Part shown: positions 1 through 64,000 of the stretch, one piece after another
Position numbering within the stretch: position 1 is the first letter of the stretch
How the letters are laid out: every line of letters begins with the position of its first letter
From: a virus
Length of the DNA stretch: 64,000 bases
Reading direction: 5' to 3' (one strand)
Virus record (IMG/VR): IMGVR_UViG_3300042445_000711
Coordinates: 1 to 64,000 of that record
The notes under the pieces: generated by a model
What the model was told of the DNA's origin: nothing
Database searches by the model: none
The model's input: only the letters and a program-made list of their open reading frames with translations
Program-made: the position numbers and the translations under genes

Positions 1-1419
1 AATTGCCAATGCCATAATTAAGTCGTCATTGTATCCTTTCATTGCTTCTGCTCTACCACTATGCCAAACAAATGTAAACATTTCATCAATCAATCTACCA
101 CTACGAATAAGAATATCTTTCTCATTCATATAAGTGTCTAATGCTGAAATAATTAAAGGTCTTGTTTTAGATGTTGTAGAGAAACCTGCAACCATTTGTT
201 TTTCATCTCTGTAAAATCTATTACTCATTTGTCTTTCAACATCAATATATTTTAAGTCATTACTCATATAGAATAGATTTTGGTATCCTCTATCTATAAT
301 TTGTTGAATACATGCCCAACCTACGTTTGAGTTTTCTACTACTAATAATGCATTGTTGTATTCGGTTGCCAATGCAGTAAGAAAGTTTCCAAAATCTTTG
401 GTATCAATCATTCCTCTATACTCCGCAACTTGCGAACAATCTTCAATATCTAAAACTTGTGCAGTTGAATAATCGGCTGCATCTCCTCTTGCAACGTCAG
501 CTACAACCATATATTGTTTATTATAATTTGGATATTCCCATTTCCATAGGTTTCTATCAAATCCTGCTTTCTCAACAGGTTCCATTACATAAGTACTTTT
601 ATACCAAGTTAATAATTCAGGGTCTATTACTGTATCTCCAGAACCAACAAAGTCGCAATCACATTCTTGTGCCGCTCCCTTTGCTCCCAAAATACGAGTT
701 TGCTCATCTCTCCAAGTTTGATTTCTTTCTGGATGAACTGTCCAATGGAGATTTATAGGATTAAATCCATTTGCACCACTTTCTCCCTCTACCCACATTT
801 TGTGAAACCAGTTACCAACACCATTTGGAGTAGATAATACGATTGCAGAACCACCCGTTGATAAGGTTGATTGAGCAGATAACCAAATTTCATCAATATC
901 TCTAATGAATGCAGCCTCATCCACTACTAATAGGGATAGAGCTTCCGAACGTCCTGCATCGGGTGAAGATGCGATTGCTTTGACCTGAGAACCGTTCTTT
1001 AGTTTAAGTGATAGTTTGTTGTCTTCAACCGAAGAGTTCCCACCATCTCTTAACCAAATTGGTAATAAATCGTGCATTACTCTTACCTTTTCTACCAAGT
1101 TCTTTGCAACTGTTACTTTAGTTGCAATAACCAATGCGTTAAAATCTTCATTAAATAACATCTTCCACAAAATAAAACCCGCAGAAAGGGTTGATAAACC
1201 TAACTGACGGGATTTAAGAATAATATTGAAACGGTTTTCTTTAAAGTCTTTTAAACAATCCTCTTGAAACTCATATAAATGAAAAGGTATCTTACCTCTG
1301 GTTGGGTGTTGAATAACACAATATTTTTTCATAAAGTAAATTGGGTCTAACCCACATTTACGATATTCTTCTGCAATAATCTCTTTTAAAGACTTCTTAG
1401 GTTGCCCTTGAACTGCCAT
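1..1419 (-). CDS. terL: Terminase large subunit (T4 gp17-like), 3' end runs off the window
   Basis: Not in the ORF track. Manual translation gives MAVQGQPKKSLKEIIAEEYRKCGLDPIYFMKKY... It contains Walker A KSRQLGLST, Walker B LLVVDEAAF, STPNG, RNase H-like ADVARG and a final GYNDDLIMALAI. The ATG overlaps the TAA of the upstream gene. Confidence 0.95.
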   Translation of the reverse strand, partial: MAVQGQPKKSLKEIIAEEYRKCGLDPIYFMKKYCVIQHPTRGKIPFHLYEFQEDCLKDFKENRFNIILKSRQLGLSTLSAGFILWKMLFNEDFNALVIATKVTVAKNLVEKVRVMHDLLPIWLRDGGNSSVEDNKLSLKLKNGSQVKAIASSPDAGRSEALSLLVVDEAAFIRDIDEIWLSAQSTLSTGGSAIVLSTPNGVGNWFHKMWVEGESGANGFNPINLHWTVHPERNQTWRDEQTRILGAKGAAQECDCDFVGSGDTVIDPELLTWYKSTYVMEPVEKAGFDRNLWKWEYPNYNKQYMVVADVARGDAADYSTAQVLDIEDCSQVAEYRGMIDTKDFGNFLTALATEYNNALLVVENSNVGWACIQQIIDRGYQNLFYMSNDLKYIDVERQMSNRFYRDEKQMVAGFSTTSKTRPLIISALDTYMNEKDILIRSGRLIDEMFTFVWHSGRAEAMKGYNDDLIMALAI

Positions 1420-2045
1420 TATTTTTTGAGTTTAATCTTCCAACCAACCGATACACCAAAATACTTATTTCCGTTTCCGTCTATAAGTAAATTTGCTCCG
1501 TATAAATTATCTTTTTTAGTTTTAAGAGTAAGTTGTGGTCCTATCAATACAGATGAGTTACCCACTATACCATTTACTCCTATATAAACTTGGTTTTTTG
1601 GAAGTTCTTTAACAATTTTAGTATCAGTAATGGTTCTCTCTTTAATTTGAGCATTCCATTTTCTACCAATAATTTTATTTTTACTAATGGTATCAGTTAT
1701 ATCTATAATACCCAATCCATCATTTAATACTAATCTATCTTTATACAAAACTTTTGAGTGATACTCTTTTACAATTCTTTCACTATCTGCTTTTATATAA
1801 ACAGGTACTTCTACTTTCTTTTCTTTTTCTACAATTGTTTCGTGATAAATGTCTTGTCCTTTTTTGTATTTTATCTGAGTACGCTCAACAATAAAGGTAT
1901 CTATTTTATGTTTTAACAATTCGTATTTTTTACCATCAATTTTAATAGTTTCAATAGATTTATCCTCACTACTACATTGTTTAAATACAATAAATGCAAC
2001 TAAACCAATTATTAAAATATTTGTGAATGAGAATATCTTTTCCAT
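1419..2045 (-). CDS. Membrane-anchored protein with C-terminal amphipathic beta-strands (possible spanin-like protein)
   Basis: N-terminal hydrophobic helix followed by Cys (FKQCS). C-terminus is ...YFGVSVGWKIKLKK. Confidence 0.5.
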   Translation of the reverse strand: MEKIFSFTNILIIGLVAFIVFKQCSSEDKSIETIKIDGKKYELLKHKIDTFIVERTQIKYKKGQDIYHETIVEKEKKVEVPVYIKADSERIVKEYHSKVLYKDRLVLNDGLGIIDITDTISKNKIIGRKWNAQIKERTITDTKIVKELPKNQVYIGVNGIVGNSSVLIGPQLTLKTKKDNLYGANLLIDGNGNKYFGVSVGWKIKLKK

Positions 2046-2048
2046 AAT

Positions 2049-2717
2049 CTATTGTTTTACAAGTTCTGAATGGTTTAATTCAACCAATTTTTCTTCTAAT
2101 GCTAATTTTCTTTCTAAAAGTGCTTCGATTGCATCGTATGCACCGTTTATATCTGTTCTAATATCTTCTTTTACTTTCTCAATATCAATATCCCATTGCC
2201 AATTTGAAATAGTACCATTTTCATTTACCATTTCAACCTGTTGTTTGATACCTTCTAATGCTTCTTCGTATTGAGTTTTTAAATCTCTAACATAACCTAA
2301 TTTATTTAATGTTATTTTGTAATCCTCATAAAACGGCCAAGTACCATCTACTCTTAACTTAGTTTCTTGCTTTGCTAAACAATCTATACAAAGAGTTGTT
2401 TTAACAATTGCCTTTTTATCAGCAGTACTATATTTTATAGTTTTACATTCGGATGAAGAACATTTACTAATTTTTTGTAAGAATTCTCTTACCTTATCCA
2501 TCTTAGTTAGGTTTGTTCTAAACCCATCTTTTTGTTCCCACTCTACACCTTCACCATCAACCCATTTTTCACCAACTTCTCTTTTTTTATCAGCTTCTTT
2601 TTCATAACCAAATGTTGTTTGATTATCATCTGTTCTTCCAAATACTGTATCTATAACTAATTGACGAGATTTGTGAATATTTTTGTTTTTTTCTTCAAAG
2701 GATTTTCTCTTTGCCAT
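2049..2717 (-). CDS. Hypothetical protein with putative Zn ligands and a coiled coil
   Basis: 222-aa ORF with CSSSEC...CIDC and a charged helical C-terminus. Confidence 0.7.
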   Translation of the reverse strand: MAKRKSFEEKNKNIHKSRQLVIDTVFGRTDDNQTTFGYEKEADKKREVGEKWVDGEGVEWEQKDGFRTNLTKMDKVREFLQKISKCSSSECKTIKYSTADKKAIVKTTLCIDCLAKQETKLRVDGTWPFYEDYKITLNKLGYVRDLKTQYEEALEGIKQQVEMVNENGTISNWQWDIDIEKVKEDIRTDINGAYDAIEALLERKLALEEKLVELNHSELVKQ

Positions 2718-2761
2718 AATTCTATATTAATGTAACTAATTGATTTATTATATATATCAAA

Positions 2762-5700
2762 CTATTCGTAAAAAATACCTAAAATCTGATTTAATGGTGC
2801 AAAAGTTCCTGTAAGTTTATATGTGTTTCCTTTATAAATGAATACAATGCCCTCATTTGGAACTATTTTTTCTAATCCACCAATCGATTGTAATCTTGCT
2901 AATTCTTGTTTTAATTTTTGAATTTTAGTTATATCTCCACTACCTCTTACCTTATCAGCAGTATCTTTTAATCTTTGTTTCATACTAGCAACTGCTGCAT
3001 TTGGATTTGCAGTTAATACCGAATCCATAAATGATAATACATCTGCTCCAACTCCTAAAAATATCTCCTCAAATGGTCTAATGTTTTCTTTTTGTTGTTT
3101 TGCAACATTTACTTTATCATTATCTATTGCCCACTTTTGAGCATCTTTATCAGTAATAGTATTCAAACGGAATGATTTATCACCAAATGCCCATCTGTTA
3201 ATTAAAGCATCTCTTTCTAACTTTTGTAATTTAACTTTACTCTTATCTATAAAGTTTGCCCACCAGGCCTGATGATATTCCGCAACACCATCTCTATTAC
3301 TTAATTGGAATTCAAATTGTAATTTTTGTAATTGTGTTAAATATTTAGTTTGTTTAGAAGCCAATTCTTCATTATTTGGTAATCTAGTTACAGGAGGTCC
3401 TTGAATTGTATATTTTGATTGAACATCTCCATTAACTTGCTTAATCATTCCTGCTAACATCGTTGCTGCCCCTTGATTTGCTCCAACTGCTACACCTTTC
3501 TCATCATAGCAAGTTGTATTGTGGAATACCAATAGGGGTTGTCCGTAAGGTATCACATTTACCGATGTAGGCCAGATAACTTCTAAGTTCATAAAACACT
3601 TACCTTCATCAAATATCTTTTTTCTCTGTGGTTCTGATAACGAACTAATTGCTGCTGATAAATCTTTCATAGCAAAATTGTAAGCATCGGTTAATCCACC
3701 TCTACCTGCAAACTTTGATGCAACATCTTCTATACCCATTGCATTTGCACCCGCATTAGCTAAATTACCTTTGTTTCTTGCTGCAATTAATCTACCATTT
3801 TTCCAACTGATTGCCAGAGCTTGTCCATCGGTTTTTTCTCTAGTCAATTCTAATTTACCAGTTAATGCTCCTGTAATAATATTTTTTAAATCACCAAAAG
3901 TTAATTTCATATCATCAAACGGGTGAGACATGTGTCCGTATGCACCACCTTCTGATATTACAGATTTGTTTACCGATTCATTCATAACTTTACCACCATT
4001 ATTATTAATAAAGTTTTGAATATCAGCCTCATTCTTTGCAACTTCTACATTTTTGTATTTTTGCTTTATTTTATCTATTTCGTTTTGCCTATCACTTGGA
4101 CTTTTCTGGCTTTCTAACCATTTATTTGCATCCGCTCTACTTTTAGATAATTCTATTTCTCTATGTTTCTTTTGAATATTCCAGGGATAATCTTGTAAGA
4201 GAGTTTTATCTTGGATTACTAAAATCTTTTCAATTTTAATGTTTGTAAGAACTACTTCATTCCAATCTGCTTCCCAATGTAATCCATTTGAATTTGAGTA
4301 TGTTTCTTGAAAATCTTTTTTCTTACTCAACATATATCTTTCAGCAGCTTCATAATATTTTTTTATGAATTCAGCTTTTTCTGCATTTGTAATTGTACCA
4401 TCAAAATAATGCTTATTAAACTTTTCTTTATATGGTTGTAATTCAGGTGCAAAATTAAAAACTACATCTTGTTCTCTTCCCAAATTTGCTATTACAGTTC
4501 CAGGATTTACCCATCTTCTACCTTGTTTATCAGGCTCTGTCCACAAATCCATTATACTTTGTGCCAAAATTGTACCTGATAATGCTACCATTACACCACC
4601 TTCTGTCCACAATCCTTTACCTTGTGCAATTTTTCCCCATTTAGTAGTTTTATTGAATGTAGAAATTGATTTTTTAGTTCCTTCTAATGCTGCAACTTTT
4701 GATAAATTTGCAATATCAGTTATGTGTAATGTAGTTGCTTTAATTGGGTTTACTAATTTCTGAACAATATTAAGTGAAAGTGGTAATTTACCAAGCATAC
4801 ATTTTCTAAAAGTGTCTTCTTCCCATTTAATTGCTTCGTTTAAAGATTCTTTTAAAGTTCTTTTTTTAAGAATTATTTGTTGAATTTGTGAAAATATAGA
4901 TTGTATATCTTTATCTAATTGTTTTTCATCTGCACTCATTGGTGATTCAATATCAACATTAGAGTAAAGTTTTTTCTTTTTAGCAATTAGAACATCTACT
5001 TTTTTAATTAAATCATGTCTTACTTTATCTAAATCTTTTATGATTTCTGATGGAGTTTCTTCGTTTACGATTGTAGGAGAATTGGTTTGAAAATCACCTT
5101 TTCTCATTACGGTTTTAGCAATAACTTTATTTGCCATCTTTACAAATGGAATGTTGATATTACTTCTATCGTCTTTAACTACGATTTGATTGTATTTGTC
5201 TAAAAAATCTATGAATTGTTTTTTGTGTCTTCCTAATCTCTTAAAGAAACCAGTTAGTTCTGGTTCGGATATTTCTTTACCATTACGAGTATCATTTACT
5301 CTATCAAAAAAGTGATTACTAAATTCTATGTCAGCAGGGTCTAACTCTCTATCTGCGTATCTTTCAACACTATCCAAATTAGATTGTGTTAATTTTTCAG
5401 TTTTAACAGGTTCGTATCCTCTATCCTCTGTATCTTTTGTAGTTACTTGGTGTCCTGGTTGTTTAGTTCTTTTATCATCAAAATCTATTGTATCTAACTC
5501 AGCAGGATACCCATAATCAGGTGCGTATGCAGATGATTTATGGTGATGATTAAAATTATGGTCAAGAGTTCCGTGAGGTTTGTGATTTTTCGTATTAACC
5601 GATTCACCAATTTTATTTAACTTTTTTTTTTCGATATATTCTTTTAATCCCAATTTATCGGTCATATCAGTTACCTCTTCGTAATCAGTATCTCTTAATT

Positions 5701-8563
5701 GGGCTTCGATTTCTCTTTTACTTGCATTTGGGTCATTACAAACTGCTACTCCAATTTTCTTTTTACCATATGAATTTGCTTTATCCCACAATTTCATAAT
5801 TGCTTTGAAGTGCCAATCGTTTGAACCAACTTCATCAAATACAGATTGTGGATTTGGTTTTGCTTTTTCTCCTCTTGGTATTCTAAATGTAGTTGCAACT
5901 TTACCGTTGATTGTTGGCATTCCGTGGTCATCAGTACCAAAATCTTTTGCTACAACTTTTTTGTTTTTGAATTTACCCATTAAAACAGTATCACCCTTAT
6001 CAACATCTATATTGATGTCTTCATTGTAAATTGTTTTATTTAACTTACCATATTCTCTTAATAATATGGCTGCTATTGAATTTGCTTTGTTTTCAACAGT
6101 TGAACCAGTTGCTCCATCTCTTACTGAATCACCAATCAATCCCATTTCATCTTGCTTTCTATGAACCATTTCATGTGCAATAGTTCTTAAAATATCAGCA
6201 GTTAATCTGCCTTCGGTTGCTACAAATATTTCTTTAGAATCAACATTGTATCCACCCAATGAATGGTTTTGTCTTGAAAACTCAGGGTCTTCTACTAATG
6301 TTACTTTTGGTTGTTCTTTTAATTTTAATCTTTTGGTTGCATATTCTACAAAATTACTTACATTTTCTCTTTTTAATGGAGAAATTTGTTCTTGTATTGG
6401 TTTTAATAATTTTGCCGTTTCAAGTCCTTTTTGTTTTTCTTCCTTTTCTTTTTTAGCTTCTGAATATGATTTCATTGTTTCAAACATCTGTTGTGATGTT
6501 GGTTTGAAATCTTTCATTTTTTCCAAAATAGTTGCCACCAAATTCATAAGTAAATCTGCGTTTTGTTTTGTTTCATCTTCCGGCTTAGCATCTTCGGACA
6601 TAACATAACTCATTGCATTGTGGAATAATTTACCTATATGTGGAACAACTCCTACGGTTGCAACACCAGCTCTTGCTGCTATTTTTTCAGCTTGCTCAAA
6701 CTCAAATCCTGCACCTAATCCTAATGCTTCAAATCCGCAATGTTTTGCAAAATCTACTCCCATATGGCTTACAAATCCAGTAACTCCATGAGAAAGTGTT
6801 TCTCCCGCACCACTAAGTGCAGCTTGCCCCAAACCACCAAGTGCTCCTCCTCCCGCTAAATGACCCATCACTCCACTAACTGCTCCACCGGCAATAACTG
6901 CTCCTGCTATTTTAGCTGCATCAATTGCCGTTGCTTTTGCTGCTTTTTTCTGTTTTTCTGCTGCATCTTTATTAATTCCCCACTTTCCATCTTTACCCTT
7001 TTCGTAACCAAATTGCAATCCTTTACCATGTGATAAAGAAGTTGCTAATGATTTTATACCTTTTCCAGTATTTTTAAGTTGATGATATTTGTGCTTTGCA
7101 ACATCATATGCACCTTTTACCATATTATCTGGAAACTCTGCCATAAAATCCGCAGCACGGTCTACAAATCCTTTTCTAGTTTCAGATTCAGGGTTTGCCA
7201 TTTCATGTGCATCGTGGTGTTCTTCTGTATTAAAATCTTTCCAAAGTGCCGATGCTTCTTTTTTAATAGAATCACTTGCATCATTAAAAAATTCTTTGAA
7301 TGAAGCATATTTTTCAGCTTTTTTATCTTGTGGTGTTTTTTCAGCTGATGATTTTAATTCATCACCACTTAATGTTTGTGCAGGTGGTGTTTGTTCTGCT
7401 CCTTGTGGTGTAGGAGTTCCTCCTTTTGCCTTATCTGCTTTACCTTGTTGGGTTTGTCCTTGTTTAACTGGTTGACCAGGTTCAGAAGGTTTTGCCGATT
7501 GGGTTGCTGCTTTACCTGGCTCAGCAAGTTTTTTTGGTTGATTTGCAGGTGCATCTGTTGGTCCTTTTGCCATTGCATTAGGTTTATCACTACCAACCAT
7601 TTTAGTAGCTTGAACGTGTGCAGGATGGTCTTTTGCTAATCTTAATGCACTCTTAACTTTAATTTTCTTTTTAGTTCCATCTGAAGCAGTATAATCAAAC
7701 TCCTTATCCATAATAGGATTTGGTGCTTCTGTAAAGTATGAATCTACAAACTCTTTAAACATTTCTTCTGCAAGAACTCTATCAATTATATGTCCAATTG
7801 GGTCATATAAACTTTCATTCTTATACCAATCTGGTTCGTCCGATGGGTGTTCTATTTGATGTCTTGTTGGCTTTGGTTCAGGTCTTAATGCAGAAGATGG
7901 TTCTGTGTTATTTGATTCGTTTGCAGAACCAGTTGGTGCTCCATTAATATATCCACCTGGAAGATTTAATCCTGTTCCGATTCCTCCTGGAAAACCATCT
8001 TCATTTAATTTGTTTGTTATCATTTTAAAAATATCTGCATTAAACTTTGGATATGCTTTTAAGAATCCTTTCTTTTTAGATTCATCATCTCCACTACCTA
8101 ACCAATTACGAACATCCGTTCCACTAATTGGACTTGATTCGGCAGGAACTGCGTAAGTATATCCTATCTCATCATAACCATATCCCGTTTTACCTTTATA
8201 TGGTTTAAAATATTTACCACTTAATCTACTTTCATCTTTTTCCCCAACTGCCGCAATATAAGCAGTAGTTTTACCATCAAAAGATGATAATATTTCTTTT
8301 GGAGCATATGGGTTTGATACTTGAATAAATTTATCAGATGGAACATTAAACATTTTAGTTGCAATTTCCTTCTTTTCTTTAAAATCAAATGGAGATTTTG
8401 GACCAGATGTACTATTAGATGTTGCAATATATACATTCTCCTTACCAAACTTTTTAGCAAGTTTTAGATAGGATACATAGTGTCCAGCATGGAATGGTTG
8501 GAAACGTCCTGAATATACTACAACTAAATCCGTTACTTCCGGCTTATCTACTTCTAATTTCAT
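2762..8563 (-). CDS. 1933-aa mosaic protein: HxGH nucleotidyltransferase, Gly-zipper segment, HExxH metallopeptidase-like domain, small domains and a C-terminal ligase-like nucleotidyltransferase
   Basis: Motifs GRFQPFHAGH and ISGTDVR; LRTIAHEMVH; EKTDG...NLEVI...VFH...EGIVF...KLTG. Confidence 0.85.
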   Translation of the reverse strand: MKLEVDKPEVTDLVVVYSGRFQPFHAGHYVSYLKLAKKFGKENVYIATSNSTSGPKSPFDFKEKKEIATKMFNVPSDKFIQVSNPYAPKEILSSFDGKTTAYIAAVGEKDESRLSGKYFKPYKGKTGYGYDEIGYTYAVPAESSPISGTDVRNWLGSGDDESKKKGFLKAYPKFNADIFKMITNKLNEDGFPGGIGTGLNLPGGYINGAPTGSANESNNTEPSSALRPEPKPTRHQIEHPSDEPDWYKNESLYDPIGHIIDRVLAEEMFKEFVDSYFTEAPNPIMDKEFDYTASDGTKKKIKVKSALRLAKDHPAHVQATKMVGSDKPNAMAKGPTDAPANQPKKLAEPGKAATQSAKPSEPGQPVKQGQTQQGKADKAKGGTPTPQGAEQTPPAQTLSGDELKSSAEKTPQDKKAEKYASFKEFFNDASDSIKKEASALWKDFNTEEHHDAHEMANPESETRKGFVDRAADFMAEFPDNMVKGAYDVAKHKYHQLKNTGKGIKSLATSLSHGKGLQFGYEKGKDGKWGINKDAAEKQKKAAKATAIDAAKIAGAVIAGGAVSGVMGHLAGGGALGGLGQAALSGAGETLSHGVTGFVSHMGVDFAKHCGFEALGLGAGFEFEQAEKIAARAGVATVGVVPHIGKLFHNAMSYVMSEDAKPEDETKQNADLLMNLVATILEKMKDFKPTSQQMFETMKSYSEAKKEKEEKQKGLETAKLLKPIQEQISPLKRENVSNFVEYATKRLKLKEQPKVTLVEDPEFSRQNHSLGGYNVDSKEIFVATEGRLTADILRTIAHEMVHRKQDEMGLIGDSVRDGATGSTVENKANSIAAILLREYGKLNKTIYNEDINIDVDKGDTVLMGKFKNKKVVAKDFGTDDHGMPTINGKVATTFRIPRGEKAKPNPQSVFDEVGSNDWHFKAIMKLWDKANSYGKKKIGVAVCNDPNASKREIEAQLRDTDYEEVTDMTDKLGLKEYIEKKKLNKIGESVNTKNHKPHGTLDHNFNHHHKSSAYAPDYGYPAELDTIDFDDKRTKQPGHQVTTKDTEDRGYEPVKTEKLTQSNLDSVERYADRELDPADIEFSNHFFDRVNDTRNGKEISEPELTGFFKRLGRHKKQFIDFLDKYNQIVVKDDRSNINIPFVKMANKVIAKTVMRKGDFQTNSPTIVNEETPSEIIKDLDKVRHDLIKKVDVLIAKKKKLYSNVDIESPMSADEKQLDKDIQSIFSQIQQIILKKRTLKESLNEAIKWEEDTFRKCMLGKLPLSLNIVQKLVNPIKATTLHITDIANLSKVAALEGTKKSISTFNKTTKWGKIAQGKGLWTEGGVMVALSGTILAQSIMDLWTEPDKQGRRWVNPGTVIANLGREQDVVFNFAPELQPYKEKFNKHYFDGTITNAEKAEFIKKYYEAAERYMLSKKKDFQETYSNSNGLHWEADWNEVVLTNIKIEKILVIQDKTLLQDYPWNIQKKHREIELSKSRADANKWLESQKSPSDRQNEIDKIKQKYKNVEVAKNEADIQNFINNNGGKVMNESVNKSVISEGGAYGHMSHPFDDMKLTFGDLKNIITGALTGKLELTREKTDGQALAISWKNGRLIAARNKGNLANAGANAMGIEDVASKFAGRGGLTDAYNFAMKDLSAAISSLSEPQRKKIFDEGKCFMNLEVIWPTSVNVIPYGQPLLVFHNTTCYDEKGVAVGANQGAATMLAGMIKQVNGDVQSKYTIQGPPVTRLPNNEELASKQTKYLTQLQKLQFEFQLSNRDGVAEYHQAWWANFIDKSKVKLQKLERDALINRWAFGDKSFRLNTITDKDAQKWAIDNDKVNVAKQQKENIRPFEEIFLGVGADVLSFMDSVLTANPNAAVASMKQRLKDTADKVRGSGDITKIQKLKQELARLQSIGGLEKIVPNEGIVFIYKGNTYKLTGTFAPLNQILGIFYE

Positions 8564-8589
8564 ATGTATAAATATCTCAAAATTTAAGA

Positions 8590-8715
8590 TTAGAAAGATT
8601 TATATACAAAAGGGTCTCTTTTTTTAAGTTCTTCTAATTTTTTCTTAAATCTTTTCTTTCTTTGGTAATCTTCGTATAATTTTACGAAAAATGAAATTAT
8701 AGGTAAATTCTTCAT
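8590..8715 (-). CDS. 41-aa small protein ending RDPFVYKSF (C-terminal Tyr-motif peptide)
   Basis: Manual translation MKNLPIISFFVKLYEDYQRKKRFKKKLEELKKRDPFVYKSF*. It fills the intergenic gap and is preceded by two ATATTTATA motifs. Too short for the ORF track. Confidence 0.85.
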   Translation of the reverse strand: MKNLPIISFFVKLYEDYQRKKRFKKKLEELKKRDPFVYKSF

Positions 8716-8730
8716 ATTTTTTTCTTTGTG

Positions 8731-8747
8731 TATAAATATATAAATAT
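8731..8747. promoter_or_regulatory. Tandem TATAAATA/TATTTATA late-promoter-like motifs in a divergent intergenic region
   Basis: tataaatatataaatat lies between the divergent genes starting at 8715 (-) and 8780 (+). Confidence 0.55.
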
Positions 8748-8779
8748 TTGATATATATAACTATATAAGTTACATAAAA

Positions 8780-9751
8780 ATGAAGATATTAATTACAGGT
8801 GGAGCCGGTTATTTAGGTTCTGTTATAGTTGGTAGAATGTTGCAAGAAGGGCATTCCGTTATAGTTTTAGATAAACTATTATTTAACCAAACTTCTTTAT
8901 TACAATACACACACCATTCTGAATTTAAATTTATCTACGGAGATGTTCGTAATGAAAAACTATTGGAAAAACTTTGCAATCAAGTAGATGTGATTATTCC
9001 ATTAGCAGCAATTGTAGGATTTCCTGCTTGTGATGCCGAACCTCAATTGGCAAAGGAATTAAATTTGATTCAAATTCAAAATATAATAAAATTTACAAAA
9101 GGTAAAGGTAAAAAGATTTTATATCCAAATACAAATAGTGGATATGGAATTGCAGAAGGTCAATCAGAATGTACCGAAGAATCCCCATTAAATCCAATAT
9201 CAGTTTATGGTTCTACTAAGGTTGAAGCAGAAAGACTTCTAAAAGAACATACAGATGCAATCATTTTTAGATTAGCAACCGTCTTTGGAGTATCTGCAAG
9301 AATGAGAACTGATTTGTTAGTAAACGATTTTACTTATAAAGCAATTACTGATAAATACATCGTAGTATTTGAGAAAAACTTTAAAAGAAACTTTATTCAT
9401 ATAGAAGATGTAGCAAATGCTTTCTTATTTATGTTACACAATTACGATGAACACAAAGGTGAAGTATTTAATGTTGGTTTAAGTGATTCAAATTTAAATA
9501 AACAACAATTATTGGAAAAGATAAAATTACAAGTTCCAAAATTTGCAATTGTTTATGATGATTATTACGAAGACCCTGATAAAAGAGATTACATTGTTTC
9601 TAATGCTAAAATTGAAGCAACAGGTTGGAAACCAACTTGGAGTTTAGATGAAGGTATTGAACAACTTATAGAAGCATATCAAATGATAGTACCAAGAATG
9701 GGAGCAGAATTTAGAAACGGATTTCCATTAGGTTACGCAAACAATACATAA
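8780..9751 (+). CDS. NAD-dependent NDP-sugar epimerase/dehydratase (extended SDR)
   Basis: TGGAGYLG, YGSTK (YxxxK), RLATVFG, RNFIHIED. Confidence 0.92.
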   Translation: MKILITGGAGYLGSVIVGRMLQEGHSVIVLDKLLFNQTSLLQYTHHSEFKFIYGDVRNEKLLEKLCNQVDVIIPLAAIVGFPACDAEPQLAKELNLIQIQNIIKFTKGKGKKILYPNTNSGYGIAEGQSECTEESPLNPISVYGSTKVEAERLLKEHTDAIIFRLATVFGVSARMRTDLLVNDFTYKAITDKYIVVFEKNFKRNFIHIEDVANAFLFMLHNYDEHKGEVFNVGLSDSNLNKQQLLEKIKLQVPKFAIVYDDYYEDPDKRDYIVSNAKIEATGWKPTWSLDEGIEQLIEAYQMIVPRMGAEFRNGFPLGYANNT

Positions 9752-9752
9752 T

Positions 9753-10289
9753 ATGAGTTCAAATTGGAAAGAGTTCGAAGTAACTCCATCAAAAAAATTC
9801 GGAAACGAAGTAGAAATATACACACCATCAATTTATAGAGAATACAGAGGTGAGATATTTACAACATTTCATTCAGAGGAACATCCTGTAATGTTAAAAC
9901 TTACACCATATGTTTCGGTACATGGTAGATTTTCAAAATCATACAAAGGTGTATTAAGAGGATTACATTATGATACTAAAACTTGGAAATTAGTCCAAGC
10001 AGCAGTTGGTGATATATACCTCATTGTTTTGGACGTAAGAGAAGATTCTCCTACCTATGGGGATTGGGAATCATTCATCATATCTGAACGTAACAGACAA
10101 CAGGTATTAGTTCCTCCTGGGTTTGCAAATGGTCACTATGCACTTACTGATTGTATGTTTCATTATAATTTATTTTACGATGGTCAATATGTAGATGCAA
10201 ATGAGCAAGGTGTTGTTAAATGGAATGACCCGGAGTTTCAAATGGAATGGCCAACAGATAAACCAATATTACAAAAAAGAGACAGATGA
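9753..10289 (+). CDS. rmlC: dTDP-4-dehydrorhamnose 3,5-epimerase family cupin (RmlC-like)
   Basis: GVLRGLHY, KLVQ, LDVREDSPTYG, VPPGFANGH, WNDP. Confidence 0.9.
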   Translation: MSSNWKEFEVTPSKKFGNEVEIYTPSIYREYRGEIFTTFHSEEHPVMLKLTPYVSVHGRFSKSYKGVLRGLHYDTKTWKLVQAAVGDIYLIVLDVREDSPTYGDWESFIISERNRQQVLVPPGFANGHYALTDCMFHYNLFYDGQYVDANEQGVVKWNDPEFQMEWPTDKPILQKRDR

Positions 10290-10915
10290 TAAAAAACATA
10301 GAAAATTTCCCAATTGTTAAGGAATCATTGTGGGATAAAGATGGATTGATTGATTTTGAAAGAAGAATAGCAGATGCATGGGAAGGTGGTAACATACGAG
10401 GTCCTATACATTTGAGTGGTGGAAATGAAGAACAAATAATTGAAATTGGAAAAAGAATCAAATCAACCGATTGGGTATTTAGTACCTGGCGTTCTCATTA
10501 TCACGCATTAGTAAAAGGAGTTGATTCAAAGTGGTTAGAAGATGAAATTCTTGCAGGTAGAAGTATCACTATTGTAAATAAAGAAGAAAAGTTTTATTCA
10601 TCGGCAATAGTTGGTGGAACTATTTCAATTGCAATGGGTGTTGCTATGGCAAATAAAAGAAGTGGTTCTACAGACAAAGTTTGGTGTTTTGTAGGAGATA
10701 TGGCATTTGAAACAGGTGCTTTTATGGAAAATTATAAATATGCAAAAAACTTTGATTTACCAATTACATTTGTAGTAGAAGATAATGGTGTTTCAACTTA
10801 TACGCCAACAGTTGAAACTTGGAATGTTAAAAGTGAAATTCCAAATGATGTTATTTGGTATGAGTATGAAAAAGTTTGGCCACACTATGGTACTGGAAAA
10901 TGGGTAGTATTTTAA
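10286..10915 (+). CDS. TPP-dependent E1 alpha-like subunit (short)
   Basis: GPIHLSGGNEE, STWRSH, SAIVGG, and TPP motif GDMAFETG...EDN. Confidence 0.9.
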   Translation: MIKNIENFPIVKESLWDKDGLIDFERRIADAWEGGNIRGPIHLSGGNEEQIIEIGKRIKSTDWVFSTWRSHYHALVKGVDSKWLEDEILAGRSITIVNKEEKFYSSAIVGGTISIAMGVAMANKRSGSTDKVWCFVGDMAFETGAFMENYKYAKNFDLPITFVVEDNGVSTYTPTVETWNVKSEIPNDVIWYEYEKVWPHYGTGKWVVF

Positions 10916-12129
10916 ATTTAGTTTTTGATAAGTGGGATGGGGATTCTCCTATTAATAATCTTGCGCATGTAAATGAAAAATTAGGATACAATGGTATAAT
11001 GATGGATTTGTATTTTTTTGGAATAGATGATAATCTTTATAAAAAACATTATTGTAAATTATCAGATATACATCCAGATGAAAATTATTATTATTTGATT
11101 TCACACTATTGTTCCTATGATAATTTATTTAACGAAAACGAATGGGAATTATCAGATGAAGTTGAATATTATGTTAGACATAAAAATTTAAAAGTAATTT
11201 TTTTAAGTGAACATGAAAGCTATATGGACTTTGATGTTGATGTAAAAAAATTATCAGTTTTAATTGATAAAAAAAAATTAAATCTAAAACAATTTTATCT
11301 TATAAATAATAATTCATTAATTAATGATATACAAGATACTACTTCAATTAATTTGTATAAATCAAATTTTTTATTAGGTCAATTTTCGGATTCGGTATTA
11401 AAAAATGAATATAAATTTTCTTTTATAGAAGATAAACCTTTTTTATTTTTATGCCAAAATAGAAGACCAAAAAGTCATCGAATTGCTTTATTAGCATTAC
11501 TCAAAAATAATGGATTATTAGATTCTGGATTAATAGATTGGTCTTTAACATATGGTTTAATGAATCATCCTTTATTAAATGTATATGAACATCAGGATTT
11601 TATAAATGGTGCAAATGATAAAAAATTATTACACAGTTATTATGAAGTTTGCTCTAAACCAAAATTAAATTTTTATGAAACAAATTTAGATTGGTTTGAT
11701 AATCCAAATAATTATTTACATTTTAGACATATAGAATGTAAATCTTATGAGAATAGCTATATTAATATTGCTACCGAATCTCACTATGAAATAAAAGATA
11801 TTCATATAACTGAAAAATCATTTAAACCATTTTATTTTTATCAATTTCCAATTTTTTTAGCATCTTACAGACATGTTGAAAAATTAAAAAAAGAACATTC
11901 TAATTTAGATTTTTTTGAAGATATTATTAATTACGATTATGATTTAGAAATTGATGATAAAAAAAGATTATATATGGTGTTTGATGAAATTGTAAGATTA
12001 TCAAAATTAGAAAAAGAAATAAAAAGTTATTATATAAATAATAAGGATAGATTTATAAAAAATCATGAATATGTTAGTAAATATGGTTTAAATGAAACTA
12101 CAGAAAGATATTTTTACAATTTAATATGA
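10900..12129 (+). CDS. TEKxxKP-family protein, GT10 (alpha-1,3-fucosyltransferase)-like
   Basis: NRRPKSHR and YINIATES...ITEKSFKPF...PIFL. The ATG at 10900 is preferred over the track start at 10876. Confidence 0.6.
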   Translation: MGSILNLVFDKWDGDSPINNLAHVNEKLGYNGIMMDLYFFGIDDNLYKKHYCKLSDIHPDENYYYLISHYCSYDNLFNENEWELSDEVEYYVRHKNLKVIFLSEHESYMDFDVDVKKLSVLIDKKKLNLKQFYLINNNSLINDIQDTTSINLYKSNFLLGQFSDSVLKNEYKFSFIEDKPFLFLCQNRRPKSHRIALLALLKNNGLLDSGLIDWSLTYGLMNHPLLNVYEHQDFINGANDKKLLHSYYEVCSKPKLNFYETNLDWFDNPNNYLHFRHIECKSYENSYINIATESHYEIKDIHITEKSFKPFYFYQFPIFLASYRHVEKLKKEHSNLDFFEDIINYDYDLEIDDKKRLYMVFDEIVRLSKLEKEIKSYYINNKDRFIKNHEYVSKYGLNETTERYFYNLI

Positions 12130-13313
12130 TGAAATTTTATTATGAAAATATTGATTTTAAAAATGTGCCAAACGGAAATGGTGTATGTAAAATTGCAGAG
12201 TTTGATATTAACTATGGATTTAAATTTCCAATATTTGAATTAAATGAAACAGATTCTATAATTTGGAATTTTTCATTTAATCAAGAAATGCGATACCATA
12301 TATTACAAGACAACATTGATTATTTTAACAATGTATTTAAATTGGTTTCAAGTAAACCAAATGTAAAATTAGTTTTTTCTTCTACTCAAGAAGGAGACCA
12401 TATGAACAAATTTGTTTTAAAATTAATAGAATTAAAAAATTATTATAATTTAAAACCAAATCAAATTGTTTTAATTACAATTAATAACTATTTTAAAAAA
12501 GTTACAAATGAAATATTAGTCATATCAAAACCATATTTGTTGGGGTGGTGGTCAACTCATTATAAAAAACTATCATTACCAAATGTATTTGATGAAGGAA
12601 CTCAAATAGCAAGTGTAACTTCTGGAGTAAATGACTATATAATGAATAAAAAGGATTCATTTTTTTTATTATATAATCGCAATTCTACAAAAACATTTAG
12701 AGTTCAAGTTATGTTATGGTTATTAAAAACAGGATTAATAAATGATACAAAATTTTCACTTTTAATAAAAGAAAATGATATTGATTTAAATTTATTAATT
12801 TCAAAAAAAGAAGAATTAAAAGATTTGTGGAAATATTATTCTAAATTTAATGATTTACCACATACTACTTTAGATTGGAATTATCCAACCGATGAACACG
12901 AACCATTATCATCTAAACCAAATTATTTTAAAACAAATTTTAGTATAGTATTAGAATCAAGTTTTAATTCTGAAAGTTTAAATTTAACAGAAAAAAGTTT
13001 TAAACCTTTTGCAAATTGTCATCCATTTTTAATAATAGGTGATGTGTTTGTAAATACTCAATTAAAAAATTATGGATTTACATTATACAATGATTTAATA
13101 GATTATTCATTTGATAAAATATCTAATAATGAAGAAAGATTAAATCAAGCATTAATTGAATTAAAAAGAATACACTCATTGGGTGAAGAACACATAACAG
13201 ATTGGTATAAAAATAATATAGAAAAAATAGCAGAAAACCAACAAGTATTTTTTACATATGGATACAAAAATATAATTAACGATACAATAAGAGATTTAAA
13301 AGTAATTTTTTAA
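12126..13313 (+). CDS. TEKxxKP-family protein, GT10-like
   Basis: FSIVLESS...LTEKSFKPFANCHPFLIIG, IDYSFD. Confidence 0.6.
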   Translation: MMKFYYENIDFKNVPNGNGVCKIAEFDINYGFKFPIFELNETDSIIWNFSFNQEMRYHILQDNIDYFNNVFKLVSSKPNVKLVFSSTQEGDHMNKFVLKLIELKNYYNLKPNQIVLITINNYFKKVTNEILVISKPYLLGWWSTHYKKLSLPNVFDEGTQIASVTSGVNDYIMNKKDSFFLLYNRNSTKTFRVQVMLWLLKTGLINDTKFSLLIKENDIDLNLLISKKEELKDLWKYYSKFNDLPHTTLDWNYPTDEHEPLSSKPNYFKTNFSIVLESSFNSESLNLTEKSFKPFANCHPFLIIGDVFVNTQLKNYGFTLYNDLIDYSFDKISNNEERLNQALIELKRIHSLGEEHITDWYKNNIEKIAENQQVFFTYGYKNIINDTIRDLKVIF

Positions 13314-13323
13314 AAAATATAAT

Positions 13324-14259
13324 ATGAAAAAAATTTTAATAACAGGATGTAGTGGTTTAGTTGGTATTCATTTAGTAAAAAAATGTTTAGATAAAGGTTA
13401 TAATGTAATTGGTGTTGATATTAATCATTCAAATAATTTACCAATATCTGATAAATTTACATTTTATGAATTAGATTTAACAATAGAGGAAAACATAAAA
13501 AATTTATTTTTTTATGAATCTCCTGATGTTGTTTTTAATTGCTTTGGTATAAAAGGTTCTCCAATTAGAGCAAAAGAAAAACCAGTTGATTTTTTATATC
13601 CATCATTTAAAATTAATACCGAAATAATCAATCAATGTTCTAAAAATAATATATGGTTAATATTTGTCAGCTCCGTTGGTGTATATTCTCCTGCAGAAAA
13701 GTTTGTTGAAGGTGATGTGTGGAAATCTTTACCAAGTGAATCCGATTGGTTTCCATCTTGGTCTAAAAGAATGGGTGAAATATTATTAGAAGCATACAAA
13801 GTTCAATATGGTTATGATAAATGGTCTATTATAAGACCTGCTAATATATTTGGTGAATATGATGATTTTAGCGGTAGTGGTACAGTAATTGCATCAACTA
13901 TAAAAAAAGTATATGAAGCAACAGATTCAATTGAAGCATGGGGTGATGGTTCTCCTATTAGAGATTTTGTATATGCTGGTGATGTTGCCGATGCTATTTT
14001 AAGATTGTATGATGATAAGATTCATACTATAATTAATTTTGGCGCGGGTGAGGAAATTACCATAAAACAAATGATTGAAACTTTAATCAAAATAAGTAAA
14101 AAACCAATATCTATAAATTGGGATAGTAGTAAACCAAATGGAGATTTAAGAAGACAAATGGATATTACTAAACAAGTTCAAATAGGATTACTTCCAGTTC
14201 TTGGTTTTGAAAAAGCATTGGAAATTACATATGATTATTATATAAATAAGTTATTATGA
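13324..14259 (+). CDS. GDP-fucose-synthase-like NDP-sugar epimerase/reductase (canonical Tyr absent)
   Basis: TGCSGLVG, RPANIFGEYD, WGDGSPIRDFVY, KPNG. PSWSK replaces YxxxK. Confidence 0.85.
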   Translation: MKKILITGCSGLVGIHLVKKCLDKGYNVIGVDINHSNNLPISDKFTFYELDLTIEENIKNLFFYESPDVVFNCFGIKGSPIRAKEKPVDFLYPSFKINTEIINQCSKNNIWLIFVSSVGVYSPAEKFVEGDVWKSLPSESDWFPSWSKRMGEILLEAYKVQYGYDKWSIIRPANIFGEYDDFSGSGTVIASTIKKVYEATDSIEAWGDGSPIRDFVYAGDVADAILRLYDDKIHTIINFGAGEEITIKQMIETLIKISKKPISINWDSSKPNGDLRRQMDITKQVQIGLLPVLGFEKALEITYDYYINKLL

Positions 14260-15029
14260 TGTTACACGCATACGGTGATAGTTGGACGGAAGGGCAAGGA
14301 TGTAATAGAATAGTTGAAGATTCCTTATCTAAAGAAGAAAGACCATCCTATCGTAAAGAAAATAGTTGGGTTAAATTTTTAGCAGATAAACTAAACATGC
14401 CGTTTATAAATAATGCAGTTAGTGGTAATGCTAACAATAAAATATTTAATCAAATCGTTTTAGATATTCAATCTGAAAAAATAAAAAGCAATGATTTTGT
14501 TACAATAATGTGGAGTTCTTCTTTAAGAGATTATGTTCCCTTTTTACCAAATGGTGAATGGGTTACGTGGTCTATTAAACATTTAATTGAAGAACCTCAC
14601 AAGTTTATTAATTCTTATAATAGTAGTAATTCATTATACGATTCTTTTTTTACAGAATATAAACAATTTTTTATAGGAGAGATGTTTAATCAGAATTATT
14701 ACAATATTGTAAATCAAAATTACATAATTTTTATCCAAAAACTATTTAAACATTATAATATAAATTATATAATGTGTGACAGTTTTGAAAGTATGCTAAT
14801 CAATTTGAATAAAAAGGATGATATTACCAATTTAATAGATAATTCAAAATATTGGGAATTTAATAAACAAACATTTAGAGATTATTTAAATAAAATTAAA
14901 CGATTGGATATTTGGGAAAACCAAAATGAAGAATTTGAAACGAGAGCATCTCAACATCCAAATTTACAAGGTTATAAATTAATAAGTGAAGAGTTATACG
15001 GTTATATAAAAAACAATAAAATATTATGA
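14256..15029 (+). CDS. SGNH/GDSL-fold protein
   Basis: YGDSWTEG, AVSGNAN, QHPNLQGY. Confidence 0.8.
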   Translation: MMLHAYGDSWTEGQGCNRIVEDSLSKEERPSYRKENSWVKFLADKLNMPFINNAVSGNANNKIFNQIVLDIQSEKIKSNDFVTIMWSSSLRDYVPFLPNGEWVTWSIKHLIEEPHKFINSYNSSNSLYDSFFTEYKQFFIGEMFNQNYYNIVNQNYIIFIQKLFKHYNINYIMCDSFESMLINLNKKDDITNLIDNSKYWEFNKQTFRDYLNKIKRLDIWENQNEEFETRASQHPNLQGYKLISEELYGYIKNNKIL

Positions 15030-16003
15030 TAAATAAAAATTCAAAAATCCTTATCACAGGTGGTTCTGGTTTAGTTGGTCAAAATTTAACAAATAGATTA
15101 ATCAAAGAAGGTTATACAAACATTAGAGTTAATTTACACAAAAGAGGTGTAAGAAACTCTATAAATTCTGTAGAATATACACATTTTGATTTACAAACAT
15201 ACGATGGATGCTTAAATGCAGCAAATGGAGTTGAGGTTGTCTTTCATTGTGCAGCAACTACATCAAACGCAGTTGATACAGTAGATGACCCATTGGCACA
15301 CGTTACACCTAACGTATCGATGAACAATTTTTTAATTGATGCTGCATGGAGAAACTTTGTTAAACATTATATTTTTATTTCTTCAAATACTGTATATCCA
15401 CCAAAAGGAGATGAAGCGGTTATTGAAACTGATTTCTTATTTGATGAACCATATCCTGTATATTTTCCAGTTGGTTGGATGAAGCGTTATGCAGAAGTTC
15501 AATGTGAGTTATATGCAAAACATCTACCTCGTACTATGAAAACAACTGTAATAAGACCTGCTAATTTATACGGTCCTCACGACAAATATGATTTTAATAA
15601 ATGCCACGTTACTCCTGCAACCATTAGAAAAGTTGCAGATGAAATGAATCCTATTCCTGTTTGGGGAGATGGTTCTGAGTTAAGAGATTTACTTTATATT
15701 GAAGATTTTGTTGAAGCATTGCAAGTTGTTTTAGAAAAAGAAATCAAAAATGGTTTTGAAGTTTACAATGTTGGTTCTAATTCTGTGCATTCTGTATTAG
15801 AAGTTTTAGATATTATGAAAGAAGTTGCAAACTATGATGCACCTACTGAATTTATTAGTGGTAAACCATCTATGATTCCAACAAGAAAAATAGATTCTAA
15901 TAAAATTTATAATAATTTAGCATGGAAATCTACAACATCGTTAAAGGATGGGTTAAAACTTGCTTATGATTGGTATTTGGAACATAAAAACGAATTTAAA
16001 TAA
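15026..16003 (+). CDS. GDP-fucose-synthase-like NDP-sugar epimerase/reductase (canonical Tyr absent)
   Basis: TGGSGLVG, RPANLYGPHD, HVTPA, WGDGSELRD. VGWMK replaces YxxxK. Confidence 0.85.
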   Translation: MINKNSKILITGGSGLVGQNLTNRLIKEGYTNIRVNLHKRGVRNSINSVEYTHFDLQTYDGCLNAANGVEVVFHCAATTSNAVDTVDDPLAHVTPNVSMNNFLIDAAWRNFVKHYIFISSNTVYPPKGDEAVIETDFLFDEPYPVYFPVGWMKRYAEVQCELYAKHLPRTMKTTVIRPANLYGPHDKYDFNKCHVTPATIRKVADEMNPIPVWGDGSELRDLLYIEDFVEALQVVLEKEIKNGFEVYNVGSNSVHSVLEVLDIMKEVANYDAPTEFISGKPSMIPTRKIDSNKIYNNLAWKSTTSLKDGLKLAYDWYLEHKNEFK

Positions 16004-16782
16004 TGAACGGTATTATTTTTGCCGGTGATTCATTTACTTGGGGGCAGGGTTTGTATTTTTATTCAAAATTACCAAGATTAGTAGGTCCACCATTCAATGA
16101 ATACATTGGTGATAATGTAACAAAATCACATAGGTTATTTAAAAATTCAAAATCTTTTGCAAGATTAGTTTCAAATTACTTTAACACATTTGAAGTAAAA
16201 AAAGAATCAAATGGTGGAAGTGATGAAGAATCTTTACAATTTATTGATGATTTATTTAAAAATGATTTTACATATAATGATTTTGATTTTGTAATATTAC
16301 AAACAACTCAACCATTTAGAACAAAATTTGATTTTGTTTATGATGGGATAGAATATAATTTAAATTTAAACCCTTGGATAAAAGAATTTTATGAACATCA
16401 AGATATTTTTTTAAAATGGTTAGAAAGTAATAACTACACATATGAGGATTTTGAAAAAATACATATAAAACAAATAGTAAATAAAATAAAAAATAAATTT
16501 ATAGAATTAGAATCAAATGGAATAAAATGCTTATTATTTTGTTGGACAAATGATTATATAAATGATATAAAATCTAATTTGTTTTTAAATGATAGATTTG
16601 TCCAAATAAATTATAATAATGAATTATTTGATTGTTTAGACCATTTAAGTTCAAAGTATAATCAATTTACAATAATAAATGACCCATATTTTGAAGAACC
16701 ACCAAAAGATTTACACACAAGTTTAGAAGCACAAACTTTAATTGCAAATAGTATAATTAAAAAAATAAAAACATTGTTATGA
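16003..16782 (+). CDS. SGNH/GDSL-fold protein
   Basis: AGDSFTWG, NGGSD, KDLHTS. Confidence 0.78.
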   Translation: MNGIIFAGDSFTWGQGLYFYSKLPRLVGPPFNEYIGDNVTKSHRLFKNSKSFARLVSNYFNTFEVKKESNGGSDEESLQFIDDLFKNDFTYNDFDFVILQTTQPFRTKFDFVYDGIEYNLNLNPWIKEFYEHQDIFLKWLESNNYTYEDFEKIHIKQIVNKIKNKFIELESNGIKCLLFCWTNDYINDIKSNLFLNDRFVQINYNNELFDCLDHLSSKYNQFTIINDPYFEEPPKDLHTSLEAQTLIANSIIKKIKTLL

Positions 16783-17327
16783 GCCAACCAGAATATACAC
16801 CATACAAAGATGCACTTACAAATTCAATGAAATTTTTAGGTGAAAAATATAACACCACATTTATAGGGCAACAGGTTCTATGGGCAGGTAATCCTATGAG
16901 TACAACATTAGGAGAAGTTCCTAAAGAAAAAATGATTGAAGTTCCAGTAATGGAAGAATCTCAAATGGGAATGAGTTTAGGATTAGCAATGACAAATGAA
17001 TTTGTTATTACATTTTATCCTCGTTGGGATTTTATTATATGTGCTGCAAATCAACTTATAAATCATGTTGATAAATTACAACTAATGAGTGGTGGAGAAT
17101 GGAAAGCAAATATGATTATTAGATTAGGCAAAGGTAGTGATAAACCATTAGACCCAGGTCATCAACATAAAGGAAACTATTTTGAGCAATTCAAATCTAT
17201 GTGTAATAATATAAATTTTGTTGATTTAACTAAATGGGAAGATATTGAACTTGCTTATAAAAATGCTTACACAAATGGGGGTATCCATTGTTTAGTTGAA
17301 TACCCCGAATTGTATTATATTAATTAA
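16779..17327 (+). CDS. TPP-dependent E1 beta/transketolase pyrimidine-binding domain only
   Basis: FIGQ, EVPVMEESQMGMSLGLA, AANQLINH, GHQH. No C-terminal domain. Confidence 0.88.
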   Translation: MSQPEYTPYKDALTNSMKFLGEKYNTTFIGQQVLWAGNPMSTTLGEVPKEKMIEVPVMEESQMGMSLGLAMTNEFVITFYPRWDFIICAANQLINHVDKLQLMSGGEWKANMIIRLGKGSDKPLDPGHQHKGNYFEQFKSMCNNINFVDLTKWEDIELAYKNAYTNGGIHCLVEYPELYYIN

Positions 17328-18097
17328 ATTTCCCAATGTTTTTCACGTAGTTCGTAAATATTAATTGGTTCTCTTTTCATATGATTACCTTGATTAAAGT
17401 ATGCTCCTTGTTTTAAATAACCCCCTAAAAAGTTTCTTCTAAATCTATTTGAGTTATTTGGTTCTGAACCATGTACACAATGTGAATGTAATAATACAAC
17501 TTGTCCTTTTTTAATTATACCTTCCGATTTACGAAAATTATGACCCTCAGGCATTACACAAGGTTTACCCCGTTCGTTTCTCCAAAATGATGGATTAGTT
17601 TTTGTCCTTTCCTCATCAACTTCAATGGGTAATACAGGCAATCTATGTGAACCCTCATAGTTCCATACTGCACCATTTTGAGAATCATGATTATCTAATG
17701 CTAATGCAGTATTGATTATTTCATTGTGTCCACATCCTGTGTAAAATGCATTTTGGTGCATATCTCTTCCTAATTGTCCAGGTGGTTTAAAATACGCCCA
17801 AGTTTGTAAACCATGTATCTTACCTTCCATTAGAAACTCACATGCTTCTATAATTTTTGGATGAACAAATAGCTTAGCCAACTTATCGGATAATTTATGT
17901 GGATAAGCAAATGGGTCATAATCTCCCCAAAGTTTACCATCATCTGTTGCAGTACCAATTCTTGCTAATCTTAATGTATCCAATTCTGCATTAATTTCAT
18001 CACATTCATCTTCAGTTAATAATTCCAATGTTGTAAATCCTCTGTATCTCCAATCAAATGTAATTTGTTGGATTTCTTCATTTGTAAGATGTTTCAT
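17324..18097 (-). CDS. PhyH-family Fe(II)/2-oxoglutarate dioxygenase
   Basis: YFKPPG..DMHQN, ALD..QNGA, GSH, GQVVLLHSHCVHGSEPNNSNRFRR. Confidence 0.9.
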   Translation of the reverse strand: MKHLTNEEIQQITFDWRYRGFTTLELLTEDECDEINAELDTLRLARIGTATDDGKLWGDYDPFAYPHKLSDKLAKLFVHPKIIEACEFLMEGKIHGLQTWAYFKPPGQLGRDMHQNAFYTGCGHNEIINTALALDNHDSQNGAVWNYEGSHRLPVLPIEVDEERTKTNPSFWRNERGKPCVMPEGHNFRKSEGIIKKGQVVLLHSHCVHGSEPNNSNRFRRNFLGGYLKQGAYFNQGNHMKREPINIYELREKHWEI

Positions 18098-19200
18098 AAT
18101 AACTTTTTTTGTTTAAAATTAAATATTATATTTTTACAATTATCGTTTAAATAAATTAAAAATTCTTTTATATTTTTTTTAGTAAATTCTTTTTCGTTTA
18201 AAAATTTATGCGTTTCTGATTGTATTTCATGTATATTATCACTTGTATAATTCCATAAATTAATATACCTATTGTATTCAAAATATAAAACAGTTTCTAT
18301 TAGATTTTCATTAAATTCATCCAATTTTACGTCATTTATTATGTTTTTTTCAATAAACCATTTTTTTAATAATTCATTATAAAATAAATTATAAGCAGTA
18401 GTACTTGGATGTGGGTCTTTATCAAAAAAATATCTTTCGCCGATTTTTAATCGTTCTCTAGTATATTCCGTAAGCCCACCATAATTATCAGGTGGAGTAA
18501 TATATAATAATTTTCCACTATCATCTTTAATCGATTTTAATTCTTTTTCTCCTGCACAATAATGGCCAATTTCATCATTAATTTCTTTGTATGGGTAAAA
18601 ATTTACAATTTTCTGTAATCTTTCTATTTCATTTTTAAATCCATATTTAGTTATATCGTATGTAAATATATTTGCCCAACCAAAAAACATATAATTTTCA
18701 ACATCATTTTCCTTACAAAAATTTGATATATTTTCTATATTTTGGAAGTGTTTTACAAATATATCTCTATAACCTAAATTTGTAATTGTAATGGTATCAT
18801 CCATATAATCGTATGGATAATCTTTTATATCAATATCTACACCGTATTGAACACTATTATTTGGGCTTCTTCTTAAAAATGCACTTAGTTGTATAACTGC
18901 ATATATTTTTTCATTTGGATAATCCCTTTTTAATTCATTTATTTTTTGTTTTAATTTATCGTGTATAACATGATTTCCATATGAACCCCTTGCTATTGGG
19001 TGTATTTTTACATTTGATATATTTTGATTAATTAAATCCAATGCCAAAAATTTATGCATTTTTATAGCATTTGGTAATCCCAAATGTTGCACATAATGTG
19101 GATTTTCTTTATTTAAAGAATTTATATCAAATTTACCGTCTCTGCTTCCATCATCGGAAAAAGAACATCCTGCAAAAACAATATGTATTTTATTATCCAT
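18094..19200 (-). CDS. SGNH-fold protein (GCS variant)
   Basis: AGCSFS, GSYGN, DPHPS. Confidence 0.72.
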   Translation of the reverse strand: MDNKIHIVFAGCSFSDDGSRDGKFDINSLNKENPHYVQHLGLPNAIKMHKFLALDLINQNISNVKIHPIARGSYGNHVIHDKLKQKINELKRDYPNEKIYAVIQLSAFLRRSPNNSVQYGVDIDIKDYPYDYMDDTITITNLGYRDIFVKHFQNIENISNFCKENDVENYMFFGWANIFTYDITKYGFKNEIERLQKIVNFYPYKEINDEIGHYCAGEKELKSIKDDSGKLLYITPPDNYGGLTEYTRERLKIGERYFFDKDPHPSTTAYNLFYNELLKKWFIEKNIINDVKLDEFNENLIETVLYFEYNRYINLWNYTSDNIHEIQSETHKFLNEKEFTKKNIKEFLIYLNDNCKNIIFNFKQKKLL

Positions 19201-20284
19201 TATTTAATACATTTAAAATATGGTTTTTATTATTATTAAAATAATTTAAAAATTTATTTGAGTTATTATGATATTCGTGTAAATACCTATAATATATTTC
19301 ATGCAATTCATCTATACTTTTTTCAGTATATTTTTTAACATGCTCCAATCCTCTTTGAGTATCTTCTTCATCTGTTATATCATAGAATCCATACAAAGGT
19401 GAGTAAAATGTCATTCCTATTTCTTCTAAACATTTTTTTAAATTAGAAGAGCCAAAGTGTATAAATGGTAAAAATGAAGCAATTGGTTTTAATATTTTTT
19501 CAGTAACTGGACAATGTTCATTAATGTTTTTTACATCTTTAAAAAAATAAGATTCTGTAACTATTTCAAAATATGCCAAAAATTGAGAAATATATGTGTG
19601 TTTTAATACTATTGTTTCTTGATTAAATTTATCATATGAAAAAGGAATTATACCTTCATTTTCTTTAAAAAATTCATCAAGATTATGTTTTTTATCTGAA
19701 TAATATTCTTTTATTCCAGTAAAAGACCATATATTATTTTTTAAATTATCAGTTTCTTTTAAAATATTAAAAATATCAATTCTAACAGGACTAATATGAT
19801 TTGAATAAAATACCAATTTATGAGGTTTTCTAAATTCCTTATATACAGTATTCATTCTTTCCAAAAAAGATTTGGCATTTAAATAATCAGTTGATAATAA
19901 AAAATCAATTTGAGAATATAAAGAAGATGGTATGTAAAATTTATTTACACCATTAGAATGTATCATATCAAAATTTGAATAATAACATTTTTTATTTACA
20001 ATGTTAGCAAATGAAATTACACCCATCTCATCTACCATAGTTTCATTAAAATCAATTAGTATTTTATCTACTTTATTATATTTTAATTCATACTCATTTA
20101 TTACTTTACAAAATTTTTCTATATTTTTAAATTCTGTAAATGAAAATCCAAATGAATTTACCGTATTAACTAATAATACATTATTTGGTATATTTCTAAA
20201 AATATCATTTTGAGGCATATGATATTGAATATCTTCAATAATTTCTATACTTTCACCATCATTTTCGTATCTTATTCCTACCAT
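19193..20284 (-). CDS. TEKxxKP-family protein, GT10-like
   Basis: FEIVTES...VTEKILKPIASFLPFIHFG. Confidence 0.6.
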   Translation of the reverse strand: MVGIRYENDGESIEIIEDIQYHMPQNDIFRNIPNNVLLVNTVNSFGFSFTEFKNIEKFCKVINEYELKYNKVDKILIDFNETMVDEMGVISFANIVNKKCYYSNFDMIHSNGVNKFYIPSSLYSQIDFLLSTDYLNAKSFLERMNTVYKEFRKPHKLVFYSNHISPVRIDIFNILKETDNLKNNIWSFTGIKEYYSDKKHNLDEFFKENEGIIPFSYDKFNQETIVLKHTYISQFLAYFEIVTESYFFKDVKNINEHCPVTEKILKPIASFLPFIHFGSSNLKKCLEEIGMTFYSPLYGFYDITDEEDTQRGLEHVKKYTEKSIDELHEIYYRYLHEYHNNSNKFLNYFNNNKNHILNVLNNG

Positions 20285-21309
20285 TATTTAAACATTTCCC
20301 AATTTAAAACTATTTCTTCTGTAAATTTTTTATAATTACAACTACTAACGTGCCCCCAACAACTCGCTTCTCCTTCTCTTAATTTATTTTCAATTTCCGT
20401 TTGAGTACCATATTGTTCATATTCTTGAAATAACGGATTAAATTCCTCATCTGAACTTTTTAGTTGGTTTCTAACTGCCCATTCTAATACACCACCATTT
20501 CGATGTAATTGTTCTTCATTATAAAACCAACAATATTTTTCCCAATCAATTCCTTTATATAAATGAGCGGCCCATGGAAATTTATTTATTATCATATCTT
20601 CGGTATCATTCCAAGTATTGTGAATTTTTCTCTGTATAAATAAACCTTCTACCATTTCTTCTGGAGTTTGGTAATTATGTGGGACCATTCCATATTCATA
20701 TTCTAATGAAAATGGATTATGCATAAAAAAAGATTTTAATTTTATTTTGTGTAATTTACAAAATGTTATTAAATAATCAAAATATTCTAACCATTCTATA
20801 AATCTTTCTTCATCATTGTATAATGTATTTAAATAAATTTTAGTATATTCATATACTTTTCTGTTTAATTTTACAAAAGAAGATTGACTCATATCTGGAT
20901 TTGCAAAAGTTAACCAGTATCCTTTTTCTCCTGGATATTTTTTTTCATTTATAAAATCTATTGCATAGTTATCATGTTTATCCAACGGTATTCTATCTAT
21001 AATATCTTTAGATACAAAATTACTTTTTCTATGAAAGTTAGACCATTCTACTATAATTGATATATCTTCTCCTTTAATTCCTGATTTTAGTAATTGTTTT
21101 GCTTTATATATTACAGACCTTGCAATTAATAAATTACCACTACCAGGACTTCCCATATTAAATACAGTAAGTTCTGGTCTTAAAGTTTTAATCCAATGTG
21201 TATAATACCAAAATTCAGGCTTATCTGTTAAAAATTCGTCTTCTTTTCTATTAATATTTACTCTATAATGTGATGTAAATGAGCAACCAGATGTGATTAA
21301 ATGTGTCAT
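20284..21309 (-). CDS. SGNH-fold protein (GCS variant)
   Basis: SGCSFT, GSPGSGN, VEWS, WGHVS. Confidence 0.72.
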   Translation of the reverse strand: MTHLITSGCSFTSHYRVNINRKEDEFLTDKPEFWYYTHWIKTLRPELTVFNMGSPGSGNLLIARSVIYKAKQLLKSGIKGEDISIIVEWSNFHRKSNFVSKDIIDRIPLDKHDNYAIDFINEKKYPGEKGYWLTFANPDMSQSSFVKLNRKVYEYTKIYLNTLYNDEERFIEWLEYFDYLITFCKLHKIKLKSFFMHNPFSLEYEYGMVPHNYQTPEEMVEGLFIQRKIHNTWNDTEDMIINKFPWAAHLYKGIDWEKYCWFYNEEQLHRNGGVLEWAVRNQLKSSDEEFNPLFQEYEQYGTQTEIENKLREGEASCWGHVSSCNYKKFTEEIVLNWEMFK

Positions 21310-21312
21310 AAA

Positions 21313-22527
21313 CTATATTTGTTCTTTAAAATAAATATCCCATTCTTTTAAATAATCCCCAATATAGACATTTCTTTTTTTATCTAATAATTTAATAAAA
21401 TTAATAAATTTATCCATTCCGTTTTCTTCTTCATTAGAATATAATTCCGTTTTTAATCGTTCTAATTCAAACTCATTTAAATGATTAATATTATTTAAAA
21501 GTTGTTCTTTTAATTCATCTGATAAAATAGAAACGTGTTGAAAAGATGGGTGATGAACATAATTATGAGCTACAACTAAATTATATTTGTTCGTAAATTC
21601 TTTAAATTTATCTATGTTAAAAACATTCAAACAACTAACAGTTTGACAAACTTCTAATTTAAATATATTTCTATATTTTATAATTTTTAAAAAGTTTTTA
21701 TATATTATATCCCATTTTGCACCATATCTAATATAATCATTTCGTTCTTCCAAATCATCAATAGATAAATGTAATCTTACTTGTTTAAATTGTTTCCATA
21801 TTTTAATAAAATCATCTGGAATATCCGTCATATTAATAGAGTAGTGTAAATTTATATCTTTAGACCTACCACTATCAATTAATTTTTGTAGAAAATAACC
21901 ATGCTCTCTAATTAACGTTGGTTCACCACCATTAATCCAAACTTCTTCTAATTTAGAACACTTTTCATATAATTCATCATAAAATCTTGTACTTCTAAAC
22001 CATTCGGTTCTAATATCACATTTAAAATAATTTTTTTCAAATTCAGTTCCTTTAAATACGGATACATCTTGATTCCATCTATTACTACTAAACGGATTAC
22101 AAGTTACACATTTCAAATTACAAACAGTACCCAATCTTAATTCAATATATCGATAATCTAATTCTTTTAATGAACCATCTTCATTTGTATTTGCATATGC
22201 ATGGTCTATTAAATGTTTAAATTTAAGATTACTTTCCATTCGTTTACTGTACACATTATTTTTTTCGTGGAAATAACACGTTTTGCATTGTGATGGAAAA
22301 TCTCCATTAATCATCTTCTTACGAACATCATTAAAATTTTCAGAATTTGTAATATCTGATAGTGAATCTTTATCTAAAAATAAATTAAATCCATCTTTTT
22401 TAGCAGTACTCATATCATTTGTCATATCGGTAATACAACAAGGAGTTGATGTTCCAATTGGATGTGTAGCCAAATGTATAAATGGTAATGTACAAAACGG
22501 TTTACCGTCAAATTCTGGATTTTTCAT
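21313..22527 (-). CDS. Radical SAM protein with N-terminal twitch/SPASM-like domain
   Basis: FCTLPF..PCC..CKTC, CNLKCVTC, GGEP. Confidence 0.93.
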   Translation of the reverse strand: MKNPEFDGKPFCTLPFIHLATHPIGTSTPCCITDMTNDMSTAKKDGFNLFLDKDSLSDITNSENFNDVRKKMINGDFPSQCKTCYFHEKNNVYSKRMESNLKFKHLIDHAYANTNEDGSLKELDYRYIELRLGTVCNLKCVTCNPFSSNRWNQDVSVFKGTEFEKNYFKCDIRTEWFRSTRFYDELYEKCSKLEEVWINGGEPTLIREHGYFLQKLIDSGRSKDINLHYSINMTDIPDDFIKIWKQFKQVRLHLSIDDLEERNDYIRYGAKWDIIYKNFLKIIKYRNIFKLEVCQTVSCLNVFNIDKFKEFTNKYNLVVAHNYVHHPSFQHVSILSDELKEQLLNNINHLNEFELERLKTELYSNEEENGMDKFINFIKLLDKKRNVYIGDYLKEWDIYFKEQI

Positions 22528-23876
22528 TACACTAACGGATTTAATTCTATACTATTCCACCATTCTAATAAAGGTGGATATTGAGCATATATTTCTTCAA
22601 TTTTACCTAAATTATTTCTGTGTTTATCAATTTGTTGTAAACCTTTTTTTCCTCTAATTAAACCTTCTTTCCAATCAGGATACTGTTCTTGAAATGTTTG
22701 TTTATTTTTAATATCTTCAAAACAAGTAACATAATTTTGTATTTTTGGATTATATTTTGCTTTTCTTTTTGCGTATTCAATAATATCATCCAATATTGGA
22801 TTTAAAATATCTCTTGGTATTACCATTGGAGACATCATAATACTACTATCAAATGCAAATGTTGTTTTAATTAAAGTATGCACATCTAATTTTGCCGTAA
22901 TATCAATCATTTCTTTCATTGAAAACAAACCAGGAGCAGTTACTGTTAAATCAAATGCAATTGCGTAATCTCCAAATTGTTTATTTAAAAACAAACCATT
23001 TTTAAAATTTTCAAACCATTGCTCCCATTTTATACCATGTCTTACATATTCAACTATATCACCAATACCATCTATACTTGCGCATATCTGAACACCTTTA
23101 AAATGTGGTAGTAAATCGTACAGGTTAGTACCTTTAAACGATGTTCTACTTAAATTGGTGTTATACCTTACTATCACATCTTTTGATTGACCAGAATCAA
23201 CAAGCTGCTTCATAATATCCCAATGAATATCCCACATCAATGGCTCTCCTCCAACCCAATAAATTTCTTCTATTCTTTTTTCATTTACGGCATCCCAAAG
23301 TTCTTTCTCCGCAACTTCTGTTTGAAATTTTTCTATTATTGGTTTGAATTGCTTTTGTGCCCAAGCATCACCACCTTTATCATAGTTTCCTAACATTCTA
23401 TTTTCAGCTTCCCATGAAGATGATAATTGGTCACCACACATTCTACATTTAAAATTACAACGATTACTGATTCTATAATCAAATGATATTGGTTTCATTT
23501 CAGTATATCCTTCATCATTTGTTTTTTCAAATGCTTCTTCAATTTTATTAGGAAATAATGTTTTAGTAAAGTAATCTCTATAAATGTGTATGTTTAGTAA
23601 TTTATTATTACAAACCGCGCATTGTGGTATTTCTTCACCTGCCATTAATTTTTTACGAATATCCATCATATATGGACTGTTCCAATGTTCATCTAATGTT
23701 GCAGGTGAATACTCTGAATTAGTATCTGCTTTTTCTGAATCAATATATTGAGTTGCCCAAGTTGCTTTTTCACGACTTGCACAACACAACCTTCTTTCAC
23801 TTTGAGGAGAAAGATAGGTATGTGTAAATGGTGCTATACAAAAAGTCTTATTACCCTCTGATGGTTTTATTTTCAT
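22527..23876 (-). CDS. Radical SAM protein with N-terminal twitch/SPASM-like domain
   Basis: FCIAPF..LCC..CAVC, CNFKCRMC, GGEP. Confidence 0.93.
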   Translation of the reverse strand: MKIKPSEGNKTFCIAPFTHTYLSPQSERRLCCASREKATWATQYIDSEKADTNSEYSPATLDEHWNSPYMMDIRKKLMAGEEIPQCAVCNNKLLNIHIYRDYFTKTLFPNKIEEAFEKTNDEGYTEMKPISFDYRISNRCNFKCRMCGDQLSSSWEAENRMLGNYDKGGDAWAQKQFKPIIEKFQTEVAEKELWDAVNEKRIEEIYWVGGEPLMWDIHWDIMKQLVDSGQSKDVIVRYNTNLSRTSFKGTNLYDLLPHFKGVQICASIDGIGDIVEYVRHGIKWEQWFENFKNGLFLNKQFGDYAIAFDLTVTAPGLFSMKEMIDITAKLDVHTLIKTTFAFDSSIMMSPMVIPRDILNPILDDIIEYAKRKAKYNPKIQNYVTCFEDIKNKQTFQEQYPDWKEGLIRGKKGLQQIDKHRNNLGKIEEIYAQYPPLLEWWNSIELNPLV

Positions 23877-25225
23877 ACTAAATTATTTTCAACTGACATA
23901 TCTCTAAAATTATCTAACATATCTATTATATCTTCTTGTTTTTTTACAGTTTTAATATCAGATAAATCAACAGATGGTAAAGAATGAACATCTTCTTTTA
24001 TACATATATCATTTAGCCAGGGATATAATGATTTCCAATCCGTTTTTCTCCTTATATCAATTTTATCTAAATAATCACTTAATCGTTTTAATCTCTGTCT
24101 ATCAACACCAAAATTTTCAACTTGCGTTTTAAATCCTTTTAAATATGCTTTTCTATGGTCATCTTCTGGTATAGTTGATAATAAATCATCAAAGAAATCA
24201 GAAGCATAGTGACCCAATATTTCTGGATTCATAAATGTAGGATTTGCAACAGTATTCCATCCAAAATCAACAGTTCTGATTTTTCTCCATTCTATTATTT
24301 TTCTATACAAATCACCCATTGTTGGTAATGTGACCGGTGTAATAGTTGAATGTATAGAAATACTTACTTTTGGTGAATTTAATAAAATATTAAAGTTTTG
24401 TTCCCATTCTTTTAAATCCATACCACTTCTTGCAAACTCAGCTTGTGGTCCCCAATTATCCATACTACATACAATTTCAAAAGATTGTAACTTTTTTAAA
24501 TAAATAAGTTTAGATATTCTATCTATCTTTTGTTTAAATTGTTTTGGATTATGTTTTAAATTACTAAATATTTTCCAATTTGTATTTGGATGTTCGTGTC
24601 TTTCAAAAAATTCCAAACATTCTTCAAACTCAGGTTGATACATTGGTTCTCCACCCAATATTTGAAATTGATATAAATCTCTTGAATTTTTTTCCATCCA
24701 AACCCAAAAATCTGCTTTTAATTTTTCATATTTATCTCCTGCTCTAAATCCCATTAAATCGTATTCCGTTTCCATAGGTCCGTGTTTTTCAATTTCATTT
24801 TGAATTAACGAACTGAAAAATGGAGAACAATATACACATTTTTGATTACAAACATTTGTAAAATATACCTCCAATATTCTTGGAGTTACTCTAATTTCTT
24901 TTGGGTCTATTGCCAATTCTTTTGGTGCTACTAACAAATCATTTATGTAACTTGTTCTTTCACTCTGTCCACCAGAATCTTCAATTTTTTTACAATATTC
25001 ACAACCGTTACCAGGCCATTTACCATCTAACATTTTTTTTCTATCTTCCAATTTACCAGGATGATTATGAAAATCTTGCATATGGTCTGTAACATCCCAC
25101 CCTTTGCATCTATGGCAACTTGATGATGTACCAACCGATAAAAACAATGTACTCCAAGTCCATTTAAATTGGCATGAAGTATTTGTTTTTATTGGGAATA
25201 TACTTTTACTATTATTATTTTCCAT
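23873..25225 (-). CDS. Radical SAM protein with N-terminal twitch/SPASM-like domain
   Basis: CQFKW..SCHRC..CEYC, CNQKCVYC, GGEP. Confidence 0.93.
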   Translation of the reverse strand: MENNNSKSIFPIKTNTSCQFKWTWSTLFLSVGTSSSCHRCKGWDVTDHMQDFHNHPGKLEDRKKMLDGKWPGNGCEYCKKIEDSGGQSERTSYINDLLVAPKELAIDPKEIRVTPRILEVYFTNVCNQKCVYCSPFFSSLIQNEIEKHGPMETEYDLMGFRAGDKYEKLKADFWVWMEKNSRDLYQFQILGGEPMYQPEFEECLEFFERHEHPNTNWKIFSNLKHNPKQFKQKIDRISKLIYLKKLQSFEIVCSMDNWGPQAEFARSGMDLKEWEQNFNILLNSPKVSISIHSTITPVTLPTMGDLYRKIIEWRKIRTVDFGWNTVANPTFMNPEILGHYASDFFDDLLSTIPEDDHRKAYLKGFKTQVENFGVDRQRLKRLSDYLDKIDIRRKTDWKSLYPWLNDICIKEDVHSLPSVDLSDIKTVKKQEDIIDMLDNFRDMSVENNLV

Positions 25226-26794
25226 TTAGTTGTTTTTTATATAATCTAACATATCATCTTGAATATCTGGTTCTACATAATCTTGTGCTCCAGGATTTGC
25301 CCATTGTGGGTTTAACACCCAACCTTCTTTTTTAGCAGTTGCCATCACCTCATCAACATAACGATTCGATTTAGCATCATCACCATCTACTACCGTTGTA
25401 AGTGGTTTAATAACAGTTTCTGGAATAGAATCCCACCATTCTTTTAATTGTGGAAATGTTTCAACAAAATTCTTTTTCCTTCTAGTATCATATTGAGTAT
25501 AAAAAGATTTAAAATCTCTTTCTCTAGTTTGTAAAGATGAAGTATGTGCATGACCTGTTTCTATTTGTCTGATATATGTAACTAATCTTGTCATACTATC
25601 TTTTTCCCATTCAATAAATCCGTTCTTTTCATCATCCCAATTTTTATTAATCCATGCTTCAATTGCATCTGCTCTTTCTAAACGGATTTCTTTTGGTAAA
25701 GTTACGATTGCTTGAAATGATGGAAATCTTAAAATATTAAATGAACAAACAGGTGATTGTGTTTTATATTTAATTTTTAATTTTAACATCTCATCCATAA
25801 ATTCAGGTAAGGTAAATAAACATAATGAGTTAATTGTCATCATACAGTTTATTGATTGTACATTACCTTCGGATAACATTCGTTCTATATTTTTTAACCA
25901 ACCTTCCCAAACTAACCCATCTCTAATATATTCTGCATCTTTACCAGTTGCTTCACAAGATGTGTATAAATGAAATGATTTAACGTTATGACTTGCTTTT
26001 AATAGTTGTTCAAACAATTCTTGTTTTTGACCTAAGTTTGAATTAACTGCAAATTCAACTTCACAATCTTTATTATTTTCCCACCACTTCATTAACTTCC
26101 AAAAATCTTGTGACATGGTTGGCTCTCCACCTGTAACTCTTAATTCTCTTAATGAGTATTGTAGTTCTCCTTCCCACCATTTCCAAAATGCAGCAACGTA
26201 TGGATTACCTTCATTCTTTTTACCATACGGCATTGCATGCGCACCATCGTGTTGAAACGCACCTGCTCCATCTGATACTAAATTCTGATAAGGTCCGTTT
26301 TTCTTTATATCATTTTGCCAACTTGTAGAAAAAGATGAATTACAATATGAACAAGCAAAATTACAATTCGGGTCAAATGCAATTTCTAATGTTTTTAAAT
26401 CAACATCTTTTTCCCAATTAAATGCAGATTTACATTCAGCCAATTCCTCATCTGTATAAATTACAGATTTATGAACTCTATCTGAGATATTATCCTTACC
26501 TAAATCTTCTATCTTCCAACAATATTCACACTCTTTTGGTCTAACCCCTTCAAGCATTTGCTTTCTGATTAGCTTTTTATATTGAGTGTTGTGAATTGCT
26601 TTGTAATTCATAGCAACTTCATTTAATGGAATCTTATGTGCAGGGGGGTGATGACAACTTGCAGTTGTTCCGTTCCCTAACCATATCGTAGCGTTATACC
26701 ACTTTGCTCCACAAAATGCGGGAGAAATTGGATTTACAACTCTATCTCTATATTCTTGATAAGACTCTTCTGGTTTTTTAGCAATTATGCCCAT
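25226..26794 (-). CDS. Radical SAM protein with N-terminal twitch/SPASM-like domain
   Basis: FCGAKW..SCHH..CEYC, CNFACSYC, GGEP. Confidence 0.93.
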   Translation of the reverse strand: MGIIAKKPEESYQEYRDRVVNPISPAFCGAKWYNATIWLGNGTTASCHHPPAHKIPLNEVAMNYKAIHNTQYKKLIRKQMLEGVRPKECEYCWKIEDLGKDNISDRVHKSVIYTDEELAECKSAFNWEKDVDLKTLEIAFDPNCNFACSYCNSSFSTSWQNDIKKNGPYQNLVSDGAGAFQHDGAHAMPYGKKNEGNPYVAAFWKWWEGELQYSLRELRVTGGEPTMSQDFWKLMKWWENNKDCEVEFAVNSNLGQKQELFEQLLKASHNVKSFHLYTSCEATGKDAEYIRDGLVWEGWLKNIERMLSEGNVQSINCMMTINSLCLFTLPEFMDEMLKLKIKYKTQSPVCSFNILRFPSFQAIVTLPKEIRLERADAIEAWINKNWDDEKNGFIEWEKDSMTRLVTYIRQIETGHAHTSSLQTRERDFKSFYTQYDTRRKKNFVETFPQLKEWWDSIPETVIKPLTTVVDGDDAKSNRYVDEVMATAKKEGWVLNPQWANPGAQDYVEPDIQDDMLDYIKNN

Positions 26795-27453
26795 TAATAA
26801 ATTATTTTATGTAAAAAGTTGCAATTATGTGAATTATCAAAAACTTTATAATCGGTATGTTTTTTAAAATTATATAAACCAATTATAGATGTATCTAAAT
26901 TACCATCTTCCTTAATATTATATATCTGATTATAAGATTTATATTCTTTTGAAATCATTAAAAAATCTAATTCGTAAGAACAATAATTTAAGTTAAATCC
27001 ATTATGTGGAAAATTACCACCACCAAACAAAATATGTGGTTCATATCCAACACTTAACTCTTCATCATATTCTAACTTATATTCTATAGCAGATATGTCA
27101 TTAACTAAAAAATCTAATATACGATTTACTTTATTATATCTAAACGATAATAAATTAAAATCATAACCAATTTCTGTTTCAGAAAATAAATATTTCCATT
27201 CGGTTTCTCCGTTTTTATTTAAATTGAGAATCAACATTAAATTATTGTTTTCTTTCTCAATATCTAACCCCATATAATTTGGAAGTTTTGCAAATACTGT
27301 TTTTTTTTCTGATGATTTTGTTAATATTTTTATGTTCATAGATAACGTAAAATCAGTATCACCCTCAAAAGTTTTACCAATCTCACCCGTATTTATTCCA
27401 TATGAAACCATATTTGGCCATAACAACCAAGGTTCTCCTTCTTTAATTATCAT
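26794..27453 (-). CDS. Stand-alone LamG/concanavalin A-like beta-sandwich protein (putative)
   Basis: Beta-rich pattern (DFTLSMNIK, ILDFLVND, IIGLYNF..KVFDNS) resembling the inserts in the neighbouring GT7 genes. Confidence 0.5.
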   Translation of the reverse strand: MIIKEGEPWLLWPNMVSYGINTGEIGKTFEGDTDFTLSMNIKILTKSSEKKTVFAKLPNYMGLDIEKENNNLMLILNLNKNGETEWKYLFSETEIGYDFNLLSFRYNKVNRILDFLVNDISAIEYKLEYDEELSVGYEPHILFGGGNFPHNGFNLNYCSYELDFLMISKEYKSYNQIYNIKEDGNLDTSIIGLYNFKKHTDYKVFDNSHNCNFLHKIIY

Positions 27454-28834
27454 ATTTGATTTTTTTATAAAACTCCTCTAATTCTGGAAATGTTTTTAAG
27501 AAATTAGTTCCTCTTCTTTTATCATGCTCATCTACAAATTTTACGAAATCTTTTCTATTTGTTTTTAAAATATTTGCATCCGTTTTTGATAATGACCAAT
27601 CATATATTCGTTTTATCTTTTCGGTTTCAACTTCGGTCATTCCCATATGAGTATTTGTAAAAATTGGAACACCTAAATATAAAGCAGTTTTAGCATTATC
27701 TAATATAAGTTCTTTTTGTTTATCAAATAATAATTTAACACTTTGGTGTTGTGGAAATCTTAAATAAGATGTATCTAATAATATAGGATGTTGCCAATAT
27801 CTTTCTAAATTTTGATGTTCTTTTTTGGTTTCCCAAACTTTTTCTATTAACTTATTATAACTAAATGGACTTAAAATATTATAAGTAGACATTATGGTTA
27901 TTGTAACTTTTGGTAATTTATAAAGTACTTTGTTTACATTATCCCAAAATTTATTAAAATTCAAACCATTACGAATATATTCAGCTTGTTCACCATATGC
28001 ATCAACTGATGTAAAAATAATAACTTCTTTAATTCTATCTTCCGAAATTATTCTGTCTAATTTTTGAATTAATTTATCAATTAGTTCATCGGTAACTCCT
28101 AAATTTGAATTAATTGCCAATTTTAATTCTTTGTTTGGATTTGGGTGTTCTAATATATAATCCAAAACTTTCCAAGTATCTTTTGATAAAAGTGGTTCTC
28201 CACCGGTAATTCTAAATGTATTTAAATCAGAATATAATTCAGGCCACCATTTCCAAAATGCTTCAACAAAAGGATTGTATTCACTTTGTAATATTGGCAA
28301 TCTATTTTTTTCAATTAACTTACCGTAACTGTTAAATGAATCTGTAGTTGGATACCCTCCTAATTGTTTTACTTCTTGCAACCATTGTGATGAATATTCA
28401 GGTCCACAATATGAACACTTAAAATTACAAGTATTAGAAAAACTAACTTCAACATATCTTGGATTAAAATCCGCTCTCCAATCTGATTGTATAATTTCAT
28501 CTAAATGTGGTTTAGACCAGGGTTCCGATGATTTATAAATTCTATCGGAATAATTATCCGAATTATCTTCAATATTCCAACAGTAATCACATTCTTCTGG
28601 TCTTTTACCATCTAACATTTCTTTTCTCTTATACTTTTTAAATTTAGTATTATGAAGTGCGGATGGATTTCGTTGTATTTCTGCTATTGGAATTTTATGA
28701 GCAGTTGGGTGGTGGCAAGAGTGATTAAGACCAGTTTGTAAGTGCATGGTTACCTGTGTCCATTTTGCTAAACAAAACCCACAACCTACTGAATCTAAAC
28801 TTTTTTTTGTTTCTTCAAATATATTATTTTGCAT
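27443..28834 (-). CDS. Radical SAM protein with N-terminal twitch/SPASM-like domain
   Basis: FCLAKW..SCHH..CDYC, CNFKCSYC, GGEP. Confidence 0.93.
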   Translation of the reverse strand: MQNNIFEETKKSLDSVGCGFCLAKWTQVTMHLQTGLNHSCHHPTAHKIPIAEIQRNPSALHNTKFKKYKRKEMLDGKRPEECDYCWNIEDNSDNYSDRIYKSSEPWSKPHLDEIIQSDWRADFNPRYVEVSFSNTCNFKCSYCGPEYSSQWLQEVKQLGGYPTTDSFNSYGKLIEKNRLPILQSEYNPFVEAFWKWWPELYSDLNTFRITGGEPLLSKDTWKVLDYILEHPNPNKELKLAINSNLGVTDELIDKLIQKLDRIISEDRIKEVIIFTSVDAYGEQAEYIRNGLNFNKFWDNVNKVLYKLPKVTITIMSTYNILSPFSYNKLIEKVWETKKEHQNLERYWQHPILLDTSYLRFPQHQSVKLLFDKQKELILDNAKTALYLGVPIFTNTHMGMTEVETEKIKRIYDWSLSKTDANILKTNRKDFVKFVDEHDKRRGTNFLKTFPELEEFYKKIKYDN

Positions 28835-30250
28835 CTATAATTTTACATTTATCATAACCGAATTTTCATCCAATTGTTCTATATTAACTAATTCGTATTT
28901 TAATGTACTCAAACCATCGTTTTTATAATCAATTTTATCTTGTTGCATTTCTAAAACATATCTTCTTTCGTTTCTGGCAGTTGTTTCTCCCTTTGCCCAT
29001 TTTTCAATACCACCCACATTAATTAACCCCTCTGTTCTATGTGGTAAACATAAGAATTTTCCATTTCTTCTATGCGGTAATATGGTGTGAGGAATTTCAA
29101 TGAGTTCATTTTTATATTCAACATTTGTAGATTCTCCAAAATCTAACGCCATAGTACAAATATCCAATACTAAATTTTCTTCTGGAGTATTAGTGTGTAG
29201 ATTTTTTATTTCTATTGGAGATAAACATCTATCCCATAATTTTATTTCAGCAATAGCACCTTTAAAATATGATTCGGTAGGGGATTTAGAATATCCAATA
29301 CAAAACGGCTCAAACCCATATCTTTTTAAATTTTCAGTAAAATGCAATGGAGATTGAGTACCAGTACCTAATCTTGCATCACTTTCTTTTCCGTTTAAAT
29401 AAAAATGTATTTTTTTATTATCATTATCAACTGCCATTGTTACCCAACTCCATTGATTTTCATATCGTTTAATCCATTGATATAAATGTTGTTTGGTTCT
29501 ATCCCAAAGTTGCATTGTATATGCTCTACTATTATTAAATGATAATCCCCAATCGTAACCAGGTTTTCTGAATATTGGATACTCTACAAATTGTCTTTCA
29601 GAATCTCCAATTAACCAAATAGGAACTTTTTCTATTTGTTGGTCTGCCTTTACTAATACAGAAATTGTGTGAGATTTTGATAAACACTCTCTTTGTTCAA
29701 TTGAAGGTCTGAATTTTATTTTTGAATCAATACCATTAAAATATCCTACAACTCTTTCCTCACTATATTCTAATTTTGTTTTATTAGCATATCCTTCTTT
29801 TACACATCTCCAAAATAAGTCATCATCCTCCATACCCCAATCCCAATAATCGTTAGAATAACCATTTGTTCTTTCTACTTGTTCTTTTGAGAATATAACT
29901 GCACCACCGAAATACTCTTCGTATTTTAGTTGATAATCTGATTGTGAGATACGAACTGCTATGTGTTGGGGGTTATCATTAGGAAACGAATAATCGCAAG
30001 TGTCATCCTCTGGAACCATATCTATATCGTGCCATACAATGTAATCACATCCATCTTCAAATGCGTGTTTAGCTGCTATATTTTTCATAGCACCTCTGTT
30101 AAACAACTTATCATCTACTTGATGTGCAAAATATATTTTAAAATCAATATTGGCTTCTTTTAAAAATTTAGAAACCGTTGGTATAAATTGTTTTAAATGT
30201 TGTTCTCTATTTCTATATGGAACACATACACCTAATTTATGTTTCGTCAT
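28835..30250 (-). CDS. GT7 (beta-1,4-galactosyltransferase-like) glycosyltransferase with an internal LamG-like domain
   Basis: VPYRNR, FNRG, HDID, YFGG, NGYSN.YWDWGMEDDD, then an insert (FYLNG, FKGAIAEIKLW), then DGLSTL. Confidence 0.9.
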   Translation of the reverse strand: MTKHKLGVCVPYRNREQHLKQFIPTVSKFLKEANIDFKIYFAHQVDDKLFNRGAMKNIAAKHAFEDGCDYIVWHDIDMVPEDDTCDYSFPNDNPQHIAVRISQSDYQLKYEEYFGGAVIFSKEQVERTNGYSNDYWDWGMEDDDLFWRCVKEGYANKTKLEYSEERVVGYFNGIDSKIKFRPSIEQRECLSKSHTISVLVKADQQIEKVPIWLIGDSERQFVEYPIFRKPGYDWGLSFNNSRAYTMQLWDRTKQHLYQWIKRYENQWSWVTMAVDNDNKKIHFYLNGKESDARLGTGTQSPLHFTENLKRYGFEPFCIGYSKSPTESYFKGAIAEIKLWDRCLSPIEIKNLHTNTPEENLVLDICTMALDFGESTNVEYKNELIEIPHTILPHRRNGKFLCLPHRTEGLINVGGIEKWAKGETTARNERRYVLEMQQDKIDYKNDGLSTLKYELVNIEQLDENSVMINVKL

Positions 30251-31680
30251 ATTCCTACATTAATATGCATTATTTTATTACTATGATGAAATTTACTATG
30301 TTCAATAAATTCCAAAGTTGATAATCCATCGTTTTTTATTAATTCATAATTGTGAAAAACTTCATTTTGAAATCTTAACTGATTCCATCTTGTAGACTGG
30401 TCTTTCCACCCATTTCCTAAAAATCCATTTTCTTCGTGTTTTAATAATCTAAAAGTACATTGTCTTCTATGAGGTATTTTAACTTCTGTAAATTCTGGAT
30501 ATTCCTCATCAACTATTTCACAATTTACAATTTTACCTTCTAATCCACTATTTGTTATATCTAATAAAGTATAATATTCTATTACATTTGCATCAAAATA
30601 CGTTTTTAAAGAATTATTTGATTTATAATTACCAAAAGGTTTCATTAATGATTTTGTTTCATTTGTTGAAATTTCTAATATTTCTTCATCTGATAAAACA
30701 TCATCAAAATATGCAAAAGTAGATATTGTACCTTTAAAATGATTTGGTATAGTTTCTCTTCCAGGTTTACCTGCTCCTAAATAAAATTTTGGTTCTTTTC
30801 TATAAAAATGTAATCTTTTAAACTTTTCAGTTTTGCCAATAAAAACACCATCCTGATATAATCTAATTGTATTTTCGGTTTTATCTAATACTACTGCAAT
30901 AGTTGTTTTGTATCTTGGTTTTATTTCTGAATTTATAAAATACGAATTATGTTCTGTATCGAATGCACAAAAATTATACCTAGAAAATGAATTATAACAA
31001 ATAGCAAAATCCCAACCAGGAATACTAAATACAGTAAACTCATCGGTTGGTTTTGTATGGTCTAATGGTTTTTCTTCTGGATAAAAATTTATAAAAAAGG
31101 TTGCATTATTATTTAAGTTAATAACATTATTACATTCAATATATGAATCGATACCATTAAACTTTAATGCTTTTCCCTTTCTACCTATATTACGAATTTT
31201 AAATGTGTCTAAATCAACTTTATTAACTTTACATCTTAATAACAAATCAGTATCTTCAAATCCCCATCCCCAATATTTGTTAGAGTAACCATTTATTTTT
31301 TCAAAATCTTTTACTGGAAATAATGTAACTCCACCAAAATATTCTTGAAAAGTATCTCTTTTTTTCTCATTGTTTTCTAACACAAAATTAGTTGCAAGAT
31401 GTAGTGGTTTATCCGAATACGAATAATCTACATCAACTGGCAACATATCAATATCGTGGAACACTACATAATCACATCTAGCTTTTAAAGCATAATTAAA
31501 TCCTATATTAAGTAATGTTCCTCTATTAAATTGTTTTGCATCATCCTGGTCAACTATGATGATTTTATGTTCTATATTACGAGAGATTAGGTAATTGGAC
31601 ATATAATCCAAAAACACCTTTAATTGAGTTTCTCTTCTTCTATATGGAACAATAACACCAAGTCTATGTCTATCCATCAA
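30247..31680 (-). CDS. GT7 glycosyltransferase with an internal LamG-like domain
   Basis: VPYRRR, FNRG, HDID, WGWGFEDTD, then an insert (LYQDG, FKGTI), then DGLSTL. Confidence 0.9.
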   Translation of the reverse strand: MMDRHRLGVIVPYRRRETQLKVFLDYMSNYLISRNIEHKIIIVDQDDAKQFNRGTLLNIGFNYALKARCDYVVFHDIDMLPVDVDYSYSDKPLHLATNFVLENNEKKRDTFQEYFGGVTLFPVKDFEKINGYSNKYWGWGFEDTDLLLRCKVNKVDLDTFKIRNIGRKGKALKFNGIDSYIECNNVINLNNNATFFINFYPEEKPLDHTKPTDEFTVFSIPGWDFAICYNSFSRYNFCAFDTEHNSYFINSEIKPRYKTTIAVVLDKTENTIRLYQDGVFIGKTEKFKRLHFYRKEPKFYLGAGKPGRETIPNHFKGTISTFAYFDDVLSDEEILEISTNETKSLMKPFGNYKSNNSLKTYFDANVIEYYTLLDITNSGLEGKIVNCEIVDEEYPEFTEVKIPHRRQCTFRLLKHEENGFLGNGWKDQSTRWNQLRFQNEVFHNYELIKNDGLSTLEFIEHSKFHHSNKIMHINVGI

Positions 31681-31858
31681 TTGTTGGGTCTTTTGGTTTT
31701 GCTACTTTATGCCATTCAGCTAAATAATATTGTGCTCTATCACTCCACTCTTGTTTGTCAATTTCTTCAAACCAAACTGTAAGCGCATCTAATGTAGAAG
31801 CAATTTTTTCTAATGCTTTTACTTTCTTTTTTTCTAATTCAAATTGTTCTTCTGTCAT
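31670..31858 (-). CDS. Hypothetical 62-aa protein
   Basis: Overlaps both neighbours in the same orientation. Confidence 0.7.
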   Translation of the reverse strand: MTEEQFELEKKKVKALEKIASTLDALTVWFEEIDKQEWSDRAQYYLAEWHKVAKPKDPTIDG

Positions 31859-32703
31859 ATTGATATTATTTGTTTAATTAATTGTTCCCACTTTGAATAC
31901 CCTAAATAATGATAAGTTGGTGATAATTCAAACCCAAACCTTTCATCATCTAATGGTAATTTAAATCTATACTTTGATAATGCTCTATACATAACTCTGT
32001 ATTCTTCCGAATATGAGTAATCTTTATTTTGATTTGCAACGTGCCTAATTCTACCCGCGCAAGTACTATCCCATTTAAAATGATGAACTTGTACATTATA
32101 CATTTCAATTGGTGCAATTAAAGGATGCTTCCAACCTTGCCATTTCCAAGTTGTATGTCCATCTATCTTTGCATAATGTTGTCCGTTTGTAATCTCAACA
32201 TATCCTTTTGCAATACAAATCTTATTAGGATTTGCACCACTTAATGGGTGTCTAAAAAATCCAGCATATGGAAACTTTTCGAATATATCATCTGTATCTA
32301 ATAACTCAACCATCTCCCCATCTACACCAATTCTATCTACGAATCCACCTCTAACCATATCCCATCCATTCATATCGCAAGCTGCTATAATAGATTTAAG
32401 TGAATACGAATAAGAGTGAAACTCATCATCATCTGATATTACCCACCAATCATTAGGATGCGAGGATTTAACTTCGTTGTAAAGTTTAGTTACTTTTTCC
32501 CAATTATATAATTCTTCAACTACTACTTTTACTATTTTAGCATTTCGAAATTGAGATACGATATTTTGAACCTCTGCTAAATTGGATTGCTCTTCCCAAT
32601 CATACACAACGATATGCATTTCATCCACCATATCTGTATAGTGGTTTAACATATGTTTTAATGTTGTTGTTCTAGAACCTGTTACTGTAACTAATCTAAT
32701 CAT
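31855..32703 (-). CDS. GT-A fold glycosyltransferase (GT2-like)
   Basis: MLNHY, WWVISDDDEF (DxD), GQH, VHHFKW. Confidence 0.82.
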   Translation of the reverse strand: MIRLVTVTGSRTTTLKHMLNHYTDMVDEMHIVVYDWEEQSNLAEVQNIVSQFRNAKIVKVVVEELYNWEKVTKLYNEVKSSHPNDWWVISDDDEFHSYSYSLKSIIAACDMNGWDMVRGGFVDRIGVDGEMVELLDTDDIFEKFPYAGFFRHPLSGANPNKICIAKGYVEITNGQHYAKIDGHTTWKWQGWKHPLIAPIEMYNVQVHHFKWDSTCAGRIRHVANQNKDYSYSEEYRVMYRALSKYRFKLPLDDERFGFELSPTYHYLGYSKWEQLIKQIISI

Positions 32704-33467
32704 TTTCTTCTAACTAATGTAAGACCTGTTGATGATGGTTTATTTTTTACTATTCCAAAGTTAAATAAATCAAATGTTTCCCATTTTGGATTTTCTTTTA
32801 ATTCTTTTACAAACTGAATAGGACCATTCCAATCTTCGTGGTCATTTCTATCTTTAACTTCGTTTGTAACTAAGTAACTATCCGCAAAATTAGGGTCAGT
32901 ATCGTGAATAGAAATAATTCCATTTCGGGATAAGAGTTGGGAATATAATTCAAAATCTTCTTTAACATTTTCATAACTGTGTCCTGCATCTATATGTAAG
33001 TAATCAATTTTAATATCATTTAATACAAAAAAATTATGGAATGCTTCTTCTGTAGTAGTTCCTAAAATACGAGGATGAAAGGTTCTTCTAAAAAATGATT
33101 CTTCTTTGAACCAATCTACCTTACCACCAATGCCATTCATAGCATCAACTACATAAGTAACCCCAATATCTCCCCAATTTAAGTTAGCATCACCTTCAAA
33201 TATACCTTGTCTGTATAAATCATATCTTGCCTGAGTCATTAATCTAGGCACAAAACCCCCACCACTACCTAAACAAACGCAAACTTTTGCTCTCATATAC
33301 TGAATAAGAGAATAAATAATTAAACCATCTCCTAAATGAGTATCAGTTGCTCCATGTGACCATCTGTATGGAACTGGTATTACTTCTTCTTCCTGATGTT
33401 CATTGAATTCTAAATTATTTGTTAAGTAACTTTTTAAGTAGTGTATATCTTGTAGTACTGGTAGCAT
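32700..33467 (-). CDS. Class I SAM-dependent methyltransferase (Methyltransf_24-like)
   Basis: VCLGSGGG, LHIDAGHSYE, GIISIHDT. Confidence 0.88.
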   Translation of the reverse strand: MLPVLQDIHYLKSYLTNNLEFNEHQEEEVIPVPYRWSHGATDTHLGDGLIIYSLIQYMRAKVCVCLGSGGGFVPRLMTQARYDLYRQGIFEGDANLNWGDIGVTYVVDAMNGIGGKVDWFKEESFFRRTFHPRILGTTTEEAFHNFFVLNDIKIDYLHIDAGHSYENVKEDFELYSQLLSRNGIISIHDTDPNFADSYLVTNEVKDRNDHEDWNGPIQFVKELKENPKWETFDLFNFGIVKNKPSSTGLTLVRRK

Positions 33468-33500
33468 TGTCAGTTTTTTAGCTTGGTAATTAAAAGTACA

Positions 33501-34490
33501 TCAAATATACGAAAAAAAATTCAGATTAACAACTGTTTCTATCCATTTATTTTTATCAGTAAATTTTTCCAATCCTTTCTTTAATCTATCAAATTGTTTT
33601 TTATTTTTTTCAAATCCATCTTCTAATATTCGTAGATACTGATAATGAAATTGTTTTTTATTCATTGCTCTGTATCTGTATTTAATATCTTTCATCCAAT
33701 CAGAATGTATTATAGGTAATTTGCCATTATCTATTGCATCAAATATTGCATATCCAAATGGTTCTTTGGTATAACAACCGTGAAATATCTTGAATTGTTT
33801 TTGAAAAAATGTGTTGTGGAAACGATAATCAAATTCTATAAAAGTATGCACATCTGTATTTATCTTACTACCCTCCAACATTCGTTTATAATCGTATTTG
33901 TTTGAAAATATGAAAGCAGGTATCCCATCTAAGTAATGAGCATTTTTTCTTGTTTCACATCTTGCAGCATAACCAATCTTATTACTTACTACCTCTGTAT
34001 ATGGTTTGTTTTGTTTCCATTCATAGTAGTTTGGTATTGTAATTGTATTTGGATAGTATGTATGTATTGTATCTTTTTCATAACCTATCCATACGATATT
34101 TTTAGAATTGTCCAAAATATCCTTTTGCCAATGCCAATCCATTCTTGTCATTAGATTTTCGTACTCATCATTTAATCCCAACATATCAGGAATAAATGCA
34201 TGAACAAACGTTGTGTGAGTTTTGTGAAGATACTTTTTGATTATAGGATTTGGTTTGTAAGAATGGTGTAAAAAAACTATTTTATCACATTCATCTAATA
34301 TCCTATCTATTTCTTCATCATTTCCAAAAGTGTAGATTGCATCTTTTTCTGGCAATAGGGGTCTACCATCAACTACAATTTTATAATCTTCTGTAACTAA
34401 TGGTAAGATGCTCTCTACAAAGTTGTTACACCATATATCAGAACCACCTACTATATTTTTTCCGTAACCAGTTGTAATGAATACTATCAT
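33501..34490 (-). CDS. GT-B fold glycosyltransferase (GT4-like)
   Basis: N-terminal VGGSD, YAARCETRKN, EPFGYAIFDAI..GKLPI. Confidence 0.8.
   Translation of the reverse strand: MIVFITTGYGKNIVGGSDIWCNNFVESILPLVTEDYKIVVDGRPLLPEKDAIYTFGNDEEIDRILDECDKIVFLHHSYKPNPIIKKYLHKTHTTFVHAFIPDMLGLNDEYENLMTRMDWHWQKDILDNSKNIVWIGYEKDTIHTYYPNTITIPNYYEWKQNKPYTEVVSNKIGYAARCETRKNAHYLDGIPAFIFSNKYDYKRMLEGSKINTDVHTFIEFDYRFHNTFFQKQFKIFHGCYTKEPFGYAIFDAIDNGKLPIIHSDWMKDIKYRYRAMNKKQFHYQYLRILEDGFEKNKKQFDRLKKGLEKFTDKNKWIETVVNLNFFSYI
33502..33533 (-). promoter_or_regulatory. Bacteroidota-type primary-sigma promoter ahead of the minus-strand arm of the island
   Basis: GTTG-N20-TATATTTG on the minus strand (consensus TTTG-N19-21-TAnnTTTG). 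Confidence 0.65.
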
Positions 34491-37400
34491 ATAGAACCAC
34501 TAATTCTTGCTTCTAATTCTTCTACTCTTTTATTTAAGTCTTGTACTACCTTCACCATAGATGAAAATATAGATTGATAATATACACCATCTACACTTCC
34601 AGAATTATCATGAATTACCCAATCGGTATATCCCAAATCAGAAACTTCTTCTGCTATAAGTCCTGAGTGCAATGCATTTGAAACTGTTGTATCTTTATCT
34701 TTAAAAGATACAATATTTAAATCTAAAATTCTTTTTGCAGATTCTAATGGTAGGGGGTTTATTTCTTTTTTATATTTTCTGGATGATGACACCTTTTTTA
34801 CACGTCCACTGGTATCAACACCTAAAGTAGTTAAACCAGATGCTGAATATAAAAAATCAAATGTTAATGAATCCGAATGACCACCTTGATTGGTATCATT
34901 TTGATATAATCTGATTCTCTGTGTAAACATTGAATAATCATACACCAAACTACCAAATCCAGAACCTACAAAGTCTATACCACTTGATGTTAATCTTAAT
35001 TGACCAAATGTTATACCTAAACTATTTAAAGTAGCACTACCTGCCGTTACATCTCCTGAAAATGAACCACCTGTAGCAGTAATATTTCCTCTAAATGATG
35101 CGTTACCACTACTATCTATAAAAAAGTTTTTTGCAGAAATCCATCCACCTGAACCTAATCTAATACCACTTGTTGTGAAAGAACCATCACCACCACCTGC
35201 TGCATTTGCGGTTAATTGTGAAGCCGACATTGACCAACCACCAATTGTTCCCGATGTTGATTTCAAAATACCAGCGGGTGTTACACTAAATGGTGCATCA
35301 GCAAATGTTGCATTACCCAAATAAATACCATTACTATCTGCTTTAAAAATGCTATTACCACTACCGATTGCAATACCTCCTGTAAATGTGCCAGTTGCCG
35401 CTGATATATCTCCACTAAATGTTCCACTTCCGTTTATTGAAAGTACACTACCATTAAATGAAAGTTTATCACCTAATGAAAAATTACCAGTACTATCCAC
35501 ATAAAATCCAGTATTTGAATTTCCGTATGTACCACTACCTATATAAATTCTTTTATTTACACCATCTAATACAATACCCGCATCACCTACTCTAAATTGA
35601 TTACTAAAATATCCAATAGTTCCACCAATTACAGGTGCAAAAATTGTTGTAGAACTTATGAATGCTCCTGTATAACCGCCATCTGCTAAAGATTTAACTT
35701 GTGCCGCTGCGGAAGCAAATGCCGCATTTGATTTGGATGTAGCATCAGATGAGGCAGTTGCTATTGCATCATTTTTTGCATTATTTGCTTTAGTAGTTGC
35801 ATCACTAGCTGCAGTTGCTATTGCATCATTTTTTGCATTATTTGCTTTAGTAGTTGCATCACTAGCTGCGGTTGATATTGCAGTATCGGCTTTTGATTGG
35901 GCACCAGATGTTGTTTCTGCGTTACCACCGGTTACTGTTATAGAACCATTTACTGATAAGTTTGTTCCATCGTAAGATAATTTATTACCTAATGAAAATT
36001 TACCCGTACTATCTAAATAAACATTTGTATTTGTATTATTAAATGCTCCTGAATATTCATTATACACCGTATCAGATGGATTTACTATTCCACCAATAAA
36101 TATTTTTCTAGGGTTTTGTCTTGCATCTAAATAAATTGATGGGGTTGTACCAACTTTAAATAATTCACTAAAGTATCCAAGTTGTCCACCAATAACAGGA
36201 GAATAAATTGAATCATTTTCTATAAATGTTCCTGAATATCCACCATTTGCTAATTGTTGTACTCTTGCAAAAGCATCTGCTTTTGCATTACTAATACTTG
36301 TACTTACACTACTACTTAAAGATGTAATTGATGCAGATACCGAACCACTTAGTACTCCGATTGTACCACTTACAGAACCACTTAACACTCCAATAGTTCC
36401 ACTTACAGAACCACTTAGTGTTACTATAGAACCACTTACAGAACCACTTAAAGTAACTACACTACCACTAACTACCGATAAACTACCACTAACAGATGAA
36501 CTATTATTTGTAACCGTTCCACTAATAGAAGATGATACTCTATTTAAATCTGCTAAAGATTGAGATGTAGATGAACTAATTAAAAGTATAGTACCACCAA
36601 TATTTGTATTACCACCAGTAAATGTTGCACTCTGAGTTACTTCAACGGGTACATAATTATTATTTATATCGTAAAATTCAAATTTAAAATTAAATGTTTC
36701 ATTACCCAATACTGTTGGCATTGTTGTAATAAATCCAATTTCATCAGGTGAGAATGCCGTATCTTCTGATAATTTTAAACTAATATTACCCAAATGCCAT
36801 TCTCCTTGTGATTGTGAAAAATATAAAGATGCAGTTGGGAAATCTCTATCTATTTTAAAAGGTATAGTTGTATCTAATAAATTTTTAGTTGGTTGTGTTC
36901 CTGCTAAAGTTGCAATACTACTACTTGTTGAACCTGATACTAAATAAATTCCTAAATTACTATCTATTGATGATGAGTAAAATACATCTAAATTTAATTC
37001 GTAAGTATTTGTACTTTTTAAATCTAAAGATTGTGTATATGTAAATAAACCACTACCTGTCAATCTAACACCCGCTTCAACTCTACTCGATGTAAGGAAC
37101 GCATTTAATGAACCTGTATTCCATTGAGTTTTTAAAACTTCAGATGTAAATATACCTGTATTACCAACTACACTACCTGTAAGTTCATCTGTTGTTAATA
37201 ATTCTTTTGATTCAACTAATATATCTTGTATTAAATCATAATCGGAAATATCACCAATTGATGTTCTAAAAACTTTTACTCTTTTTACATCACCCGCAAA
37301 TGTTTCTAAATTTGAAAGTTTTATATTAGCAAAAGATTGAGTAACTGCCGATGCAACTTTTGTATCACCAACAAATGAATAAATTGGATTTAATATTTCA

Positions 37401-37921
37401 CTAATGGAAGCAGTTGGTCTTCTATAAAACCTAATTCTTGTATCATTTGCTAAAGATGGTACTACGTTAATTTCTTTTTGCCACTTAACGTTATAACTAC
37501 CTTCCCAATTTGCAGGTATAGGAGTATTTATTCCATTATTATCATATGATGCCAATTCACCTAATATTGTAATAGTAGATGGACCATATGCAGTATCCGG
37601 ATATATGTAAACCGAAACTACTTTAGAAACACCTTCATAATATTCAGTTACAATTGGTTCTCCGTTTACTGATGCTGAAACTATACCTTCACCTGGTTCG
37701 TGGTATATTATATCACCTTTTGAATCTTTTAATTCAATTTTTATTAAACTATCGGCAACCAAATATTCTGAACCTTGTATAAGGAATGCGTTTTTACCAC
37801 CAGTAAATGTATCGGGAAGTTCTGTTAATTTAAAATATTTGCTTAACGGGTCTGTATCTGTAACAAATGTATTATATTTGTCTAAATTATCAGCAAATAA
37901 TGTTTTTTTAATGATTGCCAT
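34487..37921 (-). CDS. Tail fibre/spike protein with C-terminal peptidase S74 intramolecular chaperone
   Basis: Gly/Ser-rich beta repeats. C-terminus has SSRKYKKEI...GLIAEEV...VQDLNKRVEELEARI. Confidence 0.9.
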   Translation of the reverse strand: MAIIKKTLFADNLDKYNTFVTDTDPLSKYFKLTELPDTFTGGKNAFLIQGSEYLVADSLIKIELKDSKGDIIYHEPGEGIVSASVNGEPIVTEYYEGVSKVVSVYIYPDTAYGPSTITILGELASYDNNGINTPIPANWEGSYNVKWQKEINVVPSLANDTRIRFYRRPTASISEILNPIYSFVGDTKVASAVTQSFANIKLSNLETFAGDVKRVKVFRTSIGDISDYDLIQDILVESKELLTTDELTGSVVGNTGIFTSEVLKTQWNTGSLNAFLTSSRVEAGVRLTGSGLFTYTQSLDLKSTNTYELNLDVFYSSSIDSNLGIYLVSGSTSSSIATLAGTQPTKNLLDTTIPFKIDRDFPTASLYFSQSQGEWHLGNISLKLSEDTAFSPDEIGFITTMPTVLGNETFNFKFEFYDINNNYVPVEVTQSATFTGGNTNIGGTILLISSSTSQSLADLNRVSSSISGTVTNNSSSVSGSLSVVSGSVVTLSGSVSGSIVTLSGSVSGTIGVLSGSVSGTIGVLSGSVSASITSLSSSVSTSISNAKADAFARVQQLANGGYSGTFIENDSIYSPVIGGQLGYFSELFKVGTTPSIYLDARQNPRKIFIGGIVNPSDTVYNEYSGAFNNTNTNVYLDSTGKFSLGNKLSYDGTNLSVNGSITVTGGNAETTSGAQSKADTAISTAASDATTKANNAKNDAIATAASDATTKANNAKNDAIATASSDATSKSNAAFASAAAQVKSLADGGYTGAFISSTTIFAPVIGGTIGYFSNQFRVGDAGIVLDGVNKRIYIGSGTYGNSNTGFYVDSTGNFSLGDKLSFNGSVLSINGSGTFSGDISAATGTFTGGIAIGSGNSIFKADSNGIYLGNATFADAPFSVTPAGILKSTSGTIGGWSMSASQLTANAAGGGDGSFTTSGIRLGSGGWISAKNFFIDSSGNASFRGNITATGGSFSGDVTAGSATLNSLGITFGQLRLTSSGIDFVGSGFGSLVYDYSMFTQRIRLYQNDTNQGGHSDSLTFDFLYSASGLTTLGVDTSGRVKKVSSSRKYKKEINPLPLESAKRILDLNIVSFKDKDTTVSNALHSGLIAEEVSDLGYTDWVIHDNSGSVDGVYYQSIFSSMVKVVQDLNKRVEELEARISGSI
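35754..35867. repeat. Exact 57-bp tandem duplication (AASDATTKANNAKNDAIAT x2) in the tail fibre
   Basis: Identical units start at 35754 and 35811, with degenerate flanking copies. Confidence 0.9.
36340..36525. repeat. Degenerate 33-bp (11-aa SGSVSGT/SxxxL) tandem repeats in the tail fibre
   Basis: Recurrent ccacttacagaaccactta; the protein reads SGSVSGTIGVL twice plus variants. Confidence 0.8.
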
Positions 37922-37936
37922 TCGTAATATCTTTAA

Positions 37937-37946
37937 TATAAATATC
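37937..37946 (-). promoter_or_regulatory. GATATTTATA motif upstream of the tail fibre
   Basis: Same motif as upstream of other structural genes. Confidence 0.6.
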
Positions 37947-37974
37947 CTAAAAAAATATATTTTACATAATTATA

Positions 37975-38009
37975 TAAAGAAAACTAATAATTACTAAAGA
38001 AAACTAATA
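37975..38009 (+). repeat. 15-bp direct repeat TAAAGAAAACTAATA x2, candidate operator
   Basis: Copies at 37975-37989 and 37995-38009 (20-bp period), abutting the RHH start codon. Confidence 0.7.
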
Positions 38010-38179
38010 TGAAATATGCAATGTTACAAATAAAAAAAGAAACCCACGAACTTCTCAAAGAATATTGTGAAGAACATGGGTTCAAAATGGGTAGTTTGGT
38101 TGAAAATTTAATTAAAAAACACGTCGGTGTCCATAAACCATCTGTAAATATTTTAAGAGTGGATAAGATTAGAAATTAA
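38009..38179 (+). CDS. 56-aa ribbon-helix-helix-like DNA-binding protein
   Basis: Manual translation MKYAMLQIKKETHELLKEYCEEHGFKMGSLVENLIKKHVG... It has a beta-strand plus two helices pattern. Not in the ORF track. Confidence 0.75.
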   Translation: MKYAMLQIKKETHELLKEYCEEHGFKMGSLVENLIKKHVGVHKPSVNILRVDKIRN

Positions 38180-41100
38180 TCTTACTAAACCCATCTACTT
38201 TTTTAATTTCAATTAAACCATCTACAATATCTCTCATTTGTTCTAAGTGTGATATAACCCATATAAAATCAAATTGAGTTTTAAGATATTGCATCATCAT
38301 AAATAAAGATGATAGATTATCCGAATCTAATGTTCCAAATCCTTCATCTATAACTAAGAAGTTTGGACGGGGTAAATTACATATGTTAATAAGAGCAACT
38401 CTAATTGCCAATCCACTAACAAACTTCTCCATACCACTACACATTTCTAATGGCCATTCCTGGTCATCATAAACTATTTTAGCATTGATTGATTTACCAT
38501 CCATTTCCATTACACATCCAAAATCAACTACTTGTGCAAGAATATTATTTACTTCATTTTCAATAACAGGTAAGGCTTTAGAAATTAACTCATAAGGTAT
38601 TCCATCTCTCTTTACAGAATCCAAATAGTAGGTGTATAAACGATTCTTTTCCTCCAAGTCCTTAACTTCATTCATTCTACCTTTTATCCCCTCTACAAAC
38701 GAAGATATGGAGGCAATAACACCCTTCGTATCACCAATCTTTCTACTCAATTCAGATACTTCCAATTCTATTTCTTTTTTGGTTCTTTGTAAACCATTTA
38801 TAATAGTTTCTATCTGAGTATTACGTTTGATTGTTTCTTCATTTACATAATATTTACGGATATTTTCTTCAACTACTTCTAATTGATGCTTTGCTAATTC
38901 TATTTTAGTTTTTAATCCGTTTAATTCTGCTTTTTCGGTTTCTATCGTAGAATATCCTTTTTGATATTTTAACTTTAATGTTTGTAAATTTTTGTATTGT
39001 TCTTTGGATGTTTCAAAAAGACTCATTACATTTAGAGAACCATTTACATCATCTAAACTATAATCCAAACTATCTTCTAATCCTTCTAATTCTTCTTTTG
39101 CTTTTAATGCATCTTTCACAAATACATTATCACAACAAAATTTACAATTAGGGTCATATTCATGCTTTTCTAAATGAGCAATCTTATCTTTAATAGATTG
39201 AATCTTTTGTTTTAATAATTGGTGTTTAGTATCTGCTTCACTAAAATCTTTTTCTGCTTGAACATAATTAGAGTGTGCTTCTTCAATATCAATATGTTCT
39301 TCTTGTGAAACATAAAACTTTTTAGTATCTTCCATTGATTGAGAAACTTCCCCAACTAATTTACTATAATCGGTAATAGTATTTTCTTTTGTTTCAAATG
39401 AAGCAGTATATCCATTTAATGTAGATTGTAATTTGGCTTTAGATTGGTTTAAATCATCTATATTTAAATTACCATCCATTGGAACTAACTGAGAACTTAA
39501 TCCAACAATCCTTTCTCCCAAATCATCCCTATCATATGTTCTATCACCTAATGTTTTTTCTAAATCTTTAAGTTCAGCAGTTTTACTAATAAATTCAATT
39601 TTCTTTTCAGCTAATTCAGATGTAAAATCTGTTTTCTTAAAGTTTTTAATTAAGATAGAAACTTCTTTAACATCTTCACTTGCAATATCATATAACTTGT
39701 CAAAGATATTAATACCCATAAACTGTGCTAATAAATCTTTTCTTTCAGATTGGGATTTATCAATGAATAACGCGTTGTTACCTTGTAAAGATAATGCAGT
39801 TAAAATAAAATCTTCATATTTTCCTACATATTGTTCAATAATTTGATTTGTATCTCTTCTTTCGTTTCCGTTTAGGATAGTATTTAATCCACCCTCTTCT
39901 TTCCAAAACTGAACATCAACTTTAACATTCTTTCCTTTGTTAATTGTTTTAGCAGTTCTTTCAATATGGTAATCTAATCCATCAATTTGAAAATGTAAAT
40001 GACAAACAAAATCTGTTTTACGATTATTTAGAATATTAGATGCTTTAAATGCTCTACTACATTTATCGTATAAACAAAATGATATTGCATCAAATAAAGA
40101 AGATTTACCTGCTGCATTTGGTGCAAACAATCCCATCAATCCACCTACTTTGGTAAAATCAATTTTGTTATTTTCCCCATAAGAGAACATATTTGAAAAC
40201 TCAAACTTAACTGGTTTCCAATGTATATTTCTATGAGTATCTTCGTGGGTAATTCTACTATTAATATCTCTATTTATTGCTTCTAACCCATCCAAATCTT
40301 CTTTACTAACGAATGGCATCATTCTGTTAATATAATCGTTTATAAGAGAGTTCTGATAGTTTACATCCGTTATATCTTCAAAATCTAATCTATTGTTTCT
40401 ATTACCAGTTTTTGATTTAGAAAAAGAATCGGTTCTAATAATTGTAAAATCTTCAACACCATATAATTGTTTTATTTCAGCAATTACTTTCTTTGTATCG
40501 GCAGTATCGGTATTGGATAAACGAACTCTTAAACGAGGATTCTTTGGCATATCGGAAACCTTTGGAACATTTCCATTATCAATATCCATTGTGTAATATC
40601 CATAATCATTTTGAATATCAATTTCCTCATAACTCATTTTATCCAAATCCCAAACAAGCAAACCATGTTTCTCTAAAGTTTCACCAAAGTTTTGTTGAAC
40701 CAATGAACCTGCATACGCAATCGTACATCCTTTAGGAGATGTAATAATTTGTCGTTTATGAATATCACCTAATAAGGCTAAATCGTATCCATCAAACATA
40801 TCTGGTGTAAAATGACGAGATGAAACTACATACCCAATATCTGTTTGAGATGTATCCAAGGGTCCGTGAAAAAGAGCAATCTTTTTATTACCAAACAATT
40901 TATTTGCAGGAATCCAATTATCTCTTTTGTCAAAAATAGAAAATACTGAAAAATCTACTGCACCAATAGAATAAACTTGAGTATCTCGTAGGTATGTAAA
41001 GTTTGGTAAGTTCAATGCTTCTACAATTGGAGTCAATACATCCAATCTATCGGAGTTATTCATATTACAATCGTGATTACCTGTAATAAGAATAGTTTCA

Positions 41101-41327
41101 CACAATTTAGAACATTCTGTAAATAACCAACTAATCTCTCTCACTAATTCAGGAGATAATTCTAATTTAGCATGAGCAATATCTCCTGCTAAATAAATAA
41201 TTGAATCCTCTGTTCCTCTTTTACGAATCTCATCAAACATTTTATTAAATACTTGACGATACTCATTATGTCTTTTCACATTACGGATATGAACATCGGC
41301 AATGTGATAGATTTTCTTTAAACTCAT
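38169..41327 (-). CDS. Mre11/SbcD-Rad50/SbcC (gp47-gp46) fusion nuclease-ATPase
   Basis: ADVH, AGD, GNHD, GDIH; Walker A APNAAGKSS; Zn hook CKFC; CSGME; LVIDEGFGTLD; ISH. Confidence 0.95.
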   Translation of the reverse strand: MSLKKIYHIADVHIRNVKRHNEYRQVFNKMFDEIRKRGTEDSIIYLAGDIAHAKLELSPELVREISWLFTECSKLCETILITGNHDCNMNNSDRLDVLTPIVEALNLPNFTYLRDTQVYSIGAVDFSVFSIFDKRDNWIPANKLFGNKKIALFHGPLDTSQTDIGYVVSSRHFTPDMFDGYDLALLGDIHKRQIITSPKGCTIAYAGSLVQQNFGETLEKHGLLVWDLDKMSYEEIDIQNDYGYYTMDIDNGNVPKVSDMPKNPRLRVRLSNTDTADTKKVIAEIKQLYGVEDFTIIRTDSFSKSKTGNRNNRLDFEDITDVNYQNSLINDYINRMMPFVSKEDLDGLEAINRDINSRITHEDTHRNIHWKPVKFEFSNMFSYGENNKIDFTKVGGLMGLFAPNAAGKSSLFDAISFCLYDKCSRAFKASNILNNRKTDFVCHLHFQIDGLDYHIERTAKTINKGKNVKVDVQFWKEEGGLNTILNGNERRDTNQIIEQYVGKYEDFILTALSLQGNNALFIDKSQSERKDLLAQFMGINIFDKLYDIASEDVKEVSILIKNFKKTDFTSELAEKKIEFISKTAELKDLEKTLGDRTYDRDDLGERIVGLSSQLVPMDGNLNIDDLNQSKAKLQSTLNGYTASFETKENTITDYSKLVGEVSQSMEDTKKFYVSQEEHIDIEEAHSNYVQAEKDFSEADTKHQLLKQKIQSIKDKIAHLEKHEYDPNCKFCCDNVFVKDALKAKEELEGLEDSLDYSLDDVNGSLNVMSLFETSKEQYKNLQTLKLKYQKGYSTIETEKAELNGLKTKIELAKHQLEVVEENIRKYYVNEETIKRNTQIETIINGLQRTKKEIELEVSELSRKIGDTKGVIASISSFVEGIKGRMNEVKDLEEKNRLYTYYLDSVKRDGIPYELISKALPVIENEVNNILAQVVDFGCVMEMDGKSINAKIVYDDQEWPLEMCSGMEKFVSGLAIRVALINICNLPRPNFLVIDEGFGTLDSDNLSSLFMMMQYLKTQFDFIWVISHLEQMRDIVDGLIEIKKVDGFSKINF

Positions 41328-42265
41328 AAACTATTAATTTTTGTTAATAACAACTCCTCTATTCCAAACTCTTTTGTATTATTTAATTCTTCGTAAAACT
41401 TATTATACCCCATATCGGCAGCATCTTTATCTTTTAGATTCATAAACTTAACATTTATTCCTTGCTTCCTAAAATATTCGGATGCTTTCAATGCTTCTGT
41501 TTTTGCATCATTATCCAATGAGATAACAATATCACTAACCCCATTCATAAAGATTTTCTCAACTAATGTTTTAGATGGAAACTTACCTAATAGTGGAATT
41601 GCGTTTCTTCTGATTGTAATTGCATCAAATACTCCCTCACATAAGATAATAGGTTCATTCCAATTTATTTGTGAATCAAAACAAATTACATTCTTACTGA
41701 TTGGTGGGTTTTTGTATTTCATCTTCTCATCTACATAATAAGAACGAGAAACAAAGTAATTTAACGAACCATCGCAATTGTAAGATGGGATAATTACTCT
41801 TCTACTATATAAACCTTCTTTACAATACCCAATACCATACTTTACAATTTGTTTTTCTGTTATACCTCTTTGAATAAGGTAGTTCATTGCCTGTTTATAT
41901 TCTGGATTGAATCCTTTTGGTTGTTCTGCTAATGAAATAAACTCTTTTGGTAATGATATGAATATTTTAGCATCACCATCTTCGTTTTGTGGGTTATAGT
42001 GTGAATCACCATATATCTCCCTAATAACTGCAATAGTTTTTCTATCAACATCTAATTTCTTTAATAAGGATGTAAGTTTCTTACCACCACTATTACACGT
42101 CCAACAATGCCAATTCTGTGTTTCGGTATTTACTTGTAATTTTTGTTTGTGATGGTGGCAAAATGGACAGTAGAATGCTAATTCGTTTCCCCTTAAAACG
42201 GAAAAACTCCCTAACGTATTAGATAGTGTTGTAGTAATCTTTGTCTTGTCTGTATTATTCAGCAT
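41324..42265 (-). CDS. DNA primase (Zn finger plus TOPRIM)
   Basis: CPFC...CWTC, RVIIP, KYKNP, EGVFD, LDND, KDAAD. The start at 42265 is preferred because the promoter overlaps the track start. Confidence 0.92.
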   Translation of the reverse strand: MLNNTDKTKITTTLSNTLGSFSVLRGNELAFYCPFCHHHKQKLQVNTETQNWHCWTCNSGGKKLTSLLKKLDVDRKTIAVIREIYGDSHYNPQNEDGDAKIFISLPKEFISLAEQPKGFNPEYKQAMNYLIQRGITEKQIVKYGIGYCKEGLYSRRVIIPSYNCDGSLNYFVSRSYYVDEKMKYKNPPISKNVICFDSQINWNEPIILCEGVFDAITIRRNAIPLLGKFPSKTLVEKIFMNGVSDIVISLDNDAKTEALKASEYFRKQGINVKFMNLKDKDAADMGYNKFYEELNNTKEFGIEELLLTKINSL

Positions 42266-42269
42266 GATA

Positions 42270-42301
42270 CAAATATACGACATTTATTTCAAATTTCCAA
42301 A
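42270..42301 (-). promoter_or_regulatory. Bacteroidota-type primary-sigma promoter
   Basis: Exact TTTG-N20-TATATTTG immediately upstream of the primase gene. Confidence 0.78.
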
Positions 42302-42718
42302 TTATTTAAACCATTCTTCTGGAATAAATTTATCTGCATACAAAAATCCGTTCTTATCACACCAATCTGCGTAAGATGTTTTTGAATTTTTTGAAATTTT
42401 GTTTTTGGATGATGTGAATACAAACCTAATATCAAATTCAGGATGTTGTTCTTTTATAAATAGATGTTTCTTTCTATCAGCAGGAACAAACCTACCTTTA
42501 GTTTCTACAAAGATACCATTTGGTAATTTAAAATCTGGATTGTATGTATGTTTTGAAGCAGGTATAATGTACGGAATCTTTTCTGATTCGTATTGTACAG
42601 GAATACCTTTACTATCTATTTGAATTGATATTGATTCTTCTAAGCCTGATTTGAAACCATGCTTCCTTGCTACCCAACCTTTTTTGGTTGGTTTTTTTAA
42701 TGTAACCTTTTTAGCCAT
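42302..42718 (-). CDS. T7 endonuclease I-like Holliday junction resolvase
   Basis: FKSGLEE, YNPDF.LPNG, VETKGRF..DRKKH, DIRFVF, YADWC. Confidence 0.92.
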   Translation of the reverse strand: MAKKVTLKKPTKKGWVARKHGFKSGLEESISIQIDSKGIPVQYESEKIPYIIPASKHTYNPDFKLPNGIFVETKGRFVPADRKKHLFIKEQHPEFDIRFVFTSSKNKISKNSKTSYADWCDKNGFLYADKFIPEEWFK

Positions 42719-42720
42719 TA

Positions 42721-42927
42721 TTATTTAAAAGTATCAGAATACTTTTTTTCACTTATTGCACCACCTCTACCTGTTTTGAATTTTTCAGCAGTTAAGATTT
42801 GCTCATCTGCTTTTTTCAAATCATTTGTAGTGTATGGAGTTTTTGCATTAACTCCTGCATCAAATCCAATCTTATCAACACCTAATGCTGATTGTTGTGC
42901 TTTGTATAATTCTTCTATTGTAGGCAT
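42721..42927 (-). CDS. Hypothetical 68-aa protein
   Basis: ATG-start ORF co-oriented with its neighbours. Confidence 0.7.
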   Translation of the reverse strand: MPTIEELYKAQQSALGVDKIGFDAGVNAKTPYTTNDLKKADEQILTAEKFKTGRGGAISEKKYSDTFK

Positions 42928-42939
42928 AGTTTATATTGT

Positions 42940-43185
42940 TTATTTTAATGTTACTATTGGGTATCCACCAGAATCCTCTGGTATTTTATTTTTTATATCT
43001 TCTGCATTTGGATAATCATCTGTTAAAAATATGTGAACATATTTATTAAAATTTTCTTCTAATATAAATTCTTTTAGTAATTCTCCATTTTCTAATAAAA
43101 GAATACCAAATAATTTATCATCAATTAATTGAGCATTAGCTTCATTAATTAAAAAATACTCAAATGCTTCTAGTTGTAGTTCCAT
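42940..43185 (-). CDS. Hypothetical 81-aa acidic protein
   Basis: Co-oriented ORF preceded by GATATTTATA. Confidence 0.7.
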   Translation of the reverse strand: MELQLEAFEYFLINEANAQLIDDKLFGILLLENGELLKEFILEENFNKYVHIFLTDDYPNAEDIKNKIPEDSGGYPIVTLK

Positions 43186-43199
43186 AATATTATTTTATA

Positions 43200-43209
43200 T
43201 ATAAATATC
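43200..43209 (-). promoter_or_regulatory. GATATTTATA motif
   Basis: Intergenic, 15 nt upstream of the ATG at 43185. Confidence 0.6.
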
Positions 43210-43211
43210 AA

Positions 43212-44417
43212 TTAAGTATCAAAACGGACAATAAAGTTTACGGGAATTTCCGGGTCTGATTTAATTGGCTTTGGTAACTTTGCTACTGCAACCAAATCAC
43301 AATCATCATCGTATAAACCAATTGTTGTTATAAATGGTGCTAAGAACGAACCAGTTGAATCCACAGAACCACTTAAATCATAATGTTCAAATCCTGCTAA
43401 TTTATTTCCAACTGAACCTGAAAATCTATGGTCTAAAATATTTCCATTTTCTAATGTAGTTAATTTTTTAATATATTTTACAGGTTGCTCCGTATATACT
43501 CGCTTAGCTTTACCATAATCATCAATAAATGTTTCATATGAACCACCTACTGATTTTACTGCTGATGGGTTTGTAGATACATTATAATCAGATTCATTTA
43601 CAATTAAAAGATACTCGTGTTCGTAAATAGTTTCAGTTGATTTAAATGTTAAATCCCATGTATTAATTAATCGTATATCCGAATTTCTAGTTAATGTAAC
43701 CAAACCATGATTATAAAAAACATTACCAATTTTAATACCACTTGCTTCTTCAGGTAAGAATGTAAAATTATCTGCAATCATTCTACCCGTTTCTAAATCA
43801 AATGTATCAACTAAAGCAGAATAAGAATTTCCACTTACAGAAATTGTTATTTCATTATTTTCTACATCAAAAAAATAACTATTTATTGTAGCAGAGTAAG
43901 TATTTCCAACTACATCTTCAAATACCATAACACCCGCAGCAGGTTCAATTCCGTTATTTATTAAAGAAATTATTATTTCATCTCTTACATCAAATAAATT
44001 ACCATTACTATCATCAGTAAATGCAGTATTATTTTCATTTAAAGTTACCGAACCTTTTTTAATACCTTCACCAACGTATATATTTGGTATTGATATAACT
44101 TTTGCAGACCCACTTAAAAATCGTTCTGTTGCGTTTATAGATTCAATATAATTTTTACTCTTATTACCAATTCTAACAAACGGATTATCTTCGTGTCCAT
44201 TATAAAATTGTGCTCTTAATTGCCCATAAACAGAATGTTTATTATATGATGACCCACTTAAACTACCAGAAGTTAATACATTTGAATCGGTTGATGTATA
44301 ATCCCCACTAACTGCTTCTAATACAGTAATTTCTGTAGAGTCATTATCAAACGCCCATTGTTTGTAAGCTTTGAATGGTCTTACACTAATATCTGATTTT
44401 GGTATTCGTTTTAACAT
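43212..44417 (-). CDS. Virion baseplate/tail-collar-like structural protein
   Basis: C-terminal ITTIGLYDDDCDLVAVAKLPKPIK, shared with the adjacent paralog. SGS-rich. Confidence 0.72.
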   Translation of the reverse strand: MLKRIPKSDISVRPFKAYKQWAFDNDSTEITVLEAVSGDYTSTDSNVLTSGSLSGSSYNKHSVYGQLRAQFYNGHEDNPFVRIGNKSKNYIESINATERFLSGSAKVISIPNIYVGEGIKKGSVTLNENNTAFTDDSNGNLFDVRDEIIISLINNGIEPAAGVMVFEDVVGNTYSATINSYFFDVENNEITISVSGNSYSALVDTFDLETGRMIADNFTFLPEEASGIKIGNVFYNHGLVTLTRNSDIRLINTWDLTFKSTETIYEHEYLLIVNESDYNVSTNPSAVKSVGGSYETFIDDYGKAKRVYTEQPVKYIKKLTTLENGNILDHRFSGSVGNKLAGFEHYDLSGSVDSTGSFLAPFITTIGLYDDDCDLVAVAKLPKPIKSDPEIPVNFIVRFDT

Positions 44418-44424
44418 ATCAGTA

Positions 44425-44433
44425 ATAAATATC
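44425..44433 (-). promoter_or_regulatory. GATATTTAT motif
   Basis: Lies between the terminator and the ATG at 44417. Confidence 0.6.
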
Positions 44434-44442
44434 TCATAAACT

Positions 44443-44464
44443 AAAAACCCACCAAAAGGTGGGT
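44443..44464 (-). terminator. Rho-independent terminator
   Basis: ACCCACC-TTTT-GGTGGGT hairpin followed by a T-run on the minus strand, just after the stop at 44489. Confidence 0.8.
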
Positions 44465-44488
44465 CAGTAGTTTATAAATTACTCTAAA

Positions 44489-45748
44489 TTAAAAATCTAA
44501 TTTAACTTTGATTGCCACTTCTTTATCAAATGATTTCTCAACAGGTTTAGAAGTTTTTGCTACTGCTAATAATTCGTTAGCATCATCGTATAAACCAACG
44601 GTTGTTATATAAACTCGTGGGTCTCTTTCAAATGTTGCTTGAACAAATTCACCAACAGAACCAGTTACGAATGTTGGGTTGTTTGAAAAATTAAATTCTC
44701 TGTTATTTGCTCTTACAAAATAATGAGAAGTTGAAACATTTTCTGTTCTACGAACTTGAAAATCACCACCACTTGCTAATGCTTTTAATAATGCAATTGA
44801 ACCGGATGATGCATTTTGAATTGATGCTGATGTTGAATTATTATGATACACACCTGTAATTGAACCAGTTGCTGCTGATAAGTTTGCATTAACGTTAGCT
44901 GCTAATGCTGCAGGATTTAACAATATAATACCCATATCTGGATAAAATAATCCCCACCCTTGTCCGTTTGAAGATGTATATGTATTAATTGATGCCGATA
45001 ATGCAGAACCAATATTTAATGAACCACTAACTAAGTTATAAACTCTACCTGATGTAGTTACGTTTTCATCCGTTCCACCACTATCATCAATTAAAGTAAC
45101 AGTTCCTAACGAACCTACTAACTTAATTGAAATATTACCTGGATCTAATCTTTCTTTATATCTTGCTCTATTAATGTTAATTGCATAAAAGTTTTCTAAA
45201 TCATGAGCTCCCGCAGTTGAACCACTATATACACTAAAGTATGAATCAGCAGAATCTAATAAAATATTACGATATTGATTATAAGTTGCTTTTGTAGGTA
45301 AAGTAGATGAATCATCTTGTGTTAATGTAGGTGCTCCATTTCCACTCTTATCACCATATGCAATTGAGAATTGAACTTCAGATGCCGTTGATGATGTTAA
45401 TCCGTTATAAACATCTATGTAGTATTTACCACTAACACTTTCAATTTGTGTAGATGATGTGTAAGTTGCATTAATTGCTAATGAACCCGTATCACCACTC
45501 CATATTCCAGAAGTTACAATTTCTGTTCTGTTGGTTACTTTATCAATTGCTCCAAACTTTTTATAAATACCATTTGTAATAGTAGTTATATCGGAACTAA
45601 TTTGTTCTCCAGTTCCTAAAAATTGATTTACAATTCTAACTAATTCGCTAGAATCTACGGGAGTTCCTGCGGTGTTAGCAGCACCTGCCAAATATTGTGA
45701 TATTTGACTTGCTAAAAGTGCTCCTCTATTGTCTCTAATTATTGCCAT
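44489..45748 (-). CDS. Virion baseplate/tail-collar-like structural protein
   Basis: C-terminal NNPTF...YITTVGLYDDANELLAVAKTSKPVEK. S/T/G-rich. Confidence 0.75.
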   Translation of the reverse strand: MAIIRDNRGALLASQISQYLAGAANTAGTPVDSSELVRIVNQFLGTGEQISSDITTITNGIYKKFGAIDKVTNRTEIVTSGIWSGDTGSLAINATYTSSTQIESVSGKYYIDVYNGLTSSTASEVQFSIAYGDKSGNGAPTLTQDDSSTLPTKATYNQYRNILLDSADSYFSVYSGSTAGAHDLENFYAININRARYKERLDPGNISIKLVGSLGTVTLIDDSGGTDENVTTSGRVYNLVSGSLNIGSALSASINTYTSSNGQGWGLFYPDMGIILLNPAALAANVNANLSAATGSITGVYHNNSTSASIQNASSGSIALLKALASGGDFQVRRTENVSTSHYFVRANNREFNFSNNPTFVTGSVGEFVQATFERDPRVYITTVGLYDDANELLAVAKTSKPVEKSFDKEVAIKVKLDF

Positions 45749-45757
45749 TTTTCTTTA

Positions 45758-46381
45758 TTATTGAACGTAAGTTACGGTAATTGGAATAGTTTGTGAACCT
45801 CCTGTTTCATTACCATAAACTGTAATAGTAGTTCTAATGGTAGATGTTAAAGATGGGTTTGGTATAAATTTAAATGTTAATCCTTTAGATACTGCCGCAG
45901 TTGCAGATACATCATCTCCGATAAAGATAGGTACTGAACCTACTTCCGATGTTACACCCGAACCAATAATATCACCTGCGTTTTTGTTTGATAATACAAT
46001 AGTATATCCTAAACTTCTATTTCCCGCTGGAGATGTTGTTGGTGATAAAGCAACTTCACCACTTTTTTGATTAACTGCAATATTAGGAACTCCAAATTCA
46101 ACAATCGGAATACGAGTTGTATTTTTTGGAAGGGTTACTAACTTATACTTCATTACCTGTGTTTCATCAGGATTTGCTTCCAATACAGGCATATTTTTAA
46201 TTGCTGCATCGTAGTAAGATGAACCAAGTGGATGAGCCGGCTCATATAATGAATAATCAATCTCATCATCTGCTAATGCAAATTGAGTGATGTTTAAACC
46301 TTGTCCCGCTGCCAGTTTTTCTCTACCTTTTTTTGTAAGGATTGCATCTACTGTTAATTCGGTATTACTTAAATATCCCAT
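45758..46381 (-). CDS. Virion baseplate/tail-collar-like structural protein
   Basis: DAILTKKGREKLA..ITQFALADDEIDY resembles the N-terminus of tail-collar fibre domains. Confidence 0.72.
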   Translation of the reverse strand: MGYLSNTELTVDAILTKKGREKLAAGQGLNITQFALADDEIDYSLYEPAHPLGSSYYDAAIKNMPVLEANPDETQVMKYKLVTLPKNTTRIPIVEFGVPNIAVNQKSGEVALSPTTSPAGNRSLGYTIVLSNKNAGDIIGSGVTSEVGSVPIFIGDDVSATAAVSKGLTFKFIPNPSLTSTIRTTITVYGNETGGSQTIPITVTYVQ

Positions 46382-46403
46382 AGTCTTAATGTATTATCTT
46401 TAA

Positions 46404-46412
46404 TATAAATAT
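46404..46412 (-). promoter_or_regulatory. ATATTTATA motif
   Basis: Intergenic, upstream of the ATG at 46381. Confidence 0.55.
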
Positions 46413-46429
46413 AGTTTTTTTAAAAATTA

Positions 46430-49400
46430 TTACTCTACTTCCAAAATTGGTTCGTTTGCACTTCTACCTGCTTTATTAACCTTTAATGTATTAGGATTAG
46501 ATACAAATGTTTCAACTGGTGAAGAACCATCTAATGTAGTTGCTGCCGTATTTTTTGAACCATTATAAAAAGAATTTTGCAATCCTCTTGTCAAATCCGT
46601 TGTGTTTCTATAATGTGTTGGTAAATATCCATTTAAAGGAATTACTTCAATAATACTACCCGTCCCTGCGTTTATTGTTTTAGAACCTGAGAATGGTTGT
46701 ATATTTAAATTGGTTTCATAATAAACAGATGAGGTTAAAACAAAACCGTCTTTTATATCACCAATACCATTTACTGTTGTTTTATATTTTAAAGTTTTTC
46801 TTGTTTTTTGTTCTTTAACTAAATCAACTTTAACTCTTTCTTTTACTCTTCTATTGTTTTTATCAAAATATGTTCTAATCGCGTGTCCATCTTGTGCGTA
46901 TAATCCAAATCCAATACTTTCATAATCAGTTTGACCAACTATAATACTACTATTGATTAAATCAATTTCAGTAACTATTGTTGGGTCTTCTAATCCTGCA
47001 TCTATTGTAACTTCTTTTTGATAATATTCTGCACCTACTAATGTAGTTTCTGTATTTTGGATTTCAGTATCATATTGATAATTTTCAGCAATTAAATTTT
47101 CACTTAAATTTGCATCAATTACAGTTTCTTTTTGATTATTTTCTCCAGTTAATAAATATTGAGAATTTGCATCTAACGTTACTTCTTGTTGAAAATTTTC
47201 AGAAGTCAATACAGTTGAATCATCATAATGTATTACAGATTCGTATTGATTATTTTCTCCAGTTGGTTTCTTTTGAGCAATTTTACTTCTTTCTAAAAAA
47301 TGTGGTTCAATTAAAAGACCTGTTGTTGCTTTAACTCTAGCAGGCAACATATTTTTAATATCTTCAAACATAGATTTCTCATACAACTTAATTAAGTTAA
47401 TATAAGCATATATGTCTATGTTATTAAATCTTTTAAAATAATATTTTCTTAAATCATCTAAACCTCTATAATTTGTTTTGTATCTATCCGATGGGTCACC
47501 AATATAATTATCTAAATTAATACCACCAAACGATTTAGCAATATCAATATTCAACTCTTTTGTAGGAGAAAAGAATAAACCAACTCTATTAGAATCCGTT
47601 GGTGCTTGGTCTAATGATTTTCTAGTAGCTCTACTATTAACCGATAAATCTGTTACTAATGTTTGTTCTTCAAAACGAATTTTATTAGTTGAATATCTCG
47701 ATGAACCAACATCTGGTATATCTAACACAACTGTTCTATCTATTGCTTCAAAATTATATGGATACGATACTGCATTTGAAAAACCATAAGCACTTGCCGA
47801 ATATGATGCAGAAGGATTTTCTGAAAATAATAAAGAAGTATTTCCATCTTCGTAATTATTTCTTGTTAAACTTCCACTAAAATAAATATTAGTATCAACA
47901 TTTGGTAAAGATGCAGATGGGTATAAATTTTTTGGATATTCAAAATCTAAACGGAAAAACAAATCATCAGTAGATGCCGAAACGTGATTACCATTAATCA
48001 TTTCAGGAAACGAAACGTGCTCAAAAAATCTTTCTCTTTCCAATGGTGTACTCCATAAACGGAATTCATCGATACTACCACTAAAGTTTCCACCTAGTGT
48101 AATTAAAGAACCATTATTCCAATTAGAACTACCACTTGAAATACTTGCAGATATAGTATTTTGAAATAAAGTTCTTTCTTTATCTGATTGTCTAACATTT
48201 AATTCAAAATTATGAAAACTACCAGTAACTTCTCTACTTACTGATATACCAAAAAATGAACCATTAAATATTGGTAAGATAGAAGAACTAATTCCGTTTG
48301 AACCAGAATAATCAAATATTACATACCCATTATTACTATTAGCAGAACCACTTACTTTTACATCCCAACCACTACCTGAAATTAAAGTATATTCTCCACT
48401 TGTTGCAGGTTTTACAAAAAATTCAATGGTATCGGGTTTTCTATTTCTTTCAGTATCTTTCCATTGAAAATCAATTTTAGAACCACTTGTCATTTTAAGA
48501 GCAGTTGTAATGTTATCCATTATCAATTTACTCCTATTAGTATCCGTTACTTCCGGTCCTCCAAATTCTAAAATAGAAAGATTTGATGATGGAATACCAT
48601 AGCAACTTAATAAAGCATATATACCTCTTCTTGTACCTTTGTGTTTTAATAAATAAGGTAAGTTATTTACAATTCTTCTCCAAACTTCATTTGTTCTTTC
48701 TTTACCAGGTGAAGCATTTACAACACTACCATCTATATTTTTTCCAAATACATAATTCCAAAGTTTAGAATCGGAAGCTAAATTCTTAGCATTCCAATCA
48801 AAAGATTTAAGTGTTTCAAATAAAAGTTTATCTGAAATACCATTTTTTGATTTATAACCCAAACCTCTACTTTTTTCAATTGATTTTGTATAAAAATATA
48901 TGTTGTCAAAATGTTGTCCAATCATTGATAAAAATAATAACATACTTTCATTTTCTGTATTATTTACAATAAATTGTGGAATGTTGTTTTGAACCCAATT
49001 TGGATTTTCTATATCAAAATCTTCGGATAATGTTATAATAGTTTCATACCAATCAGTTACTTCCGTTGTACTACTTAATTTTCTAATACTACCGTTATGT
49101 GGCCAACTTAATGAAGATGATGTGTATAAGAATTTTTCAAATCCATCAAATCCATTTACTAATTGATTTTTCTTTAATAATTGTTTATCACGTTCTTGTA
49201 TTGCAGATAATGAACCAGTATGTCCAGATAAGTATGGGTCATAATAAGATGCAGATATTAAAGATTCATAATTTTCAATTAATTGAACTTTATAAACAAA
49301 ATTATCTACTCTTTCTTTTGCCGAACTAAAGTGTACAAAATTATCCCAAGCATATGTAGAACCTGTTACATATTCAATATTCAAATCATCTGTACTAACT

Positions 49401-51340
49401 AATGAAGAACTTAAATACAAACCAACTAATTGTGCAGATGATGTATTTGTTAATATTAAATCATCTAATGATTCATAATTAGTAGAACTACCTTTTATAT
49501 AATCAACTTCAATTGAAAAGTTCGGTCCTTTTATTGGAGGACAGGATAAATTATCTTGCTCTGTAAGGATTACCGTTTCAATTAACGGATTTGTCAATAA
49601 TTTAGTAACCCAAAATGTTGAATTTGGTGTTACAGATGCCGGTATTGGTGAATATAATTTTAATATTATAGATTCAACTTTGTCCGTTTCTTGAACAAAT
49701 TCATTACCTAATTGGTCTACCGATTTTTTAGATAAAGACCAATCATCCGTTTCCCAAGATGAAATTAATACTTGCTCATCATTACCAAAATTAGCAAGGT
49801 GAGTTAAGTTTTTACTTTCTTTTTCTGGTTCAATTATTTGTAGCTTTTCAATAAAAGCATCAAACATTGCTTTACCAAAAATCTCTTCATTAATTTCTAA
49901 TAAAGGTAGTATTAATTTAGTAACAATTTCATAATCATTACCAATAAGTGATTCAGCACCACCTCTATTGTATGGTATTAGTTTTAAAGTTACATTATCA
50001 CTACCTGTCCAATTGGGGAATCTATCTCTTAATGTTTTAAGATGTATAGTTACTCTTCCATTTGTAGGTTGATTTACGAATAATGGAACAAACGAATTAT
50101 CTTTTAATTTTAAATGTATATCTACACTCGTTGCTGCAAATGTATTCCAAATTACATCATATGATAAATTGTAATCTGAAAAAGATGGAACATCTATTAA
50201 TTCTGCAAATGTTGTTTCTGTAATAGATGGAAAATCATTAATAGCAGTAAATGTTACATTAACTTCTACTCTACCACCAGTACCAAAATTATCACTAACT
50301 GCTACTAATATTATTTTTTTAGTACCATATACTTCCGCAAAATCTTTTTGGAAATAAATAATTGCCTGTCTATCGGATGCAGGAACTTCTATTGTATTAT
50401 TAGGTCCTAAATATACAATTACTCTATCAGCTTGTTCTGTATTAAATGGAATTGCAATTGTTTTTTCTAAATCCGAATCTTTTACAGAAACATTAAATTG
50501 ATTACCATTTGGTAAAATAATCTTTGGTTCTGCGTATTTAATTTCTTTTTGAAAATTTGCAATAACAACAAAACTACTGAATAATTTATTTGCAGGAACT
50601 GAAAATACAGTACCACTAACTTGAGTTAATGCTGATAAATCTCTACCTTCATTTTTTACTAAAGATGAATTACCTTCGTATACACCACTAAATGTAAACC
50701 CATCTGGTAAATTTCCTTCTATTTTAAATAAAACAGTACCATTTTGTAAAACATCCTTTGGTAATTGTTTTTTAGCAAAACTTCTTGTACCATCTAAAAA
50801 TAAAACACCACTATCATGTGTATAATCATTTGATACTATACTATATGTTAAAGATACATTCCCACCTAATTCATTTCTAAAGTTACTACCAAATGAAATT
50901 TCATATTCACTATTTGGATTTGGAGTTACAATTTCTTGTCTATCTACTCTTTTTTTGGCAGCAGGTGGTTGAGGAACAATAACATCTGCAATTTTTGGTA
51001 TTTCTAAATCTTGTAATGCTTTTAATGTTTGTTCTACATTTGTAGGATTTCTTTCATTAATAGTAATTGGGTCACCATTAACATCTGTAAACGTTAATGG
51101 TTGATATATAGGTCCGATTGTATCAGAACCCAAAAATGTAAGTGGATTTATAGGTCCTATATTTGCAGCAATAGCAGCTGATAAATCAGCCTGCCCGGCG
51201 GGAGTATTAATTTGGGCAAGAGTTTCACTTAAACCTGAAAGAGCATTTGGGTCAATTGTTATATTGCTTAATGCTTCATACAATTCGTATGTCATACCAA
51301 GCTTATCTGCTTCTTTCTTTTGTTCTTCCGTTAATGCCAT
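46430..51340 (-). CDS. Large baseplate wedge protein (gp7/tail protein I-like motif)
   Basis: NNLPYLLKHKGTRRGIYALLSCYGIP and LPARVK, a LamG-like segment, and baseplate context. Confidence 0.75.
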   Translation of the reverse strand: MALTEEQKKEADKLGMTYELYEALSNITIDPNALSGLSETLAQINTPAGQADLSAAIAANIGPINPLTFLGSDTIGPIYQPLTFTDVNGDPITINERNPTNVEQTLKALQDLEIPKIADVIVPQPPAAKKRVDRQEIVTPNPNSEYEISFGSNFRNELGGNVSLTYSIVSNDYTHDSGVLFLDGTRSFAKKQLPKDVLQNGTVLFKIEGNLPDGFTFSGVYEGNSSLVKNEGRDLSALTQVSGTVFSVPANKLFSSFVVIANFQKEIKYAEPKIILPNGNQFNVSVKDSDLEKTIAIPFNTEQADRVIVYLGPNNTIEVPASDRQAIIYFQKDFAEVYGTKKIILVAVSDNFGTGGRVEVNVTFTAINDFPSITETTFAELIDVPSFSDYNLSYDVIWNTFAATSVDIHLKLKDNSFVPLFVNQPTNGRVTIHLKTLRDRFPNWTGSDNVTLKLIPYNRGGAESLIGNDYEIVTKLILPLLEINEEIFGKAMFDAFIEKLQIIEPEKESKNLTHLANFGNDEQVLISSWETDDWSLSKKSVDQLGNEFVQETDKVESIILKLYSPIPASVTPNSTFWVTKLLTNPLIETVILTEQDNLSCPPIKGPNFSIEVDYIKGSSTNYESLDDLILTNTSSAQLVGLYLSSSLVSTDDLNIEYVTGSTYAWDNFVHFSSAKERVDNFVYKVQLIENYESLISASYYDPYLSGHTGSLSAIQERDKQLLKKNQLVNGFDGFEKFLYTSSSLSWPHNGSIRKLSSTTEVTDWYETIITLSEDFDIENPNWVQNNIPQFIVNNTENESMLLFLSMIGQHFDNIYFYTKSIEKSRGLGYKSKNGISDKLLFETLKSFDWNAKNLASDSKLWNYVFGKNIDGSVVNASPGKERTNEVWRRIVNNLPYLLKHKGTRRGIYALLSCYGIPSSNLSILEFGGPEVTDTNRSKLIMDNITTALKMTSGSKIDFQWKDTERNRKPDTIEFFVKPATSGEYTLISGSGWDVKVSGSANSNNGYVIFDYSGSNGISSSILPIFNGSFFGISVSREVTGSFHNFELNVRQSDKERTLFQNTISASISSGSSNWNNGSLITLGGNFSGSIDEFRLWSTPLERERFFEHVSFPEMINGNHVSASTDDLFFRLDFEYPKNLYPSASLPNVDTNIYFSGSLTRNNYEDGNTSLLFSENPSASYSASAYGFSNAVSYPYNFEAIDRTVVLDIPDVGSSRYSTNKIRFEEQTLVTDLSVNSRATRKSLDQAPTDSNRVGLFFSPTKELNIDIAKSFGGINLDNYIGDPSDRYKTNYRGLDDLRKYYFKRFNNIDIYAYINLIKLYEKSMFEDIKNMLPARVKATTGLLIEPHFLERSKIAQKKPTGENNQYESVIHYDDSTVLTSENFQQEVTLDANSQYLLTGENNQKETVIDANLSENLIAENYQYDTEIQNTETTLVGAEYYQKEVTIDAGLEDPTIVTEIDLINSSIIVGQTDYESIGFGLYAQDGHAIRTYFDKNNRRVKERVKVDLVKEQKTRKTLKYKTTVNGIGDIKDGFVLTSSVYYETNLNIQPFSGSKTINAGTGSIIEVIPLNGYLPTHYRNTTDLTRGLQNSFYNGSKNTAATTLDGSSPVETFVSNPNTLKVNKAGRSANEPILEVE

Positions 51341-51353
51341 TTAATACTTTTAT

Positions 51354-51363
51354 TATAAATATC
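51354..51363 (-). promoter_or_regulatory. GATATTTATA motif
   Basis: Intergenic, upstream of the ATG at 51340. Confidence 0.6.
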
Positions 51364-51369
51364 TTATTA

Positions 51370-52926
51370 TTAATAATCTCTACCTGTTGGGTCGTTCTCT
51401 ACATAGAATAAATCATTATTAAACCCTGAGTTTGTACCATTTAATCCCGCTGGTACATATTTAGTAGAGCTACCACCACCACCTATTCCTAATCCAATTT
51501 CTTGTTGAGCAGCAGTACTAAATTCGGTATCTACTAAATTTGGTTTAGTTTGAGTAGTAGGTGTTATTTCTTTTGAATTAGTTGGAGTAGTACCACAAAT
51601 ACTACGTTTATCTATGTTACCATATCCACCCTCCGCAATACTCACACTATTTTCAATTGCACATACAGTTCTTTGTTCACCTGGTGCTAGTATATAAGAA
51701 ATAACTCCATTTGTACCCAATTGACGTAAAATAAATGTTCTATTATCCGATGGGTGGTAGTTACTTAATATATATTCATATGCAACTTCTGATGGTGCAG
51801 ATGGTGATGGTTTAGTTGGTTGTTTTGGTGGTCTGGTTGGTTCGGCTATCTTTTCTATAATTTCAACTTCTCTTATAGTTTTAATTGGTGATAATTGGTT
51901 TATTCCAGTAACCGTTACATCAACTTTATCTGGCATATAAATATTTCTCTTAATATCTATTTTAGTACCAAATGAATCTAAATTATTTTGTATTTGTTTT
52001 CTTAATTCAACTATTCCAAATTCTTTTGGTAATTGTTTAATATCAACTTGTCTTCTTTGTAATGCTTTTGTATTAAAACTAATGCAATTATTTAATATAC
52101 TTTGGATTTCTCCTAACAACATATTAAAATCATATTGACCACAACTTTCAAATCTTATTTCGGATGGTTTACCAAATGTAGATTGAGATATATCGTAGTA
52201 TCTATTGTTTACCCAATTTTTTATACTATCTCTAAAATTATCAAATATTCTTTTATGAAAAATATCTAAATCTCTTAATCCAAAATCTTTTCTTAATACA
52301 CTTCTAAAATCATTTCCAAATTTAGCAACCAATGCATCATCTATTACAGATAAAGAACCTGTTTCAAACTTATCTAATGCATCTAATATATTTTTTTTAT
52401 AATATTTAAAATCTTTACTTAAATTGTGAATATTTTTAAATTCAGTATTTGTAATATGATTTATATTACCATTATTAGTTTTTAATGGAACTATACGAAC
52501 TTCTTCTCTTGATGGTGATATTTCTTGAACCCAAACTCTTGTTAAATTATTATCAGTTCCTATTTTGTTTCTAACAAAATTTATATTAACTTTGAGAATA
52601 CCATTTGAATATCCTAAATCTTTTAAAAGTCTTTCAACATTTATAGCAAGTTCTTTTTGACCTCCTGCATTAACTATATCGTACATATAGTTTTTCATAT
52701 CATTTGGTTTAATATATGCAACGTTGTTTCCTGCTTTATTTGGTAATAAAACATTATTAACATCATATATAGAAACCTCCATAACATCGTGTTTACAATC
52801 ACCAAAATCTGCTTCTTCTATTTCAGTTTTGGATACAATAAACAAATCGTCCTTTAAAAGAAAATTACCTTTATTTTCTTTTCTAGAATCAATTTCTTCA
52901 AAGTTGGTATATTTTGTAATACTCAT
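51370..52926 (-). CDS. Putative virion structural protein
   Basis: Within the baseplate operon. EISPSREEVR and a Pro-rich linker. Confidence 0.6.
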   Translation of the reverse strand: MSITKYTNFEEIDSRKENKGNFLLKDDLFIVSKTEIEEADFGDCKHDVMEVSIYDVNNVLLPNKAGNNVAYIKPNDMKNYMYDIVNAGGQKELAINVERLLKDLGYSNGILKVNINFVRNKIGTDNNLTRVWVQEISPSREEVRIVPLKTNNGNINHITNTEFKNIHNLSKDFKYYKKNILDALDKFETGSLSVIDDALVAKFGNDFRSVLRKDFGLRDLDIFHKRIFDNFRDSIKNWVNNRYYDISQSTFGKPSEIRFESCGQYDFNMLLGEIQSILNNCISFNTKALQRRQVDIKQLPKEFGIVELRKQIQNNLDSFGTKIDIKRNIYMPDKVDVTVTGINQLSPIKTIREVEIIEKIAEPTRPPKQPTKPSPSAPSEVAYEYILSNYHPSDNRTFILRQLGTNGVISYILAPGEQRTVCAIENSVSIAEGGYGNIDKRSICGTTPTNSKEITPTTQTKPNLVDTEFSTAAQQEIGLGIGGGGSSTKYVPAGLNGTNSGFNNDLFYVENDPTGRDY

Positions 52927-52932
52927 AAATTA

Positions 52933-54096
52933 TTAAGTTTGATGATTTTGATAATCAGCTTTAGTCTTTTTAGATAATTTAATTCCGTAAGTTTTTATTT
53001 CACTTTTTCCAGCTGCGTTAGTTACGGTTATTTTCATTGAACCACCTGTATAATCTGAAGAATCGCGTTCTGTTAAATTACCCCAACCATTTCTTCTCCA
53101 ATGAGAACTCTTTCCCTCTGTAGCTTGTGTATTTAAATTTAAAGTTATATCTTTTGAACCACCTGCAGGAACTTGAAATGATGTTTCTGGAACATTAAAG
53201 AATCTGACATCTTGTGGGTATGCAACAGATATTTCAACTTTAATAGGTTCTTTATCGTTATTTGTAAATTTAATATTCTGTCCATTAATCCATTTACCAA
53301 TTAATTCAGAACTTATATTTGCTTTGATTGGTGGTTCTGATTTAGCAGTTGATGGTTCTAACTTAATTAATGCAACATCTAACACCATATCTGCCCCACT
53401 TGCTAATGCAGTTGCCCTTGTTCCTTGTACAATTGCTTGTTGTTGTTGAGATGCACCTAATTGAGCCTGTAAACCTTCAATTATAGAGTTTAATGAATCA
53501 ATTTGTTTAATCAATGCAGTAATTTGTGCAAAGAAACCTTTATTTTGTGCTTGTAAGGATGCTCTTAAAATTGATTCATCAATGGATTTTTGAACCGCAG
53601 TAGCTATTTGCATTGCAAAATCCGAAATGGTCTTAGCTAATACATTTAATTGATTCGATAAAACATCATTAGTTTGTTCTATTACCAATCTTTTATTTAT
53701 CTCTACTTGAATTTCTGCTTTTAAAGCTGCAACTTGCTGAGTTAAATCTTGATTTTGAATAGTTAAATCTGCTACTTGTTTTCTTAAATCTTCATTGGTT
53801 GCAACTTGCTCATCATATAAAGGTTTTGGAACTAAATCTAAATTTGGTACGGGGATATTTGGTTTTAATTCTTTAACAACCGTATCAATTGCTTTTTGCA
53901 ATTCTACATTATCGTATTTATCTTTATTTAAAGATTTAAAAATTAAAGAAGATGCTGAATCATTTTCATCAACAATTGTTATTCCATATTCATTTTTAGT
54001 AATTGCAGCAGAACCAGACACTTTTAGAATTTCTTCTAATTGTGCAGTTTTTATATTTTGTATTTTTTCAGAAATTGTTTCTGTAGATGTATTCAT
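52933..54096 (-). CDS. Coiled-coil protein with C-terminal Ig-like beta domain (putative virion protein)
   Basis: Heptad-rich central region and a beta-rich C-terminus. Confidence 0.6.
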   Translation of the reverse strand: MNTSTETISEKIQNIKTAQLEEILKVSGSAAITKNEYGITIVDENDSASSLIFKSLNKDKYDNVELQKAIDTVVKELKPNIPVPNLDLVPKPLYDEQVATNEDLRKQVADLTIQNQDLTQQVAALKAEIQVEINKRLVIEQTNDVLSNQLNVLAKTISDFAMQIATAVQKSIDESILRASLQAQNKGFFAQITALIKQIDSLNSIIEGLQAQLGASQQQQAIVQGTRATALASGADMVLDVALIKLEPSTAKSEPPIKANISSELIGKWINGQNIKFTNNDKEPIKVEISVAYPQDVRFFNVPETSFQVPAGGSKDITLNLNTQATEGKSSHWRRNGWGNLTERDSSDYTGGSMKITVTNAAGKSEIKTYGIKLSKKTKADYQNHQT

Positions 54097-55181
54097 TAGG
54101 ATACTATTTCAAATATATATTTATCATCTATGATTGTAGTTATTCCACTTTCAATTATTTTTATTTTTAATCGGTATGTTCTATTAATAGGTAGTGTTGA
54201 TAAATCCATTATAAAATAATTAGATGTAGAATCACAACTTACTTTAGTATAATCACCGAATGGGAATATTACTTCTTCTGTTATATAATCTTCTATTTGA
54301 TATTGAGTTGAACCAGATGGTAAATATTTAACTTGGTCATATGAGAATGTTGTTCCAAATGTTTTTAATGGATACATATCTCTACCTTTTAATCTAATTT
54401 TTACTTTTGTATTAGTAACATACTGATTTTTTAAATTACTAACAACAACTTTATATTCATCTTGTGCCGAACCAGTTACAGGTGTTAAACTTCCAGTTGA
54501 AAAAGAACTATCATCCCAAACTAATTCTAATTTTGGTTCGTAAATAGTACCAGTTTCTTTTGAAAAGAATTTAACAACTCCATAATCTAATTCATCATTT
54601 TCTGCATCAATACTATGTCTAATTATAAATCCATTATTCTTTAAAGAACCACTAACCCATTGATGCATTATGTTGGTAACATTCATTCTAATATCATCTG
54701 GCTCATTACTAAACGATTGTGTTGCTGAACCTGTAATGAACCAAGTTCCACCTTCTGCGTTTGCTGAACCTGTTGTTCCTGCTACAAATACTGCCGTACC
54801 TGCCGTTACATTATCTTGCCATGTAGCTATACCATTTCTATATTTCCAACTAACACCATCAGATGTTATATTATCAAATTTTGTTCCCGTACCCATTGTC
54901 CAACTTTGAGAAACTGCATTTGCATAAATTGAATACTCTAATGGGATTTCTTCAGAGTTAGCAGAACGCAATACTAAATATGTTTCCCAACTACCTGTTC
55001 CTATTGATTGTATTTCTGACTTAATTGAACCTGTATCAAATTTAATTAAAGTTCTAGCTATATCTTTTGTAGAACCATAATATAATTTACCAACTTCCAA
55101 CATTTCATCCCTACCTGCGTTCTGGTCTGGTTGTTGTAAGTATATACTTGCGTCAAATGATGATGTGAAAAATTTATGCAT
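54096..55181 (-). CDS. Putative virion protein with a DNRLRE/CBM96-like domain
   Basis: DASIY..QNAG.DEMLEV, RTLIKFD, NNGFII, KFFSKET...PKLEL. Confidence 0.65.
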   Translation of the reverse strand: MHKFFTSSFDASIYLQQPDQNAGRDEMLEVGKLYYGSTKDIARTLIKFDTGSIKSEIQSIGTGSWETYLVLRSANSEEIPLEYSIYANAVSQSWTMGTGTKFDNITSDGVSWKYRNGIATWQDNVTAGTAVFVAGTTGSANAEGGTWFITGSATQSFSNEPDDIRMNVTNIMHQWVSGSLKNNGFIIRHSIDAENDELDYGVVKFFSKETGTIYEPKLELVWDDSSFSTGSLTPVTGSAQDEYKVVVSNLKNQYVTNTKVKIRLKGRDMYPLKTFGTTFSYDQVKYLPSGSTQYQIEDYITEEVIFPFGDYTKVSCDSTSNYFIMDLSTLPINRTYRLKIKIIESGITTIIDDKYIFEIVS

Positions 55182-57211
55182 TATAGTGCTCTTCCTTTAA
55201 TATCTTTATTTGGGTACTTAACTTCAAAAACACAAGGGTCTAATGATGGATAAATCATCTTATCTTTAGTTGCTTGGTCTATATTGTATTTGTTTGTAGA
55301 ATAGTTTCCATCACCACCACATAGGTTATATATTTTAACCGATGGAACACTCATAACTCCTTCTACATTTGCAAGAATTAATTCCATTTCTGAAATATTT
55401 ATTGGTTTATTAAAAGTCCAATTTTCTATATTAAAATAATCTTGCATTTGTAATAAACAATTTGCTATTACTTCATTTTTATTATAATTAGAATAACATA
55501 TTACTTCAAAATCACATCCAACATTTACAATAAATCCATTTAATAAATTTACTGAATCTGTCATCAAACGATATTCTCCTAAATAAGTTTTTAAATTTTG
55601 TTTAACTGCCGTATTTAAATTTGTAAGTTTTTTATTTTCATCATAACCTAAAATATACATATTAATTGCAAATGGATTATTTACTTCCGATATTGCAGAA
55701 CGTTTTTGTGAAAGGTATTTAACTAATTCTTTTTGAACTTCGGATTGTGGTTTATCTTTTAACCCATCTACCAACCCAACAAATTCAGTAATATATTTTG
55801 GATTTGCTAAAATAGATGATGGTGAATTATTATCAATCTCCCCATCAGGTGAAACATATACTTTTGCAATTGAACCATATCGTTCTGGCATAGATAAAGT
55901 TCTTACAACATAATCTTGTCTAGTTACTGCTCTATTTTGAGAACCAAACGAACCCAATGCGTTTTGTCTAATCTCTTCAATCGATTCACTACTTCTACCA
56001 CCAACTGCGGGTTCTAAATTTTCAACCGCAATAGTTGTTTTGGTATCATTATATCCACTTAATATATCCAATGGAATTGATAGAACATCTTCTTCAAATT
56101 CAATTTTTCTTATTGTAGTTAAATCACCAGTATTTACGTTTGATTCAATACCCCCACCAACTAAATAATTTATTAAAAGAGTTTTGCCCGCAGGAGATAT
56201 TCCAAATGTATTTGTTTTTAAAAAATTAGATGGGTCAATACCTTGATTTAATCTTTGTATTGAATTTGCTAATCCTAATCCTATATTTTTTGTATTTGGT
56301 AAAATTTGCTCGTCTGTTAAACCAGTACCTCCACCATTTCCAAATTGTAAATCTATAGTATTATTGGAATTTACTTTTACAGAAAATCTGCGAGGTACTT
56401 TTTGTACTTCTAAAATATAAGGAACGGAGCCAGAAAATTCATTTAAATCTGAATTATATGATGTATTTTGTTTTTCAACAAAAATAGTTTCCTGAGCTAA
56501 ATAAGGAACTTCATAAAATATTTCATTTGTATTTGAATCTACAATAGAAGTTATTCCTATAATATTGGTATCCGATAATGTTGCGGATGGGTAATCGGTA
56601 TCTGTTTCTTGAAATGTAATTGAAGTAGAAATTTGCCTTGCAGATATTGCCTTTACTGTTTTTGAAATTAAATATCTAGTAGGATTTCCGTTGGGGTCTC
56701 TTTCAAATACACTAACAGAATTACTACCCGTATCTGCAAAATTAACAGAATCAGTTGTTCTAAATACTATTTCCGCATTCGTTGAAGATTGAATTTCCAT
56801 TCCCTCTTTTACTCTTAAATAAAATCTACTATCTGGTACACTCTGCACTCCAACTCCAACCGATGGAACTAATTGATGAACTGTCATCGTAGTTACTGCA
56901 GGTGTTGTTACTTTTGGTTTATAACCCATTGTTTGTGCCAATGCTATAACGTTTTTACGTTCAGTAGCATAAGCTAACATAGATTCTTTTAATTGAACAT
57001 CTTGATAGAAAGATAAAATATCACCAATGGCAGCTGCATGTTCTATAAATATTGTTCCTGGTGATGAATCTGAAAAATCAGCATAGGAATTTGGAAAATA
57101 AGTTTTAGTATATTCTATTAGGTTTTGCTTTAAAGTAGCAAAATCTTTACCAAGATAACTTATCTTTTTATTATCGTTTCCCCAATTTTTATCTATCGGT
57201 TTAATTGCCAT
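55181..57211 (-). CDS. Baseplate wedge subunit (T4 gp6/baseplate J-like)
   Basis: KDFATLKQNL, LSFYQD, FGNG, AVGGRSSESIEEIR, QNRAVTRQDY. Confidence 0.92.
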   Translation of the reverse strand: MAIKPIDKNWGNDNKKISYLGKDFATLKQNLIEYTKTYFPNSYADFSDSSPGTIFIEHAAAIGDILSFYQDVQLKESMLAYATERKNVIALAQTMGYKPKVTTPAVTTMTVHQLVPSVGVGVQSVPDSRFYLRVKEGMEIQSSTNAEIVFRTTDSVNFADTGSNSVSVFERDPNGNPTRYLISKTVKAISARQISTSITFQETDTDYPSATLSDTNIIGITSIVDSNTNEIFYEVPYLAQETIFVEKQNTSYNSDLNEFSGSVPYILEVQKVPRRFSVKVNSNNTIDLQFGNGGGTGLTDEQILPNTKNIGLGLANSIQRLNQGIDPSNFLKTNTFGISPAGKTLLINYLVGGGIESNVNTGDLTTIRKIEFEEDVLSIPLDILSGYNDTKTTIAVENLEPAVGGRSSESIEEIRQNALGSFGSQNRAVTRQDYVVRTLSMPERYGSIAKVYVSPDGEIDNNSPSSILANPKYITEFVGLVDGLKDKPQSEVQKELVKYLSQKRSAISEVNNPFAINMYILGYDENKKLTNLNTAVKQNLKTYLGEYRLMTDSVNLLNGFIVNVGCDFEVICYSNYNKNEVIANCLLQMQDYFNIENWTFNKPINISEMELILANVEGVMSVPSVKIYNLCGGDGNYSTNKYNIDQATKDKMIYPSLDPCVFEVKYPNKDIKGRAL

Positions 57212-57213
57212 TA

Positions 57214-57651
57214 TTAATTATTTACATTTATTTGTACTGAATCACCTAAATTTGGGTTTGATGCCAATGAAAACTTAATATCTAAACCAATTGTATGATT
57301 ATCTATATCAATATCATCGTAATCAAAAATTATTTGGTCTATGTTCAAATATGGTAACCAGATAGATACTGCATCTATTATTGTATTTTCTATTTTTGAA
57401 TCAATATCACCTTCAATGATTGGTTCAAATAATAATTTCCAAATATCACATCCAAATTCTGGATTCATTATTCTTTCACCTTTATGTGTAAGAATTAAAT
57501 TTTTTAAATTATCTTTTGCCTGAGTTAAAGTTGTATAGTTGACAGAAAATATACCATTAGAATTAGAACTTTTATTGATTCCAATTCCTATTATTTTATA
57601 ATCATTTTCCGTTAAATCTTGTACTTTTACTTTACCTAGTTCTAAAGCCAT
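57214..57651 (-). CDS. Baseplate wedge subunit gp25-like
   Basis: NLILTHKGERIMNPEFGCDIWKLLFEP. Confidence 0.93.
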   Translation of the reverse strand: MALELGKVKVQDLTENDYKIIGIGINKSSNSNGIFSVNYTTLTQAKDNLKNLILTHKGERIMNPEFGCDIWKLLFEPIIEGDIDSKIENTIIDAVSIWLPYLNIDQIIFDYDDIDIDNHTIGLDIKFSLASNPNLGDSVQINVNN

Positions 57652-58193
57652 TATTTAAATCTTTTTACTAATTCAGAATAATCTCTCGTTAATGCTTTCA
57701 TAGTTGCATCTTGCAATGCATCACCCGTTGATTCTATTTGTTGTGGCATATTTTGTGGAACACCCGAATCTCTATAATCCATAGTTTCCCAACCATCTTC
57801 TTCAACACTCATTTGTGGTTGTAACATATCTAATACACTACCACCACTACCACCACCCTCTGCTCTTTGTGCTGCGGTAAATGGAGTTGTCATATTAAGA
57901 ATTTCGTTTAATGCAGAATTCTTTGTATATTCCTTTTGTGGTTGTTGAACTCTTTGTTGTTGTGGTACAGATACTCTACTCTTTTGTAAAGCAGCACTTG
58001 CCGCTGCAAATGGGTCTGTAGTTCCAATTGCCTCCTTTAATGTAGGAGCTTGTGGTTTTCTGTTAGAATTTAATGTAACTGCACCGGATTTAATAAGCTT
58101 TGTTATTTCAGAAATAACCTGCTGTCTAACCTGTGTCTTAACTTCATTCTTAACCACTTCTTTAATAAGTGATAATAAAATGTCTGATTTCAT
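57651..58193 (-). CDS. Hypothetical protein (late operon)
   Basis: LIKEVV, LKEA, LNEILN; preceded by ATATTTAT at 58218-58225. Confidence 0.7.
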   Translation of the reverse strand: MKSDILLSLIKEVVKNEVKTQVRQQVISEITKLIKSGAVTLNSNRKPQAPTLKEAIGTTDPFAAASAALQKSRVSVPQQQRVQQPQKEYTKNSALNEILNMTTPFTAAQRAEGGGSGGSVLDMLQPQMSVEEDGWETMDYRDSGVPQNMPQQIESTGDALQDATMKALTRDYSELVKRFK

Positions 58194-58255
58194 AATAAAA
58201 ATATGTTCGTTATGTTAATAAATATAATAAGTTCAAATTTATCCATTGTTTATAA

Positions 58256-59275
58256 TTAACCAGGTAAATCAACTTGAACAATATTTGGATTTAATATAGA
58301 AGCAAGTCCTTCTTGTTGAGATGGTGTTAAATTTGGGTTACTACCCGCATCAATAAATCCAGAAATAATACGGTTTCCAAAAGCATCAACACTAACTTCA
58401 CCTTTACCAATTAAAGCTTCGGATGATACTGCTAATAAAGTTGAACCAGCCACTTCTAACCCAACTTCTTTTACTCTAGTTGCCCCTGCTCTTCCCGTTG
58501 TTTGTAATATTTGTTTCCAAGACCTGCCAGTAAATAATGTTGGAGATACTGGATATGTAAAATATCCCAACCAAGGTAATACCCCAGGTCCAGGAGGAGC
58601 CGGTGGCGGATATTGACAATTACAAAAAAACATACCACCAACTGTTAATAAATGTAAGTTTGCACTAATTATAAAATTTAATAAAAATGGTGCAGGTTCT
58701 GCATTTGGTGTAACAACCAATGGTGTCCAAATACCAGGTGAGAAATTAAAACCAATTGTTGTTGTTAAGTTTGCAAGAGAACCTATACATGGTATAGATG
58801 GTGTTGGAAAAGATTTTGAATTTGGTATTGGTAATGGTGAATGAGTTGCACCTGTCCAATATGCTTGAATTGCAGGTCCTATATCTCTTAATAAATCACC
58901 ATTTTTATCTAATTTTGTTTTATTTAAAATACCTAATAAAGTAATACCCATTAATTTCTGATTTCCACCTTCAAACGGAACTCCGCCCACTATGGTAAAC
59001 CCCGCTTTTATAACTTTATCGTATTCTTCTGATAAGTTTTTTGCAAATACGGCATTAGAAACTATATTTTCTATACTTTCTATATCCGTTCCAAGAGCAG
59101 ATGTAATATCAATTCCAAAGTATGTATTAAGACCTTCCGTAGCTTGAACCGTTGCCTGTGAATACAGAGTTGCTTCTAACATATCAACTGCCATATTAAA
59201 ATAAAACTCAGCCCAACTTTTGGATGGTTTAGCAATAAATGGATTAATACCAGGTTTAGCTAAATTAATTGCCAT
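58256..59275 (-). CDS. Hypothetical Pro-rich baseplate-associated protein
   Basis: Directly downstream of the gp5-like gene; contains PPPAPPGPGVLPW. Confidence 0.6.
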   Translation of the reverse strand: MAINLAKPGINPFIAKPSKSWAEFYFNMAVDMLEATLYSQATVQATEGLNTYFGIDITSALGTDIESIENIVSNAVFAKNLSEEYDKVIKAGFTIVGGVPFEGGNQKLMGITLLGILNKTKLDKNGDLLRDIGPAIQAYWTGATHSPLPIPNSKSFPTPSIPCIGSLANLTTTIGFNFSPGIWTPLVVTPNAEPAPFLLNFIISANLHLLTVGGMFFCNCQYPPPAPPGPGVLPWLGYFTYPVSPTLFTGRSWKQILQTTGRAGATRVKEVGLEVAGSTLLAVSSEALIGKGEVSVDAFGNRIISGFIDAGSNPNLTPSQQEGLASILNPNIVQVDLPG

Positions 59276-60492
59276 TATGTTTTACTTAAATAATTATTGG
59301 CAGATAATATTGTTTTTAATTTATTTGAAATTTGAACAAAATCACTTGCATTCATAGGTCCAAGTCCTGTTGTTCCAGAGTTTGTTAAATATTGTTGATT
59401 TAAAATAGCAAGTATTAATTCTTCCATCAAATCAACCAACTCACCACCTAATACCATTTGTTGTACCGCAGCTCCTACTTGTCCTGCCCCTTGATTTTTA
59501 CCTAAAAATATTTTACCACTATTTGAATTTAAAAATATTTGATTGCCACCTTCGGATTCAACTGTAACGTTGTTGGATGAAAGTAAATGAATAGGTTTAG
59601 CAGCATCTACTGAAAACGTTCCATCGGTTATAATACCCGTATTACCTTTTCCAAATATAATAAATTCTTTTGCTTTTGCAGATAATATAATTCTATCTGA
59701 ATTTACAAATAACTGGTCTCCACTAAAATCCGATGGATAACCTGCAAATGCTTTCTTTGATTTACTAATTGTTTCTTTAAATGGAACTTTTGTTTTACCT
59801 GATACAAAGTAAACAGATGAACCATCTTTGTTTATATCCTCATCAACCGTTTCACCAATTTTTTTACTATCTAATTCAGGATTTTGTTTATTACGGATGA
59901 ATATACCAGGATACGATTTACCATCGGATGATAAAAAGAATTCAGACATTCTAATTGTATTACCAACTCTACCACTTAAAATAGTATCACCATTTTTTGG
60001 TTTTAAAAATTTAATCTTTTCGTTTACATTATAACCAATATCATCATCTTTTGGCGTATTGGTTTGGGTAATTCCACCGGCAGCACTTACTTTAGTAGGG
60101 TCTAAACCTTTACCGGTATCACTCTTAGTATCTGGTTTAGTATTTTTATCAGCTGAATAATCTTTTCTATAATTTGGATATGGTGTATTAGTATATGGTA
60201 ACCAGAATGTTTGACTATATGTTCCAAACATTTTTAAAATTACAACAGTTTCACCTTTAATTGGAAATGTAAAATTATTTCTATCAAAAGGTCTAGCGAC
60301 AATATTTTGTTGAACACTATCCTCATATCTATAAGTTATTGCACCATACAAACTTGCATCTAAATCACTAAAATTTGTATTTTTGTTATAAACAGAAACA
60401 GTATCATCTATTGAACTTCCAGATTTTTCGTATTTATCAAATTTTTGATATGTTGGATAAACCGTTTCTACTGTTGCTAAAAATGTTTCCAT
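59275..60492 (-). CDS. Baseplate hub/spike protein (gp5/GpV-like, no lysozyme recognised)
   Basis: FPIKGETVVI (OB-fold), GDTILSGRVGNTIR, beta-helix-like repeats, VLGGELVDL. Confidence 0.72.
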   Translation of the reverse strand: METFLATVETVYPTYQKFDKYEKSGSSIDDTVSVYNKNTNFSDLDASLYGAITYRYEDSVQQNIVARPFDRNNFTFPIKGETVVILKMFGTYSQTFWLPYTNTPYPNYRKDYSADKNTKPDTKSDTGKGLDPTKVSAAGGITQTNTPKDDDIGYNVNEKIKFLKPKNGDTILSGRVGNTIRMSEFFLSSDGKSYPGIFIRNKQNPELDSKKIGETVDEDINKDGSSVYFVSGKTKVPFKETISKSKKAFAGYPSDFSGDQLFVNSDRIILSAKAKEFIIFGKGNTGIITDGTFSVDAAKPIHLLSSNNVTVESEGGNQIFLNSNSGKIFLGKNQGAGQVGAAVQQMVLGGELVDLMEELILAILNQQYLTNSGTTGLGPMNASDFVQISNKLKTILSANNYLSKT

Positions 60493-60896
60493 TATAATTT
60501 AGTTTTTATATCTTCTATTTCAACTTGAATATCTAATAATTTCTCATCATTCTTTTTATCAATCTCATTAACAGTATCTTCCAATTCCGTTAATAATTGT
60601 GCTTTCTCATGCTCACTCAACCAACCATCTTCACCAATTCCCTTTGCTTCAGCTGCTGCCAATCTTTGTGCAATGGTTGCTAATTTAATTAAATGGTCAT
60701 CATTTTTAATAGATGAATCAATTAAATCTCTAATAATAGGTGCAAGGACTGTTGCTTCACCTACATTACGAATCAACTTACGAAGAGATTCAATCATATC
60801 CGATATATTCTTCTTTTTTACTTGTTGATTATCGTAAATATCTTTAAATAGTGATGATAAGTTTTTACCATCAAATAACTGAAATTCAGATGCCAT
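60492..60896 (-). CDS. Hypothetical helical protein
   Basis: 134-aa ORF coupled to the downstream gene by TAATG. Confidence 0.7.
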   Translation of the reverse strand: MASEFQLFDGKNLSSLFKDIYDNQQVKKKNISDMIESLRKLIRNVGEATVLAPIIRDLIDSSIKNDDHLIKLATIAQRLAAAEAKGIGEDGWLSEHEKAQLLTELEDTVNEIDKKNDEKLLDIQVEIEDIKTKL

Positions 60897-60916
60897 ATTT
60901 TATTCTTTATTAATAA

Positions 60917-62611
60917 TTATTTACTAATCAAATAATTCTCTATTATAAGATAATCCATTTCTGAATTTAAGAAAGTCCAGATTGCTTTCTTTGGGTCATT
61001 TGTTACTGTATGCCCTCTTAAATTAAATGATGTGTTTAACAAAATGGGAGTACCACTTACTTTTTCGAATTCTTTTAATAAATCGTAGTATTTTTCGTTT
61101 TGTTCTCTCCTAACCGTATGTATCCTTGCTGATTTATCTACATGAGTTACAGATGGTATCTTTTTAAAATCACTAACCTTAACTACTTGATTCATATAAG
61201 GAACTTCACTTTCTGAAACAAAATATGTTTGATAATCTTCAACTGTAACAGATGGAGCAAATGGTCTAAACATTTCCCGCTTCTTTACAACTCTATTTAT
61301 CTTATCTCTAATATCTGATATATGAGGATTTGCTAAAATAGAACGATTACCCAATGCTCTTGCACCAAATTCAGTTCTACCTTGAAACCACCCAACAATT
61401 GAACCATTGTTAATCATTTGTGCAGTTTCTTTTAATATTTCGGAATCAGATAACTTACGAACAACTATATCATCTAAATTTTCTCTAATTGCAAGTTGTA
61501 TATCGTAATCAGTATAAGATGGACCTAAATATGGAGATATATTATTACCACCTTCTACTTTTTGGTGAGCAAGTATATCATGCCAATAGTATAAACAGGC
61601 TCCAATAGCAGAACCCGCATCCGATGGTGCATATGGAATCCATACGTTCTGTATTTCGGTGTTTGCTTTGATTTTGCCGTTAGCAGTTCCATTATATGCG
61701 CAACCACCACCCAACACTAAATTCCGTTTGTCAGTACCCTTACATTCGTTTCTTATTAAGAAGTATAATTGAGATTCGTACCATTGTTGTAAGGCAGCTG
61801 CCAAATCCATATGTTCTTGCTCAATCTTTGATTCGGATGGTCTTGGTTCAAACCCAATTAGTTCAACCAAATCAAAATTGTACATATCTGTATTAGATGT
61901 TCTCCAAGTAAAATACTTTTGTCTTATATCAATTGTACCATCTTCATTAACTTTTGATATTTTGTTAAATATATGTGAGTACTTCGTTGGATTGCCATAA
62001 GGTGCTAACCCCATTACTTTATACTCACCACCATTTGGTTTGAACCCTAAATAAGCAGTTATGCTAGAATATACTAATCCTAATGAGTTTGGAAATTTGA
62101 TTGAATGTTTTTCTTTGATACCACTCTTATCACAATCTGCTACAACCACCGAATCCCACTCACCTACTCCATCAATAGACATACCAATGGCTTCCTCAAA
62201 AGGGGAAGTGTAAAAAGATAGTGCTAAATGTGATAAATGGTGTTTTACATACGTTATTGGTCCTGTATAACCAATTTGTGTTTTAAAGTAATCTTTTAAG
62301 TTTCCTTCACCGTTTGAAAATTCCTTTTTAAATGTTGTCCATTTTTTAAAGTTCTTCAACCAACTTTTACCTAAAGTAGCTTCAACCCTATCGTATTTTA
62401 GTTTTGGTTCTTCGTACCAACAAATCATATCAACTTTATCAATTGTTATTTTTGCTGATTTTAAACACCATTCTATTGCTTGTAAGGGAAATGAATTATC
62501 ATGTTTGATATTTGTAAACTTCTCCTCTTCTATTGCTGCTATTACTTCACCATCTATTACTATTGCTGCTGCTGAGTCGTGGTAAAAAGCAGATATTCCT
62601 AATTTAATCAT
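60917..62611 (-). CDS. O-carbamoyltransferase (CmcH/NodU/TobZ family)
   Basis: HDSAAA, HHLSH, DGVGE, EYKVMGLAPYG, GGCAYN, DAGSAIGA, EFGARALGNRSILA, FRPFAP, LNTSFN. Confidence 0.96.
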   Translation of the reverse strand: MIKLGISAFYHDSAAAIVIDGEVIAAIEEEKFTNIKHDNSFPLQAIEWCLKSAKITIDKVDMICWYEEPKLKYDRVEATLGKSWLKNFKKWTTFKKEFSNGEGNLKDYFKTQIGYTGPITYVKHHLSHLALSFYTSPFEEAIGMSIDGVGEWDSVVVADCDKSGIKEKHSIKFPNSLGLVYSSITAYLGFKPNGGEYKVMGLAPYGNPTKYSHIFNKISKVNEDGTIDIRQKYFTWRTSNTDMYNFDLVELIGFEPRPSESKIEQEHMDLAAALQQWYESQLYFLIRNECKGTDKRNLVLGGGCAYNGTANGKIKANTEIQNVWIPYAPSDAGSAIGACLYYWHDILAHQKVEGGNNISPYLGPSYTDYDIQLAIRENLDDIVVRKLSDSEILKETAQMINNGSIVGWFQGRTEFGARALGNRSILANPHISDIRDKINRVVKKREMFRPFAPSVTVEDYQTYFVSESEVPYMNQVVKVSDFKKIPSVTHVDKSARIHTVRREQNEKYYDLLKEFEKVSGTPILLNTSFNLRGHTVTNDPKKAIWTFLNSEMDYLIIENYLISK

Positions 62612-62614
62612 AAT

Positions 62615-63304
62615 CTACATAGTTAAGTCTCCTGTTCTGTCAAATTCACTATATAACTCCATTTGCTTGTCTTTCATTTTATTGACAATTTTGGTTATGT
62701 AATGTGTTGGATGACCAGTCATCTCTCTAATAAGTAGGTATAAAGATTTTTTATTGAAACTTTCTATGTATTCCGCTCTTCTGAATAATTCTAAAACTGC
62801 ATCTGCAATTTGCATATCACGTTTCTTTGGGAAATGATTTTCTAAATGAATATCCCAATATGCTAACATTCGTTTATTAAATGTACGGAATTCATCATTA
62901 GTATTTTCTTCTTCCCAATTGTTTTCTGTATCCCAATGGTCAGGTAAGTTTGATATAATATCGGTATCTTTATATCGTTTATAATTTGCGTTGTTATTTA
63001 AAATCAAATAATTTCTTGCAACAATAGTAAAGTAAGAGAATGCTTTACCTTTACCTGCTTTGTACATATGAATCTTTTCAATCATAAATGTAACAACTTC
63101 AGACATTACATCTCTGGGTTCATCATCAAAATAACTAAACTTCCATTTGTTATAAACTATTTCTGCAAGTTTGTCAAATGCAGGTTTAATTCTATCTTTA
63201 TAAACTTTATCTTTAACACGTTGGTCTTCGGTTAAATTGTACTCTATAATAGCATCTTCTGTATCTTTTGTGAAATACTGTTTACTTTTGGCTTTTCTAG
63301 GCAT
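62615..63304 (-). CDS. Phage sigma factor (T4 gp55 late sigma-like)
   Basis: Sigma region 2-like segment EKIHMYKAGKGKAFSYFTIVARNYLI. Similar size to gp55. Confidence 0.7.
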   Translation of the reverse strand: MPRKAKSKQYFTKDTEDAIIEYNLTEDQRVKDKVYKDRIKPAFDKLAEIVYNKWKFSYFDDEPRDVMSEVVTFMIEKIHMYKAGKGKAFSYFTIVARNYLILNNNANYKRYKDTDIISNLPDHWDTENNWEEENTNDEFRTFNKRMLAYWDIHLENHFPKKRDMQIADAVLELFRRAEYIESFNKKSLYLLIREMTGHPTHYITKIVNKMKDKQMELYSEFDRTGDLTM

Positions 63305-63305
63305 A

Positions 63306-63557
63306 TTAGTTAAATTGTTTGAATCTTTCGATGGTTTCTTTTATTTGGTAAAATATTGAACCTACATCATCATCCTTCTCAAACATCTGACGTTCATCTA
63401 TTTGTCTTAATGCCTCCAGTAATGCTTCGTTTCTCGTAATTTCTTTTTCAATGAAATCTTCGTAACTTTCTATTTTTTGTAAATTAATAATAATAACATA
63501 TCCTAATGTTATAATCAATGCTAATAAAACTGTAATTGTTATGTATAATCCTATCAT
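63306..63557 (-). CDS. Small membrane-anchored coiled-coil protein
   Basis: 25-residue hydrophobic N-terminus and a charged helical tail. Confidence 0.7.
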   Translation of the reverse strand: MIGLYITITVLLALIITLGYVIIINLQKIESYEDFIEKEITRNEALLEALRQIDERQMFEKDDDVGSIFYQIKETIERFKQFN

Positions 63558-63558
63558 A

Positions 63559-64000
63559 TTAAACTACTTCGTATCCTTGTAAAAAGAATTTATTTGAATT
63601 TTTATATTTAACTTCAACCATTTCACCATCTGGTGATTTCATTACAACTAAATCGTTTCTACCATAATTTTTACGAACAGTACGAGTAGTTGAATAAATT
63701 CTATCTTTAATTGTAATTCCATCTAAATGGTCAATTTCATGCTGAACAATAACCGTCATCATAGTTTCAGCAGAAACTCTATCATTTGCTTTATCTCCTT
63801 CTGGATTAATTTCAAATGTCAATTCTCCTAAATTATCAGTTTGTACAATAACTTTTGTAGAACGAATGGTTCTCAAAGGAGCAGTTACTGTTTTTGGAAT
63901 AGATAAACATCCTTCGTAAAATAAAAACCCGTCTTTACTACGTTCTTTGATAATTGGATTTAATAAGAATAATTCCATTCCACTTACATCATCCCCAAAT
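63559..64000 (-). CDS. def: Peptide deformylase (5' end beyond the window)
   Basis: LNP, EGCLSIP, QHEIDHLDG. The frame is open to the window edge. Confidence 0.93.
   Translation of the reverse strand, partial: FGDDVSGMELFLLNPIIKERSKDGFLFYEGCLSIPKTVTAPLRTIRSTKVIVQTDNLGELTFEINPEGDKANDRVSAETMMTVIVQHEIDHLDGITIKDRIYSTTRTVRKNYGRNDLVVMKSPDGEMVEVKYKNSNKFFLQGYEVV

Follow-up and report, generated by a model that had tools for sequence, protein, structure and literature searches.

The described systems closest to the locus presented in this study are the internal proteins of T4, the ejection and inner-body proteins of phiKZ, 201phi2-1, and SPN3US, and the polyvalent proteins. The T4 cargo, i.e., IPI, IPII, IPIII, and Alt, is encoded among the head genes in a module with an S77 protease and consists of single proteins from each of which the protease removes, in one step, an N-terminal capsid-targeting sequence (~10 residues); these proteins are ejected together with the DNA, and Alt among them is an enzyme. 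In T4, gp21 is responsible for trimming IPI-III and Alt and for breaking the core proteins down to peptides (PMC9958956), and the proteases of T4, phiKZ, and SPN3US all cut after Glu (PMC5694885). The phiKZ-type proteins undergo gp21-related processing after Glu in A/S/G-x-E; some have several candidate sites, and their products are ejected into the host (PMC5694885, PMC10052503). They shed long propeptides, and they have not been described as chains in which independent enzyme modules are shuffled. Polyvalent proteins, as presented in the searched text of PMC5512222, are large chains of 2 to 15 unrelated enzymatic domains with a small zincin-like peptidase; they are encoded beside virion genes, and their packaging and injection are predicted. 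In the same text, Iyer, Burroughs, Anand, de Souza, and Aravind (2017) liken them to viral polyproteins and propose release by embedded peptidases.

The T4-like, aquatic phage analysed here encodes a protein of 1,933 residues (P0001) that resembles each of these systems in part. As in T4, an S77 protease forms part of the T4-type head module of the lineage, the gene lies among head genes, and the cut, predicted here from sequence, is after Glu with a hydrophobic P3, a position that is small in phiKZ, 201phi2-1, and SPN3US. Delivery of enzymatic cargo with the DNA, as for Alt, would be a further likeness. Unlike the T4 cargo, P0001 has ~12 modules, internal sites at which shuffling occurs, and no recognisable targeting sequence. 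With polyvalent proteins it shares the number of unrelated domains (about 12 modules) and the location beside virion genes, and it may share the zincin-like peptidase; however, its joints match a trans-acting prohead protease, and most relatives have no zincin. The hallmark polyvalent domains (ART, PBECR/BECR RNase, DdrB-ParB, and methylase-SNF2) were not found above threshold in P0001, the pair of an NMNAT-like and a ligase-fold domain was not among the domains retrieved by text search of PMC5512222, and the word "prohead" occurs in the searched text of that paper only in the reference list. No paper describing polyproteins jointed by prohead-protease sites was found among open-access papers and bioRxiv preprints.

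Overall organization of the polyprotein

The window, i.e., the whole stretch of 64,000 nucleotides that was analysed, contains the open reading frame of the preliminary description on its minus strand, free of stops. The protein is made of ~12 swappable modules, each with its own C-terminal tag, and cleavage is predicted to give ~12 products, where ~10 had been proposed earlier. The features are as follows; numbered Glu residues precede predicted cuts, which are marked by a slash.

2762..8563, minus strand: whole open reading frame, 1,933 aa plus stop, uninterrupted; predicted modular cargo polyprotein
8000..8563, minus strand: residues 1-188, HxGH nucleotidyltransferase (NTase), NMNAT-like, ending KLNE188/
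7727..7999, minus strand: residues 189-279, Gly/Pro-rich linker and helix, ending YFTE279/
6593..7726, minus strand: residues 280-657, basic Pro/Ala/Gln-rich low-complexity stretch and helices, ending VMSE657/
6389..6592, minus strand: residues 658-725, helical segment, ending PIQE725/
6020..6388, minus strand: residues 726-848, putative minimal zincin-like metallopeptidase, HEMVH 797-801, ending IYNE848/
5831..6019, minus strand: residues 849-911, small beta module DINIDVDKGD...FRIPRGE899/...VFDE911/
5603..5830, minus strand: residues 912-987, module ending KIGE987/
5399..5602, minus strand: residues 988-1055, module A, SVNTKNHK...GYEPVKTE1055/, movable
5060..5398, minus strand: residues 1056-1168, module B, phrog_14518, ending IVNE1168/
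4835..5059, minus strand: residues 1169-1243, module C, helical, ending in the tandem site LKE1239/SLNE1243/
3977..4834, minus strand: residues 1244-1529, module D, 286 aa, ending VMNE1529/
3950..3976, minus strand: residues 1530-1538, spacer SVNKSVISE1538/, 9 residues between two sites
2765..3949, minus strand: residues 1539-1933, divergent RNA-ligase-fold covalent nucleotidyltransferase; KTDG 1577-1580, EGIVF, YKLTG

At least 1,212 homologues of 1,063 to 3,383 aa were found. A megablast search against phage records gave no match, and in a PDB sequence search the only match was NadM, for the N-terminus. The AF2 model of residues 734-1933 (17 close homologues) was poor (mean pLDDT 43), which makes it unusable as a test of domain boundaries, and Foldseek found nothing for it at E ≤ 0.001.

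Among 121 homologues, modules are gained, lost, and reordered. Residues 280-657 include a Gly/Ala-rich hydrophobic segment at about 540-650, and an insertion hotspot follows residue 530. The beta module (849-911) is present in 44 of 147 distant representatives, and junction events occur in relatives at RGE/ and at ..E/VG(S/P)NDW. The commonest homology break of the family is at 984-995. Module A is reordered or missing in P0003, P0008, and P0014, and it ends in PVKE, PVEE, or SLKE in relatives; VKTE1055 itself deviates from the strict motif, with the hydrophobic residue at P4. Module B matches RegB_T4 at E = 0.061 (13.8 bits, below the cut-off of 27); homologous segments are found in genes of Flavobacterium, Methylophilales, Paraglaciecola, and Sinorhizobium phages, and the segment in immuto gp190 ends in IALE/. 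Junction zones lie at the end of module B (1163-1170), at 1238-1242 for module C, which is missing or replaced in many relatives, and at 1522-1533 for module D (n = 17), for which the AF2 pLDDT reaches 50-83 only within about 1248-1523. For modules B and D, the ESM Atlas gave only unnamed viral clusters (<0.9), which are uninformative.

Conserved enzyme domains

Two domains make up the conserved cargo of the polyprotein: a nucleotidyltransferase that is NMNAT-like and an RNA-ligase-fold domain that is very divergent. The NTase domain scores 22.2 bits against PF01467 (cut-off 21) and matches phrog_395 (E = 1.5e-9); its matches are of the NadM type, the best solved relative being NadM 2qjt (E = 0.0077). 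Both the HxGH and ISxT motifs are present (FHAGH 24-28 and PISGTDVR 145-152).

The C-terminal 395 residues are modelled with high quality (AF2 pLDDT 93.6, pTM 0.89), and the model identifies them as a member of the covalent nucleotidyltransferase superfamily. All top Foldseek rows are ligases, and VIA gives Z = 9.2 and an RMSD of 3.9 over 186 aa to 6vt3 (Naegleria Rnl5), Z = 8.7 to T4 Rnl1, and Z = 8.6 to REL1; because these Z values are middling, they show the superfamily and not the subfamily. Like the ATP-dependent RNA ligases Naegleria Rnl5, T4 Rnl1/Rnl2, trypanosome REL1, and fungal Trl1, the domain has motifs I, IV, and V and an adenylyltransferase fold, which aligns with Z 8-9.2 across ~185 residues, but the identity is only 9-14%, a helical insertion of ~200 residues is present, neither an OB nor any other known domain follows at the C-terminus, and Pfam gives no match. 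In 42 diverse sequences, K39, D41, G42, E366, and G367 (numbered within the domain) are invariant and K378 is conserved in at least 90%. The family is large; this domain alone has 1,807 cluster representatives at 50% identity, and the alignments begin at GGAYGH in 133 of the 150 matches listed.

The zincin-like module has no Pfam match. Its AF2 pLDDT is 70-89 for 734-841 and lower beyond, and the Foldseek matches are weak (abylysin, probability 0.85, jannalysin, IrrE, and SprT; E at least 0.36). A free-standing protein of 124 aa, gp332 of Synechococcus phage B23, covers about 721-848. The biochemical roles assigned to the enzyme modules are putative.

Position of the hydrophobic-x-Glu motif

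All of the hydrophobic-x-Glu examples listed in the preliminary description (E188, E279, E657, E725, E848, E911, E1168, E1239/E1243, E1529, and E1538) are present in P0001, and KIGE987/, VKTE1055/, and RGE899/ are additional sites. The motif is not enriched over the whole protein: [ILVMFY]xE occurs 40 times (36.8 ± 5.1 in shuffled sequences) and [IL]xE 15 times (16.9), and inside the modules hydrophobic-x-Glu occurs 29 times against 33.2, a nonsignificant depletion. The signal is positional, and the claim is one about position only.

Junctions were defined independently of the motif, by homology breaks alone, among the 121 homologues. The Glu of a hydrophobic-x-Glu motif falls in 241 of 332 junction intervals (73%), compared with 42.8 ± 6.3 (13%) for random placement; in the controls, Asp is depleted (10 versus 35.6 at random) and Gln is found 20 times versus 14.6. 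The earlier proposal that the motif stands at nearly every domain boundary is borne out by this placement, which is far from chance; it needs correcting in that there is no overall enrichment and ~29 copies sit inside modules. In P0001, homology breaks fall at 984-987 (KIGE/), 1055 (VKTE/), 1168 (IVNE/), 1239/1243 (LKE/SLNE/), and 1529 (VMNE/). E848, a hotspot, and E899/E911 are insertion points in relatives. In explicit examples, inserted modules carry the motif on either side (IVNE/...AFNE/ and KLSE/...IVNE/). E279, E725, and E848 are 97-100% conserved amid poorly conserved surroundings (E725 and E848 at 100%; local conservation 0.55 around E279, which like its P3 residue is 100% conserved in 33 representatives, and 0.47 around E725). 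Conservation falls to 61% for E188 and to 30-45% for E657, a weak site. On these comparisons the motifs mark genuine module boundaries, with shuffling in relatives exactly there.

The constrained junction positions are P3 and P1, and P1' is variable. Among 41 deduplicated junction contexts, 32 have V, L, F, I, or Y at P3 and 22 have Asn at P2, and the consensus across the lineage is (V/L/F/I)-N-E/. P1 is Glu in all of 79 loci, encoded by GAA in 71 and GAG in 8, and P2 and P3 vary in residue and codon. A fixed DNA recombination site at the joints was rejected because the residues and codons of the motif vary; the constraint acts at the peptide level.

The chain might never be cut; it would then be an intact multi-enzyme protein, packaged or cytoplasmic, whose Glu ends reflect a linker or structural habit or a by-product of in-frame recombination. 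The background count over the whole protein and the nonsignificant interior depletion agree with such a chain, and so does the packaging of polyvalent proteins such as N4 vRNAP without processing, as given in the searched text of PMC5512222. In addition, 27 of 125 distant representatives (22%) have Cys, Met, Ala, or Ser directly ahead of GGAYGH with the preceding Leu-Leu kept, so that the LLxE peptide could be partly structural. We nevertheless regard an uncut chain as unlikely, since the junction signal is specific for Glu, with Asp depleted, and requires a hydrophobic P3, in keeping with the rule for the family of proteases that the lineage encodes. Tandem sites spaced by 4-9 residues (LKE/SLNE/ and VMNE/SVNKSVISE/) are poorly explained by structure; the arrangement hydrophobic-(N/K)-E/x-L-L-x-E/GG occurs in nearly all of the 79 relatives' loci. 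Free-standing homologues begin right after the predicted cut (MGGAYGH in P0244 and P0269), and other free-standing forms have predicted-cut ends (N-termini MDKP... and B23 gp332). Lastly, hydrophobic-x-Glu is selectively depleted within the ligase-like domain family (observed/expected 0.78, Asp 1.23), a ratio obtained from one family of related sequences, compared with 1.13 in 48 other proteins encoded on the contig.

Cutting by the embedded zincin (726-848), before packaging or after injection, was also considered. An HExxH domain with weak fold matches to minimal zincins is present, and autoprocessing through embedded MPTases is proposed by Iyer et al. in the searched text of PMC5512222. Self-cleavage is very unlikely, because no zincin is detectable in 84 of 98 representatives with hydrophobic-x-E/GG, and 75 of these 84 have at least 60 aa upstream; the 639-aa protein of Mel-JY01 likewise has IIAE/GG without a zincin. 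Zincins usually select P1', whereas the junctions are constrained at P3 and P1, and the zincin behaves as another module, with its own IYNE/ end.

Genomic context and the head-maturation protease

The features around the polyprotein gene are as follows.

1..1419, minus strand: large terminase subunit (terL), phrog_2 E = 1.3e-45; runs off the contig end
2049..2717, minus strand: conserved 222-aa Cys-rich neighbour gene
8567..8574, minus strand: gaTATTTATA element, 3 nt upstream of the ATG; TATAAATA on the plus strand

The position near terL given earlier is correct; the gene is two genes away. In the relative G001 the order is polyprotein, 222 aa, 215 aa, terL, portal, protease, scaffold-like protein, and MCP, and the window has the same first four genes. 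The gene right after the NTase-ligase gene encodes a homologue of the 222-aa protein in G001 (76% identity), LR756508 (36%), and Mel-JY01 (31%).

The gp21-type protease assumed in the preliminary description is present in the head module of relatives. Peptidase_S77 (PF03420) was above the cut-off in six of six larger relatives tested. In four of these, all large relatives, it scored E = 3e-30 to 4e-32 and lies 8-10 kb downstream of the polyprotein gene; the other two are Mel-JY01 and LR756508. PF03420 and PF04586 gave no match in the 75.5-kb contig itself, which is uninformative because the contig is a ~40%-complete fragment that stops in terL, 8-10 kb before the place where the protease gene would be expected. 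In relatives, the MCP retains QLL(D/S)E/A(T/N)RTGTS, with L-x-E/A at the position expected from T4, and the G001 protease has MSKGLLIE/ at the N-terminus and PMNE/S past the S77 domain.

The upstream late motif was misassigned in the preliminary description, and a different element was found there. Reading TATAAATA at 8567 as a T4 late promoter was rejected, as it lies on the plus strand, opposite to the gene, and the word is not enriched in the window (18 versus 21.3 expected). On the gene strand, 26 of 26 distinct upstream regions from relatives retain gaTATTTATA although the sequence on either side has diverged, and the element is also found upstream of four other minus-strand genes in the window and of head-module genes in G001. 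It is a candidate lineage-specific late or structural promoter.

Proposed processing and packaging

Because each module ends in a motif that the head-maturation protease of the phage should cut, loading of P0001 into the capsid and its division into separate enzymes are probable. We infer its packaging, cleavage, and injection, and the explanation that we favour, with somewhat better than even confidence, is a cargo chain handled as follows. The gene, in a phage of ~200-250 kb, would be expressed together with the head genes, and the polyprotein would be built into the prohead. The gp21-type S77 protease would cut it after Glu in (V/L/F/I)-x-E, with a preference for -N-E, into ~12 pieces: the NMNAT-like nucleotidyltransferase, the Gly-rich hydrophobic segment, the minimal zincin, several small cassettes, and the divergent RNA-ligase-fold enzyme. 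The pieces would be retained inside the capsid and pass into the host along with the DNA. Since each module carries its own C-terminal cleavage tag, modules could be added, lost, and reordered without losing processing.

No T4-like 10-residue capsid-targeting sequence was found at the N-terminus; the protein begins MKLEVDKPEV, and the NTase fold starts from about residue 14. In 81 of 110 relatives the N-terminus has a short MN-hydrophobic-x-E sequence (MN(L/I)xE/) of only 5-6 residues, and there are also relatives that start with MDKP. Among open-access papers and bioRxiv preprints, no virion proteome of a relative, no proteomic or biochemical evidence of packaging or cleavage in the family, and no paper on Mel-JY01 was found.

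The protease-site and head-context evidence applies equally to a packaged protein that the prohead protease cuts but that serves mainly as scaffold, inner body, or core filler, its fragments being expelled or structural, as for T4 gp22/gp67/gp68 and the phiKZ inner body. The long low-complexity and helical parts in residues 280-725 would suit such a role, as would the fate of T4 core proteins under gp21 (PMC9958956). This role is very unlikely, considering that two enzymes make up the invariant parts, both with their catalytic motifs intact (HxGH/ISxT and KxDG/EG/K), and that several modules are also free genes outside head modules in other phages, which fits autonomous functions.

Returning to the capsid-loaded cargo chain, we tentatively suggest, with slightly less than even confidence, a broader reading of the sequence data in which prohead-protease sites act as universal joints. 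With a C-terminal (V/L/F/I)-N-E tag on every cargo module, T4-like phages could add new enzymes to one capsid-loaded chain, and one targeting event and one protease would yield a changing set of injected proteins. Such a chain would be a bacteriophage counterpart of viral polyproteins, one not described in the papers searched. The cargo sequence would itself be shaped by the protease, whose imprint would be the internal depletion of hydrophobic-x-Glu.

If the proposed processing is correct, T4-like phages of natural waters would deliver a dozen proteins from a single gene, including an NAD-synthesis-type enzyme and a new RNA-ligase-type enzyme, and the cleavage tag would explain how the cargo set evolves by cassette exchange. 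The polyvalent-protein idea would be extended from embedded peptidases to the head-maturation protease, and a simple sequence rule would be available for predicting the capsid cargo of uncultivated phages. T4-type capsids could also be loaded with several foreign proteins after a design taken from nature.

Gene neighborhood and upstream element

The gene for P0001, the modular polyprotein, lies on a 75.5-kb IMG/VR phage contig (approximately 40% complete, approximately 29% G+C), and its ORF runs through 1933 codons with no interruption. As the preliminary description noted, it is near terL, from which two small genes separate it. At least 1212 homologues of 1063 to 3383 aa were found in public metagenomes, some of them on contigs of up to ~250 kb.

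Features of the window
1-1419, minus strand: terL, which leaves the contig at its end
2049-2717, minus strand: 222-aa Cys-rich coiled-coil protein, immediately downstream of the P0001 gene
2762-8563, minus strand: P0001
34487-37921, minus strand: giant ORF (1144 aa) with gaTATTTATA upstream; matches to minor head and tail proteins at the C-terminus only
46430-51340, minus strand: giant ORF (1636 aa) with gaTATTTATA upstream; no PHROG match
55181-57211: baseplate wedge gene
8567-8574, 37937-37944, 43200-43207, 46404-46411, and 51354-51361, minus strand: gaTATTTATA, 3-22 nt upstream of five genes

The 222-aa protein accompanies the NTase-ligase gene as a conserved partner: same-position homologues occur in the large relative G001 (76% identity), the 484-kb LR756508 (36%), and Mel-JY01 (31%).

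The late motif proposed upstream of P0001, TATAAATA at 8567-8574, is on the plus strand, opposite to the gene, and is not enriched in the window (18 versus 21.3); its reading as the T4 consensus does not hold. The plus strand carries 17 of these 18 words, though the majority of genes lie on the minus strand. Read on the gene strand, the site is gaTATTTATA, 3 nt ahead of the ATG, and it is kept in all 26 distinct upstream regions of relatives, in 24 at the same position and in two a further 19-29 nt upstream of the called ATG, between flanks that are entirely different. The element also precedes four other minus-strand genes by 13-22 nt (34487-37921, 42940-43185, 45758-46381, and 46430-51340) and lies upstream of several G001 head-module genes. 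Probably, gaTATTTATA is the structural-gene promoter of the lineage, so the proposed co-expression with head genes stands. A spacer of 3 nt could leave the polyprotein mRNA almost without a leader.

Domain architecture

Residues 1-188 are an HxGH nucleotidyltransferase (NTase): they score above the PF01467 cut-off, have NMN adenylyltransferase/NadM as their best matches, and contain FHAGH and PISGT motifs. A minimal HExxH domain (residues 726-848), the best-predicted stretch of a long model that is poor overall, has weak matches to the zincins and zincin-like proteins abylysin, jannalysin, IrrE, and SprT. For residues 1056-1168 (module B) the match is to phrog_14518, with RegB_T4 below threshold. 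The C-terminal domain, which begins with GGAYGH (residues 1539-1933), is modeled with a pLDDT of 93.6 and disorder confined to its first three residues; the leading Foldseek rows are all ligases, and the Z-scores against RNA-ligase adenylyltransferase domains are 9.2 (Naegleria Rnl5), 8.7 (T4 Rnl1), 8.6 (REL1), and 8.0 (Rnl2). Its KxDG, EG, and motif V Lys are invariant or near-invariant. The NTase and the ligase-fold domain are the family core: of 147 family representatives (50% clusters of the C-terminal domain), 102 have both, and in Mel-JY01 the two are directly fused.

Residues ~540-650 (~6614-6946) form a conserved hydrophobic stretch, rich in Gly and Ala, in which His recurs at regular intervals (IAGAVIAGGAVSGVMGHLAGGGALGGLG...); the stretch is glycine-zipper-like, may be membrane-active, and was found in only 6 of the 147 distant representatives.

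Module junctions

All the peptides quoted in the preliminary description as prohead-protease-type sites are present, with Glu at residues 188, 279, 657, 725, 848, 911, 1168, 1239/1243, 1529, and 1538. Over the whole of P0001 the motif frequency is ordinary ([ILVMFY]xE, 40 versus 36.8±5.1 in shuffles; strict T4 form [IL]xE, 15 versus 16.9), and the claim must therefore depend on motif position. Among 33 representatives with <80% identity, E279, E725, and E848 are 97-100% conserved amid unconserved surroundings; the figure is 61% for E188 and only 30-45% for E657, a weak site. E848 doubles as an insertion hotspot, and in VKTE1055 the hydrophobic residue is at P4.

When 120 homologues were compared with P0001 by BLAST, two conserved parts emerged, residues 1 to ~985 and 1527-1933, separated by a variable cassette region in which blocks are missing, inserted, or in other order. 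Shuffling of modules at these sites was observed: each block ends in hydrophobic-x-Glu and is followed at once by the next (↓ marks the predicted cut), as in ...SPTIVNE↓ITQGLYAG...KSSAFNE↓ETASEII..., ...EKKNLNE↓KLTQSNL..., ...GYEPVKE↓ETAS..., ...QPKLNE↓AIKWE..., and ...KKTLNE↓DLLLE↓GGAYGH. Because a block retains its own tail (SPT(I/M)VNE, KSSAF(N/K/G)E, GYEPVK(T)E, or QPKLNE) whatever comes next, the exchange unit is the module plus its C-terminal tag.

Junctions were also defined without reference to the motif, as collinear HSP pairs (>=60% identity) adjoining each other in one protein but lying >=30 residues apart in the other. The Glu of [ILVMFY]xE falls in 241 of the 332 resulting intervals (median width, 5), versus 42.8±6.3 (maximum, 60) for random placement, whereas the controls [ILVMFY]xD and [ILVMFY]xQ gave 10 versus 35.6 and 20 versus 14.6, respectively; the counts overstate independence because intervals share descent, although the variety of module pairs is large. 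In intervals scored as Glu-less, the motif is mostly just beyond the ±1 window. Deduplication at 62% identity left 41 contexts, with Val (12), Leu (9), Phe (5), Ile (4), or Tyr (2) at P3 and Asn at P2 in 22. Within P0001, the homology-defined zones 984-987, 1054-1056, 1163-1170, 1238-1242, and 1522-1533 are each at or adjoining a candidate Glu; an additional zone at 1475 has no motif.

Hydrophobic-x-Glu is under-represented inside the ligase-like domain of 124 representatives (704 versus 898 expected; ratio, 0.78), whereas hydrophobic-x-Asp, -Gln, and -Lys are not (1.23, 1.08, and 1.15), and 48 other proteins of the contig gave 1.08-1.15 for all four. The depletion, seen in related sequences of one family, is consistent with selection against internal sites under a Glu-specific protease; in P0001 alone it is not significant (29 versus 33.2).

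The residue preceding GGAYGH

The residue before GGAYGH is Glu in 79 of 79 relatives' loci (GAA, 71; GAG, 8), while the residue at P2 (T, N, L, M, S, H) and the codons at P3 vary; the constraint acts on the peptide. The same variation rules out a fixed DNA recombination site.

Against hydrophobic-x-Glu as a structural linker only, free-standing homologues start right after the predicted cuts, with the N-termini MGGAYGH (P0244 and P0269) and MDKP..., and the free-standing zincin B23 gp332 covers ~721-848, in agreement with E725↓...E848↓. The embedded zincin might instead cut the polyprotein itself. However, among the 147 C-terminal domain representatives (P0123-P0269), 98 have Glu before GGAYGH, and 84 of these have no detectable zincin, 75 of them with >=60 residues upstream; the 639-aa protein of Mel-JY01 (...NLYKE↓GINNNIIAE↓GG) likewise has none.

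Of 125 distant representatives sorted by the residue at this position, the 27 without Glu have Cys (13), Met (11), Ala (2), or Ser (1) with Leu-Leu kept; therefore, this junction may escape cutting in places, or the pentapeptide may have a second role. The contexts are lineage-specific, e.g., KELLLM↓GG and NP(L/I)xx(R/K)xLLxC↓GG, and might be explained by internal starts, by junctions that stay uncut, or by other protease specificities. In the relatives P0024, P0137, and P0159, an in-frame module that combines a Ros/MucR-type zinc finger with an HNH-like motif (HLDHKYSI) lies just ahead of the ligase-like domain, flanked by ...NE↓GGAY and ...LL(L/Q)C↓GGAYGH, so that GGAY is duplicated on both sides; it looks like a homing-endonuclease insertion, and P1 there is Cys.

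Prohead protease and head proteins of relatives

The 75.5-kb contig, which ends in terL, yielded no S77 or S78 protease. Four large relatives (three rated >=90% complete by CheckV; one, G001, 245 kb with terminal repeats) each encode one Peptidase_S77 above the Pfam cut-off, 8-10 kb past the 3' end of the polyprotein gene. An S77 protease is also encoded by Mel-JY01 and LR756508. Genes in G001 run in the order polyprotein, 222 aa, 215 aa, terL, 186 aa, portal, small proteins, protease, acidic scaffold-like protein, and MCP, the first four of which match the window.

The relatives' other head proteins fit the same predicted cleavage rule. The MCPs of five relatives keep QLL(D/S)E↓A(T/N)RTGTS ~17 residues ahead of a conserved VALPLVRR segment; in T4, gp23 undergoes maturation at this position. 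MSKGLLIE↓ opens the G001 protease, and PMNE↓S comes directly after its S77 domain; T4 gp21 removes nine N-terminal residues (PMC9958956), and giant-phage proteases trim their own C-termini (PMC5694885).

Small neighboring head-module proteins of G001 (L087 3278-3781, 7335-7649, and 8916-9353) begin with MRLLDLIPLKE↓M, MKLHQLRE↓, and MIRLKDLLSE↓A, resembling T4 capsid-targeting sequences. Flavobacterium phage immuto gp190, with the N-terminus MKKSQLRQIIKE↓A and module B, resembles a small polyprotein of two or three modules. The P0001 N-terminus (MKLE...) has no T4-like targeting sequence; MN-hydrophobic-x-E↓ occurs within the first nine residues in 81 of 110 relatives.

Full-text searches of open-access papers and bioRxiv preprints turned up no account of polyproteins with prohead-protease sites as joints. 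The nearest concept, the polyvalent protein (Iyer et al., PMC5512222), invokes embedded peptidases, and "prohead" is confined to the reference list of that paper. We infer that P0001 is packaged, cleaved, and injected. T4 IPI-III and Alt are the closest experimental precedents, together with the phiKZ and SPN3US ejection proteins, which undergo multiple processing; for the NTase and ligase-fold domain, RNA repair or NAD-related counter-defence are our guesses.

Follow-up and report, generated by a model that had tools for sequence, protein, structure and literature searches.

A 41-codon phage gene encodes what is probably a dedicated, soluble and highly basic partner of a TobZ/NodU-type carbamoyltransferase. 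The gene lies in a 64,000-nucleotide stretch of viral DNA (positions 1 to 64,000 of IMG/VR record IMGVR_UViG_3300042445_000711; hereafter the window), is real and subject to selection, and its product is one of a large peptide family that is undescribed and unnamed. The genetic coupling of these peptides to carbamoyltransferases is well supported and we hold it very likely that the two work together. An earlier note, made from the letters of the window, had interpreted the peptide as a carrier that hands a carbamoyl or acyl group to SGNH transferases, and this interpretation as a whole is partly supported by the analysis below.

The peptide gene and its family

The peptide gene and the features around it are as follows.

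8590..8715 (-): 41-aa microprotein gene (ORF; HMM match in its own record, E 5e-27)
8593..8610 (-): C-terminal hexapeptide F36-V-Y38-K-S-F41, FxYxxF at the exact C-terminus, with the Tyr38 codon at 8602-8604
2762..8563 (-): 1933-aa gene directly downstream of the peptide gene (ORF)
8780..17327 (+): arm of the glycan island on the plus strand, running divergently to the peptide gene (Pfam)

The ORF that had been noticed at the head of the glycan island, ending in PFVYKSF-stop, proved to be a real and conserved gene. It runs from an ATG at 8715-8713 to a stop at 8592-8590 and its 41 codons specify MKNLPIISFFVKLYEDYQRKKRFKKKLEELKKRDPFVYKSF, in which an N-terminal aromatic and amphipathic segment is followed by a basic helix and the C-terminal KRDPFVYKSF. 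The gene is located 26 nt upstream of the same-strand 1933-aa gene and 64 nt from the divergent island start at 8780, within an intergenic region of 217 bp. The plus-strand arm of the island encodes NDP-sugar epimerases and dehydratases, a 3,5-epimerase, a split transketolase-like pair and SGNH genes, and in the relatives L008, L012, L027, L032 and L240 the peptide gene ends this same run of glycan genes on the same strand.

Of 80 related loci, about 37 carry the peptide ORF intact. Among the 25 distinct sequences of the window's clade the residues K25, K26, L27, E29, L30, K32, R33, D34, P35, F36 and Y38 are invariant, giving a consensus KKLxELxKRDPFxY without variation, and all but one of them (24 of 25) have F41. 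The median pairwise dN/dS is about 0.14, indicating purifying selection, and in the C-terminal 17 codons pS reaches 0.64, with synonymous sites near saturation, against a pN of 0.06. This conservation among relatives together with the low dN/dS shows that the ORF did not arise by chance. Contigs from lake metatranscriptomes of four studies span positions 8508-8720, these data being strand-blind, open to DNA carry-over and silent on translation.

The description of the ORF as unannotated needs a qualification, as public metagenome gene calls already list the identical peptide as a 'hypothetical protein'. Scanned against Pfam at E <= 10, the peptide gave a chance match only, NCBIfam and ESM Atlas searches gave no informative match, and blastn of positions 8000-10500 against GenBank phages gave none. 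By Kyte-Doolittle analysis the window peptide has no transmembrane segment (maximum 19-residue mean -0.16) and its net charge is +8.

The wider family to which it belongs consists of soluble, basic phage peptides of 30-47 aa (maximum 19-residue Kyte-Doolittle mean <=0.83) without a match in Pfam or NCBIfam. It comprises 161 clusters at 50% identity, with more than 600 pattern matches in IMG/VR and more than 4000 matches in public metagenome gene calls at 90% clustering, and is nearly confined to viral contigs, as only 12 loci were found in 185,579 species genomes, mostly MAGs. The tyrosine on which the earlier note had built its carrier idea is constant, Y38 and F36 being present in 25 of 25 clade sequences and D-P-F-[IV]-Y being the only motif invariant across the family. 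The FxYxxF hexapeptide in which the note had placed this tyrosine is kept in the window's clade, but its final F is not conserved family-wide. As the majority of members terminate in ...FIYK, others stopping at the tyrosine itself (...FIY), the full hexapeptide is a trait of the window's clade.

Coupling of the peptide to carbamoyltransferases

The carbamoyltransferase of the window, pointed out in the earlier note, was confirmed by both of its domains (Carbam_trans_N 7e-63, Carbam_trans_C 6e-63).

60917..62611 (-): two-domain TobZ/NodU-type carbamoyltransferase, 564 aa (Pfam PF02543 and PF16861; PHROG 'Nol-like carbamoyltransferase')

It adjoins baseplate genes and is encoded on the same strand as the peptide, 52 kb apart from it. 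The neighbourhoods of 80 viral loci, chosen by peptide similarity alone, revealed a same-strand carbamoyltransferase at no more than 2.1 kb from the peptide in 78 and directly adjacent to it in 74. In 73 loci the carbamoyltransferase ORF start meets or overlaps the peptide stop; in the remaining seven the enzyme is directly upstream (1), 0.7-2 kb downstream (4) or absent (2), one of the two contigs without it stopping 630 bp past the peptide. The peptide gene lies downstream of the enzyme in L083 and L193. With a carbamoyltransferase near the peptide in 11 of 12 MAG loci as well, the co-occurrence expected by the earlier note is a feature of the family, the distant pair of the window itself notwithstanding.

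The association holds for full-length and for N-domain-only carbamoyltransferases, which points to the Kae1-like transfer domain as the contact. About 51 of the 80 peptide-carbamoyltransferase pairs have a Toprim primase on one side and a DnaB-like helicase on the other, and among these an SGNH-like gene is nearby in a minority and the enzyme often has no carbamoyl-AMP-forming domain.

Co-presence was also seen within the window's clade, where all 10 enzyme-bearing related records carry the peptide and the 5 peptide-less records all lack the enzyme. Three complete genomes encode the enzyme, the peptide and an SGNH protein of the 20284 type together, and the 92%-complete G001 has neither this enzyme nor this SGNH protein and retains the peptide as a start-less remnant. 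In the enzyme tree the sister group of the window's clade is formed by L193, G014 and L209 (SH-aLRT 96), in which the peptide is adjacent. A scan of genome contigs with a single carbamoyltransferase as query gave no match, and five records (L110-L117) whose carbamoyltransferases are more distant, and which are 10-42% complete, had no match to the peptide.

Association with SGNH-like genes

Four proteins of the island had been listed as SGNH proteins in the earlier note.

14256..15029 (+): GDSL/SGNH protein with N-terminal YGDSW (Pfam Lipase_GDSL, PF00657, 26.7 bits against a cut-off of 23.6)
16003..16782 (+): candidate SGNH-like protein, N-terminal FAGDSFTWGQG only (motif; even at E 10 Pfam gave no match)
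18094..19200 (-): the second SGNH-like paralogue of GCSF type (aligned with the 20284 family by hhalign at a probability of 92.9% and E 3.7e-7)
20284..21309 (-): protein of the SGNH fold whose block I is a GCSFT variant (AF2 model, pLDDT 75.7, pTM 0.83)

The fold is supported for 14256, 20284 and 18094 by Pfam, VIA and hhalign, respectively for the three, but 16003 is an unconfirmed candidate with a GDSF motif only. The top 50 structural matches (VIA) of the 20284 model are all SGNH/GDSL proteins with Z of 10-11.7, PatB being among them at Z 10.5, and G8, C9, S10, G53 and H320 are invariant in its family. The protein shares 31% identity with a 365-aa protein encoded downstream of the peptide gene in L006, and its orthologues in relatives directly follow the peptide gene cluster. 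By BLASTP 14256..15029 matches ORFs that flank the peptide in L198, L140, L199, L209 and L200, and its homologues adjoin the peptide-carbamoyltransferase pair in other phages.

Elsewhere in the family the three genes form triads in every gene order. The order is carbamoyltransferase-peptide-SGNH-like in G014, with gaps of 3 nt and 1 nt, SGNH-peptide-carbamoyltransferase in L128, L140, L179, L187, L198, L199 and L209, and peptide-SGNH-carbamoyltransferase in L200. Besides, a 261-aa GDS...H protein carries the peptide tail as its own C-terminus (...KKLEELRKRDPF[VT]YKNF) behind a linker of about 40 residues, and this fusion architecture is kept in four clusters at 57-100% identity. The AF2 model of the natural fusion P0237 has a mean pLDDT of 67, Foldseek matched it only weakly to SGNH esterases (~1e-2), and the low pLDDT of its last six residues (<50) means that the model carries no information on whether the tyrosine reaches the serine. 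A search of IMG/VR with the fusion (A4) returned only N-terminal relatives at 26-27% identity and not the fusion itself. Triads and fusion thus tie the peptide to SGNH-like genes, as the earlier note had anticipated, but an SGNH-like ORF is present in only 30 of the 80 peptide loci.

Comparison with known systems

The phage peptide resembles DUF5989/SxtK (PF19451), which the earlier note had brought up and described correctly: 23 Bacteroidota DUF5989 peptides terminate in APFIY-x-x-F (APFIYTLF or APFIYAIF) and a carbamoyltransferase is next door in 24 of 25 loci, these enzymes being 36-39% identical to that of the window. DUF5989 proteins are likewise small (49-55 aa), with an N-terminal aromatic/basic amphipathic stretch and a C-terminal P-F-I-Y tail whose tyrosine is a few residues from the end, and their genes lie beside a homologous two-domain SxtI-type carbamoyltransferase, often with SGNH/GDSL genes close by. 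The window tail PFVYKSF-COOH fits the DUF5989-type PFIY-x-x-F pattern, whereas the wider phage family keeps DPF[IV]Y only. The bacterial proteins differ in having a central transmembrane helix (19-residue mean 2.7-3.1) and a net charge of +2, and the contrast drawn in the earlier note, a basic helix instead of a membrane segment, is borne out by these values (-0.16 and +8 against 3.0 and +2). As to the carbamoyltransferase next door, the enzyme is 52 kb from the peptide on the same strand in the window and adjacent to it in 74 of the 80 family loci and in the sister lineage G014. No SxtJ-like partner was seen with the phage peptide.

The idea that the peptide is itself a DUF5989 protein did not hold up. 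Searched over the entire 75.6-kb record at E <= 10, the DUF5989 HMM (27-bit gathering score) had no match, and hhalign of the peptide alignments A1 and A2 with 14 DUF5989 sequences aligned only [DA]PFIY(K/T), five or six residues, at a probability of 5-30%. Judged by sequence, the phage peptide is not a member of DUF5989/SxtK. We found no function for DUF5989 in the literature, and SxtL, a GDSL homologue, is only proposed as a decarbamoylase (PMC2679770).

The FxYxxF acyl-tyrosine shuttle to which the earlier note appealed is published: in DltX/DltD and PatA/PatB the group moves from the donor enzyme to the tyrosine, on to the SGNH serine and then to the polymer (PMC12148441). The window peptide is similar in ending exactly in F-x-Y-x-x-F-COOH with a tyrosine invariant in its clade, in being a microprotein genetically linked to SGNH-fold proteins, and in that the model of 20284 resembles PatB. 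It differs in its lack of a membrane anchor and of an MBOAT; MBOAT (PF03062) at E <= 0.01 was absent from G000, G005, G006, G015 and G014, and the earlier statement that there is none holds for the window's own record and three complete relatives. Moreover, the proposed group is carbamoyl and not acyl, the donor would be an ATP-dependent carbamoyltransferase that is soluble, the wider peptide family can do without the final F, and sequence homology was not detected.

A third point of reference is the phage 5-hydroxymethylcytosine carbamoyltransferase of the MetaGPA study, which needs no partner in vitro, modifies DNA or nucleotides directly and is found together with thymidylate-synthase homologues (PMC8670742). 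It is phage-encoded, TobZ-type and two-domain like the peptide-linked enzymes, many of which are in replication modules, but the window's clade is without the thymidylate-synthase co-occurrence and has its peptide among glycan genes. Two complete relatives with enzyme and peptide have no thymidylate-synthase-type hydroxymethylase, and one enzyme-less genome has one. As the 5-hydroxymethylcytosine enzyme works alone, the enzyme class in principle needs no carrier.

A possible carbamoyl-tyrosine relay and its alternatives

In the relay that we propose, the YrdC-like domain would make carbamoyl-AMP out of carbamoyl phosphate and ATP, a reaction established for TobZ-type enzymes, and the Kae1-like N-domain would move the carbamoyl group to the DPF-V-Y38-KSF tail, onto the hydroxyl of its invariant tyrosine. 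The resulting O-aryl carbamate would pass to the nucleophilic serine of at least one SGNH-fold protein of the island, aryl carbamates being classic carbamoylating agents of serine hydrolases, and the SGNH proteins would put the carbamoyl group on the sugar polymer built by the island. Such a relay would correspond, in the cytoplasm and without a membrane, to the DltX/PatA acyl-tyrosine shuttle and to the bacterial carbamoyltransferase-SxtJ-DUF5989-SGNH module. We infer that the peptide binds physically, that the tyrosine is covalently carbamoylated, that the SGNH serine takes over the group, and which acceptor it reaches.

The full covalent relay is argued for by the reality of the gene, the gene neighbourhood, the association with both enzyme forms, the SGNH triads, the fusion, the co-loss of the genes, the enzyme tree, the DUF5989 parallel and the DltX/PatA precedent. 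It is disfavoured by the variable final F, the restriction of the DUF5989 match to [DA]PFIY, the SGNH-like ORF in only 30 of 80 loci, the autonomy of the 5-hydroxymethylcytosine enzyme and the primase/helicase loci, where SGNH genes are scarce and the enzyme often lacks the domain that forms carbamoyl-AMP. That a shuttle has no obvious need in a cytoplasmic pathway also counts against it, and we know of no SGNH enzyme that performs carbamoyl transfer. On balance we propose the relay tentatively, as a reading that falls a little short of an even chance. Its extension to a general soluble phage carrier, loaded by TobZ-type enzymes and serving SGNH carbamoyl transferases on glycans and possibly on nucleic acids (in the replication-module lineages that have N-domain-only enzymes), is more doubtful, and the further suggestion of the earlier note that one donor feeds four site-specific transferases found no direct support.

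The peptide may instead be a non-covalent accessory subunit, an activator, a factor for substrate specificity or gating, or a scaffold that links SGNH and other enzymes, whose tail plugs or shapes the acceptor site and is never carbamoylated. The genes are tightly and often translationally coupled by stop/start overlap, as for a stoichiometric subunit, the association persists with N-domain-only enzymes and in SGNH-less loci, and the variable residues past the tyrosine are as compatible with a docking tail as with a carrier. We nevertheless consider this rather unlikely, as it leaves unexplained the conserved long-linker SGNH-like fusion, the recurring SGNH triads and the PFIY tail common to proven acyl-tyrosine shuttles, and the peptide of the window's clade has been relocated to the glycan/SGNH island, away from the enzyme.

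It is improbable that the peptide is a nucleic-acid tether, with the basic helix binding DNA or RNA and the tail docking the enzyme so that modified bases such as 5-hydroxymethylcytosine are carbamoylated. Its net charge of +8 to +9, the primase/helicase setting of 51 of the 80 pairs and the ability of phage carbamoyltransferases to produce 5-carbamoyloxymethylcytosine (PMC8670742) would suit this role. However, it gives no part to the SGNH fusion or triads, the published enzyme needed no partner, and the distribution of the hydroxymethylase, missing in two complete relatives with enzyme and peptide and present in an enzyme-less genome, runs against it, as do the glycan-island position of the peptide in the window's clade and the place of the window's enzyme beside baseplate genes.

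Precursors such as MftA are small peptides with a conserved C-terminal tyrosine, and this likeness, together with the five radical SAM/SPASM-like paralogues of the island and similar genes at some other peptide loci, would agree with a ribosomal peptide product whose tyrosine region is carbamoylated or altered by these enzymes and which then acts alone. The radical SAM cluster c21 is however found in 7 listed loci against 78 of 80 for the carbamoyltransferase, the peptide has no leader/core organisation and an SGNH-like fusion would be odd for a precursor, making this distinctly improbable. A cis-acting leader or chance ORF in the divergent promoter region, without a trans-acting product, would fit the intergenic position here and the location of most family members just upstream of a carbamoyltransferase start, but is effectively refuted by strong selection at the amino-acid level, in-frame fusions, the downstream genes of L083 and L193 and conservation in the window's clade although the enzyme is 52 kb away.

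Significance for phage and bacterial systems

To our knowledge the tyrosine acyl shuttle of DltX and PatA has been elucidated only recently, and until now in membrane MBOAT-SGNH pathways alone. The phage peptides form a very large unnamed microprotein family with a tyrosine tail of the shuttle kind and no membrane anchor, genetically locked to carbamoyltransferases and repeatedly to SGNH-like genes. If the proposed carbamoyl relay is true, acyl-tyrosine shuttles would no longer be confined to membranes and MBOATs, and a carbamoyl group would for the first time be seen to travel on a carrier, with new chemistry via an aryl carbamate. Tyrosine shuttles would then be a general solution for passing activated groups between enzymes. 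The saxitoxin-cluster genes sxtK (DUF5989) and sxtL, long without a function, would gain a testable one by analogy, and the decoration of glycans or DNA by phages would be explained in part. As the peptide is soluble, in vitro work on the relay is far simpler than on its membrane-bound bacterial version. Even on a minimal reading, phage carbamoyltransferases would have in this peptide an obligate small partner, one left out of account in studies of these enzymes.

Neighbouring genes and apparent fusions

The 26-nt spacing and P0208 had suggested the cytidylyltransferase-like domain of the 1933-aa gene as the main partner of the peptide. We rejected this candidate because at least 9 relatives have one to three genes between the two and because across the family it is the carbamoyltransferase that neighbours the peptide. 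The giant gene of the sister lineage G014 has no peptide nearby, and the 1933-aa gene is a syntenic neighbour that is unnecessary for the family-wide context of the peptide. Most of the apparent 'longer' fusions of the peptide are read-through artefacts or truncated contigs (P0277, P0279, P0280, P0275) and were left out of the fusion count; the Q that stands in place of the peptide stop in apparent fusions suggests gene calls made with TAG=Q.

A conserved microprotein gene bordering the glycan island

The genes discussed here lie in the window, which comes from a 75.6-kb IMG/VR virus record estimated to be 40% complete, as follows:

8590..8715, minus strand: peptide ORF with ATG start and 41 codons, encoding MKNLPIISFFVKLYEDYQRKKRFKKKLEELKKRDPFVYKSF
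2762..8563, minus strand: giant gene of 1933 aa
60917..62611, minus strand: TobZ/NodU-type carbamoyltransferase (the enzyme)
14256..15029 (plus), 16003..16782 (plus), 18094..19200 (minus) and 20284..21309 (minus): SGNH candidates

The giant gene begins 26 nt downstream of the peptide ORF on the same strand, and the first gene of the glycan island (8780 onward) diverges from it across a gap of 64 nt. The surrounding DNA is AT-rich, and no Shine-Dalgarno sequence was found at the peptide ORF or the neighbouring genes. In 80 related viral loci fetched with the N-terminus of the giant gene as query (a set distinct from the one chosen below on peptide similarity), the ORF was intact in about 37. 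Among 25 distinct peptide sequences K25, K26, L27, E29, L30, K32, R33, D34, P35, F36 and Y38 were invariant, and F41 was present in 24 of the 25 from the window clade. The median dN/dS was 0.14 (Nei-Gojobori; synonymous sites near saturation), and the last 17 codons gave pS 0.64 and pN 0.06. The ORF, which an earlier note had put forward on the strength of its C-terminal tyrosine, is therefore a real protein-coding gene under purifying selection, and that tyrosine is conserved in 25/25 sequences.

Contigs from four lake metatranscriptome studies span 8508-8720 over the ORF, which is only weak evidence of transcription since DNA carry-over is possible. RNA-library contigs of two separate lake studies share an end at 8720, which is 5 nt ahead of the peptide ATG, and extend into the giant gene; this hints weakly that a transcript starts there and that the two genes are co-transcribed. 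At 8564-8589, and at the same place in loci L002-L076, a conserved GATATTTATA[CT][AG]T directly precedes the giant-gene ATG in many relatives; in phages devoid of Shine-Dalgarno sequences such as these, it could serve as a late promoter or as a signal for translation initiation. The giant-gene product has at its start an HxGH motif resembling that of cytidylyltransferases (VVVYSGRFQPFHAGHY) and also contains a zincin-like HEMVH motif; in a distant relative, P0208, the peptide and a nucleotidyltransferase domain of the giant-gene type are called as one ORF.

A soluble, essentially viral peptide family

Pfam and NCBIfam searches with the peptide gave no match. Searched with a profile, 1.84 billion cluster representatives yielded 161 clusters (E <= 0.001), almost all 30-47 aa in length, and 90% clustering gave >4000 matches, many already called 'hypothetical protein'. 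The family core is K[KR]LEEL[RK]KRDPF[IV]Y with at most three residues after it; tails are mostly ...FIYK, with some ...FIY, ...IYNH and ...IYKH, and ...VYKSF or ...VYKNF in the window clade. Across 60 diverse members D-P-F-I-Y was the sole invariant stretch, and every member is soluble and basic (KD19 <= 0.83, net charge about +8). The pattern KRDPFIY occurs at >600 places in IMG/VR versus only 12 confirmed loci, mostly MAG contigs, in 185,579 species genomes, so the family is essentially viral.

Among individual database proteins, P0126 contains two peptide copies in tandem. 'Long' forms (P0166, P0275, P0277, P0279 and P0280) have Q exactly at the expected stop and then the next gene, which suggests contigs gene-called under a TAG=Q code or derived from stop-recoded phages. 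P0281 (131 aa, 7 member sequences) has two hydrophobic, apparently membrane-spanning stretches and the C-terminus ...KLEELKKRDPFIYKSF, and could be a membrane-anchored bridge between the soluble phage peptides and bacterial TM peptides.

The peptide accompanies a carbamoyltransferase

The statement best supported by our analysis is that the peptide is, very probably, a dedicated partner of the carbamoyltransferase. In the best 80 IMG/VR loci, picked solely on peptide similarity, a same-strand carbamoyltransferase ORF starts at or overlaps the peptide stop in 73, ends 10 nt before the peptide in one and lies 0.7-2 kb downstream in four; none was found in the other two, one of which has a contig ending 630 bp past the peptide. 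The proposed co-occurrence thus holds in 78/80 viral loci as well as in 11/12 MAG loci, these being metagenomic loci of unevenly sampled lineages whose counts are not independent events.

The gene order in 51 of the 80 loci was Toprim primase, peptide, carbamoyltransferase and DnaB-like helicase, and in several other lineages the pair is accompanied by glycosyltransferases, radical SAM genes, a GTP cyclohydrolase or cytidylyltransferase/isomerase genes. A full-length enzyme ORF was lacking in 43 loci (a few cut by a contig end), mostly with the Kae1-like N-domain alone (313-340 aa, no YrdC-like domain). Nearly all short-enzyme loci belong to the primase/helicase lineage, an arrangement that points to another donor or to a nucleic acid as the target there. 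They fall within L122-L197 (e.g. L125, with the peptide at 6001-6102 and the enzyme at 6081-7049). As the peptide also accompanies these N-domain-only enzymes, the surface that it meets is probably the Kae1-like transfer domain.

In the window and three complete relatives the peptide and the enzyme lie 52-56 kb apart on the same strand, and it is the glycan island that the peptide borders. In at least nine relatives it comes last in a run of sugar genes on one strand (transketolase-like, epimerase), and the genes after it encode a protein of 390 aa, a GCSFT protein of 365 aa (the 20284 orthologue) and one of 475 aa, so it travels with the island and not with the giant gene. The peptide was present in 10/10 related records having the enzyme, and the enzyme was absent in 5/5 without the peptide, although such counts are not independent events because the records are related. 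Enzyme, peptide and 20284-type SGNH occur together in the complete genomes G005, G006 and G015; the 92%-complete G001 has neither enzyme nor 20284-type SGNH and retains a start-less peptide remnant NYDSIYHNRLRKKLKELKKKNPFIYKSF at L003:3888-3974 (...KKKNPFIYKSF). A quick maximum-likelihood tree of 74 carbamoyltransferases placed the window clade as sister (SH-aLRT 96) to L193, G014 and L209, where peptide and enzyme adjoin. In this unrooted tree with long branches, the peptide-linked phage enzymes formed two deep groups; between them lay the DUF5989-linked clade of bacteria and another clade, for which no peptide was found.

SGNH-like genes recur beside the pair

SGNH-like genes, scored by an N-terminal G[DC]S block, were present in 30/80 peptide loci and directly upstream of the peptide in six; triads with the enzyme occur in every gene order. 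Of the SGNH-like clusters, two score above the Pfam threshold for DUF6071, and another has weak hits to both GDSL and DUF6071. In five of the following loci BLASTP relates the SGNH gene to 14256 of the window:

carbamoyltransferase, peptide, SGNH-like: G014 (L083), a relative of the window phage, with 3-nt and 1-nt gaps
SGNH, peptide, carbamoyltransferase: L128, L140, L179, L187, L198 and L199
SGNH, peptide, carbamoyltransferase, second peptide: L209
peptide, SGNH, carbamoyltransferase: L200

At L209:2421-5051 (a 248-kb contig binned as Flavobacteriaceae) the enzyme follows the SGNH gene and stands between two divergent peptide copies, which end ...KRDNFTYKH and ...KRDPFIYKH. A 261-aa fusion protein has an N-terminal FFGDS block, a C-terminal NHFSPHGN block and, through a linker of about 40 residues, the peptide part as its own C-terminus (...KKLEELRKRDPF[VT]YKNF). 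This architecture is common to four clusters (57-100% identity, sense codons throughout); the tail region of the predicted model was too uncertain to inform.

In the window, enzyme 60917 has both Pfam carbamoyltransferase domains, and no MBOAT was found in its record or the complete relatives checked, in line with the carbamoyltransferase without an MBOAT that the earlier note had read. The four island SGNH proteins of that note fared unevenly: 14256 passes Pfam Lipase_GDSL, 20284 has the predicted fold and 18094 is a 20284 homologue, while 16003 has the motif only. The AF2 model of 20284 (pLDDT 75.7, pTM 0.83) had only SGNH/GDSL proteins among its top 50 structure matches (Z 10-11.7, 160-216 residues aligned), including TesA and the peptidoglycan O-acetyltransferase PatB.

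Comparison with known systems and proposed mechanism

The FxYxxF acyl-tyrosine shuttle to an SGNH serine, invoked as the precedent, is in print: DltB charges the tyrosine of DltX with D-alanine, PatA acetylates a tyrosine at its own C-terminus, and the serine of the SGNH protein, DltD or PatB, takes over the group (PMC12148441). SxtJ and SxtK are listed as of unknown function and as acting 'in conjunction with' SxtI; for SxtL, a GDSL homologue, the role of a decarbamoylase has been proposed (PMC2679770). What the earlier note says of the tail and the neighbouring carbamoyltransferase of DUF5989 (PF19451) was also confirmed. The family was detected in 100/251 sampled Bacteroidota genomes; 23 fetched examples are of 49-55 aa with a TM helix and the C-terminus APFIY(T/A)(L/I)F, and in 24/25 loci the adjoining carbamoyltransferase is 36-39% identical to that of the window. 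The phage peptide has in common with this family the PFIY tail, an N-terminal stretch of aromatic and basic residues and a homologous enzyme partner, but it fails the DUF5989 HMM and has no TM helix. Our literature search returned no paper naming DUF5989 and none tying carbamoyltransferases to an acyl shuttle.

The likeliest detailed mechanism, which we hold tentatively and at somewhat less than even confidence, is a relay in which the carbamoyl group would be carried on the peptide tyrosine and passed to SGNH enzymes. It is favoured by the tyrosine being the only strictly conserved nucleophile of the peptide, by SGNH genes recurring beside the pair, with a flexible-linker SGNH-like fusion in one lineage, and by the close precedent of the published shuttles. 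Serine hydrolases are well known to be carbamoylated by aryl carbamates, which also speaks for it. Against it stand the variability of the positions that follow the tyrosine, the absence of SGNH genes from many loci, the placement of most family members in replication modules, and a phage carbamoyltransferase that modifies 5-hydroxymethylcytosine without any partner (PMC8670742). That the pair serves DNA modification is disfavoured for the window clade, where thymidylate-synthase-type genes do not track the enzyme and the peptide is located among sugar genes. A leader peptide or chance ORF is excluded by the amino-acid selection, the conservation 52-56 kb from the enzyme, the enzyme-first order in G014 and the SGNH fusion.

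Other genes in the window

Five radical SAM/SPASM-like paralogues (404-522 aa, 20-34% mutual identity) lie in a row inside the glycan island at 21313-28834 on the minus strand, broken by a 219-aa ORF (26794-27453), and a few other phages carry similar genes (cluster c21) close to the peptide. A pair of neighbouring paralogues (471 and 477 aa, 32% identical) is encoded at 28835-31680 on the minus strand.

Follow-up and report, generated by a model that had tools for sequence, protein, structure and literature searches.

The 64,000-nt stretch of DNA analysed here (the window), from an uncultured lake phage, carries at 8780-34490 an island of 26 tightly packed genes, about 26 kb, which very probably constitutes a cytoplasmic line for glycan assembly and tailoring. 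We give a probability of roughly 45% to the reading that this line is inherited with the phage and that its product most likely decorates the phage's own fibre or other virion proteins.

The island is laid out in two convergent arms sharing 4 nt at 17324-17327, as had been proposed from the sequence alone: the ORF list gives 10 ORFs on the plus strand (8780-17327) and 15 of at least 80 aa on the minus strand (17324-34490), to which a conserved 62-aa ORF is added to reach the total of 26. Between adjacent genes there is either an overlap of 1-11 nt or a spacer of 0-33 nt, no gap in the minus arm exceeding 33 nt; the single exception is a 40-nt overlap at 10876, an outlier where the TTG start is doubtful. 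The start of u329, first island gene of the minus arm, overlaps by 4 nt the stop of the fibre gene, one of two flanking genes:

34487-37921, minus strand: 1144-aa trimeric fibre/spike, Ser-rich repeats, S74 chaperone domain at the C-terminus (Pfam Peptidase_S74)
2762-8563, minus strand: 1933-aa multidomain protein, head-side boundary of the island (Pfam CTP_transf_like at the N-terminus)

Ser and Thr make up 24% of the fibre, with repeats at about aa 440-545, and we consider it a candidate glycan acceptor. A long Ser/Thr-rich protein is encoded upstream of the GT-B gene in many relatives too.

The 4-nt overlap at which the arms converge, and a GC content slightly below that of the flanks (0.22-0.30 versus 0.28-0.36), could be taken as traces of a bacterial polysaccharide locus joined to phage DNA by faulty assembly or host contamination. 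This explanation is barely credible. A chimeric assembly, raised by the sequence-only reading as a possible objection, was checked against independent runs: positions 8000-27999 are fully covered by four lake-water runs from four studies, and a 1290-bp independent lake-metagenome contig corresponds, with one mismatch, to 16785-18074 and crosses the arm junction; the island is thus no chimera. Moreover, two related loci (L058 and L003) reproduce the gene order, and viral contigs with the block number in the hundreds, three of them complete genomes that encode a Gp23 capsid protein. One population variant lacks u259 (joint 16004 to 16785 in run X1).

The plus arm holds the sugar-nucleotide enzymes and both halves of a thiamine enzyme:

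8780-9751, plus strand: SDR1, NAD-dependent sugar-nucleotide dehydrogenase (Pfam Epimerase, E 2e-37; near PDB 6vo6)
9753-10289, plus strand: RmlC-fold cupin, GDP-4-keto-heptose C3/C5-epimerase type (PDB matches)
10286-10915, plus strand: TPPa, diphosphate-binding (PP) half of a split minimal E1/transketolase-type thiamine enzyme (Pfam E1_dh)
13324-14259, plus strand: SDR2, GDP-L-fucose-synthase-like SDR, C4-reductase/epimerase type (NCBIfam GDPFucSynFcl; Pfam Epimerase)
15026-16003, plus strand: SDR3, second GDP-fucose-synthase-like SDR (NCBIfam GDPFucSynFcl, 1.2e-37)
16779-17327, plus strand: TPPb, pyrimidine-binding (Pyr) half of the split thiamine enzyme (Pfam Transket_pyr)

Locus counts here and below rest on 80 fetched viral loci, the best 80 (58-78% identical) of 534 IMG/VR stretches encoding relatives of the radical SAM enzyme rS5. 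SDR1, with orthologs 74-83% identical in about 30 loci, matches PDB 6vo6/6vo8 over residues 2-310 (E 2.2e-103); we take 6vo6 to be C. jejuni Cj1427, a GDP-heptose C4-dehydrogenase. The top matches of the cupin (8db5, 8dco and 7m14, E about 1e-42) are GDP-D-glycero-4-keto-D-lyxo-heptose 3,5-epimerases, whereas dTDP RmlC entries reach about 1e-25 at best. SDR2 scores 4.5e-37 against GDPFucSynFcl, below its cut-off, and 8e-40 against Pfam Epimerase; SDR3 matches GDP-fucose synthetase (2e-27), GDP-mannose 3,5-epimerase and the C. jejuni entries 7m13, 7anh and 8ewu. On this homology, the four enzymes are probably a Campylobacter-type GDP-heptose tailoring set, and the activated sugar being remodelled is probably seven-carbon. 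The absence of a guanylyltransferase counts against the heptose assignment, as does a GmhA-like gene found in only two of five relatives with a borderline score; a profile search of three complete relatives found no sugar nucleotidyltransferase (NTP_transferase). TPPa (E1_dh 1.7e-16, also TPP_enzyme_C; NCBIfam PDH E1 alpha 3e-26, below cut-off) is kept at 54-68% in 26 loci, and TPPb (Transket_pyr 5.7e-6, 26.5 bits for a cut-off of 27; NCBIfam E1 beta 3e-8) has orthologs at 60-75% in 12. The pair lies side by side in a bacterial locus (L138).

Up to seven glycosyltransferase-like proteins had been counted from the sequence alone. Four are firm, two GT7, one GT-A and one GT-B, while the other three, from a phage-only family, are candidates:

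28835-30250, minus strand: GT7a, animal-type beta-1,4-galactosyltransferase-family enzyme with a LamG module (Pfam, B4GALT1 match)
30247-31680, minus strand: GT7b, GT7a paralog at 32% identity (Pfam; in 77 loci)
31855-32703, minus strand: u282, GT-A fold glycosyltransferase with a DDDE motif (AF2 model and Foldseek)
33501-34490, minus strand: u329, GT-B fold, GT4-like glycosyltransferase (AF2 model and Foldseek)
10876-12129, plus strand: u417, phage-only family, candidate GT10-like glycosyltransferase (ESM Atlas lead)
12126-13313, plus strand: u395, u417-family member, candidate (paralogy)
19193-20284, minus strand: u363, third u417-family member, candidate (paralogy)

GT7a matches GT7N (74.7 bits), GT7C (70.7) and Laminin_G_3 (48.7), and aligns with human B4GALT1 (E 5e-31) including the DxD and WGxEDDD motifs. 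The u282 model (pLDDT 94) resembles SunS, GalS1 and LARGE1 (E 1e-6, probability 1.0, TM about 0.5), and in 30 sequences D91, D93 and E94 of its DDDE motif are invariant, D92 nearly so. That of u329 (pLDDT 91) resembles GlgM, PimA and BshA (E 3e-10 to 1e-7), with an invariant EPFGY...D.G.P motif. The u417 family, with two further genes outside the window, forms ESM Atlas clusters labelled 'Viruses 100%', whose nearest named family, Glyco_transf_10 at 0.80, gives a weak GT10 lead; PF00852, Pfam and PDB profile searches of this family were all negative.

The remaining genes encode tailoring enzymes, radical SAM proteins and small or unassigned products:

14256-15029, plus strand: SGNH/GDSL hydrolase or acyl-handling enzyme (Pfam Lipase_GDSL 7e-6, above cut-off)
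16003-16782, plus strand: u259, SGNH-like paralog (family HMM link to 14256 at 1e-9)
17324-18097, minus strand: PhyH-type Fe(II)/2-oxoglutarate dioxygenase (Pfam PhyH 4e-18)
18094-19200, minus strand: u368, no Pfam or NCBIfam match, no relative in the other loci
20284-21309, minus strand: u341, SGNH-like paralog (family HMM 1.8e-16)
21313-22527, minus strand: rS1, N-terminal-twitch radical SAM (NF033640, 328 bits for a cut-off of 170)
22527-23876, minus strand: rS2, N-twitch radical SAM (316 bits)
23873-25225, minus strand: rS3, N-twitch radical SAM (223 bits)
25226-26794, minus strand: rS4, N-twitch radical SAM (304 bits)
26794-27453, minus strand: u219, free-standing LamG/ConA-like beta-sandwich protein, rS5 partner (family HMM)
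27443-28834, minus strand: rS5, conserved-core N-twitch radical SAM (351 bits)
31670-31858, minus strand: conserved 62-aa acidic protein (tblastn)
32700-33467, minus strand: class I SAM methyltransferase, Methyltransf_24 (Pfam 1.5e-10; in 68 loci)

All the enzyme classes listed by the sequence-only reading (NDP-sugar, SGNH, methyltransferase, dioxygenase, radical SAM) were thus recovered, radical SAM in five copies. The SGNH family HMM ties the three island members to three genes outside the window and comprises 95 distinct ORFs across loci. The dioxygenase has no homolog among the 80 loci and is variable cargo at the arm junction. The 62-aa protein gives tblastn matches in 71 loci, each time directly upstream of GT7b. 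The enzymes rS1 to rS5 are ancient paralogs, each from a separate old subfamily of NF033640; rS1, which keeps CNxxCxxC, GGEP and four N-terminal Cys, forms its own clade with bacterial sisters. The only cultured-phage match of rS5 is in Ralstonia phage RsoM2USA (40%). Of the 80 loci, 78 encode a member of the u219 family, immediately after rS5 in the loci listed, and positions 62-223 of the family HMM align with GT7a residues 226-376, overlapping the Laminin_G_3 match. In a Bdellovibrionaceae locus, two N-twitch radical SAM genes adjoin a GDP-mannose-dehydratase-like SDR, another SDR, an E1 alpha/beta-like pair, DegT and GT2, a co-location by which radical SAM, thiamine and sugar-nucleotide enzymes belong together.

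The pathway can be sketched from these homologies, from which we infer substrates and the order of steps. SDR1 would oxidise C4 of the activated sugar, the cupin would epimerise C3 and/or C5, and SDR2 and SDR3 would reduce C4 to give more than one stereoisomer. The split thiamine enzyme probably transfers a two-carbon unit onto the 4-keto intermediate, yielding a carbon-branched sugar. The chain would be built by GT-B, GT-A, the two GT7-LamG enzymes and perhaps the three phage-only proteins, and decorated by the methyltransferase, the three SGNH-like enzymes and the PhyH dioxygenase, with putative radical edits on sugars by the five radical SAM enzymes.

Synteny in relatives, suggested earlier as a check, speaks for a stable phage block. 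About 70 of the 80 loci share the order fibre-GTB-MT-GTA-62aa-GT7-GT7-rSAM-LamG, even at 35-45% protein identity, and L058 and L003 repeat SbcCD-fibre-core and core-rSAM-u363 in the same order. In all three complete relatives, tail/fibre genes flank the block on one side and the head module on the other, on the same strand, the radical SAM core being followed by the 1933-aa protein homolog and then a T4-type Gp23 capsid gene, about 13 kb per step. The claimed position between head and tail genes therefore holds in complete relatives but is not visible within the window, since the record's contig ends at base 1. GT7-LamG, u282, the methyltransferase and u329 are absent from bacterial loci, being seen solely in 3-4 short MAG contigs with other island genes, which look like mis-binned phage.

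No island ORF has a membrane segment (no 19-aa hydropathy window above 1.6), and Bac_transf, Glycos_transf_4, Polysacc_synt and ABC2_membrane were not found in the whole genomes of the three complete relatives. The earlier failure to recognise an exporter, priming transferase or TM protein is thus confirmed, by hydropathy in the island and by profiles in the relatives, and supports a glycan made by soluble enzymes. Its acceptor could be DNA, as in T4, which glycosylates hydroxymethylcytosine, with the transferases acting on modified bases and the other enzymes making and tailoring the sugars. The u329 model does match T4 alpha- and beta-glucosyltransferases at fold level, and some pathways of thymidine hypermodification include radical SAM enzymes. 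However, that match is generic and ranks below many GT4 enzymes, the block sits in the virion and not the replication module, and SGNH enzymes together with GT7 carrying a lectin-type module suggest a glycan. DNA is an unlikely target because a thymidylate-synthase/hydroxymethylase-family gene is missing from two of the three complete relatives; the full-length match of the third (E 2.6e-93) looks like an ordinary ThyA. DNA hypermodification as a whole is highly improbable. Somewhat less so, yet still improbable, is a glycoconjugate that is free or linked to a lipid or metabolite (a sugar-bearing small molecule, say, or a storage or decoy oligosaccharide), inside or outside the infected cell and unattached to virion, DNA or host envelope. 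Every island enzyme is soluble, and radical SAM, thiamine-dependent branching, SGNH and methyltransferase activities are typical of natural-product sugar tailoring. In one cyanophage paper a radical SAM, aminotransferase and amidinotransferase trio was read as 'antibiotic synthesis' genes. The island nevertheless encodes no scaffold-forming enzyme (PKS, NRPS, cyclase), and 4-7 transferases with fixed fibre-gene synteny better suit a polymer on a macromolecule.

A serious rival, if a less probable one, is remodelling of the host surface, in which new sugars would be added at the cytoplasmic face to host lipid-linked O-chain, capsule or S-layer intermediates and carried out by host flippases or ABC exporters. 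If so, the cell surface would change in the course of the latent period, perhaps so that superinfection is blocked or progeny do not stick to lysed cells. Most bacterial O-antigen and capsule glycosyltransferases are likewise soluble or peripheral, so the absence of membrane proteins is compatible with host intermediates and host export. Among solved structures, those nearest to the sugar-nucleotide enzymes belong to a capsule pathway, and other bacterial radical SAM arrays neighbour GT2, an ABC-transporter ATPase and an ArnT-like PMT_2 protein, typical of cell-surface glycan loci, and also a carbamoyltransferase. Host-surface modification is also the published reading for the 24 'LPS' genes of cyanophage P-SSM2 and for pelagimyophage host-recognition clusters (about 45 kb, with glycosyltransferases and radical SAM cassettes). 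These comparable phage islands are already in the literature, and the earlier remark that such a scale is better known from giant eukaryotic viruses was overstated. Against host remodelling, neither a priming transferase nor a flippase or permease is encoded by the three complete relatives. The core glycosyltransferases are phage-specific and keep a stable order relative to fibre and head genes, not patchy like borrowed host genes, and translational coupling to a structural gene is unusual for an early exclusion function. Promoter motifs are ambiguous as to expression timing.

Of the virion-glycan interpretation first proposed, the soluble cytoplasmic glycan is supported, while a virion protein is the favoured candidate acceptor, because the block is translationally coupled to the Ser-rich fibre gene and because relatives carry it inside a virion super-module, co-inherited in hundreds of contigs. 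Enrichment of [ST]-G-[ST] in virion proteins was rejected as a sequon signal, being equally strong in Microcystis phage Mel-JY01, which has neither rS5 nor GT7a. Besides the absence of GT7-LamG, u282, the methyltransferase and u329 from bacterial loci, ESM Atlas clusters of rS5 and u417 are 91-100% viral; such a phage-specific core fits a function intrinsic to the phage better than recently borrowed host genes.

Ten listed genes (8780-17327) make up the + strand arm of the island and 15 (17324-34490) its - strand arm. The two arms share a 4-nt overlap where they converge, and a small acidic ORF under the listing threshold brings the total to 26. Adjacent genes overlap by 1-11 nt or are separated by gaps of at most 33 nt, and the first gene of the - arm overlaps by 4 nt the stop of the preceding 1144-aa fibre gene. 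No island protein contains a hydrophobic 19-residue window scoring above 1.6. Besides the enzymes discussed below, the layout includes two features:

2762-8563, - strand: 1933-aa protein with an HxGH nucleotidyltransferase N-terminus (GRFQPFHAGH), a Gly/Ala-rich hydrophobic stretch and an HEMVH zincin-like motif
31670-31858, - strand: acidic 62-aa ORF between the GT-A glycosyltransferase gene and GT7b, under the 80-aa listing threshold and kept in 71 of 80 related loci

The sequence-only reading had allowed for a chimeric assembly. This is ruled out by four independent lake runs, which cover 8000-27999 at 95-100% identity, and by a 1290-bp lake contig (16785-18074) that bridges the convergent junction. 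Its placement of the island between head and tail genes is borne out in three records (202, 238 and 287 kb) with a rating of complete, where the radical SAM gene rS5 is followed about 13 kb on by a large protein and about 13 kb further by the Gp23 gene, all on one strand. A T4-type Gp23 capsid gene is present in the complete relatives, and homologs of the 1933-aa protein are found there as ORFs of 1301-1740 aa between island and capsid gene. The island thus sits between the tail/fibre and head modules.

An IMG/VR scan with rS5 returned 534 stretches encoding a relative, 80 of which were fetched as loci (contigs up to 287 kb). In about 70 of these 80, even at 35-45% protein identity, the fibre gene is followed in the same order by the GT-B transferase, a methyltransferase, the GT-A transferase, the 62-aa ORF, two GT7 transferases, rS5 and a LamG-like protein. 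Downstream of this core, relatives carry either extra radical SAM paralogs in varying number or a sugar cassette running from the dehydrogenase-like SDR1 through a cupin and TPPa to SDR2, SDR3 and TPPb, and then the 1933-aa protein. The cassette lies on the same strand as the core in most relatives and is inverted in place in the window; similar convergent arms are seen in the related locus L061. Lake metagenomes also contain contig variants, whose joints have short sides and which are leads only: in one run, u259 of the + arm is exactly deleted (16004-16785), and in three runs an identical 28-nt filler joins 8637 to 18929, possibly a strain devoid of the + arm. Outside the window there is another, smaller cluster of sugar-related genes (contig ~64.2-75.4 kb; locus L085, contig 62000-75568), with three SGNH-like genes, two u417-family members, a 2OG-Fe(II) oxygenase, a peptide deformylase and UvdE.

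The parent record is linear, 75,568 bp long and about 40% complete according to CheckV; the window has a GC content of about 29%. Searching for words of a 6-kb test stretch (14500-20500) listed 24 runs from 22 studies; 14 runs, which are lake-water metagenomes, contained half or more of the words sampled, and there were no RNA runs among those listed. Judged on the baseplate wedge, SbcCD and a 1636-aa structural protein, at only 30-42% identity, the closest cultured phages are Microcystis phage Mel-JY01 (190 kb) and Flavobacterium phage vB_FspM_immuto, together with an uncultured 484-kb phage; the tblastn matches to the baseplate wedge or the 1636-aa protein included no Pelagibacter or cyanobacterial T4-like phages. 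Against 50,697 phage records, neither megablast with the island DNA nor tblastn with GT7a gave any match. The only rS5 homolog there was in Ralstonia phage RsoM2USA, which was considered as a cultured model and dropped, having one radical SAM and one SDR gene and lacking the rest of the core.

The + arm encodes what appears to be a heptose-modifying cassette. SDR1 matches PDB 6vo6 at E 2e-103, an entry labelled by its depositors 'putative sugar-nucleotide epimerase/dehydratase' and which we take to be Cj1427, the GDP-heptose C4-dehydrogenase. The RmlC-fold cupin best matches GDP-D-glycero-4-keto-D-lyxo-heptose 3,5-epimerases (~1e-42, vs ~1e-25 for dTDP RmlC), and SDR2 and SDR3 are GDP-fucose-synthase-like. 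Homologs of a C4-dehydrogenase, a C3/C5-epimerase and a C4-reductase are therefore encoded together, in a cassette order repeated in about 25 loci. This follows the enzyme logic of capsular GDP-heptose modification in Campylobacter jejuni, which employs the Cj1427 C4-dehydrogenase, Cj1430-type C3/C5-epimerases and Cj1428-type C4-reductases (Biochemistry 2023, PMC10680097). Unlike the C. jejuni pathway, the island adds a split thiamine enzyme and five radical SAM enzymes, and resides in a phage genome lacking capsule export genes, whose complete relatives have no HddC-type guanylyltransferase and only sporadically a GmhA-like gene (a SIS_2 gene in two of five relatives, at a borderline ~28 bits). 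A GDP-heptose supply of the phage's own (GmhA, HddA, GmhB, HddC) did not emerge from a search that covered NTP_transferase and SIS_2.

TPPa (10286, PP-domain) and TPPb (16779, Pyr-domain) constitute a split, minimal thiamine enzyme of the E1/transketolase type. E1_dh scores 60.5 bits and Transket_pyr 26.5 bits, the latter slightly below its cut-off of 27; the counterparts in a bacterial locus (L138) score clearly, at 70.5 and 91.2 bits. Some thiamine enzymes attach two-carbon branches to 4-keto sugars, among them YerE for yersiniose and AviB1/AviB2 for avilamycin. By analogy, TPPa and TPPb would put a two-carbon branch on a 4-keto sugar. Like these systems, an E1 alpha/beta-like pair is found among NDP-4-keto-sugar enzymes in both phage and bacterial loci; unlike them, both phage subunits are of minimal size (209 and 182 aa) and have six genes between them. 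The + arm also contains two SGNH-like proteins and u417 and u395, two members of a phage-only family.

Among the transferases of the - arm, GT7a and GT7b exceed the Pfam gathering score in both halves (Glyco_transf_7N/7C, 74.7/70.7 and 76.8/67.4 bits). An alignment to human B4GALT1 (E 5e-31) covers both the DxD and the WGxEDDD motif. As in animal GT7 enzymes, both halves are above cut-off and the catalytic motifs are kept, here in phage-encoded proteins. Unlike animal beta-1,4-galactosyltransferases (CAZy GT7; B4GALT1, B4GALT7), the phage GT7s carry past residue 155 a LamG of about 160 aa and then about 120 residues: the alignment to B4GALT1 ends at residue 154-155, LamG spans 191-349 and the C-terminal 120 aa have no match. 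Two further transferases were recognized by fold, from AlphaFold models built on alignments of relatives. The first, u282 (31855-32703), is of GT-A fold (pLDDT 94), with Foldseek matches including SunS, GalS1 and LARGE1 and a conserved DDDE motif of which three of the four residues are invariant. The second, u329 (33501-34490), has a GT-B, GT4-like fold (pLDDT 91), with matches including GlgM, PimA and BshA. By sequence, neither these two nor rS5 had a useful match in the PDB.

The phage-only family of u417, u395 and u363 displays a C-terminal motif resembling GT10, and the ESM Atlas gave Glyco_transf_10 for the u417 family at 0.80 only. We reject membership in GT10: PF00852 had no match on the contig at E <= 10, and Pfam scans of 34 members and a PDB profile search returned only noise. 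The sequence-only reading had counted up to seven glycosyltransferase-like proteins; four of them are firm (the two GT7, u282 and u329), and since the direct GT10 tests failed the other three remain candidates. The - arm further encodes a Methyltransf_24 enzyme, a PhyH dioxygenase, an SGNH-like protein, u363 and one gene without assignment. For u368 (18094), the PhyH gene and flanking ORFs at 1419 and 2049, nothing was assigned beyond Pfam and no relatives were found in the fetched loci.

The - arm also contains a radical SAM array. All five proteins, rS1 to rS5, score above the curated cut-off of 170 bits for NF033640 (N_Twi_rSAM, N-terminal-twitch radical SAM), at 328, 316, 223, 304 and 351 bits. 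They are invariant at C136/C140/C143 (CxxxCxxC), at GGEP 211-214 and at four N-terminal cysteines, C21/C40/C82/C85, for an auxiliary cluster, although pairwise identity among them is only 20-34%. In a quick FastTree phylogeny with midpoint root, every paralog groups with its phage orthologs in a separate clade that has bacterial sister groups, suggesting old, specialised subfamilies instead of recent duplicates. Between rS4 and rS5 lies u219 (219 aa), which shares homology with the LamG module that the GT7s carry. Our literature search for NF033640 found no paper on the family and no known reaction; the family was met there as a catalogue entry only.

In one-per-species genomes, relatives of rS5 (36-50% identity) cluster in MAGs of Bdellovibrionota, where they often lie on contigs of megabase length. 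N-twitch radical SAM genes form tandem arrays there of up to eight paralogs (L106, L109, L116, L118, L138); as read from ORF clustering and Pfam scans, recurring neighbours are GT2, an ABC ATPase, a membrane transferase (PMT_2) and a carbamoyltransferase of the NodU type. One Bdellovibrionaceae locus has two of them beside a GDP-mannose-dehydratase-like SDR, a second SDR, an E1 alpha/beta-like pair, DegT and GT2. In cells, these gene neighbours connect both NF033640 and the thiamine enzyme with the chemistry of sugar nucleotides and glycans. Arrays of old subfamilies are common to the island and to Bdellovibrionota; the bacterial loci have export genes and the phages have retained the cytoplasmic part only. 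A NodU/Nol-type carbamoyltransferase (60917-62611, - strand; PHROG E 1e-122) is encoded among tail genes of the window, and this family flanks bacterial radical SAM arrays in six loci. The rS5 matches at 57-62% identity in Pelagibacter, Pelagibacterales, Alphaproteobacteria and Flavobacteriales MAGs are on short contigs, three of four with other island genes, and hence look like mis-binned phage. On three short contigs from MAGs labelled Pelagibacter, Flavobacteriales and Pelagibacterales (L086, L090 and L100), the phage core is present at 57-78% identity; this is probably phage DNA that was assigned to bacterial genomes in binning, and perhaps a hint at low-GC hosts.

We consider it unlikely that the five N-twitch enzymes, assisted by the free LamG-like protein, edit sugars within a heptose glycan that is already assembled and linked to protein on the fibre, with one radical reaction per subfamily. 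The reactions would be epimerisation, oxidation or C-C/C-H chemistry, differing by subfamily.

With control genomes positive, no sugar-1-phosphate nucleotidyltransferase (NTP_transferase) was found in five of five relatives, three of them complete, so the phage must rely on activated sugars from its host. The N-terminal 'cytidylyltransferase' of the 1933-aa protein was considered as the missing activator and rejected on its GRFQPFHAGH motif, presumably of the NMN-adenylyltransferase (NMNAT-like) type. The three complete relatives, controls again being positive, likewise lack polyprenyl-phosphate priming transferases (PF02397 Bac_transf, PF00953 Glycos_transf_4), a Wzx-type flippase (PF01943) and an ABC-2 permease (PF01061); the phage alone would thus be unable to start or export a lipid-linked polymer.

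We put at about 0.45 the probability that the acceptor of the product is virion protein. This reading is favoured by the absence of carrier and export genes, by the stable synteny with virion genes, by a transferase core specific to phage, and by translational coupling of the island to a fibre gene with Ser-rich repeats. These repeats, of about 11 residues and of the VLSGSVSGTIG type, occupy aa 440-545 of the fibre (34487-37921, - strand) and recur near-identically in two related loci (L058 and L015). Remodelling of the host surface, the preferred reading in the literature on similar phage clusters, would be open to soluble transferases if they used host lipid-linked intermediates; given the same missing genes and the coupling to the fibre, we hold it less likely, though a serious rival. 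A free product or some other conjugate appears improbable. Glycosylation of DNA seems most improbable: the thymidylate-synthase family (PF00303; dNMP hydroxymethylase) is absent from four of five relatives, including two of the three complete ones, making hydroxymethyl-pyrimidine DNA glycosylation unlikely, and no gene of this family was seen in the scanned window or contig ORFs.

Two further leads on acceptor and timing were rejected. The [ST]-G-[ST] motif occurs 63 times in fibre and baseplate proteins against 18.6 expected; as a glycosylation sequon it is dismissed because the Mel-JY01 control shows equal enrichment (51 against 11.7), and tblastn found no rS5 or GT7a homologs in Mel-JY01. 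A T4 late-promoter reading of TATAAATA is not above chance (18 vs 21) and has the wrong orientation before - strand genes. Its copies lie on the + strand in 17 of 18 cases; five (8567, 37937, 43200, 46404 and 51354) are 4-23 nt upstream of - strand starts, where the coding strand reads TATTTATA. A tandem pair at 8731-8746, 34 nt upstream of SDR1, provides the sole copies fitting that reading. Terminator and promoter scans remained at chance level.

Chloroviruses and mimivirus encode their own cytoplasmic nucleotide-sugar enzymes, glycosyltransferases and methyltransferases and coat capsid or fibrils with the products; they are eukaryotic viruses and their enzymes are unrelated to those of the island. 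Radical SAM arrays are not known from their glycan machinery. The virion-glycosylation systems of mycobacteriophages reportedly comprise a few transferases using host sugars, unlike the 26 genes here, which include sugar synthesis and radical tailoring. As summarised in a later paper, these systems use soluble phage transferases whose genes adjoin structural genes, with glycans on capsid and tail proteins (Freeman et al. 2023, cited in PMC12619734). The island resembles them in that its predicted soluble transferases are encoded with structural genes.

Phage sugar islands of such size are already on record. P-SSM2 carries 24 'LPS' genes (Sullivan 2005, PMC1079782), a marine T4-like genome of 183 kb has 12 radical SAM genes (PMC5332604), and pelagimyophage host-recognition clusters combine glycosyltransferases with radical SAM cassettes gained or lost between close relatives (Zaragoza-Solas 2020, PMC7029224). 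The P-SSM2 and pelagimyophage papers list genes and propose a change of the host O-chain (PMC1079782, PMC7029224), without the enzyme-level reading and the conserved core given here. Freshwater fonsimyophages are described as carrying neither LPS nor radical SAM genes (PMC7029224), whereas the present phage is from lakes. New here are the enzyme-level reading, the conserved seven-gene core, the cassette inversion, the lack of carrier, export and hydroxymethylase genes across whole genomes, the bacterial radical SAM context and the failed sequon test.

Sugar clusters of aquatic T4-like phages have been seen since 2005 without experimental explanation. What the island contributes here is a core of seven genes, defined and conserved, with a GDP-heptose-type sugar as the candidate substrate and, as the candidate acceptor, the Ser-rich fibre whose gene lies directly upstream. 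Its predicted enzymology would be of interest either way, with NF033640 radical SAM enzymes, a putative thiamine enzyme, split and minimal, within a sugar pathway and an apparent animal-type GT7 with a lectin-fold module. Were the editing of finished glycans by radical enzymes true, it would represent a new class of post-glycosylation tailoring, common to aquatic phages and the surface glycans of predatory Bdellovibrionota, and gain or loss of cassettes would diversify the virion coat. If the host surface is changed, this would amount to superinfection exclusion on a large scale in lytic phages. Should the virion be what the glycan covers, a self-made, variable sugar coat would surround phages that abound in lakes and oceans, and would bear on their adsorption, decay, grazing and host range.
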